In this document: positions 1-32,000 of the stretch, piece after piece
Numbering within the stretch: position 1 is the stretch's first letter
Layout of the letters: each line of letters starts with the position of its first letter
DNA from: Acaryochloris marina MBIC11017
Lineage (GTDB): Bacteria; Cyanobacteriota; Cyanobacteriia; Thermosynechococcales; Thermosynechococcaceae
Direction of reading: 5' to 3'
Length of the DNA: 32,000 bases
NCBI RefSeq assembly: GCF_000018105.1
Contig: NC_009925.1
Coordinates: forward strand, 4,740,001-4,772,000
Program-made: the position numbers and the translations under genes
Notes under the pieces: generated by a model
What the model was told of the DNA's origin: nothing
Databases searched by the model: none
The model's input: the letters and a program-made list of their open reading frames with translations, nothing else

Positions 1-1
1 A

Positions 2-127
2 GCCCATATCTCTGGCAAGATTCGGCGGAACTATATTAAAATTTTGCCCGGTGATCGTGTCAAGGTAGAGCTGACTCCCTACGATTTGACCAAAGGGCGG
101 ATCACCTACCGCTTGCGCAAAAAGTAA
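2..127 (+). CDS. infA: Translation initiation factor IF-1, C-terminal 41 codons (5' end lies outside the window)
   Basis: Frame 2 reads [41 protein letters not shown] then TAA at 125-127. This is the highly conserved C-terminus of bacterial IF-1. It is absent from the ORF track because it has no start codon in the window. Confidence 0.9.
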
Positions 128-164
128 CTCAACGACCCCAGGTACATTGCTCAAGATGCATTTG

Positions 165-180
165 AGTTGCGATCGCAACT
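165..180. repeat. 16-bp perfect palindrome AGTTGCGATCGCAACT centred on a HIP1 octamer (GCGATCGC, 169-176), downstream of infA
   Basis: Read directly: the sequence equals its own reverse complement. HIP1 is the highly iterated palindrome characteristic of many cyanobacterial genomes. Confidence 0.9.
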
Positions 181-192
181 TTATCCATTGCT

Positions 193-951
193 ATGGTGTC
201 CACTGATACCCTGAAAGCGCAGCTACAAGACGGCGTTTTATCTTCGGTTGAGTATCGTATTGTCGCTCCCCTTGATTTACTCGATGCCCCCAACTCCAAA
301 GCTTTAGCAACCCAGGCTTGGCCAGGGCGTCATTTGACGTTTGGTTTGACCGACCTCCCCCAACCCGGGCAAGCCCTTTCGGTTCGCCTTTGCGAAGATG
401 ACTATCCTGGCTGGATTCGTCATGAAGCTCTCACGGCCCTCGAACCGGCAGCCCAGTCCTATCAAGCATCGTCTCTCACCCGCGATCAAATCTCGGCTCG
501 CCTGCAATATGTCATTGCCTTTATGCTGGCAGCCATGGACCAACCCAATCAGTATTTATGGGGAGGCACCCTTGGTCCTAACTTTGACTGCTCAGGGCTA
601 ATGCAGCGTGCATTTGCCGAACAATGTATTTGGCTACCCCGCGATGCCTATCAACAGGAAGCATTTACCCAAACGTTAACGAACCCAGGATCTGAAATCC
701 AAGACTTTACCCAGATTTTGGAAACGGGCGATTTAGTCTTCTTTGGTCCCATCGAGAAGGCCAATCATGTGGCCTTGTACCTGGGCGACGGCAAATATAT
801 ACATAGTTCTGGTACGGATCAAGGCCGCAATGGCATCGGCATTGACTTCATTTCCCCTTCTGGAGATGCTGTCACCGAAGCTTATTATGGCCAGATCCAT
901 GGTGCTGGTCGGATCATCGAGAGCTATCAGCCCCAAACACAATCTTTCTAA
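193..951 (+). CDS. NlpC/P60 (C40) family cell-wall peptidase with an N-terminal SH3-like region
   Basis: The 252-aa ORF carries the catalytic Cys motif NFDCSGLMQRAF and the downstream His region GDLVFFG...NHVALYLGDGKYIHSSG, both typical of NlpC/P60 hydrolases. Confidence 0.85.
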   Translation: MVSTDTLKAQLQDGVLSSVEYRIVAPLDLLDAPNSKALATQAWPGRHLTFGLTDLPQPGQALSVRLCEDDYPGWIRHEALTALEPAAQSYQASSLTRDQISARLQYVIAFMLAAMDQPNQYLWGGTLGPNFDCSGLMQRAFAEQCIWLPRDAYQQEAFTQTLTNPGSEIQDFTQILETGDLVFFGPIEKANHVALYLGDGKYIHSSGTDQGRNGIGIDFISPSGDAVTEAYYGQIHGAGRIIESYQPQTQSF

Positions 952-1065
952 ACCTATTTCTGGCAGAAACCCAGGGTATCTGTCTAACCGTCGATATTTT
1001 TTGATAGGTCATCCCATCTATCTGGGTTCAATAAAGACATCAGCATTTAGAGGTCATGGGCTGGG

Positions 1066-2952
1066 ATGTCTCCCACTCGATATCGCATTTTAGGGCAGGT
1101 TGGACAAGGACAATTTGGTCGAGTGCTTTGTGCACGCGATCGCAACACCGGATCATTAGTAGCCCTCAAGGTACTCAATAAACGAGAACTTCCAACTCGC
1201 TTTTTTCTACGAGAGTTGCGGTTACTCGCTAGTTTGCAGCATCCCAACATTGTCTCTGTGCAGACGATTACCTATACCGCCAAAGAACGATATCTGGTGA
1301 TGGACTATTGCGAAGGCGGTACCTTACGTGAATTAATACAACATCCCGTTCATCTCAGCTTTCAGCAACGGTTGCAGATCATTATTGATGTGCTCAAAGG
1401 GTTGGAATATGCCCACCAGAACGACATCATTCACTGCGACCTCAAACCGGAAAATATCTTACTCACCTATACCAAGCAGGGGACAACCGCTAGAATCACC
1501 GATTTTGGTATTGCTCGGTTAGCCGAAGAAGCGGGATATGGAGTCTTGGGTCAAGGGGACACTGGGTCTCCCGCCTATATGGCACCCGAACGTTTTTATA
1601 GTCAACATTCCTACGCCTCGGATCTCTATGCGGTTGGCGTGATGCTGTATGAACTATTGGTGGATAAGCGTCCCTTTATCGGCCTCCCGGGCGAACTGAT
1701 GACCGCCCATCTCAATGAAGTTGCTCAAATTCCCCAGGAAGTTCCTTTTCTCCTCCGTTCAGTCTTAAAAACGGCCCTACAAAAGCTCCCTCAGAAACGC
1801 TTTAAGAGTGCGACGGAAATGCTCAAGGCCGTCTCCCTGGCTGCAGATATTTTAGCGTCGGAAGATTCCAACTACACCCTTGCACCGAGTCAACAATGGC
1901 CAGAGCACTCGTGTCATCTCAATCTTCAACAAGAGCAATATCCGAGTCCCATCCACTGTATACATATACAGGACCATCAAGTTTACCTAGGCAGCCACAA
2001 CAAAGTGATTTGCCGATCCTATGCCGCCGATTTTCCAGCACCTGGACCGTTTCAAGAGCAGCAGTGGCAGTTCGCATTACCGGTCAAGGACTTATTATGG
2101 GGAGGGAGCCAAGCCTGGGTCCGTACCATCCAGGGCAACACCTTTAAGCAGCCCTCTCGCCTACATCCCTTATCCCTTGAGAATACGCCAGACTCCCAAC
2201 CCTGCGATCTACCTACGGTCGAAAATCTCTCCGGTATTGATTGGAGACAGAATAACAAAATTGGTTGGCGACCCGAACAGAACTGGCTAGCTATTACCTG
2301 TGGCCAGCAGTCTTTTGAAGCTGTTCAAGGAGCTGAGCTAGGCGGTCAAGCTCTCTTACAAATATATCAATGGCCCCAGATGCAGCCCATCCACCAGCCT
2401 GCTCTCATTCGTAAACCCAACTGGCTATTTGTATTGGACTCCCATTTTGGTGTCGCCATTTCTGTAGATGAAGATCAAAGTCATTTTCAGGGGTTTACTC
2501 GCAGAGGTAATGGCTTCCAACCCTTTTCGATGCCCATCCCGCTGCAACAAATGACTCAAAGCGTTGCCAATCCCTATCGATTGTTAGCTGTCAGTCAACA
2601 TGACCCTCAGATGGCCTTCTTAATTGATTTAAAGCCCTGGCGACTGACGAAAATATCTTTAGCTCTGCAACCGGAACAGATTCTTCCCACCGCTTGGGGA
2701 TACGTTTTATTGGCAACTCATCAAGTTCTTATCCTGAGTCATGAGGGCCATCCATTAAGCCACTTCCAGTTACCGACAAACCCCAGCGAGAAGATCGCGG
2801 TTTGCGCCTGTGCGGAGCAAGGATTTATGGTTAGCACTTGGTTAGATCAATCCGCAACCCTGTATACCGTTGATGTGCGTTCACATCTCCCAGAATGGTG
2901 TCGACAGACTCAACTCGATTCTCAAGCAACGACTCACCATAAAACAGCCTGA
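1066..2952 (+). CDS. Hanks-type Ser/Thr protein kinase with a roughly 350-aa uncharacterised C-terminal domain
   Basis: Kinase motifs present: Gly-rich loop GQGQFGRV, catalytic Lys in VALKVL, catalytic loop HCDLKPENILL, DFG, and SPAYMAPE. The C-terminal half has no TM segment and no motif I recognise. Confidence 0.9.
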   Translation: MSPTRYRILGQVGQGQFGRVLCARDRNTGSLVALKVLNKRELPTRFFLRELRLLASLQHPNIVSVQTITYTAKERYLVMDYCEGGTLRELIQHPVHLSFQQRLQIIIDVLKGLEYAHQNDIIHCDLKPENILLTYTKQGTTARITDFGIARLAEEAGYGVLGQGDTGSPAYMAPERFYSQHSYASDLYAVGVMLYELLVDKRPFIGLPGELMTAHLNEVAQIPQEVPFLLRSVLKTALQKLPQKRFKSATEMLKAVSLAADILASEDSNYTLAPSQQWPEHSCHLNLQQEQYPSPIHCIHIQDHQVYLGSHNKVICRSYAADFPAPGPFQEQQWQFALPVKDLLWGGSQAWVRTIQGNTFKQPSRLHPLSLENTPDSQPCDLPTVENLSGIDWRQNNKIGWRPEQNWLAITCGQQSFEAVQGAELGGQALLQIYQWPQMQPIHQPALIRKPNWLFVLDSHFGVAISVDEDQSHFQGFTRRGNGFQPFSMPIPLQQMTQSVANPYRLLAVSQHDPQMAFLIDLKPWRLTKISLALQPEQILPTAWGYVLLATHQVLILSHEGHPLSHFQLPTNPSEKIAVCACAEQGFMVSTWLDQSATLYTVDVRSHLPEWCRQTQLDSQATTHHKTA

Positions 2953-4137
2953 ACCGGAACGCCCTCTAGCAGCAAGAAAAGCACAGCATAGGGTAACAGC
3001 ATAGGTCTGGTCACAAGAGGTGCTGGCGAATCTGCGTGAACGGCATGATGTATTGCGATTTGCCGAAAAGCATGGACTTTAGGTCTCCTCAAGGCTAGGG
3101 TTAATCGACCAGGCTTTAACTATCGCTTTGGCTCCAGTCAGTTAAGGTTGGGATTAATTCTAACTGGCGATAGCTGGATGCGATCGTTTAAGGAACCACT
3201 GCTCAATCAACCTGAGCGTTCCGGGGGCCTTAGCCTAAATGGTGTTGGACTGAACGCCGATCCTGTACAGCTTAAAGGGCTAACAGTTTTACACCAAGTA
3301 ACCGGACCTTTGATGCAGGGTGCTCATCAACCCTCAGGAATCCAGGCTGGGAACATCCACCGAAGTGTACCCATAACCATCCATAAACCCTACATAAAAT
3401 CCTGCTAGCTTCTAAAGCATAATCAAGGTCTATCGTTCTTACTGCTTCAACATAACTAGAACCTCTAACCCCCTCCATTGACGGTCAATAAAAGCATGGA
3501 GCGCTCCAAACTGTAACAAAAGCTACAATCCTCTCCCTAAGCCAGTCATAGAGATTTATATATGGATGCAGGTACCATTAGCATCCGTATTATTACTGAG
3601 TGATTTATTTTTTCTATCCAAGGATTCAAATGTTTATGGGTGCTATTGAAGGGGTAACAAACTTTCTCTGTATAAATACGTAATCCAGAATTATAGCTTA
3701 TTTAAAAAAGTAAGAATAAAGCTATTTAACCCTTGATTATTTAATTAGTTGAAAATGCGAATATATATAAATATTGCATGAAATTAATTCTTGAAAGTCC
3801 TTTTGAGTAAAGGCATTAAGAGGATTAATGGCGTAGATATATTTTACAAAATATTCTCATAAAATCTTTTTTGCTCAGGTAGGATAGTTTTTGATTATTA
3901 AGTGAGTGAATGTAATCAAACTGCTCGAATCACTGTCCAGAATTAGGTGTCATCCCGGATTTCAAAAAGGGCATACTAAACCTAGACTGATAAATAAGTT
4001 AATAAAACCTGGGTGCACTGATAATTCTGTACGGCGTTGCTTCCAACCCAAAAACAGGCTTTCAAGGAAAGGATTAGTCGCCACTATCAGCTCACTGGCT
4101 TATGCTCTTAATCTTAAAAATCTCACCTAGAGATGAA

Positions 4138-4255
4138 GGCAGAGAATGAGCCATTAGCCCTGAGTTTTGAGGATCCAGCTCAAAACAACAGGATATCGAC
4201 CCAGCCTTAGGCGGGGCAATCACAGCTCATCTCTGCCGGAAGATGCCTATCTTCC
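4138..4255 (+). promoter_or_regulatory. Structured 5' leader candidate upstream of the 4292 gene (nested stem-loops)
   Basis: Outer pairing: GGCAGAGAATGAGC (4138-4151) with GCTCATCTCTGCC (4225-4237), 13 bp with a 1-nt bulge. Inner hairpin: GTTTTGAG (4164-4171) with CTCAAAAC (4179-4186). Adjacent hairpin: GGAAGAT (4238-4244) with ATCTTCC (4249-4255). The element ends 36 nt before the ATG at 4292. No transcript evidence. Confidence 0.3.
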
Positions 4256-4291
4256 TATTGTCCATTACCAAGAACTCAAAGACGACATCAT

Positions 4292-6907
4292 ATGACTCAA
4301 GATACACCAAAGTCCCCTAGACGACCACGGAAGATTGGCCCTGCCGCCATTGCAGCCTTATTGGCAAGTGGTCTTTTCCAACCTCTTCTTCCCGCCTTTG
4401 CCGCTGGAACAGCTGCTGGCCAACAAATCAGTAACACGGCCACTGCAACCTATTCAGAAACGAGTGGTGGACCTACTATCGATGCCACATCAAATACTGT
4501 TACCGTCACCGTTGCAGAAGTTGCTGGTGTGACTGCAACTCCTGCCGGTTTCACTGATACAGATGGTGGTGCGGTTGAGTCAGGTGACTTTTTATACTTC
4601 GACTTCGATGTTACCAACATTGGAAACACGCTTACAGATATCCATATTCCTTCAACGGTTACCCCTGAGAACTTTACCCTCACACCAGATCCCGCTCTAA
4701 ATGCAACCGCATCAATTCTGGTCGATATCGGTGATGGGAATGGATTTGTTCCTTTGAGTGGCTTCCCCGGTGGAGTAATTCCCGACGTTGCGGTAGATGA
4801 CACGATCCAAGTCAGGGTTGTAGGTACTCCCGCTGCTGGCACATCTGCAGGTGCCGATGTCGGCGTTACCTTGGGTAGCACTGGTCCTGACAACAATGGT
4901 CCTACCACCCAGAACCAACCCGACCTCCCAGATGGAGCCAATCCCAACGAAATTCGCACCGAGGACGCTGACCCCGGTAACGGTGCTCCAGTTAACGGCG
5001 AGCGAGAAGCGAGTGCTACGAACAGTATTGAATTTGCCAGTTCCGTCCGTCCCTTAGCCTTGGCTACTGTCACCAAAATTGCCTCTAACCTGGCTCCTGG
5101 ACCAACGGCTGCTGCCAATGACGATGAGATTACCTATGACTTAGGTCTAACGGTAGAAAGTTCTTCTCCTAATGCTGCTTTCACACCAGCTGATCTAGAA
5201 GGTACAAATATTAGTGTTAATGGGTCAGTCGCTCCTCAGATCTTAGTGTCTGATGCGATTCCAGCTGGTACTGTGCTTTCAACAACTACTCTCCCTAGTG
5301 CTCCTGCTGGTTGGACTGTTGTATATACCGAAACAGCACTTACTACCACAGCAACTAACGCCCTATGGACAACTACCCTTCCAGCAACTCCCACTCGAAT
5401 TGGTTTTATCCATAACGATCCAGGGTTAAGTGATACAAACCCACAGGTACTCCGGACAGATCCAGTACAGGGACCTTTTCAGTTCACAGTAGTCACCTCT
5501 GGCTTACCAGCTACAGGTGGACAGATTGCTAACATTGCCCAGGTATTTGGTGAAACAGTCGGCGATCCTGACAATGAAGTTATTTACGATGAGTCTGGCG
5601 ACAGCAATCCCAACAACTTCAACGACGATGGTACACCACCGGATCCAACGGGTACTAATTATGACCCAACCGCTAATACTGGGGATACCGGTGTTGCAGA
5701 CCCTGTAACCCAAGGAACGGATACTGGCAACAACAACACGGGTACTGGTCCAGATGGTGAAGACAACGTGGTCAATATTGGCGACGCTGCGGGGAGTGAC
5801 GATATCCTTAATGGTCCGAATACGGTCCCTGGCGCTGTCGGTCCCACGGACGATAACGATGACTTCACCAACCAGACCACGGATGTTCCTGCTGGGGTTG
5901 GTCCAACTGATATCTTTGACCCCGCACCTGAAACCTTTAACAATACGATTCAGAATCCTGCTAGCTCTGGATTTATTTCAAATGTGACTTTACAACCTAT
6001 TTCTCCCACCCAGGCAGAATCCACGGATGATAGTGCATTAACAGGTCAATATGGCGCTAACAGCGATATTCCTACTGGTACAACGGTTACGATTACTGCG
6101 ACCGACGATGCTGGTGTTGTTCAGTCTGCTACATATACTTATAACGGTACAACCTTTGACCTGACCGGTAGCAGTACTAATGGTACTCCTGAGACTGCAG
6201 GTAACTTCAAACATGTTAATGTCGGTGACTTAAATGCAGGGCAGACCTTAAATTACACAACAGTCGTTGATTTACCTGATGGTAGCGCAGCAGGTACTGC
6301 TGATGATGTTGTCCCGAATGATGAGATTCCTGTTCCCATCCTGGCTTTTGCGGATGATGATCCTAGTGGCTCTCCTGGATATAACTTTGCCACTGGTACC
6401 CCTGAATCAACTACTAACATCACTCTTGATCGCCTCTATACCGGCTTTATGCGGTTGACTAAGGAAGTACAGATTCTGGATGAGAACGGTGTGCTTATCC
6501 AACCTTGGACTTCTGACCAACCCACCATTGATGGAGTTGATGTCCTTCCTAATTACCAAATCGAGTACCGGATTACCTACGAAAATATTTCGACTAATGT
6601 TGTCGGTAGTGGCAATACCACCCTAACCGCCTTTGACTTCGAAATTGTTGAAGATGGTAATCCTGTTGTCAACGCTGGCACTGGTGAGCAGAACGTCAAC
6701 AATAACTGGGCGTCCTTTACTGACCACGAACAAAACACCAGCGCTGACCAAGGCATAGTGGAATATTTCACCAATAGCACTGACGGAACTCCTTTAACCA
6801 CTTCAGACCCCATTGCTGGAACCAAAGTGGACAAGTATGAGAACCCCGTTGGTCAGGTCGATCCTGGCCAAACTGGTCAGTTCCAGTTCCGCCGCCGCAT
6901 CCAGTAA
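4292..6907 (+). CDS. Secreted DUF11-like repeat protein, candidate major surface or fibre subunit (871 aa, Cys-free, acidic, Thr/Asn/Gly/Asp/Pro-rich)
   Basis: Signal peptide: PRRPRKIGPAAIAALLASGLFQPLLPAFA followed by AGT. DUF11-like strand motifs: ISNTATATYS, SNTVTVTVAEVAG, DEITYDLGLTV, NYQIEYRITYENIS. DUF11-typical acidic linker: VIYDESGDSNPNNFNDDGTPPDPTG. The product has no cysteine and only 2 Met. Confidence 0.8.
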   Translation: MTQDTPKSPRRPRKIGPAAIAALLASGLFQPLLPAFAAGTAAGQQISNTATATYSETSGGPTIDATSNTVTVTVAEVAGVTATPAGFTDTDGGAVESGDFLYFDFDVTNIGNTLTDIHIPSTVTPENFTLTPDPALNATASILVDIGDGNGFVPLSGFPGGVIPDVAVDDTIQVRVVGTPAAGTSAGADVGVTLGSTGPDNNGPTTQNQPDLPDGANPNEIRTEDADPGNGAPVNGEREASATNSIEFASSVRPLALATVTKIASNLAPGPTAAANDDEITYDLGLTVESSSPNAAFTPADLEGTNISVNGSVAPQILVSDAIPAGTVLSTTTLPSAPAGWTVVYTETALTTTATNALWTTTLPATPTRIGFIHNDPGLSDTNPQVLRTDPVQGPFQFTVVTSGLPATGGQIANIAQVFGETVGDPDNEVIYDESGDSNPNNFNDDGTPPDPTGTNYDPTANTGDTGVADPVTQGTDTGNNNTGTGPDGEDNVVNIGDAAGSDDILNGPNTVPGAVGPTDDNDDFTNQTTDVPAGVGPTDIFDPAPETFNNTIQNPASSGFISNVTLQPISPTQAESTDDSALTGQYGANSDIPTGTTVTITATDDAGVVQSATYTYNGTTFDLTGSSTNGTPETAGNFKHVNVGDLNAGQTLNYTTVVDLPDGSAAGTADDVVPNDEIPVPILAFADDDPSGSPGYNFATGTPESTTNITLDRLYTGFMRLTKEVQILDENGVLIQPWTSDQPTIDGVDVLPNYQIEYRITYENISTNVVGSGNTTLTAFDFEIVEDGNPVVNAGTGEQNVNNNWASFTDHEQNTSADQGIVEYFTNSTDGTPLTTSDPIAGTKVDKYENPVGQVDPGQTGQFQFRRRIQ

Positions 6908-6913
6908 TCTGCT

Positions 6914-6950
6914 GCGTCAGGAAGTAGAAGCTATCTTCACTTCCTGACGC
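6914..6950 (+). terminator. Stem-loop 7 nt after the stop of the 4292 gene; possible partial terminator or attenuator
   Basis: GCGTCAGGAAGT (6914-6925) pairs perfectly with ACTTCCTGACGC (6939-6950), a 12-bp stem with a 13-nt loop. It is followed by TTATCGC, which is only a weak U-tract. Confidence 0.45.
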
Positions 6951-7011
6951 TTATCGCAGTCACACCAATTTTCTTAAAGCATTTTTTCTGAATTCAAAAG
7001 GTTTTCTCATC

Positions 7012-7572
7012 ATGAAACGTCGTCTATCCATCGGTCTCGGTGTCTTAGCAGTTGCCGTAGCCGTTCCTTTCGCTAGCAGCACCCCTGTTCTTGCTAACTT
7101 GCAAAAAGCAGGCGAAGCCCTCGTCCAGCAAATTCTTCAGCCCAAGGTAAAGATGGTGCTCTCTGCCGAGAAGCAAATCGTTACCACTAACCCTGAGGGT
7201 GAGCAGGAAATTTCCTGGGAAGCCGTTGAAGGCAATGTTACTGTTCGCCCTGGTGATGTCCTCCGCTACACCTTGCTTAGCGAGAATGCTGGAGACAAGC
7301 CTGCTGCTGAGTTGAAAATCAACCAGCCTATTCCGACCAAGACAGCTTTTGTTTTGGATTCTGCCCGAGCCAATGGTGCCAAGCTCACCTACAGCATTGA
7401 CGGTGGCCAGTCCTATTCTGAAAAGCCCATGGTTGAAGTCACTCAGCCTGACGGCACATTCAAAATGGAACCCGCCCCGGCTGAAGCTTACACCCATGTT
7501 CAGTGGGATTACAGCGAATCCCTCAAGCCCATGGCTTCTGTTAAAGCGGTTTACGAAGTAGCGGTTCAGTAA
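7012..7572 (+). CDS. Small secreted single-domain DUF11 (conserved repeat domain) protein, 186 aa
   Basis: Signal peptide: MKRRLSIGLGVLAVAVAVPFASSTPVLA. DUF11 core: VTVRPGDVLRYTLLSENAGDKPAAELKINQPIPTKTAFVLDS...LTYSIDGG. No Cys. Confidence 0.8.
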   Translation: MKRRLSIGLGVLAVAVAVPFASSTPVLANLQKAGEALVQQILQPKVKMVLSAEKQIVTTNPEGEQEISWEAVEGNVTVRPGDVLRYTLLSENAGDKPAAELKINQPIPTKTAFVLDSARANGAKLTYSIDGGQSYSEKPMVEVTQPDGTFKMEPAPAEAYTHVQWDYSESLKPMASVKAVYEVAVQ

Positions 7573-7579
7573 TGGACTG

Positions 7580-7626
7580 AGAGCTATGGGTGAAACCAAC
7601 TCTCTTTTCGGCTCACCCATAGCTCT
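7580..7626 (+). terminator. 14-bp perfect stem-loop just after the 7012 gene (terminator, processing or stability element)
   Basis: AGAGCTATGGGTGA (7580-7593) pairs with TCACCCATAGCTCT (7613-7626), with a 19-nt loop. No U-tract follows, so intrinsic termination is uncertain. Confidence 0.3.
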
Positions 7627-7814
7627 ACTATCACCGCCTTAAATTTAATTTCCCTTCGGGAAAATAGCATTCTTCAGGCTCAATTCGCAGCCTGATAGGG
7701 ATCTTATGCCCAAAAATACTTCTTTTACACCCATTTGAACCTGAAAAACACTGTTTTTCAACCTTGTGAAAGAGTCAGCGATTCTATCCGATTGTTCCAG
7801 AGGAGATATCTCCC

Positions 7815-9350
7815 GTGAGACCACCTCACTTGCCATTCCCCAACCAACCCTTCCCCAGGTGGGCTCGTGCTCTGACTTCAACTTTAGTTTTGGGCAGCCT
7901 ATTTTCGAGCTCTGCCATTTCTTGGGCTCAAACCACGGAGGAAGAAGACTCCAGAGATCTTCTGAATAACACTGCTTCTTATTCCTACACCAACTCCAAT
8001 ACAAACACGCTGATTGAAAGCTTCACCAATCCGATTTCAAATGTGTTGGATCCTTCGTTGCTCGATCCCCGTGGGCAAGTTTTAGGCTGTGGCGGAGAAC
8101 CTCTCGCGGACTACACCGGGTTTACGGTCGGTCTCTACAATATTGACCCCAATGATCCGACCCAATCGGAACTAGGGAGCTTAGTGTTGTTAACCCGCAC
8201 TGAAGTTCCTGACATTCCCAATAACGGTATTGCTCTGGGCATCACCCCCAATGGATCTAACATTAACCCATTCCCCCTCACCAATGCCGATCAAGGGACC
8301 TACAGCTATCTACTAGACCCCAACCGAGGACAGCTCGCCGTGGGTCAATCTTATATCTTGGTGGTTACGCCGCCGGATGCGTCCATTTACAACCAGCGTC
8401 GCGTTCGTCTAACCATTACCTCCATTATTCCGACGGGCAACCGCAACTTGGTGACCTATCGGGCTACTTCCCTCGATGGTTTGCCCATCGCCGCAGAAGG
8501 AGAGACCAACTTTGAAGAAACGGTAACCACGATTGGGGATGCTGAGCGAATCTCGTTGCAACTACTGGCCTTAAACTTCTCTTCGACCCTGTGCCAGACC
8601 AATCAGATTCAAATTAGTAAGTCTGGGGACCGAGCCAATGCCGCCCCTGGAGATTCGGTGATTTATCGTCTGACCCTACGTAACCTGTCCGATGGGCAGT
8701 TAGACACCATTTCTGTACAAGATATTTTGCCGACGGGCTTTAAGCTGCTTCCCAACTCGGTTAGAGGGGCTCTGAATGGAACTGAGGTTCCGATTACGGT
8801 TGAGCAAAATGGTCAGAATCTAACCTTTAGGACCGACGCAGTTATTCCTTTAGAAGGGGTCATCAACGTCGTCTATGCAGCACAACTTACCCCAGATGCT
8901 ATTCGAGGCGATGGTAGAAACTCCGCCTCGGTTCTGGGATTCCGAGTCGATAACAACCTGGATGTTCGGGATGGCCCTGCAGTCCACCGAGTGCGGGTAA
9001 ACCCAGGCATCTTAACAGACTGTGGCAATATTCTAGGCCGAGTCTTCGTCGATAAAAACTTCGATGGCGAGCAGCAAACGGGGGAACCTGGTATTCCCAA
9101 TGCTGTGGTCTGGATGGATGACGGCAATCGCATCACAACCGATGAGAATGGTTTATTCCATGTCAGATGTGTATTGCCTGGACCTCGCACTGGTGCTCTG
9201 GATTTAACCACCTTGCCCGGTTACACCTTAGCCCCCAATCTCCACTTTATAGAAAGAAATAGCCCTTCGCGTTTGGTCAGACTCTCTCCCGGTAGCACCG
9301 TACGCATGAACTTCGGTGTCACACCTACCTTCCAGGAGGAGTCCAAATGA
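7815..9350 (+). CDS. Secreted DUF11 + SdrD-B/Cna-B-like domain protein (511 aa)
   Basis: GTG start at 7815, 9 nt after GAGGAG (7800-7805). Signal peptide: WARALTSTLVLGSLFSSSAISWA. DUF11 motif: ISKSGDRANAAPGDSVIYRLTLRNLSDGQLDTISVQDILPTGF. SdrD-B-like motif: GNILGRVFVDKNFDGEQQTGEPGIPNAVVWMDDGNRITTDENGLFHV. Confidence 0.8.
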   Translation: MRPPHLPFPNQPFPRWARALTSTLVLGSLFSSSAISWAQTTEEEDSRDLLNNTASYSYTNSNTNTLIESFTNPISNVLDPSLLDPRGQVLGCGGEPLADYTGFTVGLYNIDPNDPTQSELGSLVLLTRTEVPDIPNNGIALGITPNGSNINPFPLTNADQGTYSYLLDPNRGQLAVGQSYILVVTPPDASIYNQRRVRLTITSIIPTGNRNLVTYRATSLDGLPIAAEGETNFEETVTTIGDAERISLQLLALNFSSTLCQTNQIQISKSGDRANAAPGDSVIYRLTLRNLSDGQLDTISVQDILPTGFKLLPNSVRGALNGTEVPITVEQNGQNLTFRTDAVIPLEGVINVVYAAQLTPDAIRGDGRNSASVLGFRVDNNLDVRDGPAVHRVRVNPGILTDCGNILGRVFVDKNFDGEQQTGEPGIPNAVVWMDDGNRITTDENGLFHVRCVLPGPRTGALDLTTLPGYTLAPNLHFIERNSPSRLVRLSPGSTVRMNFGVTPTFQEESK

Positions 9351-12300
9351 TGAAACAACGTTCTTACCAGTGGATGCAAACTGGACTCCTCGGAATTGTC
9401 GCAGGTACCAGCGTGGCTTTAGCCCCAAATCTGGTTAATGCCCAAGTCATGGAAGAGGTCCAACCAGCAGATGAATCAACCCTGAGTGCAGATAAGCCAA
9501 CCGTTCGTGATGCTGAACCAACCTTACATGCAGAAAATTCGGCTGTTAGTGACGCTGAACCAACCCTAAGCGTTGACCAGGAATCCATTAACGAAGCTCC
9601 TACTCAAGAGCTTGTTATTGAAGAAGCCGCCGCTGATTCTGCCGTGGCTGAAGAGCCTCAAGTTAATCAACCCCAAACAGCAGCTAGTGATCCTCAGCCA
9701 GTTGCTGCCGAAGAAAACATGACTCCTGGCTCAGAAGCTACCAGTTCTGAAAGCCTAAAACAAGATATCCCAGTTGTTGTTGAACAACCGGCTGAAGCTG
9801 CACCTAAAGTTGTCGCTGAAGAGGTATCCTCCCCAACGCAACCCACCGTTTCCACGCCTCAGCCCCCAGAATCGTTGATCAAAGACACTCCCCCTGTGTC
9901 AGATGAGTCTGAGGTACCCGCCCCTGCTTCTACAGAAGCGCCCACAACTGCTCAGACACCAGCTGCTACGTCAGCTTCAGGGATTTCAATCTTAACGCCT
10001 GGTTCTGGGAGTGTGGTTGATAAACCAGCAACCACGGTCATTATTGAATTTGGTGCTGATCAAAAAGTTGAGCTAAGGGTCAATGGTAAGGCGGTTGATA
10101 GCGCTCAAGTGGGTCGAACCGAGACCAATTCTGCCACCCAGAAAGTCCGGCAAACTTGGTATGGCGTCATCCTCGATGCAGGTGTCAATACCATTACCGT
10201 CAATGAAGTCGGTCAAGAGGCCCCTAGTGCATCGGTTCAGGTAGAAGTGCCTGGTGAGCCGACTCAAATTAAGGTGCGAACGGCTCAAAGTAAAGTTCCT
10301 GCCGATGGTCGGTCTACGGCCCAGGTGTTGGGTTACTTGCTAGATGCCAATGGCAACCAGTCGAACTGGGATGCCATTGTCACCCTAGAAGCCACATCAG
10401 GAAAATTCGTGGGTACGGATAACAAACCTGATGTTCCTGGATTCCAAGTGGAAGCCATTGATGGTAAATTCACCGCTGATTTACAGTCCAGCATTAGTGC
10501 AGGGCTGGTGAGAGTTCGGGCTACTGCTGCTGATATGGAAGGGTTCCATCAGTTTCAGTTTTCCACGCCCATTCGACCTTCGGCTCTACTAACCGGGGTT
10601 GTAGATGTGCGGATTGGTCGTCGGGGCACCAACTTCTATGACAGCTTCCGCGAGTTCTTACCTGTCGATGGCGATAATGGGTATGAAGTTGATGCCCGTG
10701 CCCAAGCCTTTGGGATTACTTCCATTGGCGATTGGTTATTAACGGGGGCTTTTAATAGTGCTCGCCCCCTGAATGAGGACTGTAACGGGGAATCTACCCT
10801 GTTCAAAGCCTCAGGTACAGAGTGCGATTACAACAACTACGCTACCTACGGCGATAACTCCACTACGGATGTAACGGCCCCGTCCACCGATAACTTATTT
10901 GTACGATTAGAGCGCACCTCACCCGTCCCCGGTGCTGGTAGTGATTACTTTATGTGGGGGGATTACAACACCGAAGAATTTTCTCGGTCCTCTCAGTTAT
11001 TTACCGCCACCAGCCGCTCTTTACATGGCTTTAAGGGCAACTACAATATCGGCAATCTGCAGTTGACTGCTCTTTACGGCAATAACACTGAGGGTTTCCA
11101 GCGGGATACGATTGCTCCCGATGGCACCAGCGGATTTTATTTCTTATCTCGACGGTTGCTGGTTCCAGGGAGTGAGCAAGTCTTTCTGGAGCTTGAAGAA
11201 CTGAACCGACCCGGTACTGTCCTGAAGCGGGAGCGGTTAAGCCGAGGGGCTGACTATGAAGTGGATTATGATCGCGGTACGTTGAAATTCCAACGCCCGA
11301 TTCTACGCACAGATGTCGATGATGACGGCTTTGTGCTGGTTCGCCGCATTGTCACCACTTACCAATTTGAAGGAGAAAGTTCTGATACCAATACTTACGG
11401 CGGTCGTGCCCAGTACACCTTTTCTCGGAGCTTAGATCAGGAGAGCTGGGTGGGGGCCACCTACTTCCGTGAGGATCGCGGTAGCCAAGACTTTGAACTT
11501 TACGGTGCTGATGCTCTAGTGTCTTTCGGCAAGGATAGTTACCTGGTTGCAGAATATGCCCGGTCCAATAACTCGCTAGATTTCGCGACGCCCGTGAGCG
11601 GCAATGCTTACCGGGTTGAAATTGAGGCAAAGCCCACTGACAATATTTCGGGTCGAGCCTATTTCAAACGGGCTGATGTGGGTTTCTCCAACAATGCCAC
11701 CACTAGCTTTGTTCCTGGCCAAACTCGCTATGGGGCAGAAGTCTTAGCTGCAGTCTCTAAGAATACTAAGCTGCGGGCCAGCTTTGACCATGAGGATAAT
11801 TTTGGGGTTGCACCGCGTCCGCTTGATTTGTTTGAAGATCTAATCCAGCCCGGTTTCTCTCCCACTCCCGGTAATCCAGTCAATAACTCCCTGACGACGA
11901 TTACAGCAGGGGTTCTGCAGCGGATTGGTGATTCGGAAGTGAGTTTGGACTACGTCCGCCGCGATCGCACCGATCGTCTCACGGGCCAGGACATCACCAC
12001 GGACCAGATTCGCTCTACCGCCCGGATACCTCTGACGAAAAAACTGACCTTGCGGGCATTGAACGAGACCACCTTCTCTTCCGAAATTGATCCGATTTAT
12101 CCCAACCGTACTTCCGTGGGGCTGGAATATGAGGTTTATCCTGGCGTCACCATTGGCCTGAACAACACTTACCTGACCGGTGGACAGTTCGATGATGACT
12201 TTATCACTAGTCTAGATATCGCGGGTCAACATACCTTCTCCACCGATACCACCCTCCGAGGTCAGTTCTCGATGATGGGTGACTTGGGGATGGCTGGCTA

Positions 12301-13411
12301 CTTTGGTGTTGAGCAGGGCTTGACTATTGCTCCAGGTCTACGGGCGGATTTCTCCTATGAGCATGTGTTTAACACTGCCTTGCAGCAAACCGCCGCTAGC
12401 CAACAGTTTGCCCAACCCTTTGCCTTAGGGTCCGGTGCGTCTGCCTTAGGCTTAACCCCTGGGGATAGCTTTAGCGTCGGTTTGGCCTATACCGACAACC
12501 CTGATTTTCAAGCCAATGCTCGCTTTGAATATAGTGATACGGCTCAGGGCAGCAATACGATCATTACGGCGAACGCCTTAGGGCGAGCCACCCGCGACCT
12601 AACGGTCTTGGCCAGCTATCAGCAAGCCAGTGCCTCGAACCAAACCCTAGCAGGATTGGGCACCACCCGCGACTTGAAAGTGGGTCTGGCCTATCGGAAT
12701 CCCGATAGCGATAAGTTCAATGGCTTGCTTCGCTATGAGTATCGCGAAAATCCTTCCACGATTCCTGACACCCTACTGTTTGCTAACGGTACCGGCTCTA
12801 CGGATCATCTGATTTCAGCGGAGGCCATCTATGCTCCCAACTGGCGCTGGGAACTCTACGGCAAGTTTGGCTGGCGACATAGCAAGTCTTACCTGGCTCA
12901 GGATTTAATTGGCACCAGCAGCATTTCTCTGGCGCAAATGCGGGCCACCTATCGAATCAACTACCGTTGGGATATTGGCGGTGAAGTCCGCTGGATTCGT
13001 CAAAACAGCACTGGGTTTAATGAGGTCGGCGCTTCTGCAGAAGTGGGTTACTACCTCAATCCCAACTTGCGGTTGGCAGCTGGATACGCGTTTGGCGACG
13101 TGGGCGATCGCGACTTCGGTAACTCTCGCTCAGCCAGCGGTCCCTACTTTGGGGTCACCCTGAAGCTCGACAATAATCTCTTTGATGATTTTGGCTTCGG
13201 CAAAAATAAGGTGGCTCCTCCGCAGCAGCAGGAGTCTGTACCAGGGAACGGTCAGGTACAAGAAGCCTCAAACCCTGCTTCGACCTCTAAGGCTAAAGCG
13301 TCCAATAAAACCACCAAGCCTAAGGCTGAACTGGTCAATACCCAATCTGAAGCGGTTGCAGAGCCCGCGCCTGCACCCCAAACTCAACCTAGTTTTGAAG
13401 TCGTCCGATAG
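9347..13411 (+). CDS. Very large outer-membrane beta-barrel protein with N-terminal Pro/Glu/Ala-rich spacer and Ig-like (Big/invasin-type) domains (1354 aa)
   Basis: ATG 9347 overlaps the upstream TGA (ATGA) and GGAGGAG lies at 9334-9340. Signal peptide: LLGIVAGTSVALAPNLVNA. Low-complexity P/E/A/S/T region at about 9450-9975. Ig-like domains at about 9980-10565, with Big-type motif VPADGRSTAQVLGYLLDANGNQSNWDAIVTLEATSGKF. From about 10570 to 13170 there are long runs of amphipathic beta-hairpins rich in aromatics (for example LKVGLAYRN, LLRYEYREN, WELYGKFGWRH, RATYRINYRWDIGGEVRWIRQ, LRLAAGYAFG, PYFGVTLKL). A roughly 80-aa K/P/A/Q-rich tail follows. Confidence 0.8.
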   Translation: MMKQRSYQWMQTGLLGIVAGTSVALAPNLVNAQVMEEVQPADESTLSADKPTVRDAEPTLHAENSAVSDAEPTLSVDQESINEAPTQELVIEEAAADSAVAEEPQVNQPQTAASDPQPVAAEENMTPGSEATSSESLKQDIPVVVEQPAEAAPKVVAEEVSSPTQPTVSTPQPPESLIKDTPPVSDESEVPAPASTEAPTTAQTPAATSASGISILTPGSGSVVDKPATTVIIEFGADQKVELRVNGKAVDSAQVGRTETNSATQKVRQTWYGVILDAGVNTITVNEVGQEAPSASVQVEVPGEPTQIKVRTAQSKVPADGRSTAQVLGYLLDANGNQSNWDAIVTLEATSGKFVGTDNKPDVPGFQVEAIDGKFTADLQSSISAGLVRVRATAADMEGFHQFQFSTPIRPSALLTGVVDVRIGRRGTNFYDSFREFLPVDGDNGYEVDARAQAFGITSIGDWLLTGAFNSARPLNEDCNGESTLFKASGTECDYNNYATYGDNSTTDVTAPSTDNLFVRLERTSPVPGAGSDYFMWGDYNTEEFSRSSQLFTATSRSLHGFKGNYNIGNLQLTALYGNNTEGFQRDTIAPDGTSGFYFLSRRLLVPGSEQVFLELEELNRPGTVLKRERLSRGADYEVDYDRGTLKFQRPILRTDVDDDGFVLVRRIVTTYQFEGESSDTNTYGGRAQYTFSRSLDQESWVGATYFREDRGSQDFELYGADALVSFGKDSYLVAEYARSNNSLDFATPVSGNAYRVEIEAKPTDNISGRAYFKRADVGFSNNATTSFVPGQTRYGAEVLAAVSKNTKLRASFDHEDNFGVAPRPLDLFEDLIQPGFSPTPGNPVNNSLTTITAGVLQRIGDSEVSLDYVRRDRTDRLTGQDITTDQIRSTARIPLTKKLTLRALNETTFSSEIDPIYPNRTSVGLEYEVYPGVTIGLNNTYLTGGQFDDDFITSLDIAGQHTFSTDTTLRGQFSMMGDLGMAGYFGVEQGLTIAPGLRADFSYEHVFNTALQQTAASQQFAQPFALGSGASALGLTPGDSFSVGLAYTDNPDFQANARFEYSDTAQGSNTIITANALGRATRDLTVLASYQQASASNQTLAGLGTTRDLKVGLAYRNPDSDKFNGLLRYEYRENPSTIPDTLLFANGTGSTDHLISAEAIYAPNWRWELYGKFGWRHSKSYLAQDLIGTSSISLAQMRATYRINYRWDIGGEVRWIRQNSTGFNEVGASAEVGYYLNPNLRLAAGYAFGDVGDRDFGNSRSASGPYFGVTLKLDNNLFDDFGFGKNKVAPPQQQESVPGNGQVQEASNPASTSKAKASNKTTKPKAELVNTQSEAVAEPAPAPQTQPSFEVVR

Positions 13412-13463
13412 CTGAACCTCTAACCCTGTCGTTCTCCCGGACTACGGGGTTAGCGCTATCTCA

Positions 13464-13502
13464 GACTTCACACCTAATTAAATGACTTCACACCTATTAA
13501 AT
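13464..13502 (+). repeat. Tandem direct repeat GACTTCACACCTA(A)TTAAAT x2 upstream of the 13535 gene
   Basis: Copy 1 at 13464-13483 and copy 2 at 13484-13502 differ by a single A indel. The core TTC(A/G)CACCTATTAA recurs as an inverted pair at 21307-21353. Confidence 0.8.
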
Positions 13503-13534
13503 CTCTACCTAGTTTGTATCCCCAAGAGGTAATC

Positions 13535-15247
13535 ATGAAATCTCGCGGCACGCTCCACTCCTCCCCCCGCCTTCCCCAGCCCTCTTCAGGAATGGCGATT
13601 GCCTGGGCTTCCTTAACCTCTTTGATCGCCATTTCAGGACTCCTTAGCCCTTGTCAGAAGGGGGACTGCACTGCCCATGCCCAAACCCCTAGGGCTACCC
13701 CTACCCCTGTTCAAGTCACGGTGAATAGTCCGTTGGATGGCGAAATTCAGGCCGATGAAGTGGTCACCCTACGAGAAGCGATCGCAATTACCAACGGCGT
13801 GCTCCATAAAGGCGACCTCAGCAAGGCAGAACGAGCCCAAATCTCTCCCAGCACAGATCATAGCCGGATCGATTTTGACTTGCCCAGCGATAACACCACG
13901 ATTCGATTGCAGGCCCTGCTGCCCACCATCACCAACCCCGGTCTTTTGATTGATGGCACCAGCCAAGCGGGTTATGCCCTTGTAGATGGTGACGCCAGTG
14001 CCCCGGCACCGGTCGTTGCCCTGACCCCAGCCGAGGATGTAGAGGTGTTTCGGGGATTAACCCTAGCCGCGGATCAGGTCCATATCAAAGCCTTGAGCCT
14101 TTATGGATTTACCTCCATCCATAAAACCACTGCGACAACACCACCTGCGGATATTTTTATTGCCCATCGGCTCCTGCCGTCCAAGCGTCTCAAAGAAGAC
14201 AACCCCCAAGTCACCTATCCCTACGATGACGAGCGGGATATTCCCCCCCAGGGCGTCATTATTGAGGATAACTATTTAGGGATTACACCCCAAGGAACTG
14301 CCCCTACTGCCCCTCGATCGGCCTTTGGTATATCCATTTACAACGCCATTGGCACGCGGATTCTCAACAACCGAATTGCTCAACATGATGGTAGCGCTGT
14401 AATTACCAGCATCCGCGCCGAACAAACGGAGATTGCCAACAACATCATTGAGCAGAATGGCTTGGCCGGAATGCCCGACGCCATCCGCCTAGAGGGGGAT
14501 ATTGATGGCACCAAAATCCATATGAATCAGATTCAACAGAATGCCGGTAGTGCTGTTTATCTCTTCAAGCCCGAAGGGTCAGTCATGGTTGAAAAGAACC
14601 TGATTGCAGACAATGGTCAACGTTTCCGTCGGGCCGCCATTTTGCTGATGGGGGATAATCACCATGTCGTCAACAACACCATTCAAGACCAACCGGGTCC
14701 AGGTGTGGTGATCACGTCTTATCCCACGAGCCAGCGCAACTATATCCTCGACAATCGATTTGCCAATCTTGACGGCCTCAGCATCGATTTGATTGCTCGT
14801 GAAAACCGTTTTCTTGACCGCTTCTCCCGCATCTCCATCAACCGCGTGGACTTAGCGGATCGATCCAGTACTAGAGTGCAAGACTACCAAGTCGGGGATG
14901 GTCCAAATCCCTTACGCAATTCAGACCAACGCAAGCGCGATACCGCCAACCGAGGCTTGAATACGCCTCAGTTTCTCAGCTCCGAATTTTACATTATGGA
15001 TGGGGCGGTCAACCTGGATGGGGAAGCCGATCCAGGGGCTGAAATTGTACTGTATAAGGTGATGGAAGAGGGTAAGCAAGGTCCTCTTAATGAGCCTGTC
15101 ACGATGGCCAAATCCGATGAAGAGGGGCGGTTTGCCATCACTCTCACGGACGCAAATCCAGGCGATCGGTTCAGTGCGATCGCAATTCATCCTGACTACG
15201 GCACCTCAGAGCCCGCTCGCAATGCCATTGTCTTAAATCTCAGATAA
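13535..15247 (+). CDS. Secreted right-handed parallel beta-helix repeat protein (NosD/pectin-lyase-fold-like) with a C-terminal Ig/carboxypeptidase-regulatory-like domain
   Basis: ATG 13535 is preceded by AAGAGG (13524-13529), so I prefer it to the TTG at 13514 used by the ORF track. Signal peptide: MAIAWASLTSLIAISGLLSP. Periodic beta-helix rungs: ILNNRIAQHDGSAV, IANNIIEQNGLAG, IHMNQIQQNAGSAV, VEKNLIADNGQRF, VVNNTIQDQPGPGV, ILDNRFANLDGLS. C-terminal motif: GEADPGAEIVLYKV...SDEEGRFAITL. Confidence 0.8.
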   Translation: MKSRGTLHSSPRLPQPSSGMAIAWASLTSLIAISGLLSPCQKGDCTAHAQTPRATPTPVQVTVNSPLDGEIQADEVVTLREAIAITNGVLHKGDLSKAERAQISPSTDHSRIDFDLPSDNTTIRLQALLPTITNPGLLIDGTSQAGYALVDGDASAPAPVVALTPAEDVEVFRGLTLAADQVHIKALSLYGFTSIHKTTATTPPADIFIAHRLLPSKRLKEDNPQVTYPYDDERDIPPQGVIIEDNYLGITPQGTAPTAPRSAFGISIYNAIGTRILNNRIAQHDGSAVITSIRAEQTEIANNIIEQNGLAGMPDAIRLEGDIDGTKIHMNQIQQNAGSAVYLFKPEGSVMVEKNLIADNGQRFRRAAILLMGDNHHVVNNTIQDQPGPGVVITSYPTSQRNYILDNRFANLDGLSIDLIARENRFLDRFSRISINRVDLADRSSTRVQDYQVGDGPNPLRNSDQRKRDTANRGLNTPQFLSSEFYIMDGAVNLDGEADPGAEIVLYKVMEEGKQGPLNEPVTMAKSDEEGRFAITLTDANPGDRFSAIAIHPDYGTSEPARNAIVLNLR

Positions 15248-15300
15248 AGCCGTTGCCACGTCTGAATTAACGGCTCATTCCTGATTTGTCTAAATCTTTT

Positions 15301-15345
15301 CTCTGATCTCACTTAAGAAAAGGAGTGAGATCAGAGTGTTTTGTT
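15301..15345 (+). terminator. Rho-independent terminator-like hairpin after the beta-helix gene
   Basis: CTCTGATCTCACT (15301-15313) pairs perfectly with AGTGAGATCAGAG (15324-15336), a 13-bp stem with a 10-nt loop. The T-rich run TGTTTTGTTCC follows. Confidence 0.65.
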
Positions 15346-15363
15346 CCTGTTCCTCAATGCATT

Positions 15364-17823
15364 ATGTTTTCATTCAATTGTTTTACCCAGAATTCCTATT
15401 GCCAAAATTCTCTCAAAAAATTAAAATATGCACTACGCAGTGCAAAATGGTTACCCGTTGCAACGTTTGCCGCTACAGCATTCAGTATTCTTGTAGCTCC
15501 TTCCGCAGCACTAGCCCAACGTAACTTTTCCCCACGTTTTAGCACTCAAGCTAGGGGGCGAACCACTATCTTCGGAAATCCGGTTACCACCTGTTCTTCG
15601 ACTATTGGTCCCAGAAGAGATATTTGTGCAGCGACTCAACAGGCGACGACAGGGAGTGGCATCGACTTCACCAACAACGGTTATTGGATGGACTATGTGG
15701 ACATTGATAGTGATGGCTCAACATTCAACTCCTCTTCAGTTACTTACAATTTCCCTACCGCGAATCCTGGCTTTAATATCGTCTGGGCAGGACTTTATTG
15801 GGCTGGGGAAACTTCAGCTGGCGCTGCAAGCGGTGGTATTCCTGCTGGTGAAGCAGCTATCGATGCTAGCAAGCGGAACGAAATGTTACTGCGTATTCCC
15901 GGATCATCAACCTATCAAACTATCACTGCAAGCACCTTAGATACGATCAATACAACCCGATATAGTGCTTTTGCGAATGTCACTTCTTTGGTGCAACAAG
16001 GGGGGAGTGGAACTTACTTTGGGGCCAATATTCAAACGGGGAAAGGTCGCGATCGCTATGGTGGCTGGGCGTTAATCGTCGTCTATCAAGATGATTCGGA
16101 AATACTGCGAAGTATGACTGTGTTTGATGGTTTTATTCAGGTTGGAAATAATATCGTTGATACTACAATCAGTGGTTTTCTAACTCCAAATGCCGGGCCG
16201 TTTGAAGCTGCATTCGGGGCGTTTATCAGTGAAGGAGATGTAGGCCTAACGGGTGACCAATTTTTGATTGATGGGGATGGTGCCAACTCCGATGGCGATG
16301 CAACGGACCAGCCTTTCGTCAATATTAGCGATGCCAATAGCCCGACGACCAATTTCTTTAACAGTTCAGCTTCTTTATTTGAGACGCGAATTGGAACCAA
16401 TACAACGGTCAACACGCCTGATGGCAAGACCCTCGGCCCCATTACCCGGAATCCCGATTATCCCAATTTGCTGGCCCTGGATATTGATATTGTGGAAGCA
16501 AAAGATGCGGCAAACAATGCGGTCATCCAAAACAACGCCACAGAAGCAGGACTGAGATTTACCAGTTCAGGGGATTTTTACTATCCCACCGCTTTCTTTT
16601 TCAGTGTTGAAGTCTTTCAACCCGTCTTGACCCAGAACTTCACCAAGACAGTGACGGATATCAACGGAGGCGATTTGAATCCCGGTGATATTTTGGAATA
16701 CACGATCACTTACCGAAATACCGGGAATGATGCGGCGACTGACGTTGTTTTGACGGATGACATTCCCACTCATACGTCTTACGAACCCAACTCTCTGGTC
16801 ATTACCACCGATCCTGATCCGACCCTGACGACTCCAGCGGCGATGGGAGATGGGACCGCAGATAATGATCGGGCTGAATTTGATAGCGTTAATAACCGCG
16901 TGGTTTTCCGGACAGGGATTGGAGCCAATGGGACCAATGGCGGAGAAGTTCCCTTTGACGACCCCAATACACCGATCGCAGAGAACGATACTGTCCAGGT
17001 CAAATTTAGAGTGAAAGTGGATGGTGATATTAACGTCTTTCCTACGACCATTTCTAACCAGGCCGCAATTGACTACAACGGTAAGTTCTCTGGCATTCCA
17101 TTCTCCGGGGTCAGTGATGACCCCACCACTCCCAATGATCCGAATGATCCGACGGATATAGATGTGGTTGAAGCCTCATCGCCCAACCTGATCTTGGTCA
17201 AACGCATCACGCGGATTAATGGCAGCACAGTCAATGGTGCCGTGAACCTAGAGAACTATGTGGATGATGCCAATAGCCCTTACGACGATAACGTGGACGA
17301 AATCCCCCCCTTTGCTGGACAATCTGATCCAAACCAGGATGACACCACCCACTGGCCAGATGCAGATGCAGCCAATGGCCCTGATGACTATCTAAAAGGA
17401 GCGATTGCTGCGGGTGAAGTCAAACCTGGAGATGAGGTTGAGTACACCATCTATTTCTTATCTACGGGGGGTAAGGATGCGATTGATGTACAGCTTTGTG
17501 ATAAAGTCCCTGCTTTGCAACGTTTTGTACTGGATGCTTATAACGCGGTAACGCCAGCGCCCAGTGGAGGTGTCGGGGCCAATCGGGGGATTGAAGTGGA
17601 GTATAACGGCACCATTTTGTCTTATACCAATGATGCCGATGGAGATACTGCTCAGTATTATCCACCTGGCTCAACTCTTCCTGCCCCTTGTAATAATGCC
17701 CCGGCTCAATCAGAAGACAATGGTGCTGTGGTGCTTGACCTAGGCACACTCCCTGAATCAACGGCTCCAGGAGCACCAACCGCCTCCTATGGCGCGTTGC
17801 GATTCCGGGCCAAGGTAAAGTAG
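15364..17823 (+). CDS. Secreted adhesin-like protein: N-terminal lectin/jelly-roll-like domain, DUF11 domain, and a C-terminal module shared with the 18194 gene
   Basis: The ORF-track start (GTG 15325) lies inside the terminator hairpin, so the first in-frame ATG at 15364 is preferred. Signal peptide: AKWLPVATFAATAFSILVAPSAALA. N-domain motifs: IVWAGLYWAGE and RYGGWALIVVYQD. DUF11 motif: DLNPGDILEYTITYRNTGNDAATDVVLTDDIP. Shared C-terminal module at 17182-17820. Confidence 0.8.
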   Translation: MFSFNCFTQNSYCQNSLKKLKYALRSAKWLPVATFAATAFSILVAPSAALAQRNFSPRFSTQARGRTTIFGNPVTTCSSTIGPRRDICAATQQATTGSGIDFTNNGYWMDYVDIDSDGSTFNSSSVTYNFPTANPGFNIVWAGLYWAGETSAGAASGGIPAGEAAIDASKRNEMLLRIPGSSTYQTITASTLDTINTTRYSAFANVTSLVQQGGSGTYFGANIQTGKGRDRYGGWALIVVYQDDSEILRSMTVFDGFIQVGNNIVDTTISGFLTPNAGPFEAAFGAFISEGDVGLTGDQFLIDGDGANSDGDATDQPFVNISDANSPTTNFFNSSASLFETRIGTNTTVNTPDGKTLGPITRNPDYPNLLALDIDIVEAKDAANNAVIQNNATEAGLRFTSSGDFYYPTAFFFSVEVFQPVLTQNFTKTVTDINGGDLNPGDILEYTITYRNTGNDAATDVVLTDDIPTHTSYEPNSLVITTDPDPTLTTPAAMGDGTADNDRAEFDSVNNRVVFRTGIGANGTNGGEVPFDDPNTPIAENDTVQVKFRVKVDGDINVFPTTISNQAAIDYNGKFSGIPFSGVSDDPTTPNDPNDPTDIDVVEASSPNLILVKRITRINGSTVNGAVNLENYVDDANSPYDDNVDEIPPFAGQSDPNQDDTTHWPDADAANGPDDYLKGAIAAGEVKPGDEVEYTIYFLSTGGKDAIDVQLCDKVPALQRFVLDAYNAVTPAPSGGVGANRGIEVEYNGTILSYTNDADGDTAQYYPPGSTLPAPCNNAPAQSEDNGAVVLDLGTLPESTAPGAPTASYGALRFRAKVK

Positions 17824-17872
17824 GCTTCTGTAACTTTGCCCCTAAAACCAATACTTAGCTAAATGCAGAGGC

Positions 17873-17919
17873 ATGAGTTCTAACAATGAACGGAACTCAT
17901 ACCTCGTTTATTTGTTTGT
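17873..17919 (+). terminator. Weak terminator-like hairpin after the 15364 gene
   Basis: ATGAGTTC (17873-17880) pairs with GAACTCAT (17893-17900), an 8-bp stem with a 12-nt loop. The T-rich run CGTTTATTTGTTTG follows. Confidence 0.4.
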
Positions 17920-17988
17920 ACTGGGCACACATTTGGCAAAAGTGAGTGGGGCTTTTTATTCACCCATGGCAAAAATGCGATTCAAAAG

Positions 17989-18043
17989 GTGAACTATAGC
18001 TATAGATGCGGACTATGGCTGTGGATAGTCAACTATAGCTATA
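17989..18043. promoter_or_regulatory. Cluster of palindromic operator-like sites about 150 nt upstream of the 18194 gene
   Basis: GT(G/C)AACTATAGCTATA occurs twice, at 17989-18004 and 18028-18043 (39-bp spacing). Each copy contains the self-complementary core TATAGCTATA; the first extends to the 12-bp palindrome CTATAGCTATAG at 17994-18005. Between the copies lies the inverted repeat GACTAT-N8-ATAGTC (18011-18030). Confidence 0.35.
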
Positions 18044-18193
18044 AAAAGTCTGCCTTAGGACCTCGACTGAGGGATCAAGATTAATGCTCTGAGCGATCTG
18101 ATTCGGGGTAAGAAGACTCTGGGATTTTCCTCTCAGAAAGCTCGTGCTGTCTTTGTTTCAGGTCGTTCAATATTAGCCAACATCCAGTAACTT

Positions 18194-21100
18194 ATGATGT
18201 TTCTCAAATTCTCTAAGCCATACTTGCCCGCTTCAATGACATTTAAGAAAATACTGACAGGTCTTATTCTATCTGGGGCTTTGGAAAGTGTTGGCTATGG
18301 CGGAGCATTACTGGCTAAGGAAACATACCCACACGCTCAGAAATATCAAGTCTCTGCCCATACCCTACTCCAAACTGACTTGGAGCAAACTTCAAATCCT
18401 CTTCATTCCGCTCGCGCAACGGATGTGGTGATTATTGATGCGGGTGTCACCAATTCCCATGCGTTGCTAAAAAATATCCCCAGTCAAGCAGCCGTTCACT
18501 ATCTCAGCCCAACTGGCGATGGATTGGAGCAGATTGGCGATATCCTCAGCAATTATCGAAATCTCAAATCAGTACATTTGCTGGCTCATGGCTCTTCAGC
18601 TCAATTGCAGCTAGGCAACTCATGGGTTAATCCCGCAACTCTCAACCATAGGGCCAAACAAGTTCAGTCGTGGCAAGCCGCGCTATCGCCAACAGCAGAT
18701 ATCTTTCTCTATGGCTGTCATGTTGCCTCTACTGTGGAAGGGAAAGCCTTTGTGTCTGACCTGGCCACTTTAACCGGCGCTGATATAGCTGCCTCAGATA
18801 ATCTGACAGGTGATGCAACCCAGGGTGGAGATTGGACCTTGGAGTATCAGTTGGGTGACCTAGAACCCCATAGGATTTCTCAGCAACTAGCCCTGTCGAA
18901 TTACGATCAGGTTTTGCAAGTTACCGTTCTCAATTTCAATGACCCAACGCCTTCTTTAGAGCCTGCCACAACGGACGTTTTTCGCTTTCAAAATGTCGCT
19001 ACTGTGGGTGGACAAAGTATTGACGCCCTAGTCACGGTTAGCAATATCAATAATGCAACCCTCACTAACTTGGATGATAATGGCTCTTTCCCTGAGCGAT
19101 TCCAACCTGTGATTCGTCATGATGGTGGAGCCAATGCCATCTCCTCTATCCGATTTGATTTTCAGCTCGTTCAAGCGGGAACAACAACTCCTTTAGCCGC
19201 GACCAATGTTTTTTTTAGTGCCCAAGACGTTGACGGTAATGGCTCTGCTAACTCTGTTAGAGAATTTGTAGAAGTCATTAACGCGGAAACTGTCTTTATC
19301 GACGACCCTACTTTTTTGGAACTCGCAGCCTCATTAGCAGGAGGAATCCGCCATCGAGTTATTAATTCCTCCAATGTGCAAAGTGGTATCGGTACGGACG
19401 ATCGCTACGAAATTTACAGTTACTTGGGGGATACCGTTACTAACTTTTCGATTGTTGCTGGTAATGATGTGGGATCTGCCAACTGTTCCGGGGCAAGCTG
19501 CCCTCGCCAAAACTCTTGGACCTTTGATATTTCCGATATTCAAGTGATCGATTTCAGTGATGCGCCATCTACTTATGGCGTTCCTTCCCATGCTGGCACT
19601 GCAGTGACTACGCTTCGACTCGGGACTGCAAGGGATGGGGATAGTGGTCCTATTCCTTCAGCCGATGCTTTAGGAGACGATAACAATGGCTCTGATGATG
19701 AGGATGGTGTTACCTTAGCCCCCCTCAATGCCAGTGATACCTCCTATTCGATTCAGGCATCGAGTCTTTCCGTCACCAATAGTACGGGAGGTCCAGCAAC
19801 CCTACACGCCTGGGTTGATTTTGATGGCAATGGTACTTTTGACTCCGATGAGTATACAAGTCAACCCGTACAGAACGGTATTAGTTCACCAGATGGAGCC
19901 TTAACCTGGTCGGGGGCTGGAGTAAGCGGAATGTCAGGGGGCACGACCACCTATGCGCGTTTCCGGATTACGACGGATGGGGGTATTAATGCCAATACTC
20001 CGGGTGGATTTGCCAGGGATGGTGAGGTGGAAGATCATGCCCTTGCGATCACAACTCCAGTCAATCCAGATATAGATAATAACTTCTGCCAGGTGAGCAG
20101 TGACATGATGTTTATCTTGGATAAATCGGGTTCCGTGAGTCTCAGTGAGCGACGATTACAACGAGATGCGGTTATGGCAATGCTCAATTACTTGGTCGAT
20201 AACAATATTACGTCTCGGGTAGGTATTGTCCGGTTTGACTCTACAAGTGCCACAGTGATCGGTTATACCGATGTAACGGCTGCTAATCTGCCTACTTTTG
20301 AAAGCGCCCTCAATACTAACTATGTCAATATTGGTGGGGGCGCCACCAATTGGGAAGCTGGATTCCAGCAGGCTATTTCCCTGGGGGTATCACCGGGCAG
20401 CCCTGATGTCGTTTTCTTCTTCGCTGATGGCAACATCAATTCGGGAGGCAGCCCGAACGATGAAGCGTTGCAATTCAAGCAGGCGGGTGCTCATATTTAT
20501 GGAATTGGTATCCAAAGTTTAGATATCGATGATTTCTTGGATATAACCGATGGTAGTAATACCACTCAATTTGACGCTGCGCTGGATAATGCTAATTCTG
20601 CCGATTATGTAGAAGTTAATAGCTATGACGACTTAGCGGACGATATGACCAGCTTGTTACGTTCACTTTGTCCACCTGCAACCAACAACCCCAATGTGTT
20701 ACTGGTCAAGCGGATCACCCGCGTGAATGGCCTCACAGAGAATGGGGGCACTAACCTCAATGTTTACGTTGATGACCCCAGCTACGAGTACGATGACAAT
20801 ACCCTCGGTAGCCCTGCGCCCACTCCCTTGGATACCGAATACTGGCCCACTCCAAGCACCTTTTTACTGGGGGCCACCAATGGAGGTCAAACCCGTCCAG
20901 GGGATGAAGTTGAGTACACCATCTATTTCCTATCAACGGGTACTTCAACGGCCGTGGGTGTTCAATTCTGCGATAAAGTTCCTAGTTTCCAAACCTTTGT
21001 GCCTGATGCGTTTAACGCCGTACCCCCTGCACCTAGTGGAGGCGTCGGAGCCAATCGGGGCATTGCAGTCGAATACAACGGCAGTCTTCTCTCATTTACC

Positions 21101-21295
21101 AACGATGCAGATGGAGATACCGCTCAGTATTATCCACCGGGTTCCACCTTGCCCGCAGTTTGTGATAATGCCCCCGCCCAAACAGAAGATAACGGTGCCA
21201 TCGTCGTCAACTTAGGTGATTTGCCCCAAGCAACGGGTGTAGGTACCCCGGCAACTTCTTATGGCGCCGTTCGGTTTCGGGCCAGAGTGAAGTAG
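18194..21295 (+). CDS. Large secreted modular adhesin-like protein: DUF4347, beta-sandwich region, GEVED domain, von Willebrand factor A domain, shared C-terminal module (1033 aa)
   Basis: DUF4347-like region at about 18419-18855: VVIIDAGV...SVHLLAHGSSAQLQLGN...DIFLYGCHVA...LATLTGADIAASDNLTG...GGDWTLEY. GEVED-type domain at about 19546-20050: DFSDAPSTYG...DDEDGV...WVDFDGNGTFD...YARFRIT...DGEVEDHAL. vWA domain with MIDAS at about 20102-20670: FILDKSGSVS...GGGATNWEAG...FFFADG. The start could instead be the ATG at 18236. Confidence 0.85.
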   Translation: MMFLKFSKPYLPASMTFKKILTGLILSGALESVGYGGALLAKETYPHAQKYQVSAHTLLQTDLEQTSNPLHSARATDVVIIDAGVTNSHALLKNIPSQAAVHYLSPTGDGLEQIGDILSNYRNLKSVHLLAHGSSAQLQLGNSWVNPATLNHRAKQVQSWQAALSPTADIFLYGCHVASTVEGKAFVSDLATLTGADIAASDNLTGDATQGGDWTLEYQLGDLEPHRISQQLALSNYDQVLQVTVLNFNDPTPSLEPATTDVFRFQNVATVGGQSIDALVTVSNINNATLTNLDDNGSFPERFQPVIRHDGGANAISSIRFDFQLVQAGTTTPLAATNVFFSAQDVDGNGSANSVREFVEVINAETVFIDDPTFLELAASLAGGIRHRVINSSNVQSGIGTDDRYEIYSYLGDTVTNFSIVAGNDVGSANCSGASCPRQNSWTFDISDIQVIDFSDAPSTYGVPSHAGTAVTTLRLGTARDGDSGPIPSADALGDDNNGSDDEDGVTLAPLNASDTSYSIQASSLSVTNSTGGPATLHAWVDFDGNGTFDSDEYTSQPVQNGISSPDGALTWSGAGVSGMSGGTTTYARFRITTDGGINANTPGGFARDGEVEDHALAITTPVNPDIDNNFCQVSSDMMFILDKSGSVSLSERRLQRDAVMAMLNYLVDNNITSRVGIVRFDSTSATVIGYTDVTAANLPTFESALNTNYVNIGGGATNWEAGFQQAISLGVSPGSPDVVFFFADGNINSGGSPNDEALQFKQAGAHIYGIGIQSLDIDDFLDITDGSNTTQFDAALDNANSADYVEVNSYDDLADDMTSLLRSLCPPATNNPNVLLVKRITRVNGLTENGGTNLNVYVDDPSYEYDDNTLGSPAPTPLDTEYWPTPSTFLLGATNGGQTRPGDEVEYTIYFLSTGTSTAVGVQFCDKVPSFQTFVPDAFNAVPPAPSGGVGANRGIAVEYNGSLLSFTNDADGDTAQYYPPGSTLPAVCDNAPAQTEDNGAIVVNLGDLPQATGVGTPATSYGAVRFRARVK

Positions 21296-21306
21296 GTCGT
21301 TGCTAC

Positions 21307-21353
21307 TTCGCACCTATTAATTGAGGTGCAAAGGCTGAATTAATAGGTGTGAA
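21307..21353. repeat. Inverted pair of the TTC(G/A)CACCTATTAATT motif forming a 16-bp hairpin between convergent genes
   Basis: TTCGCACCTATTAATT (21307-21322) pairs with AATTAATAGGTGTGAA (21338-21353), with one G-T pair and a 15-nt loop. The core is the same as in the tandem repeat at 13464-13502. No U-tract on either strand. Confidence 0.6.
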
Positions 21354-21429
21354 ATCCTAGGGGATTTAGAACTCATACCTCATCTTGACTGGAGTCATGA
21401 CCCGCTCAATTGGCGATTGTTAGGGACTC

Positions 21430-21861
21430 CTATTCTCCACCGACGCTAATTGGCGTTCCCCACATTTTGACATCCGTGAGATTGATATCAGCAATCACCG
21501 CGCCCCGTGCTTCGACGTTGTAAAGGCGGGCTCGGGTCAGGTTCACAGACTCCAAGTGGGTGAGATTGAGGCTGGCATTGGTGAGAAAAGCATCCGTTAA
21601 ATCGGCTTGTTTTAGCCGTGCCCCGGTTAAATCAGCACCTTCCAAATTCGCTTCTTGTAATTGAGCCCCGGTTAAATCCGCATTCCGCAAATCAGCGCCA
21701 ATCAGGTGAGTTTGGCGTAGATCGGCATTGGTTAGATCACACCCTGGGCAAGTATTGGTTGCTAAGAGCTGCTGCACCTGTTCAGGATCTGCTGCCTGAA
21801 CTGGACGTGCCCAAAGTAGGGGTGTGAGGAATGCAAAAGCCACTAATAGTGAGCGTTTCAT
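21430..21861 (-). CDS. Secreted (periplasmic or lumenal) pentapeptide-repeat protein
   Basis: Signal peptide: MKRSLLVAFAFLTPLLWARPVQA. Motif CPGCDL followed by consecutive A(D/N)LxG-type pentapeptides: ADLRQTHLIGADLRNADLTGAQLQEANLEGADLTGARLKQADLTDAFL. Confidence 0.85.
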   Translation of the reverse strand: MKRSLLVAFAFLTPLLWARPVQAADPEQVQQLLATNTCPGCDLTNADLRQTHLIGADLRNADLTGAQLQEANLEGADLTGARLKQADLTDAFLTNASLNLTHLESVNLTRARLYNVEARGAVIADINLTDVKMWGTPISVGGE

Positions 21862-22116
21862 CGCTTATCCTCCTTTAGCATCACTCTTCCTGGGTGTTTG
21901 CGATCGCTAAAATGATTCGGAAGAGAGGTGCCAGTTGGCGATACGGTAGAAGTCCGTACCCTTACATTTAAATCGTCCCATATTGCGAGGGGGAGAGGGG
22001 TGGAAATGTTGACACTTTTAACACAGTCATAACATTCCTCAATATTTGCCTAATTGGGGAAATATCCGTTTTTTATCCGTTAACAATCGAATAATTTTTT
22101 AAACCGTTGGCTATAT

Positions 22117-22599
22117 CTAAGAGGAAAATCTTTTAAGCACCTTTGAGATGCCAACTTTCAACAACGTTGGGACTAACTTTGGCCCCGGTAGAAACACAAT
22201 CCCCAATTGCTGCATTAACCCCAACGCGTCTCCCTGCCCCCAATGTTCGACTATTTCCCCCTGTTCTAGGCGGTCAATATGCATCACATCCAGCTTGACC
22301 CGTTTCCCCGTCGGTGGGAGTCCTTGGAATTCTCCCAAATGGGTGGCATGGAACGTCCCACAGGTAATCACTTGATCATTCGTTGCAATTACTTGTTCAA
22401 ACTGATGGTGGCTATTGGTAAAGGCGGTATAAAAGTTCATCCCAAAGGCTTTAAAGGCTTCGGCATTTAAGGGTTCTGGCATGCCAACCATATGGGCGAC
22501 AAAATTAGGAGCCAACATCTCTAAAGCTTGATCGATCTGGCGGTTATCAAAGGCAGCGTAAAACTCAAGGACGCGTTGTTGATTGTGATTGGCACTCAT
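22117..22599 (-). CDS. SnoaL-like ester cyclase / NTF2-fold protein
   Basis: The 160-aa ORF has the family-typical layout: VLEFYAAFDNRQID...LAPNFVAH...F(H)ATHLGEFQGLPPTGKRVKLDVMHIDRLEQGEIVEHWGQGD. Confidence 0.75.
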   Translation of the reverse strand: MSANHNQQRVLEFYAAFDNRQIDQALEMLAPNFVAHMVGMPEPLNAEAFKAFGMNFYTAFTNSHHQFEQVIATNDQVITCGTFHATHLGEFQGLPPTGKRVKLDVMHIDRLEQGEIVEHWGQGDALGLMQQLGIVFLPGPKLVPTLLKVGISKVLKRFSS

Positions 22600-22660
22600 A
22601 AGGTTGCTCTGGATAGATACGCAAAAGGTGGAATCGATGGCCCCGAGGCTGACGCCTGAT

Positions 22661-23365
22661 TCAGGATTTAAGACTGAGGTGATGGTTAGAGCCAGCCTTG
22701 TGTTGGGTCACCGTAAAGAGCTGGGCAACCAACTCTGCTCGCGATGATACCTCCAGCTTCCGAAACATCCGCTTGAGGGCCTGTTTAACGGAATTTTCCG
22801 TAATCCACAGTTCACGACCAATGGCCGCATTGGTTAATCCCGAGGCCACCAGCTCGGCAATTTCTAGCTCACGGGGGGTTAAGCAGTCTTGTTTCTGGGC
22901 ATTTTCCTGGTGTTTAACGGCAGCAACCCAAGTCGACAGGTGCAGGCAAATGGCGCTTAAATCTGCTAAGTCTTGGCTATCAAAAGCAGGTTTAGCTTGC
23001 TCCCGAGTCAGCCCCACGGCCCCCACTAGCTGCCCTTGGTTCACCAATGGACCAGCCATCACATGCCAGTGATCTAAACGAGGGCAAATCATCCGCCAGA
23101 CTTTGGGGGAAGTGACTAAGGATTCGTGAACGGGCGCATGACGCTCGGTGATATATCGAACCACAGGATTATGGTCAAGGGAGAGGGCGCGGTCCATCAC
23201 TTTCTGCAGTCGAGGCTCTAGGACAGAAAGCTGCTCGAAGAAAAATAGCCCTTGCCGTGTACTAGCAAAGTAATGGCCCAGTTGGGGAATGACTTGTTGT
23301 CGTAATGCCTGTTCGGTGGGGGCTTGATGAATGGCGGCAAATAACGCTTGAATCGTGATCATCAC
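22661..23365 (-). CDS. LuxR-family transcriptional regulator with an N-terminal GAF-like sensor domain
   Basis: The C-terminal GerE/LuxR HTH is LTPRELEIAELVASGLTNAAIGRELWITENSVKQALKRMFRKLEV. The N-terminal roughly 160 aa is GAF-like (LVGAVGLTRE). The gene is divergent from the rhodanese gene. Confidence 0.85.
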   Translation of the reverse strand: MMITIQALFAAIHQAPTEQALRQQVIPQLGHYFASTRQGLFFFEQLSVLEPRLQKVMDRALSLDHNPVVRYITERHAPVHESLVTSPKVWRMICPRLDHWHVMAGPLVNQGQLVGAVGLTREQAKPAFDSQDLADLSAICLHLSTWVAAVKHQENAQKQDCLTPRELEIAELVASGLTNAAIGRELWITENSVKQALKRMFRKLEVSSRAELVAQLFTVTQHKAGSNHHLSLKS

Positions 23366-23455
23366 AATGCCTCAAAGAGTACCCGATCGAGGACTGGGTC
23401 TGGGTGGCCTACTTCCCTAATCTTAGCGGTAGTTCTTTTCACGGGAGTACCGTCC

Positions 23456-24289
23456 ATGTCTCAATACGCCCATCCCGAAGTCTTAGTGGATACCCAATGG
23501 CTGATGGAACATCTCAATGATTCCAATCTCCGCATTCTTGAAGTGGATATGAATCCAGAGGCTTATAACGATGCCCATATTCCAGGTGCCGTCTTTTGGC
23601 CGATCGCTGAACTGATGAGGCCAGACTTGTCCCTCAATTTAGATCCAGTCGCCTTTAGCGCATTGCTGGGCAAGTCTGGGATTAATGCCCATACAACCGT
23701 TGTTGCTTATGGCAGCTACCCTGGCACGGGGGCCTTTCTATTTTGGCTATTTCGGCTCTTTGGTCATCCAAATATTGTGGTGCTTAACGGGGGATATCAG
23801 CAATGGATCGCTCAAGGAGGAGCGGTAGTTTCAGAGCTTTCTACTTTCCCAGCTACGGAGTATCGGGTGCAAGGACCGGATGCTAATTTACGAGTTTTGT
23901 CTGCCGAAGTATTGGCTGCGCTAGAGAGACCCGATCAAATCCTGCTAGATGTGAGAACAGAGGCTGAATATACGGGTGAGTTATACCTGATGGAGCCACC
24001 CCAAGGGGATGAAGTGGGAGGCCATATTCCGGGTGCAGTGCATCTGGACCATGCCGAAACGTTGAATGAGGATGGCACATTCAAGTCAGCGGATGAGTTA
24101 CATACACTTTTTCAGCAGCAAGGGATTACACCCGAAAAGGAGATATTTCCCTACTGTGCCATTGGTGGGCGATCTGCCTATATTTGGTTTGTTTTGACCT
24201 ATCTGTTGGGCTATCCCCAAGTTCGGAATTATGATGGCTCTTGGCAAGAGTGGAGTCGATTACCCAACGTTCCCATTGATCAAGGATGA
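23456..24289 (+). CDS. Two-domain rhodanese-family sulfurtransferase (thiosulfate/3-mercaptopyruvate type)
   Basis: I prefer the start MSQYAHPEVLVDTQWL at ATG 23456, because the ORF-track start at 23348 would overlap the divergent LuxR gene. N-terminal rhodanese motif: YNDAHIPGAVFW. C-terminal domain: LLDVRTEAEYTGE, active-site loop YCAIGGRSA, NYDGSWQEW. Confidence 0.85.
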   Translation: MSQYAHPEVLVDTQWLMEHLNDSNLRILEVDMNPEAYNDAHIPGAVFWPIAELMRPDLSLNLDPVAFSALLGKSGINAHTTVVAYGSYPGTGAFLFWLFRLFGHPNIVVLNGGYQQWIAQGGAVVSELSTFPATEYRVQGPDANLRVLSAEVLAALERPDQILLDVRTEAEYTGELYLMEPPQGDEVGGHIPGAVHLDHAETLNEDGTFKSADELHTLFQQQGITPEKEIFPYCAIGGRSAYIWFVLTYLLGYPQVRNYDGSWQEWSRLPNVPIDQG

Positions 24290-24514
24290 AAGTACTTTGG
24301 GAGTTTGAATGGCTAGCATTGTTTCAATCAGCTCTATATCGATCTGGGACGATACCAACCATTCGTTGGTTATCCAAGAAAGGGGAGTACAAATTGAGAT
24401 GAGTGCAATCTTAAAGAAAACACTTGCCCAACCAGTAATTTTAGGCTTAGGGACTTTGATTGAAAATTGTTCTTACTAAAGAGCCATCAAAAATATCACA
24501 GAAAGTTTCATGCT

Positions 24515-27500
24515 TTAAGGCTCCCACAGCTTCACCGTCCGGTCGGAGCTGGCCGTGGCGATGGTGTTGCCATCTGGGCTATAGGTTACACTCAAGACCC
24601 GATTACTGTGTCCTTTGAGGGTTTGTAACTCCTTGCCATCGGCGCTCCACAGCTTCACCGTTTCATCATTACTGGCTGTGGCAATGGTTTTGCCATCCGG
24701 GCTATAGGTCACACTCCTAACCGGAGCACTGTGTCCTTTGAGGGTCTGTAATTCCTTGCCATCGGTGCTCCACAGCGTCACTGTCTGGTCATCACTGGCT
24801 GTGGCAATGGTTTTGCCATCCGGGCTATAGGTCACACTCCTAACCGGAGCACTGTGTCCTTTGAGGGTCTGTAATTCCTTGCCATCGGCGCTCCACAGCT
24901 TCACCGTTTCATAATTACTGGCTGTGGCAATGGTTTTGCCATCCGGGCTATAGGTTACAGCACTGTGTCCTTTGAGGGTCTGTAATTCCTTGCCATCGGC
25001 GCTCCACAGCTTCACCGTGCCGTCAAAACTGGCTGTGGCAATGGTTTTGCCATCCGGGCTATAGGTCACACTCCTAACTGAACCACTGTGTCCTTTGAGG
25101 GTTTGTACCTCCTTGCCATCAGCGCTCCACAGCTTCACCGTGCCGTCATCACTGGCTGTAGCAATGGTTTTGCCATCCGGGCTATAGGTTACACCCCAGA
25201 CCGCAGCATTGTGTCCTTTGAGGGTCCGTAACTCCTTACCATCGGCGCTCCACAGCTTCACCGTGCCGTTATCACTGGCTGTGGCAATGATTTTGCCATC
25301 CGGGCTATAGGTCACACTCAAGACCAGAGCTTCAACAGTTAGTTGACTGATGCCATCCCGAATTTGAAAGCTTTCTTGGTCAAGTAATTTTGCTTTTGTA
25401 TAAGGATCATAGTCTAGTGATGCCCCCCATTTTTTCGCTAGATTAAACAAATCAACCGCTGTTGTGATTTGACCTTGTTTTGCCGCTATTTCAGCCTGCT
25501 CAAGTAAAGCAGGTATAGCCTTAGCTCTTAGTGCAGGCTTAAGTCTAAGACAAACATCCAGATCTCTAAGCAGTAAAGGTTCTCGGATCAAATAATCGTC
25601 AAGCCAGTGACAAGCAATATTCAATAATTTCTCAACGTCCAGTATCCACAGCTTCACCGTGCCGTCAGAACTGGCTGTGGCAATGGTTTTGCCATCCGGG
25701 CTATAGGTCACACTCCTAACCGGAGCACTGTGTCCTTTGAGGGTCTGTAATTCCTTGCCATCGGCACTCCACAGCTTCACCGTGCCGTCAGAACTGGCTG
25801 TGGCAATGGTTTTGCCATCCGGGCTATAGGTCACACTCCTAACCGGAGCACTGTGTCCTTTGAGGGTCTGTAACTCCTTACCATCGGCGCTCCACAGCTT
25901 CACCGTATTGTCATCACTGGCTGTGGCAATGGTTTTGCTATCTGGGCTATAGGTCACACTATTGACCAAATCACTGTGTCCTTTGAGGGTCTGTAATTCC
26001 TTGCCATCGGCGCTCCACAGCTTCACCGTTGCATCATTACTGGCTGTGGCAATGGTTTTGCCATCCGGGCTATAGGTCACACTATTGACCAAATCACTGT
26101 GTCCTTTGAGGGTCTGTAATTCCTTGCCATCGGCGCTCCACAACTTCACTGTCTTGTCATCACTGGCCGAGGCGATGGTTTTGCCATCTGGGCTATAGGT
26201 CACACTCCTGACCGCAGAACTGTGGCCCAATAAGCGCTCTTGCTCACGCACCCCATAGATAACGTCTCGCATAGCAGCTAATGCTTGCATAGTCACAACG
26301 CCATCAAGATCCTCTGACTGGAGTCTTTGACCCGTTTTGACAGCTTCAATCACCGCATCTTTCTCAAAAAATGCCGCTTTATAGTTCAGCATCGCGAAGC
26401 TGGATGCCACTACCTGAGCATTCTTTTCTCCTCTAAGCGCAGCTTGTTGCCCTTTTATCGCAGCTTGTCGCATGGACAGCGCAATTCCTCCAGCAATGAT
26501 TGCCAGAACTGCTAATCCACCTAAACCGACAGCAGCAAACCTTGCCTGTCGTAACTGCTTTGTTTCCGCACCCTGCCGACGTTCACGCTCTTCCTCTAGT
26601 TGAACCATCAGAGGTCGTTGGGTTTCCCGGATAAACGCAGCGATAAAGTCATGAAAAAGCTGGTACCGAATATGATCTTGATCTTGCAGCTCTAGTACAA
26701 CACCTGACTTTAATAAGATTGTCGAGACTTGCTGCCACCGCGATTCATCTTTTTCTACCCCATTCCCCAATGGTTGAATCGCATTCAACAACTCGGATCG
26801 AGTCAGCAGGGGACGAGTGCCCTTAGCATCCGTTAAAGAAAATAGAATTAAGTCGGCAAGTTTCTGAGCATCAGCGTCGCCACATGCAGACACCACCGAT
26901 CTTAGAAAGCGATCAACGAAAGTATTTTTATCACCTTGGCGTTGATAGGCTTCTAGGGTCTCAATCCCTTCTTCCTGTAGCTGAGTCCCAATTACTTGGA
27001 GTTCAACAGGGCGGACTTCTCCTTCAGTCGCTAAGTCTTCAACTAGCTCCTGAACTAATTGTTCCTCTAGTTGAAATTGAGTCTCCTGACTTAATTCATA
27101 GATAATTTTTTTGGCCCGCTGAACCGAAAAATTTCCCAGATAGTAGCGGTGACGGGGACTTAAAATATTTTGTAAGGCATCAGCACTGGTCTCGTTATTC
27201 GCCTCTAACCGCTCACACTCCAACAGTGTATGGAGATAGTCCTCCCGCAAGGACAGCGATATTTTGACATGATGTAGGGCATCAGAATCCATACAATGTC
27301 GTAGAAAAGCCCAAAATTGCTCACGAATGGCTAACGTCGTGGCAAAGAAAAATTCTTCAAATTGGTCAAATATCAACAGGACCTGGCAATTTCCTTTGCT
27401 TAGTGCCACCAGTCTATTAACTAATCCCGCGAAGCTTTCTTTTTGATCATCAGCTTGTTCTGCATCCGAAGTAACCGATGTAGCCATAACGGAAGCTAGG

Positions 27501-29344
27501 CTTTCCTCTTCCGCAAACGATTCTAAGCCGTGAATTGCTACACTTTGCCAATCGGTGTAGCGATTGATCAGAATGGGCGCAATACGTTGAGTTTCGATCC
27601 GCTGCTGCCTCAGCTTTGGCAACAGACTTGATCGAATTAAGGAGCTTTTACCCACACCAGACTGGCCATAAAGAACCATTAAACGGATATCAGAACGCAA
27701 AATCAGCCGAATAACTGCTTCCAAATCTTGCAATCGCCCGGCTGAAGTCACTTGACGTTCCAAAGACTCTAAGGGTTGGTTTTCAGTTGGTATCGGATCA
27801 AAAATTTGGGTCGTTGCCCGTAACGCTGGTAATTTGAACTCGAATTCATCAGAATGTTGAATCGCGTACAACAATCGCATTGAAAACGGTACAAATTTAT
27901 ATTGATATTGAATCCATCGTTTTTGCTGCTCAAACTGGAATGCTCTCACAACATTCCCTTTCTGGCGGTAAAGCTGGGCTAAACAATCGCAAATATCAAT
28001 CTGCAATTGCGGGTCACGCTGCGGATCGCTTTCCTCACATAATTCCAAGCTCGCGATTGCAGATTCCAAGTTACCTTGATGCTGGTAAGCTTTGGCTAAC
28101 AATAAGCGATAGAGAGCTTGGCGAGGAACGTGCTGAATATCGGCTTGCTCTAGGATTTCTAGCGCCTTTTGAGAATGCTGCACAGCCTGGTCCCATTGTT
28201 GACAATGCAAGGCAACCTCTGCCAGATACCCATAGTCACGAGCCAGATAAATTTCAGGATAAGTTTTCCTGGCGGTGATTTGCGTCCTACCCTCCGCTGC
28301 TCCAACATTAAGCTGCTGAGACTCTGCAATAAATGCTTTGGTCTGGTGAAATGTTAGGGCTTGTTGGGTGATCTTTTGCAGTTCATCCCATTTAGCCTGT
28401 TGACGCAGGATTTCACATAAGTCCCCCATAAATCTGGCGACTAAATCCTGGCGCTGCCCCTGTTCAAAGGCCCCTAGGCTTAATTCCATCAGCTCTTGGG
28501 CTTGACGCCAATCCCAGCGATTTCGCCACCAATACAGGCTTGGATCAGCGGCACATCGAGCCATACGAAAGTAGAGAATGCCGATTTCCCCGGACTGGTA
28601 GGCTGCCTCACTTCCATGGGCTTTTCGATAGCCCAGAACAGACTCAAAACAGGTTTTTGCGCTCTCCCGATCACCTGTTGATACTGCCCAATAGCCCTGG
28701 ACTAAATCGACAGTGGCAATTTGTTCCGCAGATAGCTGCGATCTCCGTTCCGCCAAATCATTGAGGATTAGCCTTAGTTCGTTCTTCTGACTGCCCTTCA
28801 CCGTGTCATCAACGGTTCCTTGCTGGTGCAAATCCTGTGCCAAAATCTGGTCTGCAACCGTTTCTACCGAGTCGTAGAGGGGCTCAATCGGTAAGGGAAA
28901 AGAGATCGTATCAGCCCAGCTAAATAAGTCTGACGCTAACCGAATCATTATTTGCAAACTTTCATCCGTTAGCCAAAGTACAAGGGGAAAATCAAATTGA
29001 CGGAATTCTTCCCGGACAACGTTGGTCGCCGTCAATAGCTCTTCTACGCTGGTATGTTCTTCCAATCCCTCGACCATCAGCGCCGGAGGAGAAGTCTTGC
29101 GGGCTTGTTGCAAGATAAATTGCAGCAAGCGCTCCTCATCCTTTGGCAATATGGCGAGTTCAAAACTACTGGAGTGCTCAGTTCGTAATTCTTGCACCAG
29201 TAATCTACGCAGGCTAACGGAATTACAGATCGCCAGAACCAGCGTAAATTCACCTTGAGAAAACTGCAGGATGCGGCTCATCTCCCGCAAGGGTTGAGCA
29301 TAAATCCCTAAATCAATTTGGGACCAATCAAACTCTAAACTCAC
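24515..29344 (-). CDS. Giant signal-transduction NTPase: N-terminal alpha/beta domain + TPR region, STAND P-loop NTPase (nSTAND1-like), one TM helix, 12 WD40 repeats in two blocks (1609 aa)
   Basis: GTG start at 29342-29344 overlaps the upstream TGA (GTGA). Walker A: LYGQSGVGKSSL (27644-27667). Walker B: VLLIFDQFEEFF (27353-27382). This pair of motifs matches what I recall for the novel STAND NTPase 1 family. TPR-like helices are at about residues 200-480. TM helix: FAAVGLGGLAVLAIIAGGIALSM. WD40 units: GHSxxVxSVTYSPDGKTIATASxDxTVKLWSADGKELQTLK. Confidence 0.9.
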   Translation of the reverse strand: MSLEFDWSQIDLGIYAQPLREMSRILQFSQGEFTLVLAICNSVSLRRLLVQELRTEHSSSFELAILPKDEERLLQFILQQARKTSPPALMVEGLEEHTSVEELLTATNVVREEFRQFDFPLVLWLTDESLQIMIRLASDLFSWADTISFPLPIEPLYDSVETVADQILAQDLHQQGTVDDTVKGSQKNELRLILNDLAERRSQLSAEQIATVDLVQGYWAVSTGDRESAKTCFESVLGYRKAHGSEAAYQSGEIGILYFRMARCAADPSLYWWRNRWDWRQAQELMELSLGAFEQGQRQDLVARFMGDLCEILRQQAKWDELQKITQQALTFHQTKAFIAESQQLNVGAAEGRTQITARKTYPEIYLARDYGYLAEVALHCQQWDQAVQHSQKALEILEQADIQHVPRQALYRLLLAKAYQHQGNLESAIASLELCEESDPQRDPQLQIDICDCLAQLYRQKGNVVRAFQFEQQKRWIQYQYKFVPFSMRLLYAIQHSDEFEFKLPALRATTQIFDPIPTENQPLESLERQVTSAGRLQDLEAVIRLILRSDIRLMVLYGQSGVGKSSLIRSSLLPKLRQQRIETQRIAPILINRYTDWQSVAIHGLESFAEEESLASVMATSVTSDAEQADDQKESFAGLVNRLVALSKGNCQVLLIFDQFEEFFFATTLAIREQFWAFLRHCMDSDALHHVKISLSLREDYLHTLLECERLEANNETSADALQNILSPRHRYYLGNFSVQRAKKIIYELSQETQFQLEEQLVQELVEDLATEGEVRPVELQVIGTQLQEEGIETLEAYQRQGDKNTFVDRFLRSVVSACGDADAQKLADLILFSLTDAKGTRPLLTRSELLNAIQPLGNGVEKDESRWQQVSTILLKSGVVLELQDQDHIRYQLFHDFIAAFIRETQRPLMVQLEEERERRQGAETKQLRQARFAAVGLGGLAVLAIIAGGIALSMRQAAIKGQQAALRGEKNAQVVASSFAMLNYKAAFFEKDAVIEAVKTGQRLQSEDLDGVVTMQALAAMRDVIYGVREQERLLGHSSAVRSVTYSPDGKTIASASDDKTVKLWSADGKELQTLKGHSDLVNSVTYSPDGKTIATASNDATVKLWSADGKELQTLKGHSDLVNSVTYSPDSKTIATASDDNTVKLWSADGKELQTLKGHSAPVRSVTYSPDGKTIATASSDGTVKLWSADGKELQTLKGHSAPVRSVTYSPDGKTIATASSDGTVKLWILDVEKLLNIACHWLDDYLIREPLLLRDLDVCLRLKPALRAKAIPALLEQAEIAAKQGQITTAVDLFNLAKKWGASLDYDPYTKAKLLDQESFQIRDGISQLTVEALVLSVTYSPDGKIIATASDNGTVKLWSADGKELRTLKGHNAAVWGVTYSPDGKTIATASDDGTVKLWSADGKEVQTLKGHSGSVRSVTYSPDGKTIATASFDGTVKLWSADGKELQTLKGHSAVTYSPDGKTIATASNYETVKLWSADGKELQTLKGHSAPVRSVTYSPDGKTIATASDDQTVTLWSTDGKELQTLKGHSAPVRSVTYSPDGKTIATASNDETVKLWSADGKELQTLKGHSNRVLSVTYSPDGNTIATASSDRTVKLWEP
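24518..25318 (-). repeat. Intragenic tandem array, WD40 block 2: seven 123-nt units (first N-terminally truncated, one 12 nt shorter, last C-terminally truncated)
   Basis: The 123-nt periodicity is read directly. For example, CCACAGCTTCACCG recurs at 24524 and 24647. The units are nearly identical at nucleotide level. Confidence 0.95.
25646..26227 (-). repeat. Intragenic tandem array, WD40 block 1: five 123-nt units
   Basis: 25646-25750 and 25769-25873 are identical over 105 nt. The whole adjacent units differ at 3 of 123 positions. Confidence 0.95.
26471..26539 (-). other. Single predicted transmembrane helix separating the NTPase module from the WD40 modules
   Basis: Encodes FAAVGLGGLAVLAIIAGGIALSM (23 hydrophobic or small residues). 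It is preceded by the Arg/Lys-rich stretch EERERRQGAETKQLRQAR. Confidence 0.7.
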
Positions 29345-30681
29345 CGCAGCTCCTCAGCATCCGTCAGGATGGGATTGATATCAAACCAAGACTGCTCTTC
29401 ATCCCGATATTCAAAGACAAACAAGCTGCGCAGCAGGGTTTGATAGGCATCTTCACCTCGGACAGCTTTACTCTCTCTAACCTGGCGCAACAACTCCCAT
29501 TCGTCAGCAGTAATGGGTTTGCTCAAATCATAACGACGTTGGCTAATCACTTGCTCTAGCAACTTGCTCGACACCGGGGGGTCATCTTTCTTTAGGCAGC
29601 CATGCATTAACACCAGTAAGTTGCGCACATGTCCCCCACTGGTTTGGCAAAGGCGTTCTAAAGTCGCTTCCGAATCAAACAGTTCTGATAACTGGTCTTG
29701 TCCAGCTCGTACTAAAATCATTTGTTTTAGCGCTGCCATCCCGGCCTCGCAGCTACTCTGATCTCGATTCTGCACACGCACCATCGGCAGCAGTTGAGGA
29801 TCTGAACCAAACCGATTGGATAGCCGTTCTTTCTCGTTGGAAAAGGCAAGAACTAAGGGAATTGTATAGATAACGTGACAAGTAAGTTGCTTTAGTTGCT
29901 CACCCCGATCCACAAATAAATATTCAGGTTGAGAACGATTGGGCAGCTTTTCCAGATTGTCAATCCGGTCCAGATTATCCACAATCACGACGAGACCCGC
30001 TTTCCCTTGCTGTTGCAGTTGAGTTTTTGCTGGCACCATAATTTCAGTATTAATGGCTTCTAAGATGGTATTCACCCTAGGTTCCAAATGACTGCGCAAC
30101 AGTGAGCGAACTTCTTTACTATCCCGAGACTTCGTCGTCAATTCGCCAATCCCAAAGGCCAGGGAATATTCACCATCCTTATGGCTCATTCCTACCTTGC
30201 TATCCAGGGCTGGAATATTTAATTTCAGGCCAGTCACTTCTGAGTTGAGTAAATCAACCGCACCGTGCAGAATTTTCTGGAAGCGTGTAGGTTCAAGGCA
30301 AATATCAGCCTGGGCCAAACTTTGGGTGATTTGACGGGCAATCACCAGCAAAATATCACTGATATCCACATCGGCCAGATCTAACTCTTCAGAGGATTCG
30401 AAAAAAACCACATGATAGTTTAAGTCTTCCAATTCCTGTTTCAGACGGGATAATTCCGTGGACTTCCCGCAACCAATATGTCCCGTAAATAATTGACAGG
30501 TGGCATCATCCCCAGACAAGTTAATGGTGCGCCGGAGTTCTTTCACCACATCGTTCCCCCGCACCGCAGCAAAATCGATATAGCAGGCACGGTCCTTTGC
30601 ATCCCCATAATTTAGGGTTTTGCTGGGATTACAAGCCCGAAACAACTGCCCGACATTCAAAACCATGGTTCTCACTGGCAA
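29341..30681 (-). CDS. P-loop ATPase (AAA+/ORC-Cdc6-like or STAND-related), 446 aa, translationally coupled to the WD40 NTPase gene
   Basis: Walker A: FTGHIGCGKSTEL (30457-30483 encodes GHIGCGKST). Walker B: GLVVIVDNLDRI. The lid-like motif QTSGGHVRNLLVLM is reminiscent of the GDxR region of Orc1/Cdc6-type AAA+ proteins. The stop overlaps the downstream GTG start. Confidence 0.85.
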   Translation of the reverse strand: MPVRTMVLNVGQLFRACNPSKTLNYGDAKDRACYIDFAAVRGNDVVKELRRTINLSGDDATCQLFTGHIGCGKSTELSRLKQELEDLNYHVVFFESSEELDLADVDISDILLVIARQITQSLAQADICLEPTRFQKILHGAVDLLNSEVTGLKLNIPALDSKVGMSHKDGEYSLAFGIGELTTKSRDSKEVRSLLRSHLEPRVNTILEAINTEIMVPAKTQLQQQGKAGLVVIVDNLDRIDNLEKLPNRSQPEYLFVDRGEQLKQLTCHVIYTIPLVLAFSNEKERLSNRFGSDPQLLPMVRVQNRDQSSCEAGMAALKQMILVRAGQDQLSELFDSEATLERLCQTSGGHVRNLLVLMHGCLKKDDPPVSSKLLEQVISQRRYDLSKPITADEWELLRQVRESKAVRGEDAYQTLLRSLFVFEYRDEEQSWFDINPILTDAEELR

Positions 30682-30901
30682 TACAATTTGCTTTCATCAT
30701 GCCAAAAGTAAGTACAGAAGACTGAAAAATTTACAAGGTTATAGATGCCTTGTTCACAAAATCTCCATAAATCAGCAAGAGAGTATTTTTAGTACAGGAC
30801 AACACTTTTGTGAGCTAGCTAGGGGTATGTTGTGAAGGAAATCACGAACCCTCACGACTAGATCCAATATTTTTCTAGTCAATAGTTCTAATTATGCTGC
30901 A

Positions 30902-31354
30902 TTAGCCCCCTAAATCCCCCATTCTGGGGGACTTTGAGTGTCTATCAATGCTTTGCTCGCTCGCCTGTCGGATTTGCTGAAGTACATGATCGAGGTGGTG
31001 CATAACGTCTGAGTTATGGAATCGGATCACTCGGTAACCCAGCTGGTTGAGCTGTTCGGTACGGGCTTCATCATATTCCACCTGCTGATTGTGGATGTCG
31101 CCGTCTAGCTCAATCACTAATCGGCATTGGGGACAGTAAAAATCGACAATGAACGAACCAATGGCGTGTTGACACCGGAATTTCAGGCCGCTGAGTTGAC
31201 GTTTTTGCAGTGCTTTCCACAGCTTTTGTTCTGCTGGCGTTAGATTGAGTCTTAGTTGTCGCGCGGCGGCAACGACGGCTGGGGTTGTGCCGCGAATGCG
31301 GTGGTGTTGTGTCTGTTTCTCTCGCATCGTGTTACCCCCAACCCTGTTTCCCAT
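30902..31354 (-). CDS. DUF559 / Vsr-like endonuclease-fold protein
   Basis: LTPAEQKLWKALQ...FRCQHAIGSFIVDFYCPQCRLVIELDGDIHNQQVEYDEARTEQLNQLGYRVIRFHNSDV matches the DUF559 pattern (xVDFYC...IExDG..H...YD..R...L...G..V.RF). The start could instead be the ATG at 31327. The last 11 codons (SPRMGDLGG and neighbours) are encoded by the left inverted repeat. Confidence 0.8.
   Translation of the reverse strand: MGNRVGGNTMREKQTQHHRIRGTTPAVVAAARQLRLNLTPAEQKLWKALQKRQLSGLKFRCQHAIGSFIVDFYCPQCRLVIELDGDIHNQQVEYDEARTEQLNQLGYRVIRFHNSDVMHHLDHVLQQIRQASEQSIDRHSKSPRMGDLGG
30905..30938. repeat. Left 34-bp inverted repeat flanking the DUF559 gene
   Basis: GCCCCCTAAATCCCCCATTCTGGGGGACTTTGAG is the exact reverse complement of 31372-31405. 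It contains an internal CCCCC-N5-GGGGG mini-hairpin. Confidence 0.95.
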
Positions 31355-31371
31355 CTAGGATAATCATAAAT

Positions 31372-31405
31372 CTCAAAGTCCCCCAGAATGGGGGATTTAG
31401 GGGGC
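31372..31405. repeat. Right 34-bp inverted repeat flanking the DUF559 gene
   Basis: CTCAAAGTCCCCCAGAATGGGGGATTTAGGGGGC is the exact reverse complement of 30905-30938. Confidence 0.95.
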
Positions 31406-31842
31406 GGATGCAGGGTTTAACGGAGCTTCCAAAACAACTTCTCAACACCGCTCATGATGACGGCAGAGGGTGATGGCTTTAAGTTTTGTACTGCACTGAG
31501 GAGAGCATTACACTCAAGCGCCAACCAACATTGGCGTAATATGACACAAAAAAGTGCTTAACCCCAGACAATGCGATCACGCTAGAAAATTTATAAATAA
31601 AGGGATAGCTCAATACATCGGCTGTCAATTCTGATTTTTGGTCACAAACCTGGAATATCAATCACATCTTCTCCAAAGTGATTTCAAAACATATATTGCG
31701 CGTTATTTCTTCCAGAAATACCTGAAAAAATCCGATTGCGGCAACAGCGCTTGTCCTCCACACTGAGAGTAGCTCAATGCAAGCGAATCACAGATTGACT
31801 GAGCTTGCAGAAAAGTACGAGGTCTAGAGGAGTGGAAATGCT

Positions 31843-32000
31843 GTGATACAGCCTGAACAGCTGATCGACGCTGCAACCGAGGCCATTTTTAAGTGCGATA
31901 ACGAATACCTGAGAACCATCGAAGTCGATGTCCTGGACGCCTGCCTCGCAGGTCTCACCTACGAAGAAATGGCCGAAAAGCTCGACTACTCCAATCGCTA
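31843..32000 (+). CDS. 5' end of a gene whose product begins with a LuxR/sigma-70-region-4-like HTH (continues beyond the window)
   Basis: GTG 31843 is preceded by GAGGAGTGG (31827-31835). The open frame runs to the window end: VIQPEQLIDAATEAIFKCDNEYLRTIEVDVLDACLAGLTYEEMAEKLDYSNR. The L-x-GLTYEEMAEKL segment resembles an HTH. The fragment is short, so this is tentative. Confidence 0.4.
   Translation, partial: MIQPEQLIDAATEAIFKCDNEYLRTIEVDVLDACLAGLTYEEMAEKLDYSNR

What the first reader, a model, noticed from the sequence alone, without database searches (positions are those of the whole stretch)
4292..21295. Seven-gene, single-strand locus encoding only signal-peptide proteins: candidate undescribed surface-fibre or adhesin assembly system
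Seven consecutive + strand genes fill this region: 4292-6907, 7012-7572, 7815-9350, 9347-13411, 13535-15247, 15364-17823 and 18194-21295. Nothing credible lies on the other strand. Every product begins with a basic n-region plus a hydrophobic signal peptide.

Composition of the products:
- Four carry DUF11-type beta-sandwich signatures (VRPGDVLRYTLLSENAGD; APGDSVIYRLTLRNLSDG; NPGDILEYTITYRNTGND; NYQIEYRITYENIS).
- One adds an SdrD-B/Cna-B-like unit.
- One is a roughly 1350-aa protein whose C-terminal roughly 870 aa look like a very large outer-membrane beta-barrel.
- One is a parallel beta-helix protein.
- Two are big modular adhesin-like proteins.

The layout is an abundant structural subunit, a small Ig-like protein, an OM barrel and accessory adhesins. 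That resembles chaperone-usher or type V pilus loci. However, I see no canonical usher, PapD-like chaperone, sortase, T1SS/T2SS/T9SS, exosortase/PEP-CTERM or autotransporter component. I therefore read it as a self-contained Sec-dependent surface-display system that I cannot assign to a described pathway.
Basis: partly seen in the sequence, partly recalled or inferred. Interest (0 to 1): 0.8.

Follow-up and report, generated by a model that had tools for sequence, protein, structure and literature searches.

The report
Uncharacterised barrel-anchored modular adhesin fibre system
This cyanobacterial gene cluster appears to encode an undescribed outer-membrane machine that builds surface adhesin fibres, probably by snapping together protein modules that each lack, or carry spare, one strand of the same fold.

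Summary
The seven + strand genes are real and all encode signal-peptide proteins. g1-g2-g3-g4 keep the same order in 74 of 80 cyanobacterial loci. At least 581 species genomes encode the barrel. g5 is optional. g6 and g7 are variable-head proteins that share a conserved ~200-aa C-terminal domain (CTD).

The g4 barrel matches no characterised family: not usher, TonB receptor, LptD, BamA, SprA or autotransporter. In other phyla g3 and g4 are fused into one protein.

My main inference is a donor/acceptor grammar. The CTDs of g1, g6 and g7, and all of g2, are DUF11/CLIPPER domains that stop just before the last, Asn-bearing strand. The mature N-termini of g1 and g3 look like that orphan strand (N48, K724 and E787 are invariant in g1). 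Four distant loci repeat the same roles: base, shaft, cap and tip.

I read it as a usher- and sortase-independent fibre or adhesin display system assembled by strand complementation, possibly locked by isopeptide bonds. All evidence is computational. I found no publication describing it.

The parts
4292..6907 (+). g1, 871 aa: proposed shaft subunit with both a donor and an acceptor. Signal peptide aa 1-37; orphan DUF11 last-strand hairpin aa 39-75; Ig-like N-domain; DUF7925 (CnaA-like, aa 257-443); low-confidence acidic Gly/Asn/Pro-rich region aa ~445-530; truncated DUF11 C-terminal domain aa ~708-871.
   Evidence: Pfam DUF7925 E 1e-59. More than 1000 homologues. Invariant N48, K262, N414, K724 and E787 in 40 sequences. 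AF2 pLDDT 79. Foldseek hits to pilins, adhesins and CLIPPER 9ifr.
4406..4516 (+). g1 donor element: mature N-terminus 'GTAAGQQISNTATATYSE...TSNTVTVTVA'. It resembles the final two strands of a DUF11 domain, with no preceding domain.
   Evidence: Motif present in 119 of 120 g1-family proteins, against 0 of 120 stand-alone barrels and 2 of 290 background windows. At least 95% column conservation. Same pattern as inter-domain junctions in tandem DUF11 arrays. AF2 strands 45-55 and 62-74 at pLDDT about 90.
6413..6904 (+). g1 C-terminal acceptor domain: DUF11-like with strand-A Lys (K724) and acid (E787). It ends at the F-strand, '...GQFQFRRRIQ-COOH'.
   Evidence: AF2 pLDDT above 90.
6914..6950 (+). 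Stem-loop immediately after the g1 stop codon.
   Evidence: RNA fold z = -3.6; 0 of 200 shuffles fold as well.
7012..7572 (+). g2, 186 aa: free-standing acceptor-type DUF11 domain, proposed cap or donor-strand chaperone. It ends at the F-strand, '...VKAVYEVAVQ-COOH'. Cyanobacterial copies have 'LNQPIP' where the Asp would be.
   Evidence: Matches the accessory-CTD HMM at positions 17-175, with typical E around 1e-38 across the g2 family (window copy 6e-28). 74 of 80 loci. Orthologues in four distant loci.
7580..7626 (+). Stem-loop immediately after the g2 stop codon.
   Evidence: RNA fold z = -4.2.
7815..9350 (+). g3, 511 aa: proposed base subunit, donor only. N-terminal donor 'LLNNTASYSY...' (aa 49-78, nt 7959-8048); unassigned domain; complete DUF11 (aa 265-371, K/D/N triad present); SdrD_B/CnaB-like domain (aa 409-456). 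Its stop overlaps the g4 start (ATGA).
   Evidence: Fused to g4 orthologues in other phyla.
9347..13411 (+). g4, 1354 aa: outer-membrane component. Signal peptide; about 170-aa acidic Pro/Glu/Ala-rich linker; two Ig-like domains (aa ~205-400); giant beta-barrel region (aa ~400-1290); low-complexity tail.
   Evidence: AF2. Foldseek finds only generic large OM barrels. 321 close and 2874 distant family representatives. No Plug, TonB_dep_Rec, Usher or autotransporter domain.
13535..15247 (+). g5, 570 aa: secreted right-handed beta-helix (NosD-like) protein. Optional accessory of unknown role.
   Evidence: Pfam Beta_helix 7.6e-11, NosD 1e-7. Present in about 16 of 80 loci.
15301..15336 (+). Terminator-like hairpin (14-bp stem followed by a T-rich tail) after g5.
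   Evidence: RNA fold z = -3.8.
15364..17823 (+). g6, 819 aa: proposed tip adhesin. Unassigned head, one complete internal DUF11 (aa ~425-575, which continues '...VKFRVKV-loop-ISNQAAIDY'), then a truncated acceptor CTD (aa 607-819, nt 17182-17820) ending '...LRFRAKVK-COOH'.
18194..21295 (+). g7, 1033 aa: proposed tip adhesin. DUF4347 (aa 78-241), GEVED (537-617), VWA (637-789) and a truncated acceptor CTD (aa 833-1033, nt 20690-21292) ending '...VRFRARVK-COOH'.
   Evidence: CTD is 63% identical to the g6 CTD. The CTD is always at the extreme C-terminus in 74 accessory proteins.

Best explanation
The locus encodes a Sec-dependent system, independent of usher and sortase, that assembles or displays modular adhesin fibres on the outer membrane.

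**Proposed roles.**
- g4 is a giant outer-membrane beta-barrel with periplasmic Ig domains.
- g3 is translationally coupled to g4 here and fused to it in other phyla. It is the base subunit.
- g1 is a shaft subunit.
- g6 and g7 are interchangeable tip adhesins.
- g2 is a headless cap, or a chaperone for donor strands.

**Proposed assembly.** The pieces join through a split DUF11/CLIPPER domain.
- Acceptor domains sit at the C-termini of g1, g6 and g7, and make up all of g2. They stop after the penultimate strand.
- Donor peptides at the mature N-termini of g1 and g3 supply the missing Asn-bearing strands in trans (donor-strand complementation).
- This gives a polar chain: barrel/g3, then g1 (one or more copies), then a tip.
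- The acceptor keeps the strand-A Lys and the catalytic acid, and the donor keeps the Asn. The joint may therefore be locked by a spontaneous intermolecular Lys-Asn isopeptide bond, in Tag/Catcher fashion. Folding and locking would also drive export without ATP.

**Shown.**
- Gene content and synteny.
- The g3-g4 fusion.
- Absence of known machinery.
- Conservation of the terminal motifs and residues.
- Recurrence of the four roles in distant loci.

**Inferred.**
- Trans complementation.
- Covalent locking.
- Polymer length.
- Surface exposure.
- The role of g2.
For: 1. **Core synteny.** g1-g2-g3-g4 are syntenic in 74 of 80 loci, and at least 581 species genomes encode the barrel.
2. **g3 and g4 are one unit.** They overlap by ATGA. 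In Acidobacteriota, Desulfobacterales, Smithella, Thermodesulfobacteriota and Oligosphaeraceae they form one polypeptide. One example matches g3 at 29% over 370 aa and g4 at 25.5% over 1182 aa.
3. **The accessory CTD is a conserved terminal module.** It is always at the extreme C-terminus of 74 proteins of 305-2203 aa. Their heads vary: VWA, GEVED, LTD, SdrD_B, DUF7933, or nothing assignable.
4. **g2 is a stand-alone copy of that CTD**, with typical E around 1e-38.
5. **The acceptors lack the last strand.** Complete DUF11 domains end F-strand, loop, 'N-x-A' strand. The Pfam model runs to 'GRNSAS' in g3, and g6's internal domain continues 'VKFRVKV...ISNQAAIDY'. The CTDs and g2 stop at the F-strand.
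6. **The donors look like that missing strand.** The g1 and g3 N-termini carry a conserved 'IxNxAxxxY...SNTVTVTV' element right after the signal peptide. It occurs in 119 of 120 g1-family proteins, 71 of 78 g3 orthologues, 0 of 120 stand-alone barrels and 2 of 290 background windows. It is identical in pattern to inter-domain junctions of tandem DUF11 arrays.
7. **Key residues are conserved.** N48, K724 and E787 are invariant in 40 g1 homologues. All 74 accessory CTDs keep the Lys and 65 of 74 keep C[DE]xxP.
8. **Four distant loci repeat all four roles with the same termini.** L081, L084, L085 and L086 each show a donor-only barrel fusion, a donor-plus-acceptor protein and a small acceptor-only protein. 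L081, L085 and L086 also show a head-plus-acceptor protein.
9. **g1 looks like a pilin or adhesin.** Its model resembles the CfaE-CfaB fusion, CupB6, T6, BcpA, RrgB, EbpB, SdrG and CLIPPER 9ifr.
10. **The mechanism has precedent.** BsaA uses an N-E-K triad in 'exchange and lock' (10.1101/2024.11.04.621531). Archaeal threads combine donor strands with isopeptide bonds (PMC9715654).
Against: - No experimental data exist, and I could run no multimer model.
- hhalign of the short donor peptides against a complete DUF11 profile was not significant.
- Local HMM alignments cover only the first half of the CTD, so the 'missing last strand' rests on motif and strand-pattern comparison.
- In the g1 monomer model the N-terminal hairpin is confidently docked (pLDDT about 90), but I could not see where. 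It may complete g1's own CTD in cis, as discontinuous domains do in RrgA-type adhesins. That would make g1 a closed monomer rather than a polymer.
- g1 also has an invariant Asn (N851) inside its CTD that could serve an intramolecular bond.
- Cyanobacterial g2 lacks the Asp ('LNQPIP').
- SLH and OmpA modules lie between stalk and barrel in some fusions. The stalk must therefore thread through its own barrel to reach the surface, or else the stalk is periplasmic.
- The barrel model is only moderately confident (pTM 0.44).
Confidence: 0.55

Rival explanations
1. CTD-signal secretion, similar in logic to type IX secretion. The conserved C-terminal beta-sandwich of g1, g6 and g7 would be a sorting signal recognised by the giant g4 barrel. 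Cargo would be exported as monomers and released or anchored, without subunit-subunit strand exchange. g2 would be a regulator or decoy for the CTD receptor.
For: - Variable heads with a conserved module at the extreme C-terminus.
- The barrel is giant, and SprA appears among the Foldseek hits.
- One to three cargo genes per locus, and cargo content varies between close relatives.
Against: - There is no homology to SprA, PorV or Por_Secre_tail.
- This model does not explain the conserved orphan-strand N-termini of g1, g3 and the barrel fusions.
- It does not explain why the CTD keeps the isopeptide Lys and acid but lacks the Asn strand.
- It does not explain the strict base/shaft/cap/tip pattern in distant loci.
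Confidence: 0.15
2. Giant split autotransporter-like adhesin. g3 would be the passenger and g4 its translocator and anchor, as the fusions suggest. g1, g2, g6 and g7 would be co-regulated but independently acting monomeric fibrillar adhesins. In g1 the N-terminal hairpin would complete its own C-terminal domain in cis.
For: - N-terminal passenger and C-terminal barrel in the fusion proteins.
- The AF2 monomer docks the g1 hairpin with high confidence.
- Discontinuous isopeptide domains are known in RrgA- and GBS104-type adhesins (Table 1 of PMC12617251).
Against: - g6, g7 and g2 have acceptors but no donor, and g3 and the fusions have donors but no truncated acceptor. Cis completion therefore cannot satisfy most partners.
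- There is no autotransporter beta-domain or POTRA. The only hit was an insignificant POTRA-like match at E 0.046.
- The barrel is far larger than 12-16 strands.
Confidence: 0.17
3. Envelope scaffold rather than adhesin. The system would build a periplasmic or outer-membrane-to-peptidoglycan tether, or anchor an S-layer or sheath, with the DUF11 stalks on the periplasmic side of the barrel.
For: - SLH and OmpA peptidoglycan-binding modules occur in some barrel fusions.
- The best full-length Foldseek matches include the Deinococcus SlpA/SDBC barrel.
- g4 carries a long Pro/Glu-rich linker.
Against: - The heads are typical extracellular adhesion modules: VWA, GEVED, lamin-tail and DUF4347.
- The accessory genes vary like cassettes even between close relatives, which is unusual for a structural envelope tether.
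- TM-scores to SlpA are only about 0.2.
Confidence: 0.08
4. TonB-dependent nutrient receptor locus, as many database entries name the g4 family, with associated surface binding proteins (SusC/SusD-like logic).
For: - PGAP and UniRef name many homologues 'TonB-dependent receptor'.
- TBDT barrels appear among the Foldseek hits.
- CarboxypepD_reg-like domains occur in g3-type proteins, as in SusC N-terminal extensions.
Against: - No Plug or TonB_dep_Rec domain is found at E<0.01 in Pfam or NCBIfam.
- There is no PDB sequence hit.
- The barrel region is about 890 aa with about 40 strands, against 22.
- No TonB/ExbBD genes lie in the locus.
- TM-scores are at most 0.27.
Confidence: 0.03

Closest known systems
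Chaperone-usher pili (type 1, P, CFA/I)
   Same: - Sec-exported Ig-like subunits.
- An outer-membrane barrel as the assembly and exit site.
- No ATP source.
- The inferred logic of an incomplete Ig fold completed by a neighbour's N-terminal strand.
- A tip adhesin built as head plus acceptor-only pilin domain (FimH-like), with a donor-bearing base or terminator subunit.
- g1 has Foldseek hits to CfaE-CfaB and CupB6.
   Different: - No usher (PF00577) or PapD-type chaperone.
- The subunits are DUF11/CnaA-like rather than pilin folds.
- The donor is a two-strand hairpin.
- The small conserved partner (g2) is an acceptor, not a strand-donating chaperone.
- The base subunit is fused or coupled to the barrel.
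- The shaft subunit is 400-870 aa.
BsaA/TasA-type fibres and archaeal threads (donor-strand exchange plus isopeptide lock)
   Same: An N-terminal donor strand inserts into the next subunit. A conserved Asn (donor) with Lys and acid (acceptor) forms a spontaneous intermolecular isopeptide bond. The g1 residues N48, K724 and E787 are invariant (10.1101/2024.11.04.621531; PMC9715654).
   Different: - A different fold family (TasA/camelysin-like or thread subunit, against DUF11/CLIPPER).
- Those systems are in monoderm organisms or archaea with no outer-membrane barrel.
- The bond here is only predicted.
Sortase-assembled Gram-positive pili and CnaA/CnaB fibrillar adhesins (including the CLIPPER/DUF11 and DUF7925 families)
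   Same: - Domain families DUF11, DUF7925 and SdrD_B.
- A complete intramolecular K/D/N triad in g1 DUF7925 (K262 and N414 invariant) and in the g3 DUF11.
- A VWA-bearing tip protein, like RrgA or Mfa5.
- Foldseek hits to BcpA, RrgB, T6 and EbpB.
   Different: - No sortase, and no LPXTG or C-terminal membrane anchor. The C-termini end '...RFRAKVK'.
- A diderm host with a dedicated barrel.
- The inferred intermolecular link is Lys-Asn within a split domain, not sortase-made Lys-Thr.
Type V secretion (autotransporters, two-partner secretion, inverse autotransporters)
   Same: Passenger N-terminal to an outer-membrane barrel in the fused homologues. Split passenger and barrel genes in cyanobacteria recall two-partner systems. 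Ig-like (Big_1/Invasin_D3) domains lie adjacent to the barrel.
   Different: - No autotransporter, ShlB/POTRA or intimin barrel domains.
- The barrel is roughly three times larger.
- Additional separately encoded subunits carry matched termini.
Type IX secretion (SprA translocon, CTD-tagged cargo)
   Same: A giant barrel, and cargo with variable heads and a conserved C-terminal beta-sandwich.
   Different: - No SprA, PorV, PorU or Por_Secre_tail homology.
- Only low-TM Foldseek similarity.
- The CTD here retains isopeptide-type residues and is paired with donor N-termini.

Membership tests
Chaperone-usher pilus system | Usher protein (PF00577; 24-strand barrel with plug, NTD and CTDs) | tested here: not met
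   No Usher domain in any product. No PapC or FimD among the top 50 Foldseek hits for g4. No PDB sequence or profile hit.
Chaperone-usher pilus system | PapD-like periplasmic chaperone (PF00345/PF02753) | tested here: not met
   g2 is a single DUF11-type domain homologous to the accessory CTD. There is no PapD-type hit in the window.
Chaperone-usher pilus system | Subunits with an incomplete Ig fold completed by an N-terminal extension of the next subunit | tested here: inconclusive
   An analogous feature is inferred from termini and motifs. hhalign was not significant, and no multimer model was possible.
TonB-dependent receptor (database name of the g4 family) | Plug domain (PF07715), TonB_dep_Rec barrel (PF00593) and a TonB box | tested here: not met
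   None detected at E<0.01 in Pfam or NCBIfam. The barrel region has about 40 strands. TM-scores to TBDTs are at most 0.27.
Autotransporter / two-partner secretion (T5SS) | 12- or 16-strand barrel domain (PF03797, PF03865) and POTRA domains | tested here: not met
   No such domains. The only hit was an insignificant POTRA-like match, E 0.046.
Sortase-dependent pili | Sortase gene and an LPXTG-type C-terminal sorting signal | tested here: not met
   No sortase in the window. The C-termini read directly from the sequence end at a beta-strand with basic residues and no hydrophobic anchor.
Type IX secretion | SprA/PorV translocon and a Por_Secre_tail CTD (TIGR04183) | tested here: not met
   No hits in Pfam or NCBIfam. 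SprA appears only as a low-TM Foldseek match.
DUF11/CLIPPER-domain surface proteins | PF01345/TIGR01451 domain, with the Lys-Asp-Asn isopeptide triad where complete | tested here: met
   g2, g3, g6 and g7 pass the TIGR01451 cut-off. The g3 domain spans Pfam positions 2-113 and carries K, D and N. g1 hits CLIPPER 9ifr at TMt 0.65.
DUF7925 (CnaA-like predicted isopeptide domain) | PF25546 match with the conserved Lys/Asp/Asn triad | tested here: met
   E 1.3e-59, full-length match at aa 257-443. K262 and N414 are invariant. The Pfam seed is Q8YS00 with K264/D326/N415 (PMC12617251).
Donor-strand 'exchange and lock' fibres (BsaA / archaeal threads) | Donor Asn plus acceptor Lys and catalytic Glu/Asp forming an intermolecular isopeptide bond | tested here: inconclusive
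   The residues are conserved (N48, K724, E787. 74 of 74 Lys and 65 of 74 acid in accessory CTDs). The fold differs from those families. Geometry and bond formation cannot be tested with these tools.

The most novel reading that the evidence does not exclude
A widespread new pathway in diderm bacteria for building covalent surface fibres. It occurs in cyanobacteria, Acidobacteriota, Desulfobacterota-type lineages and Lentisphaerota. A giant outer-membrane barrel, fused or coupled to a base subunit, would export and anchor shaft subunits and interchangeable tip adhesins. These would polymerise through split CLIPPER domains acting as natural Tag/Catcher pairs: strand complementation followed by a spontaneous intermolecular Lys-Asn isopeptide bond. 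No usher, chaperone of the PapD type, sortase or ATP would be needed.
Probability: 0.33. Interest if true: 0.95.

Novelty: categorically new. Interest (0 to 1): 0.82.

Why it matters
If the model holds, this would add a new outer-membrane assembly pathway to the short list of known routes: chaperone-usher, curli, type IV, type V pili, T5SS and T9SS.

- **Cyanobacterial biology.** It would give cyanobacteria a dedicated adhesin or fibre system. That bears on aggregation, biofilm and mat formation, symbiosis and sheath attachment in Nostoc, Fischerella, Leptolyngbya, Acaryochloris and others.
- **Annotation.** It would explain thousands of proteins now labelled 'DUF11 domain-containing' or 'TonB-dependent receptor'.
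- **Mechanism.** It would show that covalent, isopeptide-locked fibres can be built in diderm bacteria without sortase.
- **Tools.** It would supply a family of natural orthogonal Tag/Catcher pairs for protein engineering.

The hypothesis is directly testable, using a handful of point mutants and a peptide-plus-domain mixing assay.

Tried and rejected
**Tests that gave nothing or were inconclusive.**
- hhalign of the g1 and g3 N-terminal hairpin alignments against a complete g3 DUF11 profile was not significant.
- hmmsearch of a g3-DUF11 HMM against the CTDs, g2 and the g1 C-terminus covered only the conserved first half of the domain. It therefore cannot say where the domain ends.
- Pfam scans of the isolated donor peptides returned nothing.
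- A Pfam scan of the most conserved g4 segment (aa ~530-700) gave only an insignificant POTRA-like hit, E 0.046. I do not count it as evidence.
- PDB sequence and profile searches of g1, g2, g3 and the barrel found no relatives.
- Rfam found nothing in the window.
- The promoter scan was no better than shuffled sequence.
- The CTD-only homologue search returned only 57 short or fragmentary proteins, so it could not measure how many CTD proteins a genome holds.
- The internal CTD-like copies in Nostoc accessory proteins could not be read unambiguously strand by strand. I did not use them.
- The first profile job failed because the profile exceeded 1200 positions. I re-ran it on a trimmed alignment.

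**Literature.** Searches by domain names, accessions (Q8YS00, B2IT22, ACC79520, WP_012407545) and mechanism terms found no description of this system. The haloarchaeal tafi paper and the Chloroflexota grappling-hook paper concern different systems.

**Interpretations rejected.** TonB-dependent receptor, usher, LptD/BamA-type, SprA and autotransporter, because defining domains are absent.

Full report
**1. Observation**

By inspection, each product has a basic n-region, a hydrophobic core and an A-x-A-type cleavage site. I had no signal-peptide predictor.

- g1 has DUF7925 (E 1e-59).
- g2 has one DUF11/TIGR01451 domain.
- g3 has DUF11 plus a sub-threshold SdrD_B/CnaB unit.
- g4 has Ig-like Big_1/Invasin_D3 signals and a weak DUF2490 barrel hit.
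- g5 is a NosD-like beta-helix.
- g6 has DUF11/DUF7619.
- g7 has DUF4347 + GEVED + VWA + a C-terminal DUF11.

The flanks encode NlpC/P60, a Ser/Thr kinase, a pentapeptide protein, SnoaL, a GAF-LuxR regulator, rhodanese, a STAND/WD40 protein and a DUF559 nuclease. No sortase, usher, PapD-type chaperone or secretion ATPase is present.

**2. The barrel**

AlphaFold2 of g4 aa 200-1300 gave pLDDT 68 and pTM 0.44, using 30 homologues. It predicts two Ig-like domains and then about 40 long antiparallel strands.

Foldseek against the PDB returns only generic large outer-membrane barrels: MtrB, Deinococcus SlpA/SDBC, LptD, TonB-dependent transporters and SprA. TM-scores are at most 0.27, and no usher appears. 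PDB sequence and profile searches find nothing.

Many database entries call this family 'TonB-dependent receptor'. No Plug or TonB_dep_Rec domain is detectable, so I regard that name as unsupported.

**3. Conservation**

g4 has 321 close homologues. All the named ones among the 120 listed are cyanobacterial, with Acaryochloris at 80-98% identity. At least 581 species-level genomes encode a relative.

In the 80 best loci:
- g1-g2-g3-g4 lie in the same order and strand in 74. The exceptions are truncated contigs.
- g5 follows g4 in only about 16.
- For g6 and g7, only the C-terminal ~200 aa are conserved downstream. That region is 63% identical between the two.
- A close relative (L001) has g1-g5 but no g6 or g7.

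The conserved unit is therefore g1-g4 plus one to three proteins with a variable head and a conserved CTD.

**4. g3 and g4 form one functional unit**

Their reading frames overlap by ATGA. A profile of the barrel region finds 2874 family representatives, 836 of them at E<1e-30.

The distant members are 1600-2800 aa proteins with the architecture CarboxypepD_reg / DUF11 (one or more) / SdrD_B, then an Ig domain, then the barrel. That is g3 fused to g4. They come from Oligosphaeraceae, Thermodesulfobacteriota, Acidobacteriota, Smithella and Desulfobacterales. One fusion (P0230) matches g3 at 29% over 370 aa and g4 at 25.5% over 1182 aa.

Some fusions carry OmpA or SLH peptidoglycan-binding modules between the stalk and the barrel. 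This places that segment in the periplasm.

**5. A donor/acceptor grammar**

*Acceptors.* An iterated search with the g7 CTD over all ORFs of the 80 loci shows the full CTD always at the extreme C-terminus. It occurs in 74 proteins of 305-2203 aa. Their heads are diverse: GEVED x4, SdrD_B, lamin-tail, DUF7933, VWA, or nothing assignable.

The same search shows that the g2 family is a free-standing copy of this domain, with typical E around 1e-38.

*What a complete domain looks like.* Complete DUF11 domains end with an F-strand, a loop, and then an 'N-x-A' strand that carries the isopeptide Asn.
- The Pfam model (positions 2-113 of 114) spans g3's internal domain up to 'GRNSAS'.
- g6's own internal domain continues '...VKFRVKV - loop - ISNQAAIDY'.
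- The DUF11/CLIPPER triad (Lys in the first strand, Asp, Asn near the end) is documented in PMC12617251.

*Where the acceptors stop.* The terminal domains stop at the F-strand:
- g6: '...LRFRAKVK'
- g7: '...VRFRARVK'
- g1: '...FQFRRRIQ'
- g2: '...VYEVAVQ'

*Donors.* The mature N-termini of g1 ('GTAAGQQISNTATATYSE...TSNTVTVTVAEVAG') and g3 ('LLNNTASYSY', or 'INQATYTYTD' in Nostoc) are conserved at 95% or more. They have the same pattern as the inter-domain junctions of tandem DUF11 arrays. In P0256, for example, '...AAGTVISNTVRIAS...TTVGQASNLEIGK' compares with its own N-terminus 'PPAGTSIVNRAVASC...ATVVSGGPALVIEK'.

The motif occurs in 119 of 120 g1-family proteins and 71 of 78 g3 orthologues. 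It also occurs in most barrel fusions. It occurs in 0 of 120 stand-alone barrels and 2 of 290 background windows.

*Conserved residues.* In 40 g1 homologues, N48 (donor), K724 and E787 (acceptor) are invariant. So are K262 and N414 of the internal DUF7925 triad. All 74 accessory CTDs keep the strand-A Lys, and 65 of 74 keep C[DE]xxP.

*Tally.* Donors are g1 and g3. Acceptors are g1, g2, g6 and g7.

**6. Independent recurrence**

Four distant loci repeat the roles with the same kinds of termini.

| Locus | Source | Tip (head + acceptor) | Cap (g2-like) | Shaft (donor + acceptor) | Base (donor + barrel) |
|---|---|---|---|---|---|
| L081 | metagenome | 378 aa | 171 aa | 402 aa | 1599 aa |
| L085 | Desulfobacterales | 602 aa | 160 aa | 581 aa | 1955 aa |
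| L086 | Smithella-like | 805 aa or more | 172 aa | 627 aa | 2450 aa |
| L084 | Acidobacteriota | none seen | 164 aa | two DUF7925 proteins (772 and 676 aa) | 1908 aa |

In L081 the tip ends '...KVYLQMKINP' and the g2 orthologue matches g2 at E 1e-20. The shaft has the donor 'GTSITNTLTANYTD' and ends '...TFKFTVTVNTL'. The base has the donor 'PGTIIVNHVDSVYRD'.

This recurrence across phyla is the strongest argument that the termini are functional partners.

**7. g1 structure**

AF2 gave pLDDT 79 and pTM 0.57. The N-terminal hairpin (strands 45-55 and 62-74) has pLDDT about 90, and the C-terminal domain is above 90. The acidic Gly/Asn/Pro-rich region at aa ~445-530 is lower.

Foldseek finds multi-Ig adhesins and pilins: the CfaE-CfaB fusion, CupB6, SdrG, the T6, BcpA, RrgB and EbpB pilins, and the CLIPPER domain 9ifr at TMt 0.65.

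The tools do not show which sheet the hairpin docks into. Completion of g1's own C-terminal domain in cis therefore remains possible. AlphaFold monomer models of genuine donor-strand fibres also self-complement (PMC9715654).

**8. Mechanism proposed**

All products cross the inner membrane through Sec.
- g4 inserts in the outer membrane. Its Ig domains and Pro/Glu-rich linker face the periplasm.
- g3 is the base. Its N-terminal donor captures the acceptor domain of g1.
- g1's own N-terminal donor captures another g1, or a tip protein (g6 or g7), or the headless g2.
- The acceptor keeps the Lys and the acid, and the donor keeps the Asn. The joint may therefore become a Lys-Asn isopeptide bond. 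Experimentally supported 'exchange and lock' precedents are BsaA (10.1101/2024.11.04.621531) and archaeal threads (PMC9715654).
- Cyanobacterial g2 has 'LNQPIP' where the Asp should be, while non-cyanobacterial g2 orthologues have 'VDPIP'. Its role as a non-covalent cap or chaperone, or as a covalent cap, is open.
- Folding and locking outside the cell could supply the driving force for export.

Steps shown: gene content, synteny, the fusion, the motifs, residue conservation and recurrence. Steps inferred: trans docking, covalency, polarity, polymer length, surface exposure and passage through the barrel.

**9. Operon features**

Strong stem-loops follow the stop codons of g1 (6914-6950, z -3.6), g2 (7580-7626, z -4.2) and g5 (15301-15336, z -3.8, with a T-rich tail). 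A weaker one follows g4. This is compatible with segmented transcript stability, and with g6 and g7 being separate transcription units. It is untested.

**10. Comparison and novelty**

Functionally the closest analogue is the chaperone-usher pilus: barrel, strand complementation, and a tip made of head plus acceptor domain. Both defining proteins of that system are absent. The subunits belong to the CnaA/DUF11 world of Gram-positive pilins and fibrillar adhesins, yet there is no sortase or LPXTG. The fused base-plus-barrel recalls autotransporters, but no T5SS domain is present. The cargo-CTD logic recalls T9SS, again without homology.

No paper in the searchable library describes the locus or the barrel family. 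DUF7925 was defined only from an AlphaFold-database survey, seeded on a Nostoc PCC 7120 protein.

I therefore rate it as a new kind of system built from known principles. All evidence is computational, and subscription-only literature was not searchable.

Noticed in passing
window 2953-4291: A 1.34-kb AT-rich intergenic region (GC about 0.39, against about 0.49 elsewhere) lies upstream of g1. It has no credible ORF and no Rfam match. It may be a large regulatory region or a long 5' UTR for the cluster.
   Followed up: partly
window 6914-6950, 7580-7626, 13420-13453, 15301-15336: Stable stem-loops sit directly after the stop codons of g1, g2, g4 and g5. Only the last has a T-rich tail. They may set differential mRNA stability or partial termination within the cluster.
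   Followed up: partly
window 24515-29344 (-) and 29341-30681 (-): A 1609-aa STAND-like protein with at least 12 near-identical WD40 repeats, highly repetitive at the protein level. Its start overlaps by 4 nt the stop of the upstream 446-aa AAA/ATPase_2-like gene. The pair is unrelated to the finding but is a typical cyanobacterial signalling or defence-like arrangement.
   Followed up: no
window 22661-23365 (-) and 23348-24289 (+): A GAF-LuxR (GerE) regulator overlaps head-to-head by 18 nt with a rhodanese gene. With the pentapeptide and SnoaL genes, it is conserved next to the cluster only in close Acaryochloris relatives (L001, L079). It is probably not part of the system.
   Followed up: partly
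L001 (Acaryochloris sp. IP29b_bin.176) 2675-14085: This close relative has g1-g5 at 75-91% identity but no g6/g7-type gene before the pentapeptide gene. Tip or accessory genes are therefore gained and lost even between close relatives.
   Followed up: partly
g4 homologues P0005, P0009, P0414 and others: The family is widely annotated 'TonB-dependent receptor' by PGAP and UniRef although no Plug or TonB_dep_Rec domain is detectable. This is probably a propagated misannotation.
   Followed up: yes
window 7012-7572 versus L081 6707-7222, L085 7653-8135, L086 2472-2990: Cyanobacterial g2 proteins have 'LNQPIP' where non-cyanobacterial g2 orthologues, and all accessory CTDs, have an Asp ('VDPIP', 'CDxVP'). 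This points to a lineage-specific loss of the putative catalytic residue in the small subunit.
   Followed up: partly
P0178 and P0236: Some barrel-fusion homologues carry SLH or OmpA peptidoglycan-binding domains between the DUF11 stalk and the barrel. This constrains the topology: either the stalk threads the barrel lumen, or the stalk is periplasmic.
   Followed up: no
L028 13936-17718 and L038 13629-16073: Some Nostoc accessory CTD proteins also begin with a donor-like 'PGTVIDNQVTGSF' motif. They could act as extra shaft-type subunits with both donor and acceptor, rather than as tips.
   Followed up: no
P0306 and P0308 (Acaryochloris sp. IP29b_bin.137): One MAG encodes two distinct g1 paralogues, each about 60% identical to the window's g1. 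This hints at more than one copy of the system, or at alternative shaft subunits, in a genome.
   Followed up: no
window 10937-11446 (g4 aa ~530-700): The segment best conserved across distant barrel homologues ('APDGTSGFYFLSRRLLVPGSE...RGADYEVDYDRGTL') is predicted with low confidence. It may be a globular insert or plug rather than barrel wall. It has no significant family match.
   Followed up: partly

Follow-up and report, generated by a model that had tools for sequence, protein, structure and literature searches.

The locus considered here lies in a stretch of 32,000 nucleotides from the cyanobacterium Acaryochloris marina MBIC11017 (the window) and raises the question of what a giant outer-membrane (OM) beta-barrel protein, preceded by Ig-like domains and encoded by a gene that overlaps that of a secreted CLIPPER(DUF11) protein, does in the cell. 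The gene of the barrel protein, called D below, exists as the first-pass annotation had described it, and the order of domains that was read from it is borne out: a signal peptide, a spacer rich in Pro, Glu, Ala and Ser, two Ig-like domains, a beta-meander of 861 aa and a tail of 80 aa. These features are as follows, with the evidence for each in brackets.

9347..13411, + strand: gene D, giant OM beta-barrel protein of 1354 aa (ORF list, homologues and structure predictions)
9347..9445, + strand: Sec-type signal peptide, aa 1-33, MMKQRSYQWMQTGLLGIVAGTSVALAPNLVNA followed by Q (read from the sequence; equivalent N-termini in 60+ orthologues)
9446..9979, + strand: low-complexity spacer rich in P, E, A, S and T, aa 34-211 (composition)
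9980..10564, + strand: two tandem Ig-like domains, ~aa 212-301 and ~aa 307-406, the second similar to Big_1/invasin D3 (AlphaFold2, sub-threshold Pfam matches, Foldseek)
10586..13168, + strand: beta-barrel region, aa 414-1274 (861 aa), with 38 predicted transmembrane-type strands (AlphaFold2/DSSP, dyad hydrophobicity, loop-length parity, DCA, Foldseek)
11114..11386, + strand: conserved insert of 91 aa, aa 590-680, between strands 7 and 8 (cross-phylum conservation, DCA)
13169..13237, + strand: conserved post-barrel motif DNNLFDDFGFGKNKVAPPQQQES, aa 1275-1297 (44 aligned cyanobacterial homologues)
13238..13408, + strand: variable tail rich in Lys, Pro, Ala and Gln, aa 1298-1354, predicted to be disordered (pLDDT <50)

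The spacer is dominated by E (15%), A (15%), P (14%), S (11%), V (10%) and T (9%). It is a family trait of variable sequence, 25-245 aa in length; in homologues the whole region N-terminal of the first Ig-like domain, signal peptide included, measures 57-277 aa (median 155) and consists to about 60% of P, E, A, S, T and Q once past the signal peptide. Among the short repeats first reported in the spacer of D, DAEPTL does recur, in two copies only (aa 54-59 and 70-75), and a search for a tandem repeat in the DNA found none. The Ig-like pair is modelled by AlphaFold2 (AF2) as two beta-sandwiches with a pLDDT of ~77-87, and the Foldseek matches are the GH2 C-terminal Ig pairs and intimin D0-D1. 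The motif VPADGRSTAQVLGYLLDANGN is situated in the second domain, whose Pfam matches are all below threshold (Big_1, E 0.004; Invasin_D3, E 3e-4; GH2_C5, E 5e-6), those to Big_1 and Invasin_D3 mapping to aa 305-398.

The description of the following region as a giant OM-type barrel stands on several lines of evidence. Structure prediction had been proposed at first pass as the means to count strands; AF2 gives a pLDDT of 77.9 and a pTM of 0.73 for this region, all five models scoring 74-78, and the pTM suggests one compact fold. DSSP and loop-length parity together predict 38 membrane-type strands, 7 ahead of the insert and 31 behind it. Hydrophobic and polar residues alternate along these strands, turns of 2 residues and long loops are found on opposite sides, DCA recovers hairpin ladders, and the best 50 Foldseek matches are all OM barrels. 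D has the generic traits of OM beta-barrel proteins: it carries a signal peptide, and its amphipathic strands form an antiparallel meander in which short turns alternate with long loops. The DCA ladder between the first and last strands has a Z of 3.3, a level that 41% of random blocks reach. We infer a single closed barrel, the contents of its lumen and the position of the insert, because these are read off DSSP, pTM and loop parity. By prediction, the ~38 strands exceed the number in every solved single-chain barrel. Searches by sequence and profile against Pfam, NCBIfam and PDB sequences matched D to no known family: DUF2490 remains sub-threshold (29.5 bits for a cut-off of 29.8), and neither ushers, LptD, SprA, MtrB and intimin, with which comparison had been suggested, nor TonB-dependent transporters gave a sequence or profile match.

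No stretch of the superfamily is better conserved than the insert, in which G593, S595, G596, R633, Y637, G644 and D656 are invariant across phyla and which has no match in Pfam or the PDB. It contains the segment GFYFLSRR...FQRP (aa 596-651), a putative plug as read at first pass. The strands that flank it pair in a DCA ladder (575-686), and loop-length parity would place it in a hairpin on the extracellular side.

The final strand of the barrel, GPYFGVTLKL (aa 1265-1274), precedes the tail of 80 aa (aa 1275-1354). The composition attributed to this tail applies past its first 23 residues; these form a conserved motif, (D)N(E/N)LFxGFGxQKxxPPQQQES, and the remainder alone varies, from 0 to 90 aa, the entire post-barrel tail with its motif measuring 15-112 aa across homologues. 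The internal position of the last strand had been called unusual. It is not, because an OmpA domain follows the barrel in some distant relatives, where it replaces the variable tail, and because OmpA and ushers themselves have C-terminal periplasmic parts.

The word atypical, applied at first pass to the architecture as a whole, also proves misleading, since hundreds of homologues share this architecture, which is the rule throughout a large family. The family counts at least 449 species loci among cyanobacteria and 1939 clusters of sequences across many phyla, with no characterised member among those examined. Three proteins of Deinococcus radiodurans (AAF11946, UID71982 and UID69687) have been listed as "38-stranded, N-terminal invasin D3 domains", the table offering neither a function nor partners or a family analysis (von Kuegelgen et al. 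2022, PMC9388160, SI Table S3). Likened by description, they have invasin-D3 Ig-like domains first and a giant barrel next, as D has, and the same predicted number of strands; their host and that of D are both diderm Terrabacteria. No Deinococcus record occurs among the named homologue matches of D.

The partners of D are to be sought among its neighbours, all on the same strand.

4292..6907, + strand: gene A, secreted DUF7925 protein of 871 aa, first of the A-B-C-D block (Pfam, E 1e-59)
7012..7572, + strand: gene B, secreted protein of 186 aa with a single CLIPPER domain (TIGR01451, E 1e-7)
7815..9350, + strand: gene C, secreted CLIPPER(DUF11) and SdrD_B protein of 511 aa (Pfam, NCBIfam)
9335..9350, + strand: C-D junction, with GGAGGAG at 9335-9341 inside C, the ATG of D at 9347-9349 and the TGA of C at 9348-9350 (sequence; orthologous loci arranged alike)
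13514..15247, + strand: gene E, right-handed beta-helix (NosD-like) protein of 577 aa, an optional member (Pfam)
15301..15336, + strand: terminator-like hairpin after E, with a 14-bp stem and a T run
15325..17823, + strand: gene F, CLIPPER/isopeptide-type fimbrial-like protein, with a shared C-terminal domain at 17176-17820 (Pfam, NCBIfam)
18194..21295, + strand: gene G, DUF4347, GEVED and VWA protein, with the same C-terminal domain as F at 20678-21292

The order A-B-C-D is invariant among cyanobacteria. Gene C is found in all 74 of the loci having upstream sequence, genes A (its order unchanged) and B in 66 of 80 loci each, and gene E in 33 of 80. The ATGA overlap between C and D, noted at first pass together with the GGAGGAG inside C, is present and is kept in at least 57 of 71 cyanobacterial loci; overlaps of the same type are seen in other phyla (loci L084, L090, L091 and L092). 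Where the two genes are split outside cyanobacteria, the one directly 5' of the D-like gene encodes a CLIPPER/SdrD_B protein in 7 of 7 loci, and in Roseivivax a DUF11 protein of 6107 aa is encoded there. The position of B is taken in L084 and L092 by small genes of 160-172 aa, with a weak CLIPPER match in L092 only. Outside cyanobacteria C-like and D-like parts are often fused and then followed by a peptidoglycan-binding OmpA module; such single polypeptides belong to Thermodesulfobacteriota, deltaproteobacterial and Acinetobacter members, as illustrated by the matches of C aa 250-505 to P0182 aa 673-923 (E 6e-30) and of D aa 197-1275 to P0196 aa 901-1926 (E 7e-65).

All proteins of the locus bear an N-terminal signal-peptide-like sequence, and VWA, GEVED and isopeptide fimbrial D2 domains, modules of adhesin type, are found among them. 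In fibrillar adhesins, CLIPPER domains serve as modules of the stalk (PMC12617251). The domain shared by F and G, ~205 aa long, stands exactly at the C-terminus of 1-3 downstream ORFs (478-2125 aa) per locus in 62 loci; profile comparison detected nothing shared between A, B and this domain beyond the generic CLIPPER motif. Family searches found no other OM or secretion component at the locus, nor could a chaperone, an ATPase or another source of energy be recognised there, and the PapD-like chaperone family had no match in the 15 window ORFs scanned.

We read D, tentatively and with somewhat less than even confidence, as the OM translocon or anchor of a dedicated and conserved system for CLIPPER(DUF11)-type surface proteins. 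Because its members always come with an Ig-like surface-protein gene, either coupled to it or fused with it, the D family may be a new route of adhesin export or anchoring. After export by Sec, D would be inserted by BAM to form one barrel of ~38 strands with both termini in the periplasm, the C-terminus being placed there because an OmpA domain or gene comes after the barrel in relatives. The spacer and the two Ig-like domains would extend into the periplasm, as would the post-barrel motif and tail, whose place is held in other phyla by the peptidoglycan-binding OmpA module. Stop/start coupling would ensure that C is made in fixed proportion to D, of which it may be the obligate partner, docked on the Ig-like domains and/or within the wide lumen. 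The barrel would serve as a conduit and/or an anchor allowing A, B, F and G, all exported by Sec, to reach or stay at the surface, with F and G as variable clients bearing the shared C-terminal domain, and the pore may be gated or lined by the conserved insert that follows strand 7.

Two known systems bear on this scheme. Ushers (FimD/PapC) resemble D by their OM barrel, their N-terminal periplasmic beta-sandwich domains, their C-terminal periplasmic extension and a small beta-rich domain inserted in an early barrel hairpin, and also by an operon that encodes several surface subunits of Ig fold. The difference from ushers asserted at first pass nevertheless holds, since no usher family is matched by sequence or profile (PF00577, PF13954 and PF13953 were all negative) and the Foldseek TMq for FimD is 0.20-0.23. 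The usher barrel has 24 strands against 38, and its plug lies between strands 6 and 7 at a periplasmic turn whereas the insert of D lies between strands 7 and 8, on the extracellular side by parity. Usher systems include a gene for a PapD-like chaperone that the D locus lacks, and their subunits are incomplete Ig pilins, in contrast to the CnaA-like CLIPPER domains encoded here. SprA, the T9SS translocon and, with 36 strands, the largest solved single-chain barrel, is comparable to D in being very large and could in principle pass folded domains; by this analogy, A, B, F and G would probably be exported already folded. T9SS cargo proteins also recall those of the D locus by their variable N-terminal parts and conserved C-terminal domain. 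However, D matches no SprA family (Pfam, NCBIfam; Foldseek TMq 0.15-0.16) and has half the length of SprA, which exceeds 2000 aa; its locus lacks PorV/PorU-type partners and offers a CLIPPER/SdrD_B protein as partner, and D is distributed over Cyanobacteria and many phyla without a T9SS.

It is rather unlikely that D is instead self-contained, holding only C, or its own N-terminal CLIPPER stalk, threaded or plugged in the barrel and displayed as in autotransporters or LptD/LptE, the other proteins of the locus not being exported by D. The order of the fused polypeptides, stalk, C-like module, Ig domains, barrel and OmpA, is that of type Va, passenger first, and autotransporters have, like fused relatives of D, N-terminal passenger-like repeats and a C-terminal barrel. 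The downstream neighbours of the fused genes P0193 and P0214 are unrelated, but their contigs end 5' of the fused gene, so that upstream partners are possible. Type V secretion also joins Big_1/invasin-D3-type Ig domains to an OM barrel, and the LysM of intimin parallels the peptidoglycan-binding module of D relatives; yet type V barrels have 12 strands against ~38, D matches neither IAT_beta nor Autotransporter in Pfam, and its cyanobacterial partner is a separate gene. Inverse autotransporters (Ve) have an N-terminal barrel and a C-terminal Big_1 passenger, opposite to D, which can be called the inverse of intimin as to domain order alone and not as a relationship. C and D are strictly coupled 1:1, which recalls LptD/LptE and MtrA/MtrB, where a large barrel (26 strands) is likewise tightly coupled genetically to an obligate partner that occupies its lumen, a role here proposed for C, and the best Foldseek matches include MtrB; these systems differ from D by the lack of homology, the fold of the partner and the substrates (LPS, electrons). 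A self-contained anchor would leave unexplained the invariant A and B and the downstream proteins with the shared C-terminal domain, and 38 strands go far beyond the need for holding one linker.

Lower in probability, and in our opinion doubtful, is an envelope scaffold or large porin that, like SlpA/OmpM, ties the OM to peptidoglycan, via its spacer, Ig-like domains and tail, or in other members via an OmpA module, with the CLIPPER proteins forming a periplasmic or OM-associated lattice. Deinococcus SlpA, a 30-strand barrel, provides the best Foldseek matches (E 1e-9), and SlpA/OmpM are, like D, large Terrabacterial barrels with an N-terminal periplasmic extension; the long proline-rich spacer would suit periplasm spanning. 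Many relatives have an OmpA module fused to the barrel protein or next to it, also beside C-like modules: in some fused relatives, such as P0208, the OmpA domain comes after the C-like module and before the barrel, and in L083 it is borne by the C-like protein itself. C-like modules may for this reason be periplasmic and not surface-exposed, and on this point an envelope scaffold therefore fits as well as a secretion route. The likeness to SlpA is nevertheless limited to TM-scores of ~0.25, with 30 strands against 38 and profile similarity not found. SlpA/OmpM has SLH and a coiled-coil stalk, whereas cyanobacterial D has no SLH match, coiled coil or OmpA domain, its AF2 model lacking a long helix and starting with a disordered N-terminus followed by the Ig-like domains. 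The adhesin-type modules on locus proteins also speak against a scaffold, and the D-type copies of Proteobacteria, plasmid-borne and patchy, argue against a core envelope role.

A TonB-dependent receptor, the energised nutrient importer after which NCBI names many D homologues, has hardly any likelihood left, as nothing but this name and a generic Foldseek likeness to transporter barrels (TMq 0.15-0.19) favours it and membership of that family is refuted: there is no match to Plug (PF07715), TonB_dep_Rec (PF00593) or an NCBIfam receptor, the D profile finds no TonB-dependent transporter among PDB sequences, and D has ~38 strands against 22, with the spacer and Ig-like domains where an N-terminal plug is expected.

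The reading of D as the OM translocon or anchor of a CLIPPER system can be carried further, into a proposal that is possible and that we would not yet call probable: together with its coupled CLIPPER/SdrD_B partner and a peptidoglycan-binding module, D may constitute a previously unrecognised pathway of OM secretion and assembly. Its translocon, of 38 strands and wider than SprA, would serve for the export and/or anchoring of fibrillar adhesins that are folded, isopeptide-stabilised and brought across the inner membrane by Sec, and the C-terminal domain of ~205 aa would mark the cyanobacterial clients. If true, this pathway would span bacteria from Cyanobacteria to Ignavibacteria, Bacteroidota and Proteobacteria.

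Gene D (9347-13411, forward strand) encodes the protein considered here, a giant predicted outer-membrane β-barrel. Its reading frame of 1354 residues and the domain order claimed for it in the first-pass annotation were both recovered, and its parts are as follows.

Residues 1-33: signal peptide
Residues 34-211: low-complexity spacer, composed mostly of E, A, P, S, V and T
Residues about 212-301 and 307-406: two Ig-like domains, from the AlphaFold2 model
Residues 414-1274: β-meander
The 80 residues after the β-meander: tail

The spacer is common to the family and varies in length and sequence. The short repeat DAEPTL reported in it is present but only twice, and a search for DNA tandem repeats in the spacer gave none. 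The segment VPADGRSTAQVLGYLLDANGN, singled out earlier as a Big-type motif, lies within the second Ig domain, which has sub-threshold Pfam matches to Glyco_hydro2_C5, Invasin_D3 and Big_1; Foldseek with the first model of D matched GH2 C-terminal Ig pairs and intimin D0-D1. The tail has the length of 80 residues attributed to it; its first 23 residues follow a conserved consensus, (D)N(E/N)LFxGFGxQKxxPPQQQES, beyond which it is variable (0-90 residues among homologues).

Directly upstream, gene C (7815-9350, forward strand) encodes a secreted protein with domains of the CLIPPER (formerly DUF11) and SdrD_B families (Pfam, NCBIfam). The ATG of D (9347-9349) overlaps the TGA of C (9348-9350), and GGAGGAG is found 5' of this start at 9335-9341, an arrangement from which coupling of the two genes had been proposed. 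For comparison, 80 loci were retained, all cyanobacterial. Gene C stands directly upstream of D in every locus retaining upstream sequence (74/74); of 71 loci, at least 57 have overlapping stop and start codons (ATGA or TAATG), and 7 more have a gap of 3 nt or less between them. Non-cyanobacterial loci with split genes follow the same plan, a CLIPPER/SdrD_B gene directly preceding the D-like gene in all seven examined, with a stop/start overlap in four. Moreover, C-like and D-like sequences form one polypeptide in many relatives: residues 250-505 of C align with residues 673-923 of the fused homologue P0182 (31% identity, E 6e-30), and residues 197-1275 of D align end to end with residues 901-1926 of a second one, P0196 (27% identity, E 7e-65). 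In such fused proteins, CLIPPER, CarboxypepD_reg and SdrD_B domains are N-terminal to an Invasin_D3 domain and the barrel. Because the overlap is kept in most loci, a CLIPPER/SdrD_B gene lies upstream elsewhere and natural fusions exist, the coupling proposed for C and D is real and conserved.

A further module recurs at the other end of the barrel. P0182 carries an OmpA domain behind it, and in other relatives this domain is either fused at the same place or found inside the C-like protein. In proteobacterial split loci, an OmpA-family gene directly follows the barrel gene, overlapping its stop by 4 nt in L091.

L090, 12185-13285: OmpA-family gene
L091, 12291-13355: OmpA-family gene
L087, 12587-13669: OmpA-family gene

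The structure of D was modelled with AlphaFold2 from residues 200-1354 with 45 cyanobacterial sequences (pLDDT 70.5, pTM 0.54) and from residues 400-1290 with 74 sequences, some of them from distant phyla (pLDDT 77.9, pTM 0.73; five models all 74-78). DSSP assigns to the barrel model long strands with alternating hydrophobic residues, 7 before a conserved insert and 31 after it, giving 38 on the assumption that residues 571-589 are one kinked strand and that 663-675 belong to the insert. With the corresponding parity, all long loops (10-46 residues) fall on one side and nearly all two-residue turns on the other. In the model, this parity puts both barrel termini in the periplasm, in agreement with the OmpA domains found behind the barrel in relatives of D. 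Many hairpins between neighbouring strands emerged from mean-field DCA (351 homologous sequences, Neff 238, L 889), which also paired the strands flanking the insert (575 with 686, Z 6.4); it gave no signal for pairing of the first and last strands, a result that neither confirms closure nor counts against it. From the model, we infer a single closed barrel. The best 50 Foldseek matches in the PDB are all outer-membrane barrels, including SlpA, MtrB, TonB-dependent transporters, FimD, SprA and LptD, with a TM of at most 0.25, and therefore no solved structure has the size or fold variant of D. The largest experimentally determined single-chain barrel is that of SprA, with 36 strands (bioRxiv 10.64898/2026.03.07.710327), which the 38 strands predicted for the D family would exceed.

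The insert consists of 91 residues (590-680) located between strands 7 and 8 and is the most conserved segment across the superfamily, G593, S595, G596, R633, Y637, G644 and D656 being invariant from cyanobacteria to Ignavibacteria and Proteobacteria. Its profile gave only chance-level matches against PDB sequences and Pfam, and its assignment to a known domain was rejected. By loop parity, the insert would be on the extracellular side; if it plugs the pore, it would do so from the face opposite to that of the usher plug.

Concerning the identity of the family, phmmer and a family profile found no match to the barrel among all PDB sequences, and no Pfam or NCBIfam family scored above threshold in D, the only barrel signal being a near-threshold DUF2490 at residues 1199-1254. 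TonB-dependent receptors, ushers, LptD, SprA, MtrB, intimin and SlpA were each rejected as assignments for want of sequence or profile matches, in addition to the low TM values. NCBI and UniRef nevertheless name most homologues "TonB-dependent receptor" (for instance P0005, P0009 and P0023). This reading was discarded as no defining feature is present in D; P0005, P0009, P0023 and others have no plug or receptor-barrel signature despite their name, and the label looks like a misannotation propagated to hundreds of database entries. The cyanobacterial tubular (CT) pilus of Microcystis, with MrpC, was also set aside, since it has another pilin fold and gene cluster and no barrel gene (PMC12397347). 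No published function of the D family was found in the full-text literature, where the only mention of such an architecture that was found is in a supplementary table on Deinococcus (von Kuegelgen et al., PMC9388160). The first-pass observation on D is confirmed, its interpretation only in part. Rather than being an oddity, D is typical of its superfamily, which is large and uncharacterised.

The closest relatives are found in Acaryochloris MAGs (80-98% identity), which assigns the window to that lineage, and relatives occur in at least 449 species-representative genomes. An exhaustive phmmer search with D returned 1939 clusters (50% identity) at E ≤1e-3 and 1378 at E ≤1e-10. For distant members, the profile was built from distant barrels in a barrel-only alignment, the full fused protein P0193 being swamped by DUF11 repeats when used as query. 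It detected members in Ignavibacteria, Bacteroidota, Marinimicrobia, Kapabacteria, Gemmatimonadales, Syntrophales and Gamma- and Zetaproteobacteria, all annotated as "hypothetical" or "OmpA family". Plasmids or chromids encode relatives in Picosynechococcus NIES-970, Kovacikia, roseobacters, Sinorhizobium meliloti, Vibrio campbellii and Acinetobacter haemolyticus. On the Roseivivax sp. THAF40 plasmid (L088, 1-9142), a DUF11 protein of 6107 residues is encoded directly upstream of the barrel homologue.

The locus extends on both sides of C and D.

4292-6907, forward: gene A, DUF7925 protein (871 aa)
7012-7572, forward: gene B, single CLIPPER domain (186 aa)
13514-15247, forward: gene E, β-helix protein
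15301-15336, forward: strong terminator-like hairpin with a 14-bp stem, directly after E
15325-17823, forward: gene F, with a C-terminal domain at 17176-17820
18194-21295, forward: gene G, with the same C-terminal domain at 20678-21292

Genes A, B, C and D keep their order and strand in 66-74 of the 80 loci, and two related loci (L084, L092) display a similar large-small-medium-C-D pattern; E is present in 33 of the 80. Since this hairpin runs into the GTG given as the start codon of F, translation of F probably begins at the ATG at 15364. Genes A to E may constitute one transcription unit. The C-terminal domain common to F and G (about 205 residues, 63% identical) terminates one to three same-strand ORFs downstream of D in 62 loci (for example, L019 17101-17718 and L086 19365-19889). 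The ORFs are otherwise of unrelated length (478-2125 residues), and in nearly all of them the domain ends 0-1 residue before the stop; it resembles a module for sorting or attachment. The proposal that B is a bare form of a "pilin domain" of A, F and G is not supported: profile comparison with hhalign does not reveal anything that A or B have in common with the F/G C-terminal domain beyond a generic CLIPPER motif of about 45 columns (probability 46-92%). All locus proteins have signal-peptide-like N-termini, and no further outer-membrane or secretion gene was found in the locus.

Upstream of A, a 1.3-kb AT-rich gap (2953-4291; GC about 0.39 versus about 0.49 elsewhere) contains no ORF of 150 residues or more and may be a regulatory region; no Rfam match to a regulatory RNA was obtained there or across the whole window. 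GGDEF (c-di-GMP synthase) genes adjoin two distant loci (L090 13441-13962, L092 12147-13160), which may hint at biofilm-type regulation or be coincidental. In the window, the locus is followed downstream by genes for a SnoaL-like protein (22117-22599, reverse), a GAF-LuxR regulator (22661-23365, reverse) and a rhodanese (23348-24289, forward). They adjoin it in the closest pair of Acaryochloris MAGs (L001, L003) too, but not in other cyanobacteria. Farther on, two genes overlapping by 4 nt (24515-29344 and 29341-30681, both reverse) encode a 1609-residue protein containing 12 or more WD40 repeats and a 446-residue AAA/STAND-type NTPase, a pair unrelated to D, followed by a DUF559/Vsr-like endonuclease gene (30902-31354, reverse).

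We know of no established route by which Sec-exported CLIPPER/DUF11 adhesins cross the outer membrane of diderm bacteria. The D barrel is an obvious candidate because it is always coupled or fused to a CLIPPER/DUF11 protein. In the mechanism that we favour, D would form one 38-strand barrel in the outer membrane, its Ig domains and tail lying in the periplasm, C would bind D, and the barrel would serve as route, anchor or both for the CLIPPER proteins of the locus. Alternatively, D might be a self-contained anchor displaying only its partner C, in the manner of autotransporters or LptDE, a reading to which we give perhaps one chance in a few. An envelope scaffold or outer-membrane-to-peptidoglycan connector, in favour of which OmpA modules adjoin C-like modules in relatives, appears rather improbable. 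A barrel whose predicted size exceeds that of every solved one, with an obligatory link to adhesin-type proteins, makes a new outer-membrane pathway possible, and a role in secretion or anchoring, if true, would establish one. The family is common, being represented in at least 449 cyanobacterial species and, across phyla, by about 1900 sequence clusters, and homologues exist in culturable hosts, several of them genetically manipulable (Picosynechococcus, on a plasmid, Sinorhizobium meliloti, Vibrio campbellii and Acinetobacter). A role in secretion or anchoring would also open a way to study how cyanobacteria adhere, aggregate and form biofilms.

Follow-up and report, generated by a model that had tools for sequence, protein, structure and literature searches.

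A conserved C-terminal module of cyanobacterial adhesin-like proteins is linked to a giant outer-membrane barrel gene and is a candidate docking domain for surface display

Two adjacent adhesin-like genes of Acaryochloris marina MBIC11017 raise the question of why proteins with different N-terminal parts should end in the same domain. The genes, referred to here as gene A and gene B, lie in the 32,000-nucleotide stretch of NC_009925.1 that was analyzed (the window), and the domain is referred to as the module.

15364-17823, forward strand: gene A, whose product has a Sec-type signal peptide, then an N-terminal region that matches no family, a single internal DUF11/CLIPPER domain and, last, the module.
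18194-21295, forward strand: gene B, encoding a signal peptide, DUF4347, GEVED and VWA domains and the module.
17182-17820, forward strand: module of gene A, 213 aa, residues 607-819 of the 819-aa product starting at ATG 15364.
20690-21292, forward strand: module of gene B, 201 aa, residues 833-1033.

The gene call at the sister locus L080 (819 aa) backs the start of gene A at 15364, as does a terminator-like hairpin at 15301-15336. The N-terminus of the product is hydrophobic and its internal domain is a single DUF11/TIGR01451 match at residues 448-494. When the two products were compared by BLASTP, the last 213 aa of gene A (residues 620-832 of the 15325 ORF, nt 17182-17820) and the last 201 aa of gene B (residues 833-1033 of the 18194 product, nt 20690-21292) were identical at 135 of 213 positions (63%, E 4e-81), confirming the paralogy proposed in the initial annotation. 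Its estimate that about three quarters of the last 130 or so residues are identical was accurate (98/130, 75%), and the N-terminal parts, which it called unrelated, are indeed so and carry different domains; the sole similarity outside the module was a 45-residue match to the generic DUF11 core (E 2e-6). Both copies matched the module HMM using hmmsearch, gene A at positions 2-190 with 254 bits and running to the last residue, gene B at positions 1-190 with 260 bits.

At the nucleotide level the coding copies of the module were just 66% identical, with synonymous sites near saturation (pS 0.68, dS ~1.7), and because of this saturation the duplication counts as an old event and not a fresh segmental copy. 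Identical residues used the same codon in 45% of cases compared to the 36% expected from codon usage. The dN/dS ratio was ~0.16 and the module is under purifying selection.

Both genes terminate in TAGG and share a downstream motif, as described earlier, with the 13-mer GAACTCATACCTC located 70 and 74 nt past the respective stops.

17868-17905, forward strand: stem-loop 3' of gene A, with 5' arm GAGGCATGAGTTC (17868-17880) and the 13-mer as 3' arm (17893-17905), followed by a T-rich tract.
21369-21381, forward strand: the other copy of the 13-mer, 74 nt past the gene B stop codon, with a degenerate upstream arm; conserved in L080.

The gene A stem-loop (dG -18.8 kcal/mol, z -2.6) was unchanged in the sister strain L080, and no significant fold was predicted for the gene B 13-mer region (z -0.37). 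Strict local alignment of the two flanks found the 13-mer alone, with 12 of 2000 shuffles scoring equally high, and similarity beyond it was weak (p ~0.03 for the global alignment from stop to 13-mer, p ~0.001 for the downstream 80 nt). The initial annotation had taken the shared ends for a segmental duplication of a gene end plus its flank; a dS of ~1.7 does not support this as a recent event. The weak overall flank similarity and the excess of shared codons, by which some similarity survives, would also be consistent with the 13-mer being a passive leftover from the duplication or a coincidence. We consider this quite unlikely, as at the measured pS neutral bases at matching offsets would not be expected to stay identical at 13 of 13 positions, and chance is very unlikely to place an exact 13-mer at a matched offset. 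Moreover, both copies are identical in L080 despite divergence of the bases right after each stop codon, and in gene A the 13-mer is one arm of a stable hairpin. With synonymous sites nearly saturated, conservation of the 13-mer would need selection or a small conversion tract as its explanation.

To assess how the module is distributed, its profile was searched against 1.84 billion representatives, resulting in 6925 matches at E <= 1e-3 and 1214 at E <= 1e-30. All full-length matches stopped at the protein C-terminus, and giant DUF11 repeat proteins matched the module core only, 13-40 times each. With hmmsearch, each of the 130/130 proteins that matched over the full length had exactly one copy, which ended within 0-3 residues of the C-terminus and exactly at the last residue in 119 of them. 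Across these 130 proteins the full module is never internal and never repeated. The cargo families among 46 full-length members included DUF11 (20), DUF7619 (19), SdrD_B (19), GEVED (18), CarboxypepD_reg (13), SpaA (12) and VWA (5), with DUF7933, LTD and alpha-2-macroglobulin domains also detected; DUF4347 is a further cargo domain of module proteins. A crude hydrophobicity test found a signal-peptide-like hydrophobic N-terminal segment in 78/92 module proteins. The earlier proposal of a common C-terminal module on different cargoes was therefore upheld well beyond the two genes of the window.

The module is a specialized DUF11/CLIPPER-type Ig-like domain, a derivative rather than an unrelated fold, because TIGR01451 matches its core (31.9 bits in gene B) and hhalign relates the core to gene A's own internal DUF11 domain at 95.8%. 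The first strand carries an invariant LVKRIT, an acidic insert of 55-70 residues separates strands 1 and 2, further inserts carry a conserved Cys pair, and the module ends in an invariant basic terminus, SYGFIRFRAKVK-COOH. This type of terminus finished 29 of the 30 matches in the first homologue search, and in gene A the terminal strand reads YGALRFRAKVK. Across 132 sequences, positions K13, R14, T16, I96, Y97, C112, D113, G210 and F214 were invariant. Both Cys residues are conserved, as the initial annotation had stated (C112 in 132/132, C176 in 126/132), and this near-invariant pair suggests a disulfide, in agreement with the same source. Position 192 was N or D in 118/132 and neither in ~11% of members. 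P88 and D113 stand in the same register as PGD and DxLP of DUF11, and in the CLIPPER structure 9IFR residues K715, D748 and N806 form an isopeptide bond (PMC12617251). The module is probably locked by an intramolecular Lys-Asn/Asp isopeptide bond between K13 and N/D192, with D113 as the catalyst, and probably also by a C112-C176 disulfide, and such locks would suit a load-bearing anchor. In gene A the codons are at 17200-17202 (K13), 17497-17499 (C112), 17500-17502 (D113), 17689-17691 (C176) and 17737-17739 (D192). The recognition surface is likely formed by the invariant LVKRIT strand together with the terminal strand R-F-R-x-K-V-K, which is basic and amphipathic.

A possible partner for this surface is encoded upstream of gene A, in a conserved cyanobacterial operon consisting of a DUF7925 protein, a 186-aa CLIPPER protein, a 511-aa CLIPPER/SdrD_B protein, a barrel of ~1,300 aa and sometimes a beta-helix protein.

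4292-6907, forward strand: DUF7925 protein, 871 aa, opening the conserved operon; without the module.
7012-7572, forward strand: secreted 186-aa protein with a single CLIPPER domain, a conserved operon core gene.
7815-9350, forward strand: CLIPPER/SdrD_B protein, 511 aa, its stop overlapping the barrel start codon (ATGA).
9347-13411, forward strand: giant outer-membrane protein of 1354 aa; its gene is the conserved partner of module genes in the genome.
13514-15247, forward strand: right-handed beta-helix (NosD-like) protein, found after the barrel in some related operons.

The 4-nt overlap between the 511-aa gene and the barrel gene was also found in L078, L079, L201, L202 and L204. The C-terminus of the 4292 product had been thought to share the module layout, and this did not hold up: hmmsearch with the module HMM gave no match at E <= 10 and hhalign aligned just 23 generic DUF11 columns at a probability of 3.3%. 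The 7012 product matched the module HMM at the core only (positions 56-115). The 9347 product has a signal peptide and an acidic Pro/Ala-rich linker, followed in its AF2 model (pLDDT 72.6) by two Ig-like domains and a beta-barrel of at least 32 long strands. It has at least 1564 homologues and, among the 120 listed, all named organisms are cyanobacteria. Fold matches were only to generic large barrels (SlpA, MtrB, FimD, LptD and TonB-dependent transporters, TM <= 0.32). NCBI names many homologues "TonB-dependent receptor", a label that received no backing from Pfam or NCBIfam for the 9347 product.

To determine whether the module is associated with this barrel, as the initial annotation had suggested checking, GTDB genomes were searched with the module, yielding at least 569 stretches, of which 80 representing 77 distinct loci were kept. 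All 80 came from named cyanobacteria or from unclassified or oddly labelled MAGs. A barrel homologue was present at 33/77 loci, and at 27/42 of those having at least 9 kb of upstream DNA. In every case it lay upstream of the module on the same strand, with 1.6-7 kb between its end and the module start. In the reverse test, 7/7 barrel genes from different lineages had a full-module gene within 10 kb. The operon linkage between module and barrel thus runs strongly in both directions. Module genes are also found apart from the barrel, which fits genes for substrates of a common machine. Against a role tied to the barrel, more than half of the sampled module genes had no barrel within 10 kb.

These data bear on the simplest alternative, that the module is an ordinary structural domain, the terminal stalk or cap domain in a single expanded adhesin family, found near the barrel through surface-gene clustering. 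The core is homologous to generic DUF11/CLIPPER stalk repeats and databases label module proteins simply as DUF11 or TIGR01451 proteins. We nevertheless regard this as highly unlikely, since it leaves unexplained the single extreme C-terminal copy in all 130 proteins, the invariant LVKRIT and terminal motifs on unrelated cargoes and the two-way linkage to one barrel operon across cyanobacterial orders, with chance adjacency within 10 kb in 5-9 Mb genomes estimated at well under 1%. For the same reasons the generic DUF11 repeat named as an alternative in the initial annotation does not describe the module. As a full-size folded domain related to stalk repeats, the module could still be a basal stalk or cap binding another partner, such as LPS, polysaccharide or peptidoglycan.

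The barrel could alternatively be an usher-like platform assembling a fibre from the 7012, 7815 and 4292 products, with module proteins as tip or adaptor adhesins joining the fibre and not the barrel. The operon core does have three secreted CLIPPER/DUF11-class proteins upstream of the barrel, some homologues are annotated "fimbrial isopeptide formation D2 family protein", the module's top fold match was the Gram-positive pilus backbone pilin 4uzg (probability 0.87), and the FimD usher had the top target-normalised TM-score of the listed barrel matches (0.32). However, the module matches were weak (best E 8.7e-3, TM 0.27), the barrel has no usher family match and low TM-scores, and neither a PapD-like chaperone nor a sortase was found in the operon of the window and related loci. 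In the AF2 model (pLDDT 83.8 for gene A) the module appears as a complete Ig-like fold that supplies both its first and its last strand, giving no sign of donor-strand exchange. We therefore think this arrangement unlikely. A cleavable type IX-like signal that guides cargo through the barrel and is then removed, with cargo released or attached otherwise, is very doubtful. The T9SS logic is recognizable, in that diverse Sec-exported cargoes have an Ig-like domain at their extreme C-terminus, a very large outer-membrane barrel is encoded nearby and substrate genes are both clustered and dispersed, but no conserved protease or sortase-like gene was found in the operon of the window and related loci and no T9SS C-terminal-domain or other sorting-domain model matched the module even at E <= 10. 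In addition, at ~200 aa the module is twice the size of the T9SS domain, and the conserved apparent isopeptide triad and disulfide suit a retained load-bearing part rather than a discarded tag.

The genomic evidence leads us to lean modestly toward a reading in which the module serves a cyanobacterial surface-display system as its C-terminal domain for targeting and anchoring (docking). Adhesin-like proteins with differing N-terminal cargo would be exported by Sec via N-terminal signal peptides. Their shared C-terminal domain would be recognized and kept bound by a machine built around the co-encoded giant barrel and probably also including the DUF7925, 186-aa CLIPPER and 511-aa CLIPPER/SdrD_B proteins, and the cargo would so be passed across the outer membrane and held on its surface. 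The sorting, anchoring or docking role first suggested for the module gains from its strict C-terminal position, diverse cargo and barrel linkage and is qualified by its DUF11-derived core and by the exclusion of the 4292 product. If this is true, the module is the tag of a new, so far unrecognized barrel-based surface-display machine.

Compared to known systems, the module is closest in sequence to DUF11/CLIPPER domains (PF01345, TIGR01451; 9IFR, PMC12617251), sharing the homologous core PGD-x-V-x-Y-T-I ... G ... D-x-x-P, an Ig-like beta-sandwich of ~9 strands, occurrence in Sec-exported fibrillar-adhesin-like proteins and a first-strand Lys, DxxP Asp and penultimate-strand Asn/Asp that correspond to the K715-D748-N806 triad of 9IFR. 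Ordinary CLIPPER domains are mid-protein tandem stalk repeats, whereas the module is single and only at the extreme C-terminus, has the acidic and Cys-pair inserts and the LVKRIT and basic terminal motifs, shows linkage with one particular barrel operon and scores below the Pfam DUF11 threshold (15 bits compared to 24.6).

The T9SS CTD of Bacteroidota (SprA/Sov translocon) is likewise an extreme C-terminal Ig-like domain on diverse Sec-exported cargo, with a very large outer-membrane barrel and substrate genes part clustered and part dispersed. The module, by contrast, comes from another phylum, matches no CTD model in sequence, is about twice the size and has both an apparent disulfide and an apparent isopeptide bond. 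The barrel operon showed no genes for a PorU-type sortase, PorV or the gliding motor, and no relationship between the 9347 barrel and SprA could be detected. Chaperone-usher pili (FimD/PapC) also combine Ig-like secreted subunits with a large outer-membrane barrel, and FimD was among the fold matches. With 32 or more long strands, however, the 9347 model exceeds the 24-strand usher barrel; a PapD-like chaperone is absent from the operon, the barrel matches no usher family and the subunits appear to be complete Ig folds. Type XI secretion (Slam/DUF560) differs in that the barrel described here has no DUF560 match, the cargo domain is an Ig-like sandwich compared to an 8-stranded barrel and the cargoes are not lipoproteins. 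The proposed system would nonetheless resemble it in its logic, in which a dedicated outer-membrane barrel recognizes a conserved C-terminal domain on diverse surface cargo.

The module under study is the C-terminal domain of about 200 aa that is common to two neighboring genes:

15325..17823, + strand: gene A, an open reading frame with its likely start at ATG 15364 (819 aa), the start called in the near-identical sister-strain locus L080
18194..21295, + strand: gene B, 1033 aa, adjoining gene A

The initial annotation proposed that the C-termini of these two gene products are paralogous and that the remainder of each is unrelated to the other. The paralogy was supported by BLASTP (63% identity, E 4e-81), in which the last 213 residues of gene A (nt 17182-17820) align with the last 201 residues of gene B (nt 20690-21292), and the identity estimated by hand as about three quarters of the last 130 residues was measured at 98/130 (75%). 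The rest of the two products was indeed unrelated, with gene A containing one DUF11/TIGR01451 domain and an N-terminal region matching no family and gene B containing DUF4347, GEVED and VWA domains outside the module (Pfam/NCBIfam). Both N-termini resemble Sec signal peptides. The module was found exactly twice in the whole window, and the 186-aa CLIPPER protein encoded at 7012 matched the module HMM in its core only. The C-terminus of the DUF7925 protein encoded at 4292 had also been noted to have the same general layout. This protein was rejected as a carrier, as its C-terminus aligned with the module profile over just 23 generic DUF11 columns with a probability of 3.3% and hmmsearch detected no match to the module at E <= 10. 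The likeness noted earlier comes down to the strand pattern general to DUF11. Between the beta-helix gene (13514) and gene A, at 15301-15336, a perfect 14-bp hairpin precedes TGTTTTGTT and is terminator-like. As the upstream GTG (15325) is overlapped by this hairpin, ATG 15364 is favored as the start of gene A, whose transcription may be separate from that of the barrel operon.

The age of the duplication was assessed from the divergence of the two module copies. Nucleotide identity was 66%, with a pS of 0.68 (dS ~1.7), a dN of 0.27 and a dN/dS of ~0.16, and identical residues used the same codon in 45% of cases as compared to 36% expected from codon usage, indicating that the duplication is old and under purifying selection. 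The proposal that a segmental duplication had recently moved the gene end along with its flank was therefore rejected on synonymous divergence. The flank motif itself was confirmed, with the 13-mer GAACTCATACCTC present 70 and 74 nt beyond the gene A and gene B stops. Strict local alignment of the flanks identified the 13-mer as the sole significant similarity (12 of 2000 shuffles), while permissive global alignments gave weak similarity before (p ~0.03) and after it (p ~0.001). This weak extra similarity is due to a pair of short TTGGC-containing repeats found 3' of the 13-mer in both flanks: TGGCAAAAGTG and TGGCAAAAATG for gene A (17934-17944 and 17967-17977) and AATTGGCGATTG and AATTGGCGTTCC for gene B (21398-21460). 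The gene A 13-mer pairs as the 3' arm of a 13-bp stem that contains one mismatch and precedes a T-rich tract (dG -18.8 kcal/mol, z -2.6); the partner arm at gene B is degenerate, and no significant fold was predicted there. Both 13-mer copies are unchanged in L080 and the bases just past each stop have diverged. The 13-mer is real and probably functional, for example as a terminator, RNA-stability element or binding site, and it does not demonstrate a recent joint move of gene end and flank. As a dispersed repeat it was absent from the 77 related loci, and an Rfam scan of the window returned zero matches. A metagenome scan with the 14-mer GGAACTCATACCTC gave 120 unrelated single matches in samples of gut, soil and marine origin; these matches are attributable to chance and uninformative.

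Two further features were observed in this intergenic region. The window lacks a 126-nt segment of L080 (18560-18685) at 17905/17906, directly 3' of the gene A copy of GAACTCATACCTC, placing the gene A hairpin at the boundary of the indel. In addition, GT(G/C)AACTATAGCTATA occurs twice between genes A and B (17989-18004 and 18028-18043, 39 nt apart). These copies contain TATAGCTATA palindromes, form an inverted pair and are identical in L080, and the pair is a possible operator or promoter element of gene B.

To place the module in a family, it was compared with known domain models. Pfam and NCBIfam recognized its center alone and only weakly as DUF11/TIGR01451: TIGR01451 scored 31.9 bits on gene B and 21.6 bits on gene A (cut-off 24) and Pfam DUF11 (PF01345) reached 15.0 and 15.7 bits, below its cut-off of 24.6. 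Alignment of the module to the internal DUF11 domain of gene A with hhalign gave 95.8% probability across 52 core columns. DUF11 has lately been renamed CLIPPER, and in its solved structure (9IFR) an isopeptide bond between K715 and N806, presumably catalyzed by D748, locks a CnaA-like Ig fold (PMC12617251). At the sequence level the module register agrees with K715/D748/N806 of 9IFR, and the spacing from P88 to D113 is the same 25 positions as that from PGD to DxLP in DUF11. In the family alignment the triad residues were present as K13 (132/132), D113 (132/132) and N/D192 in the penultimate strand (118/132). The module adds four elements to this core: its first strand, L-V-K-R-I-T, is invariant; an acidic insert of 55-70 residues carries a conserved W-P; two cysteines are conserved; and the terminus, S-Y-G-F-(I/V)-R-F-R-x-K-V-K-COOH, is amphipathic, basic and likewise invariant. 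The conservation of both cysteines had been noted in the gene pair and extended to the family, C112 being found in 132/132 members and C176 in 126/132. Conservation and homology thus suggest a putative isopeptide bond and a putative disulfide in the module.

An AlphaFold2 model of the module built from a 26-sequence alignment was a confident sandwich of 9-10 strands (pLDDT 83.8), in agreement with the Ig-like beta-sandwich of CLIPPER (7-9 strands, CnaA-like). The top fold matches were isopeptide pilins, all weak, the best being a streptococcal pilus backbone pilin (E 8.7e-3, TM 0.27), and 9IFR was among the matches at E 0.25. The fold search revealed no close solved relative, and PDB chains searched with the module profile gave zero matches even at E <= 10. 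An exact look-up of P0002, an Acaryochloris homolog, returned no record.

A search for the cargoes of the module, as proposed in the initial annotation, was run with the module profile against 1.84 billion representative proteins and resulted in 6925 matches with E <= 1e-3, of which 1214 had E <= 1e-30. Matches fell into two classes: giant DUF11 repeat proteins matching in the core only (profile positions ~50-120) with 13-40 matches each, and proteins of ~450-2000 aa with a single full-length match ending at the protein C-terminus. Our own hmmsearch of the returned sequences found one copy, 0-3 residues from the end, in all 130 full-length proteins, with the module ending exactly at the last residue in 119 of them, and the terminus was common to 29/30 matches of the first homolog search. 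The N-terminal cargo was diverse, comprising DUF11, DUF7619, SdrD_B, GEVED, CarboxypepD_reg, SpaA, VWA, DUF7933, LTD and alpha-2-macroglobulin domains among 46 full-length members. One rival explanation regards the module as an ordinary terminal stalk domain, and its DUF11-like core is consistent with this. However, CLIPPER domains are usually used as tandem mid-protein stalk repeats and the module differs from these in being a single copy within 0-3 residues of the C-terminus. The module is more than another DUF11 repeat.

Genomic linkage between the module and the barrel gene (9347) was measured in both directions. Scanning one genome per GTDB species detected at least 569 module-encoding stretches, of which 80 were kept, representing 77 distinct loci from named cyanobacteria or from unclassified or oddly labeled MAGs, and the window proteins were compared to these loci by tblastn. 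A strong barrel homolog (~1000-2100 bits) was detected at 33/77 loci, and at 27 of the 42 loci having at least 9 kb of upstream DNA. The barrel was invariably upstream on the same strand, ending 1.6-7 kb ahead of the module start. Conversely, a full-module gene was present within 10 kb at 7/7 barrel loci, from Synechocystis sp. PCC 7509, Fischerella sp. NIES-3754, Nodosilinea, an Aphanothece MAG, Leptolyngbya FACHB-261, Nostoc carneum NIES-2107 and the sister strain of the window. Other module genes sit apart from any barrel, a distribution that substrates of a shared machine would be expected to show. The possibility that the module is a generic repeat without association to the barrel gene, raised in the initial annotation, was contradicted by the single C-terminal copy together with the two-way linkage. 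Contigs binned as CPR bacteria, L006 (JAAUUT010000017.1, labeled Candidatus Gracilibacteria) and P0023 (labeled Parcubacteria), had the full cyanobacterial barrel operon or the module at ~50-56% identity and are most likely mis-binned cyanobacterial contigs.

Gene order in the barrel operon is conserved, running from 4292 (DUF7925) through 7012 (small CLIPPER) and 7815 (CLIPPER/SdrD_B) to the barrel, sometimes the beta-helix gene 13514, and then 1 to ~5 module genes. The stop of 7815 overlaps the barrel start (ATGA, 9347-9350), and the same overlap was found in 5/6 barrel loci of other lineages (L078, L079, L201, L202 and L204, at 10001-10004), suggesting translational coupling. This arrangement suggests that the 7815 product and the barrel are stoichiometric partners in a fixed-ratio complex. 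In the barrel product (1354 aa) a signal peptide is accompanied by an acidic linker rich in Pro and Ala and by Ig-like (invasin/Big_1-like) domains, and at least 1564 homologs of this product were found at ~56% identity across cyanobacterial orders. An AlphaFold2 model of residues 205-1300 (pLDDT 72.6) showed two Ig-like domains followed by at least 32 long antiparallel strands. Pfam gave weak Ig-like matches and a sub-threshold DUF2490 and NCBIfam gave nothing relevant; phmmer against the PDB matched only a designed barrel (E 0.04). Homologs are named 'TonB-dependent receptor', 'Ig-like domain-containing' or 'hypothetical' in databases. No plug or receptor-barrel family matched the barrel in Pfam or NCBIfam, and fold matches to TonB-dependent transporters had a TM of 0.25 or less. 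The fold search returned generic large barrels and Ig domains only, at TM <= 0.32 (Deinococcus SlpA, MtrB, FimD, LptD and TonB-dependent transporters). A fibre or usher-like model is a second rival. Its likeness to the system is the resemblance of the barrel fold to the FimD usher, which is seen at low TM only, and no usher or PapD-like chaperone was matched in the operon by Pfam or NCBIfam.

The surroundings of the operon were also surveyed. Genes for an NlpC/P60 peptidoglycan hydrolase (193-951) and a Ser/Thr protein kinase (1066-2952) lie upstream and flank the operon in L080 but not in other genera, and are thus probably outside the system. Between these and the DUF7925 gene is a 1.3-kb AT-rich gap (2953-4291, GC ~0.39 compared to ~0.49 elsewhere) with no ORF of at least 100 aa and no Rfam match, which may be a regulatory region of the operon. 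The minus strand encodes a 1609-aa WD40-repeat-rich protein (24515-29344), a 446-aa protein with weak sub-threshold AAA-type ATPase matches whose gene (29341-30681) overlaps and precedes the WD40 gene, and beyond it a DUF559 endonuclease-like protein (30902-31354). These genes do not appear to be related to the adhesin operon.

No account of the module or operon was found by literature searches that covered DUF11, TIGR01451, DUF4347 and CLIPPER in connection with cyanobacteria as well as fibrillar adhesins, secretion systems and exoproteomes, the sole relevant paper being the characterization of the CLIPPER/DUF11 domain (PMC12617251). Neither a Pfam family nor an NCBIfam model was found for the module as a distinct entity or for the operon. 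Module proteins are labeled 'DUF11 domain-containing', 'TIGR01451 family' or 'fimbrial isopeptide formation D2 family', and taken with the barrel labels this makes the existing annotation uninformative or misleading.

The module combines a strict C-terminal position, a single copy, cargo shuffling, strong constraint, signal peptides on its carriers and two-way linkage to the barrel. In the best-supported reading, the barrel operon is the basis of a cyanobacterial surface-display system, and the module is the C-terminal domain by which proteins of this system are targeted and anchored (docked). Recognition of the module would be by the barrel or its partners, and the cargo would be translocated across the outer membrane and then retained. 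The last strand has an alternating basic face (R213, R215, K217 and K219), and this face and R14 form a candidate recognition surface, which could alternatively bind an acidic ligand such as LPS. A third rival is a cleaved signal like the T9SS C-terminal domain, which the module resembles in that it likewise lies at the extreme C-terminus of diverse Sec-exported cargo. The apparent isopeptide triad and disulfide favor a load-bearing anchor or dock that is kept over a signal that is discarded.

The transport of large adhesins across the cyanobacterial outer membrane is poorly understood, and neither a T9SS in cyanobacteria nor a classical chaperone-usher route for such proteins is known. A highly conserved, strictly C-terminal domain linked to a conserved giant-barrel operon is a concrete, testable candidate for an adhesin export pathway. 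If this is true, the surface-displayed adhesin repertoire could be predicted from sequence in any cyanobacterial genome, the module could be used in cyanobacterial biotechnology as a portable surface-display or secretion tag, and a stalk-repeat domain (CLIPPER) would have been recruited as a sorting or anchoring module.

The module was compared with known sorting signals. Pfam and NCBIfam scans at E <= 10 matched DUF11-type families only, with no match to TIGR04183/TIGR04131 or a Pfam CTD, and no NCBIfam sortase or exosortase (PEP-CTERM) sorting model matched the module. T9SS machinery (SprA/Sov, PorV, PorU) was found neither among the operon proteins of the window nor among the genes listed at the seven barrel loci. 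Both products end in ...YGA(L/V)RFRA(K/R)VK, with no LPXTG or PEP motif or terminal hydrophobic helix. The C-terminal beta-signal of outer membrane proteins is expected to end in an aromatic residue (usually Phe), unlike the module, whose last residue is Lys in 101/132 members and never aromatic among the residues listed. LPXTG, PEP-CTERM, the T9SS C-terminal domain and the OMP beta-signal were all rejected on family scans and terminal residues. The operon may, with appreciable probability, constitute a new secretion or display system. In its full form the proposal is put forward tentatively, at slightly below even chances: an unrecognized cyanobacterial two-step secretion/surface-display system, in which a giant barrel of at least 32 strands with periplasmic Ig-like domains, acting alongside three conserved CLIPPER-class partners, would recognize a dedicated, isopeptide-locked, CLIPPER-derived C-terminal domain and export or anchor a changeable adhesin repertoire, parallel in function to T9SS and chaperone-usher systems and evolutionarily independent of them. 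Among known C-terminal sorting-domain systems, those to which the module is similar in kind are T9SS C-terminal domains and Slam cargo domains.

Follow-up and report, generated by a model that had tools for sequence, protein, structure and literature searches.

Two adjacent genes in a 32,000-nucleotide stretch of DNA from Acaryochloris marina MBIC11017 (the window) raise the question of whether an ATPase and a giant, possibly membrane-spanning NTPase act together, and in what kind of process. A sequence-only reading had described them as a translationally coupled candidate conflict or defence sensor system. Both genes lie on the minus strand, gene A at 29341–30681 and gene B (AM1_4732) at 24515–29344, and they overlap by GTGA at 29341–29344, in which the stop codon of gene A is joined to the GTG start of gene B; the two reading frames and the overlap are present as that reading had placed them, and all the motifs it quoted for both proteins are found at the residues given below. 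Its length of 446 aa for gene A holds for the longest open reading frame, beginning at the TTG at 30681, but the database uses the ATG at 30666, which is the likely translation start and gives 441 aa (ABW29705.1 / WP_261891269.1; 100% match to P0001, 441 aa). The N-termini of gene B homologues align from residue 1 of the 1609-aa gene B product, thereby supporting the overlapping GTG start. Such an overlap would allow translational coupling, and overlaps of −4 (or −8) are seen again at many homologous loci and on the plasmid pREC1.

Motifs, fold and relatives of gene A

Gene A possesses a Walker A motif, GHIGCGKST (aa 67–75; 30457–30483), a Walker B motif, VVIVDNLD (aa 231–238; 29968–29991), and a lid motif, SGGHVRNL (aa 348–355; 29617–29640), situated where STAND proteins have the GxP / sensor-2 motif. 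In alignment A1, the residues G67, H68, G70, C71, G72, K73, and T75 of Walker A, V232, D235, L237, D238, and R239 of Walker B, and S348, G349, G350, H351, and R353 of the lid are invariant, as is the CHVIYTIP motif. With these invariant motifs (Walker A/B, CHVIYTIP, and SGGHVR) and a modelled AAA+ fold with a lid, gene A looks catalytically competent.

The matches of gene A to the Pfam families ATPase_2, AAA_22, NPHP3_N, and nSTAND5 all fall below the gathering thresholds, and many of its homologues match KAP_NTPase. Both AF2 models are of moderate confidence, with a pLDDT of 69 for gene A and 75 for the N1 and TPR part of gene B. Foldseek aligns the gene A model to ORC/Cdc6, RuvBL, mS29/DAP3, PAB2304 (2qen), RFC, BrxC, and Apaf-1, all at TM 0.3–0.4. 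The label "ORC/Cdc6-like" is thus apt for the generic AAA+ fold, the lid, and the helical (possibly winged-helix-like) C-terminal domain, but not as a specific assignment, since the other structures match about equally. Between Walker A and Walker B, a large helical insertion (aa ~107–224; 30010–30363) contains a long helical hairpin, with helices H107–124, H132–148, H174–187, and H189–224 and a block pLDDT of up to 91. KAP-type NTPases carry an insert at the matching position, and this likeness to the KAP / ATPase_2 / PAB2304-type ATPases is joined by the weak to moderate KAP_NTPase and ATPase_2 matches of gene A and its homologues. However, KAP proteins typically bear transmembrane segments in the insertion, and none is present in that of gene A, which on motifs and model is an AAA+/STAND-KAP-like soluble ATPase.

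A further relative lies within a known conflict system. Residues 36–439 of gene A align to the C-terminal module of a protein encoded after VMAP and MoxR (E=8e-24, 26% identity), on a Nostoc plasmid and next to an FGE-type gene. The signature motifs are common to both, and the lid motif appears in the homologue as SGGIMRDL. According to Kaur et al. 2020 (PMC7159879), the position after VMAP and MoxR in ternary systems is that of the variable effectors, which include STAND NTPases, and the A-like module, as judged from this homology, fills the effector position of one such VMAP–MoxR system. The A–B pair and the vWA-MoxR (VMAP) ternary systems are both NTP-dependent, multi-component, and found in cyanobacteria, but A–B is without MoxR, vWA, and VMAP; its gene A encodes a free-standing protein, whose partner is an nSTAND1 protein.

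Constant and exchangeable modules of gene B

The domain order of gene B, namely N1, a TPR-like region, nSTAND1, a transmembrane helix, and WD40 repeats, is borne out by Pfam, hydropathy, and the model. The N1 α/β domain (aa ~12–173; 28826–29311) is arranged as α0-β1-α1-β2-α2-β3-α3-β4-α4-β5 in the AF2 model and keeps the motifs FSLILxxCN(Y/S), ALMVxGLE, NxVREEFR, and FPLVLW in alignment A2. It contains no P-loop and has neither a Pfam match nor a significant PDB sequence match; hhalign against gene A finds nothing, and the Foldseek result for the N1-containing model is dominated by the TPR part. Across 834 representative clusters, N1 is N-terminal in every one, and among the representatives of at least 1000 aa it is accompanied by nSTAND1 in 91/91 and by TPR as well in 89/91. 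The earlier placing of such a domain at the N-termini of cyanobacterial TPR/CHAT/STAND proteins is right for TPR and nSTAND1; CHAT is not found alongside it in these representatives. A gene A homologue adjoins N1 in every context examined.

The TPR-like region (aa ~184–496; 27857–28795) is wholly helical in the AF2 model, matches Pfam TPR_12, TPR_8, and others at aa 373–447, and resembles the TPR domains of LGN and kinesin light chain by Foldseek. The nSTAND1-like module named in the sequence-only reading matches PF20703 well over the cut-off (aa 536–855; 26780–27739; E=2.1e-24, 87.3 bits against 27.1), with Walker A GQSGVGKSS at aa 560–568 (27641–27667) and Walker B LLIFDQFEE at aa 656–664 (27353–27379). 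As the sequence-only reading had noted, no effector domain is recognisable in gene B by Pfam or PADLOC.

Hydropathy locates the single transmembrane helix FAAVGLGGLAVLAIIAGGIALSM at aa 936–958 (26471–26539), with a Kyte-Doolittle mean of 2.32 over 19 residues and a basic preceding flank. An equivalent hydrophobic segment, richer in K/R upstream, exists in 30 of 40 full-length B homologues; the other 10, as well as the NACHT and some TPR variants, have no helix between STAND and the C-terminal module. The number of helices follows the type of C-terminal module: one with WD40, two adjacent with kinase, none with NACHT, and, with CHASE2, one before the domain and about three after it. These counts fit a genuine membrane topology. 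Judging only from hydropathy and the positive-inside pattern, gene B probably spans the membrane in an N-in, C-out orientation that would put its WD40 sensor outside the cytoplasm.

The C-terminal part contains 12 WD40 stretches with a period of 41 aa. Their number agrees with the 12 nearly identical repeats first read, but they are split into array 1 (aa 1038–1234; 25643–26233) of five near-identical 41-aa units, a 101-aa helical spacer (aa 1235–1335; 25340–25642) also present in some homologues (phmmer; L002, L006), and array 2 (aa 1336–1609; 24518–25339) of seven units, one of them 4 aa short. Excluding truncated and frame-shifted units, the units are 71–96% identical at the DNA level. The proposed hypervariability is upheld: in six codon columns, 146 nonsynonymous pairwise differences stand against 6 synonymous ones, and the variation centres on GHSxxVx and ASxDxT. 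Furthermore, among the N1 proteins of at least 1000 aa, the C-terminal module is WD40 in 76/91 and otherwise TPR arrays, NACHT, CHASE2, or a Ser/Thr kinase, so that the C-terminus of B, as read from these architectures, is a swappable sensor module.

Fungal HNWD genes are reported to vary in this way, at a few WD40 positions, and in fungal HET-E/NWD proteins a NOD is likewise followed by highly similar WD40 repeats that vary at few positions per repeat. These fungal proteins, however, are cytoplasmic and carry a NACHT domain and HET or other death effectors, with no partner ATPase or transmembrane helix, whereas A–B has a partner ATPase, a helix in B, and nSTAND1. Avs and bacterial NACHT proteins share with gene B the STAND switch, the repeat sensor, and modular sensor swapping, but they are single cytoplasmic polypeptides with an N-terminal nuclease, protease, TIR, or similar effector that sense phage proteins inside the cell; A–B has no recognised N-terminal effector, a second ATPase required by gene linkage, and a predicted extracytoplasmic sensor. 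The predicted counter-invader systems with nSTAND1-clade NTPases (Kaur, Iyer, Burroughs, Aravind 2021, eLife) have the same tripartite order of N-module, NOD, and variable C-terminal sensor and the same bias to multicellular bacteria. Their published N-termini are EADs, Death-like domains, or enzymatic effectors and their C-termini lectin or FGS sensors (PMC8195603), in contrast to the N1 and TPR of gene B, the dedicated upstream ATPase gene, and the helix that often precedes the sensor.

Conservation and genomic setting of the pair

The sequence-only reading had named a lack of conserved adjacency as a point that would speak against it. The two genes are kept as neighbours: a B-type gene (N1-TPR-nSTAND1) lies directly downstream of A on the same strand at 51 of 80 cyanobacterial loci with an A homologue, many of which share the −4 overlap, and the pair also occurs on the A. 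marina plasmid pREC1 and one Nostoc plasmid. An A homologue (48–49% identity) also precedes each of the two most unlike N1 proteins considered, the divergent P0121 and P0122. The dedicated partner ATPase that had been supposed is thus borne out by the pairing. No third gene is broadly conserved around the pair in the 80 loci. At about 23 of the 80, A occurs in orphan clades without an adjacent B, beside aroE, DJ-1, ApcE-like, and FtsQ genes; thus, A can be retained even where no B lies next to it.

Gene A is highly conserved and largely vertically inherited, with a mean column identity of 71%, 56–70% identity across orders, and a tree that roughly tracks taxonomy. Many copies are situated at syntenic chromosomal sites by ftsQ-ftsZ, glcE/glcF, thiD, aroE, or minCDE. 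Several paralogues occur per genome, and the copies on plasmids have integrases, HicAB, a NACHT protein, and a zeta toxin around them. The recovered loci come mostly from filamentous or colonial cyanobacteria, and no phage was found to carry the pair. A defence-island context, suggested as a check, is not seen in the window, and PADLOC gives no real match. The endonuclease-fold neighbour (DUF559) is bounded by 42-nt inverted repeats, as had been described, but it does not accompany the pair at any of 80 other loci and is therefore not a hallmark of the A–B system.

Proposed mechanism and possible roles

The explanation preferred here, which we hold at about even chances, is that A–B forms a self-contained two-gene NTPase signalling module, widespread among cyanobacteria, with B as the sensor-switch (sensing often outside the cytoplasm) and A as the output or transducer ATPase. 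The C-terminal module of B would be the exchangeable ligand sensor, here two propeller-forming WD40 arrays placed outside the cytoplasm by the single helix; nSTAND1 would be a nucleotide-driven oligomerisation switch; the constant N1-TPR would occupy the position of an NLR effector or adaptor; and gene A would be an obligate partner made in fixed proportion via translational coupling. A ligand binding the WD40 face may send a signal across the membrane, upon which nSTAND1 would swap its nucleotide and oligomerise, and the clustered N1-TPR modules would recruit or activate the gene A product, which would use ATP to act, as the output, on a conserved cellular target. The contact of A with N1-TPR, the direction of signalling, and the nature of ligand and output are what we infer from this arrangement. 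The output role of gene A is assigned by elimination, since no catalytic effector beyond its ATPase motifs is recognisable in it; alternatively, it might serve B by loading it, as a chaperone, or by setting its threshold.

A resident signalling role outside defence is possible, though clearly less probable: the pair would be a cyanobacterial pathway that senses the envelope or the environment, for instance contact between cells, the state of the envelope or of division, or some outside cue. B would then be a receptor of the STAND type, comparable to the regulators MalT and AfsR, with A as a conserved downstream ATPase on a housekeeping process and no part in death or immunity. The conservation and taxonomic signal of gene A, its syntenic sites, and its orphan clades in housekeeping contexts favour this, as do the CHASE2 and active-looking Ser/Thr kinase variants, which are classic signalling modules, the lack of a recognisable toxic effector domain, and the absence of a PADLOC match, a defence island in the window, or a phage carrier. 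However, WD40 units that are nearly identical yet carry nonsynonymous differences focused at a few positions resemble the sensors of allorecognition or immune NLRs rather than fixed-ligand receptors, and the several paralogues, the plasmid copies beside mobile and toxin genes, the A-like module in a VMAP–MoxR system next to an FGE-type gene, and the definition of nSTAND1 in a conflict-system context (PMC8195603) point the same way.

It is improbable that B acts alone as an NLR-like killer, in which nSTAND1 oligomerisation would cluster the membrane helices as the effector and perturb the membrane, while A would only load, reset, or restrain B as a regulatory chaperone or threshold-setter. MoxR in ternary systems and TRIP13 in CBASS are the analogues for such a regulator. 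The hydrophobic helix in three quarters of the homologues, the AAA+ fold of gene A without another catalytic domain, the tight translational coupling, which suits a stoichiometric regulator, and the AAA+ ATPases that set thresholds as chaperones in related conflict systems (PMC7159879) are consistent with it. Nevertheless, NACHT and some TPR variants do without the helix while A, N1, TPR, and nSTAND1 stay constant, so that the helix is neither a conserved nor a universal output; its number varies with the C-terminal module, as for a topological anchor and not a pore-former; and in the ternary system, which already has its own MoxR, the A-like module stands in the place of the effector and not in that of the chaperone. 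Least likely, with only a slim chance, is the specific role within the preferred mechanism in which the propellers read polymorphic surface or periplasmic determinants of neighbours as kin or non-self, after the model of fungal HET-E/NWD but across the membrane: the focused WD40 variation, the predicted external sensor, and the mostly filamentous or colonial hosts agree with it, but Acaryochloris is unicellular, cytoplasmic B variants exist, and no partner "antigen" locus is evident.

For the preferred two-gene module, a defence or conflict function is put forward as a hypothesis, since the conservation and vertical inheritance of A, its housekeeping neighbours, and the orphan clades fit resident signalling at least as well. 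The A–B pair recurs in cyanobacteria yet is undescribed, no account of it being found in the searchable literature, and its biological role may lie in conflict, with phage or non-self being sensed at the envelope, or in other signalling.

Architecture of the two proteins

Both minus-strand ORFs, and all the motifs quoted for them in the sequence-only reading, are present as described. Gene A occupies 29341–30681, and its database start (ATG at 30666) yields a protein of 441 aa, 100% identical to WP_261891269.1 / BDM78604.1. Gene B (24515–29344) is identical to AM1_4732. The stop codon TGA of A overlaps the GTG start of B as GTGA, and this overlapping start is supported by homologues that align from the first residues of B.

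The AlphaFold2 model of A (pLDDT 69) consists of three parts: an AAA+-type core, a helical lid bearing SGGHVRNL, and a small helical C-terminal domain, which in the model is possibly winged-helix-like. The Walker A (residues 67–75) and Walker B (residues 231–238) motifs are separated by a long helical insertion. In an alignment of 22 diverse homologues, the Walker A, Walker B, CHVIYTIP and SGGHxR motifs are invariant, so that A probably has ATPase activity. The protein is strongly conserved, with a mean column identity of 71% in the alignment.

A had been described as ORC/Cdc6-like. A Foldseek search of the PDB with the A model returned ORC/Cdc6, PAB2304 (an archaeal Walker-type ATPase), mS29/DAP3, RuvBL, RFC, BrxC and Apaf-1, all at TM 0.3–0.4. 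The best matches include ORC and Cdc6 chains, yet only at TM 0.31–0.37, and the other folds equal them; furthermore, no ORC/Cdc6 family occurs among the Pfam matches of A. With such comparable scores, the description is tenable only as "AAA+/STAND-type ATPase". Sub-threshold Pfam matches comprise ATPase_2, AAA_22, NPHP3_N and nSTAND5, the NCBIfam scan gave no match, the PDB profile search gave nothing significant, and the PADLOC models gave only mad8 (E=0.0015) and PDC-S20 (E=0.0036), neither counted as real. The KAP family (PF07693) is absent from the Pfam matches of A at E<=0.01; it is precomputed on many A homologues and is listed, unmarked, for the homologue at locus L085. KAP-family NTPases typically carry transmembrane helices inside the NTPase domain, but A has no hydrophobic segment at a KD threshold of 1.8, and its insertion is modelled as soluble helices. 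The names given to A homologues in public records vary or err, including "glycosyltransferase family protein", "KAP family NTPase", "GTPase SAR1 family protein" and "AAA family ATPase".

In B, the assignment of the central NTPase as nSTAND1-like is borne out by a PF20703 match at residues 536–855 (87.3 bits against a curated cut-off of 27.1, E=2.1e-24), with intact Walker A (GQSGVGKSS, residues 560–568) and Walker B (LLIFDQFEE, residues 656–664) motifs; the same family matches the homologues P0196, P0206, P0219, P0216, P0250 and P0152. Pfam places TPR families at residues 373–447 and 12 WD40 stretches in the protein. Residues 1–200 have no Pfam, PADLOC or significant PDB sequence match, and hence no recognisable EAD, Death-like, TIR, nuclease or protease domain. 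PADLOC returned only a WD40-driven HEAT-ARM_XIII match for B and only NsnB (E=0.033) for its N-terminal 1000 aa, none of them real. Public records call B-type proteins "ribosome assembly protein 4" (wrongly), "TniB family NTP-binding protein" or "hypothetical protein".

The WD40 region, with a period of 41 aa, indeed holds twelve units, not in one array but as five units, a 101-aa helical spacer and seven units, one of them 4 aa short. Truncated and frame-shifted units excluded, the units are 71–96% identical in DNA. Among nine regular units, six codon columns carry 146 nonsynonymous versus 6 synonymous pairwise differences, whereas the other columns carry 112 versus 151; this excess confirms the proposed hypervariability. 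The six columns fall in GHSxxVxSV...ASxDxT...SxDG, and, by reference to WD40 structure and the fungal HNWD genes, most of them map to propeller loops of the ligand-binding face. The region suggests two joined propeller cassettes and recent recombination or duplication. In the window at 24518–26233, unit 5 passes into a helical segment, LDVEKLLNIACHWLDDYL..., resembling a protein C-terminal tail, before the seven further units; the first unit of this second set is without the GH dipeptide, and the short unit has a 4-aa deletion.

The N1 domain, the exchangeable C-terminus and the hydrophobic helix

The unassigned N-terminal α/β domain of B, N1 (residues ~12–173), is marked by conserved FSLILxxCN(Y/S), ALMVxGLE, NxVREEFR and FPLVLW motifs. 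phmmer, run exhaustively against 1.84 billion representatives, placed it in 834 clusters, always at the extreme N-terminus; a word-indexed homologue search gave 0 matches to N1 alone and only 2 to N1 plus TPR. Among the listed N1 representatives of at least 1000 aa (n = 91), nSTAND1 is present in all 91, a detectable TPR in 89 and a WD40 end in 76, the remaining C-terminal ends being long TPR arrays, NACHT with NCH2, CHASE2 or a Ser/Thr kinase. The kinase variant has HRD and DFG motifs, and its kinase is apparently active. This tally points to a constant N1–TPR–nSTAND1 core with an exchangeable C-terminus, as in NLRs. Shorter forms also occur: the homologue P0121 comprises only N1 and TPR and is cut short beside a transposase, and P0122 comprises N1, TPR and nSTAND1 with no sensor. 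Both N1 proteins are divergent, and each is preceded by an A homologue at 48–49% identity.

The AlphaFold2 model of N1 plus TPR (pLDDT 75), which rested on a 3-sequence alignment, has the order α0-β1-α1-β2-α2-β3-α3-β4-α4-β5 followed by TPR-like helices; in the model, the N1 order would suit an AAA+-like core lacking the P-loop. The Foldseek list for this model is dominated by TPR proteins, and the sole NOD-like hint for N1 is a STAND-TPR match (6mfv) at rank 18 with TM 0.27. A PDB profile search with N1 gave only sub-significant matches (E>=0.19), and Pfam scans of 24 N1 sequences gave nothing consistent. The proposal of kinship between N1 and A, with N1 as a degenerate P-loop domain, was rejected, the hhalign probability between N1 and the A profile being 0.4%.

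The hydrophobic helix of B spans residues 936–958 (23 residues, KD mean 2.3). An equivalent segment lies between STAND and WD40 in 30 of 40 full-length homologues and is missing from the other 10, so that a membrane span, though common, would not be required by the core mechanism. K/R residues are enriched N-terminal to the helix, and a predicted N-in orientation is indicated. The helix count varies with the C-terminal module: one helix precedes WD40, two adjacent helices (a hairpin) precede the ATP-requiring kinase, and none precedes NACHT, while CHASE2 versions have one helix before and about three after the module, the canonical CHASE2 topology. This consistency with the downstream module argues for a genuine membrane span in B. 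If the helix does span the membrane, the WD40 propellers would lie outside the cytoplasm.

Conservation and genomic settings

The A family comprises more than 3,500 matches, the best 120 of which are ~450 aa long with 56–89% identity; at least 594 stretches of the species-representative genomes contain a member, and the family is essentially confined to cyanobacteria. The adjacency of A and B is conserved: across the 80 best loci, the next downstream same-strand gene carries N1 in 51, usually followed by TPR, nSTAND1 and WD40, and −4 overlaps are frequent among the pairs. Six loci end at contig edges, and ~23 hold an orphan A. The orphans form derived clades of the A tree, mainly in Microcoleus/Oscillatoriales, and their neighbours, identified by eye from translations, include shikimate dehydrogenase, a DJ-1/PfpI protein, an ApcE-like linker and FtsQ. 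These orphan loci (L009, L012–L014, L016, L020–L024, L028, L031, L032, L036, L037, L039, L043, L044, L048, L049, L051, L052, L055) hold paralogues at 52–60% identity with no nearby B, and many, mainly of Microcoleus type, have one conserved gene order: an ApcE-like linker, a DJ-1/PfpI gene, A, aroE and a small predicted secreted protein.

The A tree broadly tracks taxonomy, and stable syntenic sites lie beside ftsQ-ftsZ, thiD, glcE/glcF and minCDE (upstream genes by eye from translations). In several Oscillatoriales-type lineages, A adjoins a divergently oriented ftsQ-ftsZ, both at paired loci (L017, L038, L059, L072, L077, L080), most of which have thiD beyond it, and at orphan loci (L012, L022); at L086 the pair adjoins minCDE. 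That division genes recur so close by may reflect no more than synteny, or it could hint at the process on which A acts.

Plasmids also bear the pair. On pREC1 of A. marina, A overlaps a 1920-aa WD40 giant by −4, and genes for two integrases, HicAB, a NACHT protein and a zeta toxin flank the pair; a Nostoc plasmid carries another pair, the partner mis-annotated as "ribosome assembly protein 4". The phage collection searched holds no A homologue. Some loci have two B-type genes around a single A (L045, at 4940–9682 and 11436–16316; L062, at 11362–16116 and 17080–21354). At L085, a B-type gene reduced to N1 plus TPR (6001–9201) lies beside a DDE transposase; A and B are separated there by a 224-aa ORF that has no annotation and looks membrane-embedded.

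The DUF559 gene next to A in the window (30902–31354, minus strand; Vsr-like endonuclease fold) has 42-nt inverted repeats of 95% complementarity at its borders (30897–30938 and 31372–31413), the 3′ one of which encodes the C-terminus of the DUF559 protein, ...SPRMGDLGG. This unit looks like a small mobile cassette. The repeat-bounded cassette that had been proposed as a hallmark of the system is thus real, but it was rejected as a part of the A–B system, since none of the 80 related loci contains DUF559. Nor do these loci broadly share any third gene around the pair, and A and B thus constitute a two-gene system.

A promoter and terminator scan gave counts at or below chance and was uninformative. 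Elsewhere in the window, the stretch 2952–4292 has a GC content of 0.39 versus ~0.49 elsewhere, with no ORF of at least 100 aa. A plus-strand run at 4292–21295 encodes large proteins that are predicted to be secreted or at the surface (DUF7925, DUF11, right-handed β-helix/NosD-like, DUF4347-GEVED-VWA). Genes for an NlpC/P60 peptidase and a Ser/Thr kinase come before this run, which may be a cell-surface gene cluster.

Relation to known systems and candidate role

STAND/NLR receptors are generally regarded as cytoplasmic sensors with their own effector. B shares with these tripartite receptors the NOD and a repeat sensor that differs between homologues, but lacks a recognisable N-terminal effector or known adaptor. 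A second likeness is found on plasmid p057_J of Nostoc sp. C057 (locus L083), where a VMAP-M1/VMAP-C protein and a MoxR ATPase are followed by a 974-aa protein (5288–8212) annotated "SAV_2336 N-terminal domain-related"; nearby genes encode an FGE-family protein and a HEAT-repeat protein. Residues 36–439 of A align with the last ~400 aa of the 974-aa protein (26% identity, E=8e-24), with the common motifs GHxGxGKTTEL, IVDGLDR, CHIIYTIP, SGGxxRDL and WFDVNPIL, and PF07693 matches this relative at 34.4 bits against a cut-off of 20. An A-type module is thus common to two kinds of NTPase systems. The third-gene position in VMAP ternary systems is held by variable predicted effectors, including STAND NTPases (Kaur et al. 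2020, PMC7159879). However, the A-like module is all that the VMAP–MoxR system has in common with A–B; its MoxR, vWA and VMAP/iSTAND genes flank the pair neither in the window nor conservedly in related loci. The nSTAND2 "two-STAND-gene" system (Kaur 2021) belongs to a clade other than that of B. The EACC1 two-gene system, a small single-TM EACC1 protein with a caspase-fused partner (PMC7159879), was rejected, A being a 441-aa soluble ATPase and B having no caspase domain.

The papers searched, including by locus tag, accession and keywords, contain no description of the A–B pair, N1 or a transmembrane nSTAND1–WD40 receptor. As a STAND/NLR-type system, the pair is a so far undescribed two-gene variant, distinguished by the new domain N1, by an ATPase partner of its own and, in most cases, by a predicted membrane span.

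In the mechanism adopted, B would act as the sensor-switch and A as the output or transducer ATPase, with coupling through N1–TPR. Of the possible roles, conflict or non-self sensing at the envelope is slightly preferred. This role is favoured by the membership of B in the nSTAND1 clade, named in predicted counter-invader systems (Kaur et al. 2021, PMC8195603), by the hypervariable repeat sensor and the swapping of sensors, by several paralogues, with plasmid copies in mobile or defence-like settings, and by the A-like module within a ternary conflict system. However, neither protein has a recognisable toxic effector, PADLOC gave no real match, and in the window the context of the pair consists of surface proteins, a kinase and a rhodanese rather than a defence island. 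Many related loci adjoin housekeeping genes, whereas the pREC1 copy has the integrase and toxin genes noted above at its sides. Furthermore, the strong conservation of A, the agreement of its tree with taxonomy, the stable synteny, the orphan clades, and CHASE2/kinase variants typical of ordinary signal transduction speak against a conflict role. The candidate defence interpretation in the sequence-only reading is partly supported: the domain anatomy, the hypervariable repeats and the conserved pairing with a partner ATPase stand, but the DUF559 hallmark does not. Rather doubtful is the more specific proposal of an unnamed "outside-in" class of bacterial NLRs, in which the periplasmic hypervariable WD40 region of a transmembrane STAND protein would sense extracellular or envelope-borne non-self (phage particles, injection machinery or neighbour-cell determinants) and signal through an N1–TPR adaptor to an AAA+ executioner or transducer that is reused as a VMAP–MoxR effector.

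The pair departs from the usual NLR in three respects: an obligatory second ATPase replaces a recognisable effector, the family-specific, unannotated N1 travels only with that ATPase, and in most members a membrane span would set the hypervariable sensor outside the cytoplasm. Should the system be truly immune or allorecognition-related, it would extend NLR biology to trans-membrane sensing and give a function to the A-type module of ternary conflict systems; should it serve housekeeping signalling, it would be a conserved cyanobacterial regulator, often encoded near division genes.

What the first reader, a model, noticed from the sequence alone, without database searches (positions are those of the whole stretch)
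24518..26227. WD40 units homogenised at nucleotide level, with variation confined to a few codons on the predicted propeller top face
The repeat period is exactly 123 nt (41 aa). Neighbouring units are nearly identical even at synonymous sites: 25646-25750 equals 25769-25873 over 105 nt.

Across the 12 units, almost all amino-acid variation falls in two places:
- Positions 3-8 after the GH dipeptide: SAVRS, DLVNS, APVRS, AAVWG, GSVRS, NRVLS.
- Positions 22-25 in the S-x-D-x turn: SDDK, SNDA, SDDN, SSDG, SDNG, SDDG, SFDG, SNYE, SDDQ, SNDE, SSDR.

In WD40 propellers the D-A and B-C loops that carry these positions form the top ligand-binding surface.

Concerted evolution of the scaffold combined with diversification of contact residues is the pattern reported for fungal NLR-like HET-E/D/R WD repeats and for some bacterial STAND proteins. 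It is interpreted there as rapid re-tuning of recognition specificity by repeat recombination.
Basis: partly seen in the sequence, partly recalled or inferred. Interest (0 to 1): 0.7.

Follow-up and report, generated by a model that had tools for sequence, protein, structure and literature searches.

The report
Hypervariable WD40 sensor array, cyanobacterial STAND
The repeats are the sensor end of a large cyanobacterial NLR-like ATPase (Acaryochloris marina AM1_4732): the repeat scaffold is kept uniform by recombination, five ligand-facing residues per repeat vary, and a sister strain carries a completely different array. This is a clear but already-known kind of fast-evolving recognition module.

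Summary

**What is there**
- Window 24518-26230 (minus strand) encodes 12 WD40 units of 41 aa.
- They are not one array. Five units are followed by a 109-aa non-WD linker, then seven units. One unit lacks 4 codons.
- Scaffold codons are homogenised: same-codon use is 0.84 against 0.34 expected. Synonymous divergence is not zero (pS 0.185).
- Five positions (5, 6, 8, 24, 26) hold 64% of the positional entropy. They include the WD40 top-face hotspots R1-2, R1 and D-1, and the four positively selected sites of fungal HET-E/D.

**The gene**
- It is Acaryochloris marina MBIC11017 AM1_4732.
- Its architecture is an α/β domain, TPR, nSTAND1 NTPase, one predicted membrane helix, then WD40.
- It is translationally coupled to a partner ATPase that is conserved upstream in 67 of 80 related loci.

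**Strain comparison**
- A second A. marina strain is 99.8% identical through codon 1035 and 99.1% identical downstream.
- It nevertheless carries 16 uninterrupted units with different variable residues.
- 26 of 28 units are closest to a unit of their own array, which indicates concerted evolution.

**Verdict**
- The phenomenon is known from highly repetitive WD40s, WRAP and fungal HNWD genes, so this is a new member of a known kind.
- The possibly new twist is a predicted extracytoplasmic location for the sensor.

The parts
24515..29344 (-). Whole gene AM1_4732: 1609 aa, GTG start, TAA stop at 24515-24517.
   Evidence: ORF list. It is 100% identical to P0001/P0002, named Acaryochloris marina AM1_4732.
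25646..26230 (-). WD40 block 1: units 1-5 (aa 1039-1233). Units 4 and 5 are identical over 106 nt.
   Evidence: pLDDT is about 90 or more in the AF2 model.
25319..25645 (-). Non-WD linker (aa 1234-1342). It consists of the family's post-array cap (LDxxLLxxxCxWLxDYL...C, cysteines 1245 and 1265) followed by a helical extension.
   Evidence: Homologous over about 90 aa to the C-terminal post-array extension of L083, L058, L031 and L012. The cap with its Cys pair occurs in 48 of 54 family proteins. Predicted helical but with low pLDDT. Absent from the strain-2 allele.
24518..25318 (-). WD40 block 2: units 6-12 (aa 1343-1609), predicted to form a 7-bladed propeller. Unit 9 (24863-24973) lacks 4 codons. 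The protein ends KLWEP without a cap.
   Evidence: Foldseek match to 7big_A: TM 0.95, rmsd 0.9 A over 280 columns. Closest solved sequence is 2YMU, the WRAP propeller.
26471..26539 (-). Predicted single transmembrane helix, aa 936-958 (FAAVGLGGLAVLAIIAGGIALSM).
   Evidence: It is the only strongly hydrophobic segment in the protein. An equivalent segment lies at a conserved offset in 66 of 78 relatives, with flanks of 4.65 versus 2.56 K+R.
26780..27739 (-). nSTAND1 STAND NTPase domain (aa 536-855). Walker A GQSGVGKS lies at 27644-27667. A Walker-B-like LLIFDQFEE lies at 27353-27379.
   Evidence: PF20703, E 2.2e-24, 87 bits against a cut-off of 27. Motif coordinates.
27854..28888 (-). TPR-like helical solenoid (aa 153-497).
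   Evidence: TPR_12 and TPR_8 hits. AF2 model built with an alignment: pLDDT 84, pTM 0.80. Foldseek hits are LGN and KLC TPR domains.
28895..29344 (-). N-terminal five-stranded alpha/beta domain (aa 1-150) of unknown function. C40, R115 and W124 are invariant.
   Evidence: No hit in Pfam, PHROGs or PADLOC.
29341..30666 (-). Partner P-loop ATPase, 441 aa. Its TGA stop overlaps the GTG start of AM1_4732 (GTGA).
   Evidence: Weak ATPase_2 and nSTAND5 hits. A homologue (45-65% identity) lies on the same strand ahead of the nSTAND1 match, usually ending just before it, in 67 of 80 related loci. Overlap shown.
30902..31354 (-). DUF559 (Vsr-like endonuclease fold) gene upstream, bracketed by a 42-nt inverted repeat. 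Whether it belongs to the system is uncertain.
   Evidence: PF04480, E 1.8e-37. Present in strain 2. Inverted repeat.

Best explanation
**What it is**
The repeats are the ligand-sensing end of a STAND (NLR-like) NTPase of the nSTAND1 clade. The architecture is an N-terminal α/β domain, TPR, nSTAND1 NTPase, one membrane helix, and WD40 propellers. It is co-translated with a conserved partner ATPase.

**How the array evolves**
- Intragenic recombination between units (unequal crossing-over or gene conversion) keeps the 36 scaffold codons nearly uniform.
- The same recombination changes unit number and reassorts two short cassettes per unit: the D-A loop and the B-C turn.
- Diversity in those cassettes is retained or favoured, because they line the top binding face of the propeller.
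- The outcome is rapid turnover of binding specificity between strains while the rest of the gene stays unchanged.

**Shown**
- The architecture.
- Homogenisation of scaffold codons.
- The location of the variable sites.
- The allelic difference between strains.
- Conservation of the operon.

**Inferred**
- That the variable face binds a non-self or otherwise fast-changing ligand.
- That binding switches the NTPase.
- That the propellers lie outside the cytoplasm.
- That the system serves immunity or kin discrimination.
For: **Domains**
-.

**Homogenisation**
- Same-codon frequency is 0.84 against 0.34 expected.
- Scaffold nucleotide identity within each array is 93.6% and 93.5%.
- The terminal units are the most divergent.

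**Diversification**
- HV pN is 0.52-0.54 against scaffold pN of 0.02-0.03.
- HV dN divided by scaffold dS is 4.1 and 5.3 in two independent arrays.
- The same five positions top the entropy ranking in 12 other highly repetitive arrays of this family.

**Top face**
-.

**Strain comparison**
- Only 7 of 3105 nt differ upstream, and the downstream 13 kb is 99.1% identical.
- The array is about 85% identical, with 16 versus 12 units and no linker in the sister strain.
- The drop in identity starts at the first hypervariable codons of unit 1.

**Concerted evolution**
- 26 of 28 units cluster by array, and 0 of 5000 permutations reached the observed difference.

**Cassette reassortment**
- The identical B-C cassette AGTTCTGACGGC is paired with four different D-A cassettes across the two alleles.

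**Operon**
- The partner gene is present in 67 of 80 loci.
Against: - No ligand, phenotype or expression data exist.
- No PADLOC defence model matches either protein.
- At the HV codons themselves pN/pS is only about 1.5-1.7 on very few sites. Positive selection, as opposed to unconstrained loops, is therefore not proven, and dN/dS is not strictly valid among recombining repeats.
- Between-array scaffold divergence (about 9%, with about 5 near-fixed synonymous differences per 105 nt) is far above flank divergence (0.2-0.9%). Neutral concerted evolution alone would not produce this. It hints at import of a divergent array or exchange with paralogues that I could not search.
- Block 1 has only 5 blades, which is unusual for WD40. 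This may be a real contraction or a collapse of identical units in assembly.
Confidence: 0.72

Rival explanations
1. The between-strain difference arose by replacement, not in-place evolution. One strain acquired a divergent array by homologous recombination. The donor was either another lineage (horizontal transfer) or a paralogous WD40 locus, as in the interlocus exchange of the fungal HNWD family. Concerted evolution still operates within each array.
For: - Scaffold divergence between arrays is about 9% against 0.2-0.9% in the flanks.
- No unit has a counterpart in the other array above 96% scaffold identity.
- The locus lies in a variable island. A strain about 95% related has three TPR genes in its place.
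- A 105-nt indel abuts the stop codon.
Against: - The divergent tract coincides exactly with the array, running from the first HV codon of unit 1 to the last unit. Both alleles share the same ...TVKLWEP-stop ending.
- No donor array was found on plasmids, in 185k representative genomes or in JGI metagenomes.
- The A. marina chromosomes themselves could not be searched.
Confidence: 0.3
2. This is a recently amplified propeller, the 'WRAP' reading. Each array was amplified from a single blade a short time ago. The differences are just the first point mutations, landing where loops tolerate them. There is no ongoing homogenisation and no selection for diversity.
For: - The closest solved structure is WRAP (2YMU), for which this interpretation was proposed.
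- Arrays in this family span the whole range from 0.9 to 0.1 internal identity, as expected if arrays are born and then decay.
Against: - Within-array synonymous divergence is substantial (pS 0.16-0.19), whereas WRAP has none.
- That divergence is far larger than the divergence between the strains' flanks, so the units predate the strain split. Yet the units cluster by strain.
- HV codons differ at several nucleotides per codon, and cassettes are reassorted.
Confidence: 0.1
3. The pattern is an assembly artefact. Near-identity, unit number or the 5+7 layout results from mis-assembly or collapse of a repeat.
For: - Every short-read assembly breaks inside the array.
- Units 4 and 5 are identical over 106 nt, so extra copies could have been collapsed.
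- A 5-blade block is atypical for WD40.
Against: - Unit 1 and unit 12 are reproduced exactly in independent runs, as is the last unit of the strain-2 allele.
- Ten of the 12 units carry unique variable cassettes, which makes them distinguishable.
- The reading frame is intact over 1609 codons.
- The same pattern occurs in 12 other genomes.
Confidence: 0.07
4. Targeted hypermutation, for example by a diversity-generating retroelement, writes the variable codons.
For: DGRs do diversify sensors of nSTAND1 proteins in other bacteria (PMC10907252).
Against: - No reverse transcriptase is encoded in the 32-kb window.
- No separate template repeat was seen in the window's tandem-repeat scan. A dedicated search for one was not run.
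- Known DGR targets are C-type lectin folds, not WD40.
Confidence: 0.02

Closest known systems
WRAP propeller of Nostoc punctiforme Npun_R6612 (PDB 2YMU) and the 'highly repetitive WD40' class (Hu et al. 2017, PMC5587647; Pereira & Lupas 2022, PMC9218822)
   Same: - It is the best sequence match among solved structures (E 5e-224).
- Both have 41-aa units at the C-terminus of a cyanobacterial STAND ATPase whose gene is coupled to a second ATPase gene.
- Internal identity is at least 0.7.
- The differences between units fall at top-face hotspot positions.
   Different: - WRAP has 14 blades with no synonymous differences. This array has pS of about 0.18 and five variable positions per unit.
- This array is split by an internal cap and linker. 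The sister strain has 16 units.
- The partner ATPase here has no TIR or caspase domain.
- I did not test whether Npun_R6612 is an nSTAND1 protein or has the membrane helix.
Podospora anserina HNWD / HET-E, HET-D, HET-R NACHT-WD genes (PMC1805685, PMC2873952)
   Same: - Nucleotide-level homogenisation of the WD units.
- Repeat-number polymorphism between strains.
[quoted passage not shown]
- Both are STAND NTPases with a C-terminal sensor.
   Different: - The NTPase is nSTAND1, not NACHT.
- There is no HET effector domain.
- It is bacterial, so RIP does not apply.
- Interlocus exchange among paralogues was not demonstrated.
- There is a predicted membrane helix between the NTPase and the repeats.
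- No allorecognition phenotype is known.
Bacterial antiviral STANDs (Avs, bNACHT) and Apaf-1-like WD40 STANDs (PMC13581612)
   Same: - The tripartite logic of effector or adaptor, STAND NTPase, and repeat sensor.
- WD40 sensors are documented in cyanobacterial STANDs.
   Different: - No PADLOC model matches.
- No recognised effector domain is present.
- There is an obligatory partner ATPase.
- The sensor is predicted to be extracytoplasmic, whereas Avs proteins sense phage proteins in the cytoplasm.

Membership tests
WD40 repeat / highly repetitive WD40 (Hu et al. 2017) | Repeats recognised as WD40 and folding as a beta-propeller. | tested here: met
   PF00400, E 5.7e-147, 12 stretches. AF2 pLDDT is about 90. 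Block 2 superposes on a 7-blade WRAP design with TM 0.95.
WD40 repeat / highly repetitive WD40 (Hu et al. 2017) | Internal sequence identity between repeats of at least 0.7. | tested here: met
   Mean pairwise amino-acid identity is 0.85 (minimum 0.74) here and 0.84 in the sister allele. Their exact eight-contiguous-repeat criterion was not reproduced.
WD40 repeat / highly repetitive WD40 (Hu et al. 2017) | Residual diversity concentrated at predicted top-face hotspots (R1-2, R1, D-1). | tested here: met
   Positions 6, 8 and 24 correspond to R1-2, R1 and D-1 and are among the five highest-entropy columns.
nSTAND1 clade of STAND NTPases (Pfam PF20703; Kaur et al. 2021) | Match to the nSTAND1 profile above the curated cut-off, with a Walker A motif. 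| tested here: met
   87.2 bits against a cut-off of 27.1, covering aa 536-855. GQSGVGKS lies at aa 560. NACHT and NB-ARC score below their cut-offs.
nSTAND1 clade of STAND NTPases (Pfam PF20703; Kaur et al. 2021) | N-terminal effector or effector-associated adaptor domain. | tested here: inconclusive
   The N-terminal 150 aa form a conserved α/β domain with no family assignment. TPRs follow it.
Fungal HNWD (HET-E/D/R) non-self recognition genes | HET domain plus NACHT NTPase. | tested here: not met
   No HET hit. NACHT E is 0.02 with 15 bits, below the 26.7 cut-off. The protein works like this family but is not a member.
Fungal HNWD (HET-E/D/R) non-self recognition genes | Concerted evolution of WD units, with repeat-number polymorphism between strains. 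| tested here: met
   26 of 28 units cluster by array. The strains carry 12 versus 16 units.
Fungal HNWD (HET-E/D/R) non-self recognition genes | Exchange of repeats between paralogous loci. | not testable with these tools
   The A. marina chromosomes were not searchable. Plasmid, representative-genome and metagenome scans found no second array with this scaffold.
Catalogued antiphage defence systems (PADLOC-DB 2.0) | Significant match to a defence-system protein model. | tested here: not met
   Only marginal hits were found: NsnB at E 0.035, mad8 at 0.0015 and PDC-S20 at 0.0036.
DGR-diversified sensors | Reverse transcriptase and template repeat near the variable region. | tested here: not met
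   No RT domain is present among the ORFs of the window.

The most novel reading that the evidence does not exclude
AM1_4732 and its several hundred cyanobacterial relatives may be membrane-spanning NLR-like receptors.
- The NTPase would be cytoplasmic and the hypervariable WD40 propellers periplasmic or luminal.
- The strain-specific arrays would then read extracellular or cell-surface ligands, such as phage particles, neighbouring cells or host surfaces, rather than cytoplasmic invader proteins.
- The signal would cross the membrane to a two-ATPase module.

Evidence supporting this reading:
- One uncharged 20-25-aa segment lies at a fixed offset in 66 of 78 relatives.
- It has positive-inside flanks: 4.65 versus 2.56 K+R.
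- Some relatives end 1-2 residues after this helix.
Probability: 0.35. Interest if true: 0.7.

Novelty: new member of a known kind. Interest (0 to 1): 0.45.

Why it matters
**A clean bacterial case**
This is a clean bacterial counterpart of the fungal HET-E/D mechanism. Two natural alleles have essentially identical flanks but wholly different sensor arrays: 12 versus 16 units, with or without an internal cap.

**What the allele pair makes testable**
- Does array content set binding specificity?
- How fast do such arrays turn over in bacteria?
- Which reading fits better, 'recent amplification' or 'concerted evolution plus diversifying selection'?

**Family-level findings**
If confirmed, three features would define an uncharacterised and widespread two-gene STAND system in cyanobacteria:
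- a conserved partner ATPase;
- a conserved membrane helix;
- a capped array.

Tried and rejected
- **Exact look-up of the 1609-aa product.** Nothing was found, probably because the query was translated from its GTG start codon and so did not match the stored sequence exactly. The neighbouring pentapeptide gene gave the source genome instead.
- **Protein search with the linker.** It found nothing, not even the protein itself. I judge the word index too sparse for this query. Local phmmer against fetched relatives solved it.
- **Protein search with block 2.** It was swamped by short, unrelated WD40 fragments of at most 60% identity. It did not list the gene itself, so it says nothing about paralogues.
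- **Exact 30-mer scans for the unit.** Scans of representative genomes and JGI metagenomes, and a megablast against plasmids, all returned zero. No donor paralogue was found, but the A. marina representative evidently lacks this gene or is not in the genome set.
- **Model coordinates.** They are not exposed to scripts. Top-face mapping therefore rests on DSSP topology plus published WD40 rules, not on measured solvent exposure.
- **Foldseek of the N-terminal model.** The TPR part dominated the results, so the α/β domain stays unassigned.
- **DGR hypothesis.** Rejected because no reverse transcriptase is present.
- **Partner ATPase.** It has no PDB, PHROG or NCBIfam relative.
Full report
**Observation**

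The finding lies in one long minus-strand ORF, window 24515-29344 (1609 aa, GTG start).
- Tandem Repeats Finder reports period 123 in two arrays, 24524-25319 and 25645-26224.
- Anchoring on TYSPD gives 12 units of 41 aa.
- The claimed identity 25646-25750 = 25769-25873 is exact and runs 106 nt.

- Units 1-5 and 6-12 are separated by 109 non-WD residues (window 25319-25645).
- Unit 9 lacks four codons.
- Unit 6 lacks the K-G-H-S start.

**Is it more than chance?**

- Pairwise unit identity averages 88% at nucleotide level (77-100%). The two terminal units are the most divergent.
- At 23 invariant, degenerate amino-acid columns two units share the same codon 84% of the time. The codon usage of the gene's own N-terminal 1035 codons predicts 34%.
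- Homogenisation is not complete: scaffold pS is 0.185 and pN is 0.022.
- Variation is concentrated in positions 5, 6, 8, 24 and 26 of the register K1-G2-H3.
- Over 28 units from two strains, these five columns hold 64% of all positional entropy.
- HV dN divided by scaffold dS is 4.1 in this array and 5.3 in the sister strain's array. Scaffold dN/dS is 0.10-0.18.
- At the HV codons themselves pN/pS is only about 1.5-1.7 on few sites, and dN/dS among recombining repeats is not rigorous. I therefore treat 'diversity retained against homogenisation' as shown and 'positive selection' as likely.

**Where the variable sites sit**

A single-sequence AF2 model of aa 1020-1609 has pLDDT 82.5, with about 90 or more in both WD blocks and 40-60 in the linker.
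- By DSSP, strand A is V7-Y12, strand B is T18-S23, strand C is T27-S32 and strand D is E37-K1'.
- Positions 5 and 6 therefore close the D-to-A loop. Position 8 is the second residue of strand A. Positions 24-26 form the B-C turn.
- By the published WD40 rules, the pattern (V/L/I)-R1-R2-(V/L/I) defines R1, with R1-2 two residues before it and D-1 before the tetrad Asp. These correspond to positions 8, 6 and 24, the three residues generally used for top-face binding (PMC3419727).
- The pairs 6/8 and 24/26 flank a conserved V and D. Codons 7/9 and 25/27 do the same in Podospora HNWD repeats, where they are the four positively selected sites (PMC1805685).
- The bottom loops (SPDGK and SADGK) are invariant.
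- Block 2 superposes on a 7-bladed WRAP design (7big_A, TM 0.95, rmsd 0.9 Å).
- The closest solved sequence is 2YMU, the WRAP propeller of Nostoc punctiforme (E 5e-224).

**What the gene is**

The N-terminal 1035 aa are 100% identical to Acaryochloris marina MBIC11017 AM1_4732. The domains, in order:
- A conserved five-stranded α/β domain of unknown family (aa 1-150).
- A TPR-like solenoid (aa 153-497). The AF2 model built with an alignment has pLDDT 84 and pTM 0.80, and Foldseek hits LGN and KLC TPR domains.
- An nSTAND1 NTPase (PF20703, 87 bits against a cut-off of 27; Walker A GQSGVGKS).
- A single strongly hydrophobic segment at aa 936-958.
- The WD40 region.

The upstream gene (29341-30666) encodes a 441-aa P-loop ATPase. 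Its TGA stop overlaps the GTG start of AM1_4732.

**The family**

- A scan of representative genomes found at least 562 relatives, and the 80 kept loci are almost all cyanobacterial.
- In 67 of those 80 loci a partner homologue (45-65% identity) lies on the same strand ahead of the nSTAND1 match, usually ending just before it. This is a conserved two-gene system.
- 66 of 78 relatives have an uncharged 20-25-aa segment 350-410 aa after the Walker A motif. K+R counts are 4.65 on the N-side against 2.56 on the C-side. Several relatives end 1-2 residues after it.
- Most WD-bearing members end with a cap, C-x2-(W/L)-x2-D-Y-L...C. The Cys pair is conserved in 48 of 54.
- Internal array identity in the family ranges from 0.9 to 0.1.
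- In 12 independent highly repetitive arrays, positions 6, 24, 8 and 5 have the highest mean entropy, and position 26 ranks just after them, level with position 1.

**The strain comparison**

A second complete A. marina genome (GCA_024347835.1, locus L001) carries the orthologue (P0003, 1686 aa).
- Codons 1-1035 differ at 7 of 3105 nt and 2 aa.
- The downstream 13 kb is 99.1% identical.
- Identity collapses exactly at the first hypervariable codons of unit 1.
- The sister array has 16 uninterrupted units, no linker, and different variable residues that are rich in W, Y and F.
- Both alleles end ...TVKLWEP-stop.

Evidence for concerted evolution:
- Scaffold identity is 93.6% and 93.5% within the arrays but 91.0% between them.
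- Each array has its own near-fixed synonymous codons: ATT versus ATC, ACA versus ACC, CAG versus CAA.
- 26 of 28 units have their nearest scaffold neighbour in their own array. The two exceptions are MBIC's terminal units.
- 0 of 5000 label permutations reach the observed within-minus-between difference.

This is the signature of concerted evolution with edge units escaping. Identical B-C cassettes are paired with different D-A cassettes across the alleles, which fits reassortment.

**The linker**

Its first 30 residues or so are the family's post-array cap. About 90 residues align to the post-array extension of the closest clade, L083, L058, L031 and L012. The likely history follows, and it is an inference.
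- The cap and extension are ancestral.
- MBIC retains them after five units and has a second seven-unit block beyond them.
- The sister allele lost them, plausibly by unit-to-unit recombination across the linker.

**Artefact check**

- Five independent short-read assemblies match the window with zero mismatches from 30929 until each breaks. Three of them reach unit 1 or the start of unit 2 (about 26095-26132) before breaking.
- Another assembly reproduces unit 12, and another reproduces the last unit of the sister allele.
- The interior is unverified. Units 4 and 5 are identical, so the count in block 1 (five blades, atypical for WD40) could be an underestimate.

**Alternatives**

- *Recent amplification without homogenisation.* This fits WRAP, which has no synonymous differences. 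It does not fit here, where units are older than the strain split yet cluster by strain.
- *Import of a divergent array by recombination.* This remains plausible and is not exclusive of concerted evolution. Between-array scaffold divergence (about 9%) greatly exceeds flank divergence. The locus also sits in a variable island, since a strain about 95% related has three TPR genes there. No donor was found, but the A. marina chromosomes could not be searched.
- *A DGR.* This is excluded in cis, because the window has no reverse transcriptase.

**Comparison and novelty**

- Concentration of diversity at hotspot sites in highly repetitive bacterial WD40s is published (PMC5587647).
- The WRAP branch and its STAND-plus-second-ATPase operon are published (PMC9218822, PMC6805158).
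- The concerted-evolution mechanism is published for fungi.
- This gene meets the defining features of highly repetitive WD40 and of nSTAND1. It behaves like HNWD but is not a member, because it has no HET or NACHT domain.
- It is therefore a new member of a known kind.
- Two things may be new: the direct two-allele demonstration in a bacterium, and the family-wide membrane helix implying an extracytoplasmic sensor. I found no description of the latter in the papers searched. That search was not exhaustive, and Dunin-Horkawicz et al. 2014 could not be read.

Noticed in passing
window 30897-30938 and 31372-31413: A 42-nt inverted repeat (95% complementary) brackets the DUF559 endonuclease ORF. 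Each arm contains a CCCCC-AGAAT-GGGGG mini-palindrome. Five independent short-read assemblies all break at 30929, inside one arm, which suggests a multicopy element.
   Followed up: partly
window 24410-24514: A 105-nt segment lies directly after the stop codon of the WD40 gene. It is present in MBIC11017 and in an independent assembly of it, but absent from the sister strain. It has no other copy in the window or in the fetched loci.
   Followed up: partly
window 25550-25612 (aa 1245-1265); loci L011-L090: The post-array cap motif C-x2-(W/L)-x2-D-Y-L...C has a conserved cysteine pair in 48 of 54 WD-bearing family proteins. This could be a disulfide if the domain is extracytoplasmic. In AM1_4732 the cap is internal, and the sister allele lacks it.
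   Followed up: partly
window 26471-26539; loci L011-L090: A single predicted transmembrane helix lies between the NTPase and the WD40 region. It is conserved in position in 66 of 78 relatives and has positive-inside flanks. Some relatives (L048, L071, L072, L087) end 1-2 residues after it.
   Followed up: yes
window 28895-29344: The N-terminal 150 aa form a confidently modelled five-stranded α/β domain with invariant C40, R115 and W124. It has no Pfam, PHROG or PADLOC assignment. It is the candidate output or adaptor domain.
   Followed up: partly
L002 1504-7544, compared with window 24290-31400: A related strain with about 95% flank identity carries three TPR-repeat genes next to the rhodanese gene. 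MBIC11017 has DUF559, the partner ATPase and nSTAND1/WD40 there instead. The locus is a variable island.
   Followed up: partly
window 4292-21295: A run of large genes for apparently secreted or surface proteins: DUF7925, DUF11/CLIPPER, beta-helix/NosD, and DUF4347-GEVED-VWA. The stretch from about 11430 to 21295 is conserved at 95-99% in the related strains compared.
   Followed up: no
L008 1-4247: In Anabaena azotica a second nSTAND1-WD40 gene lies immediately upstream of the partner-ATPase/nSTAND1-WD40 pair, so the family members are duplicated in tandem there.
   Followed up: no
window 13464-13502: A short tandem repeat (period 20, two copies) lies in the intergenic region between two large ORFs.
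   Followed up: no
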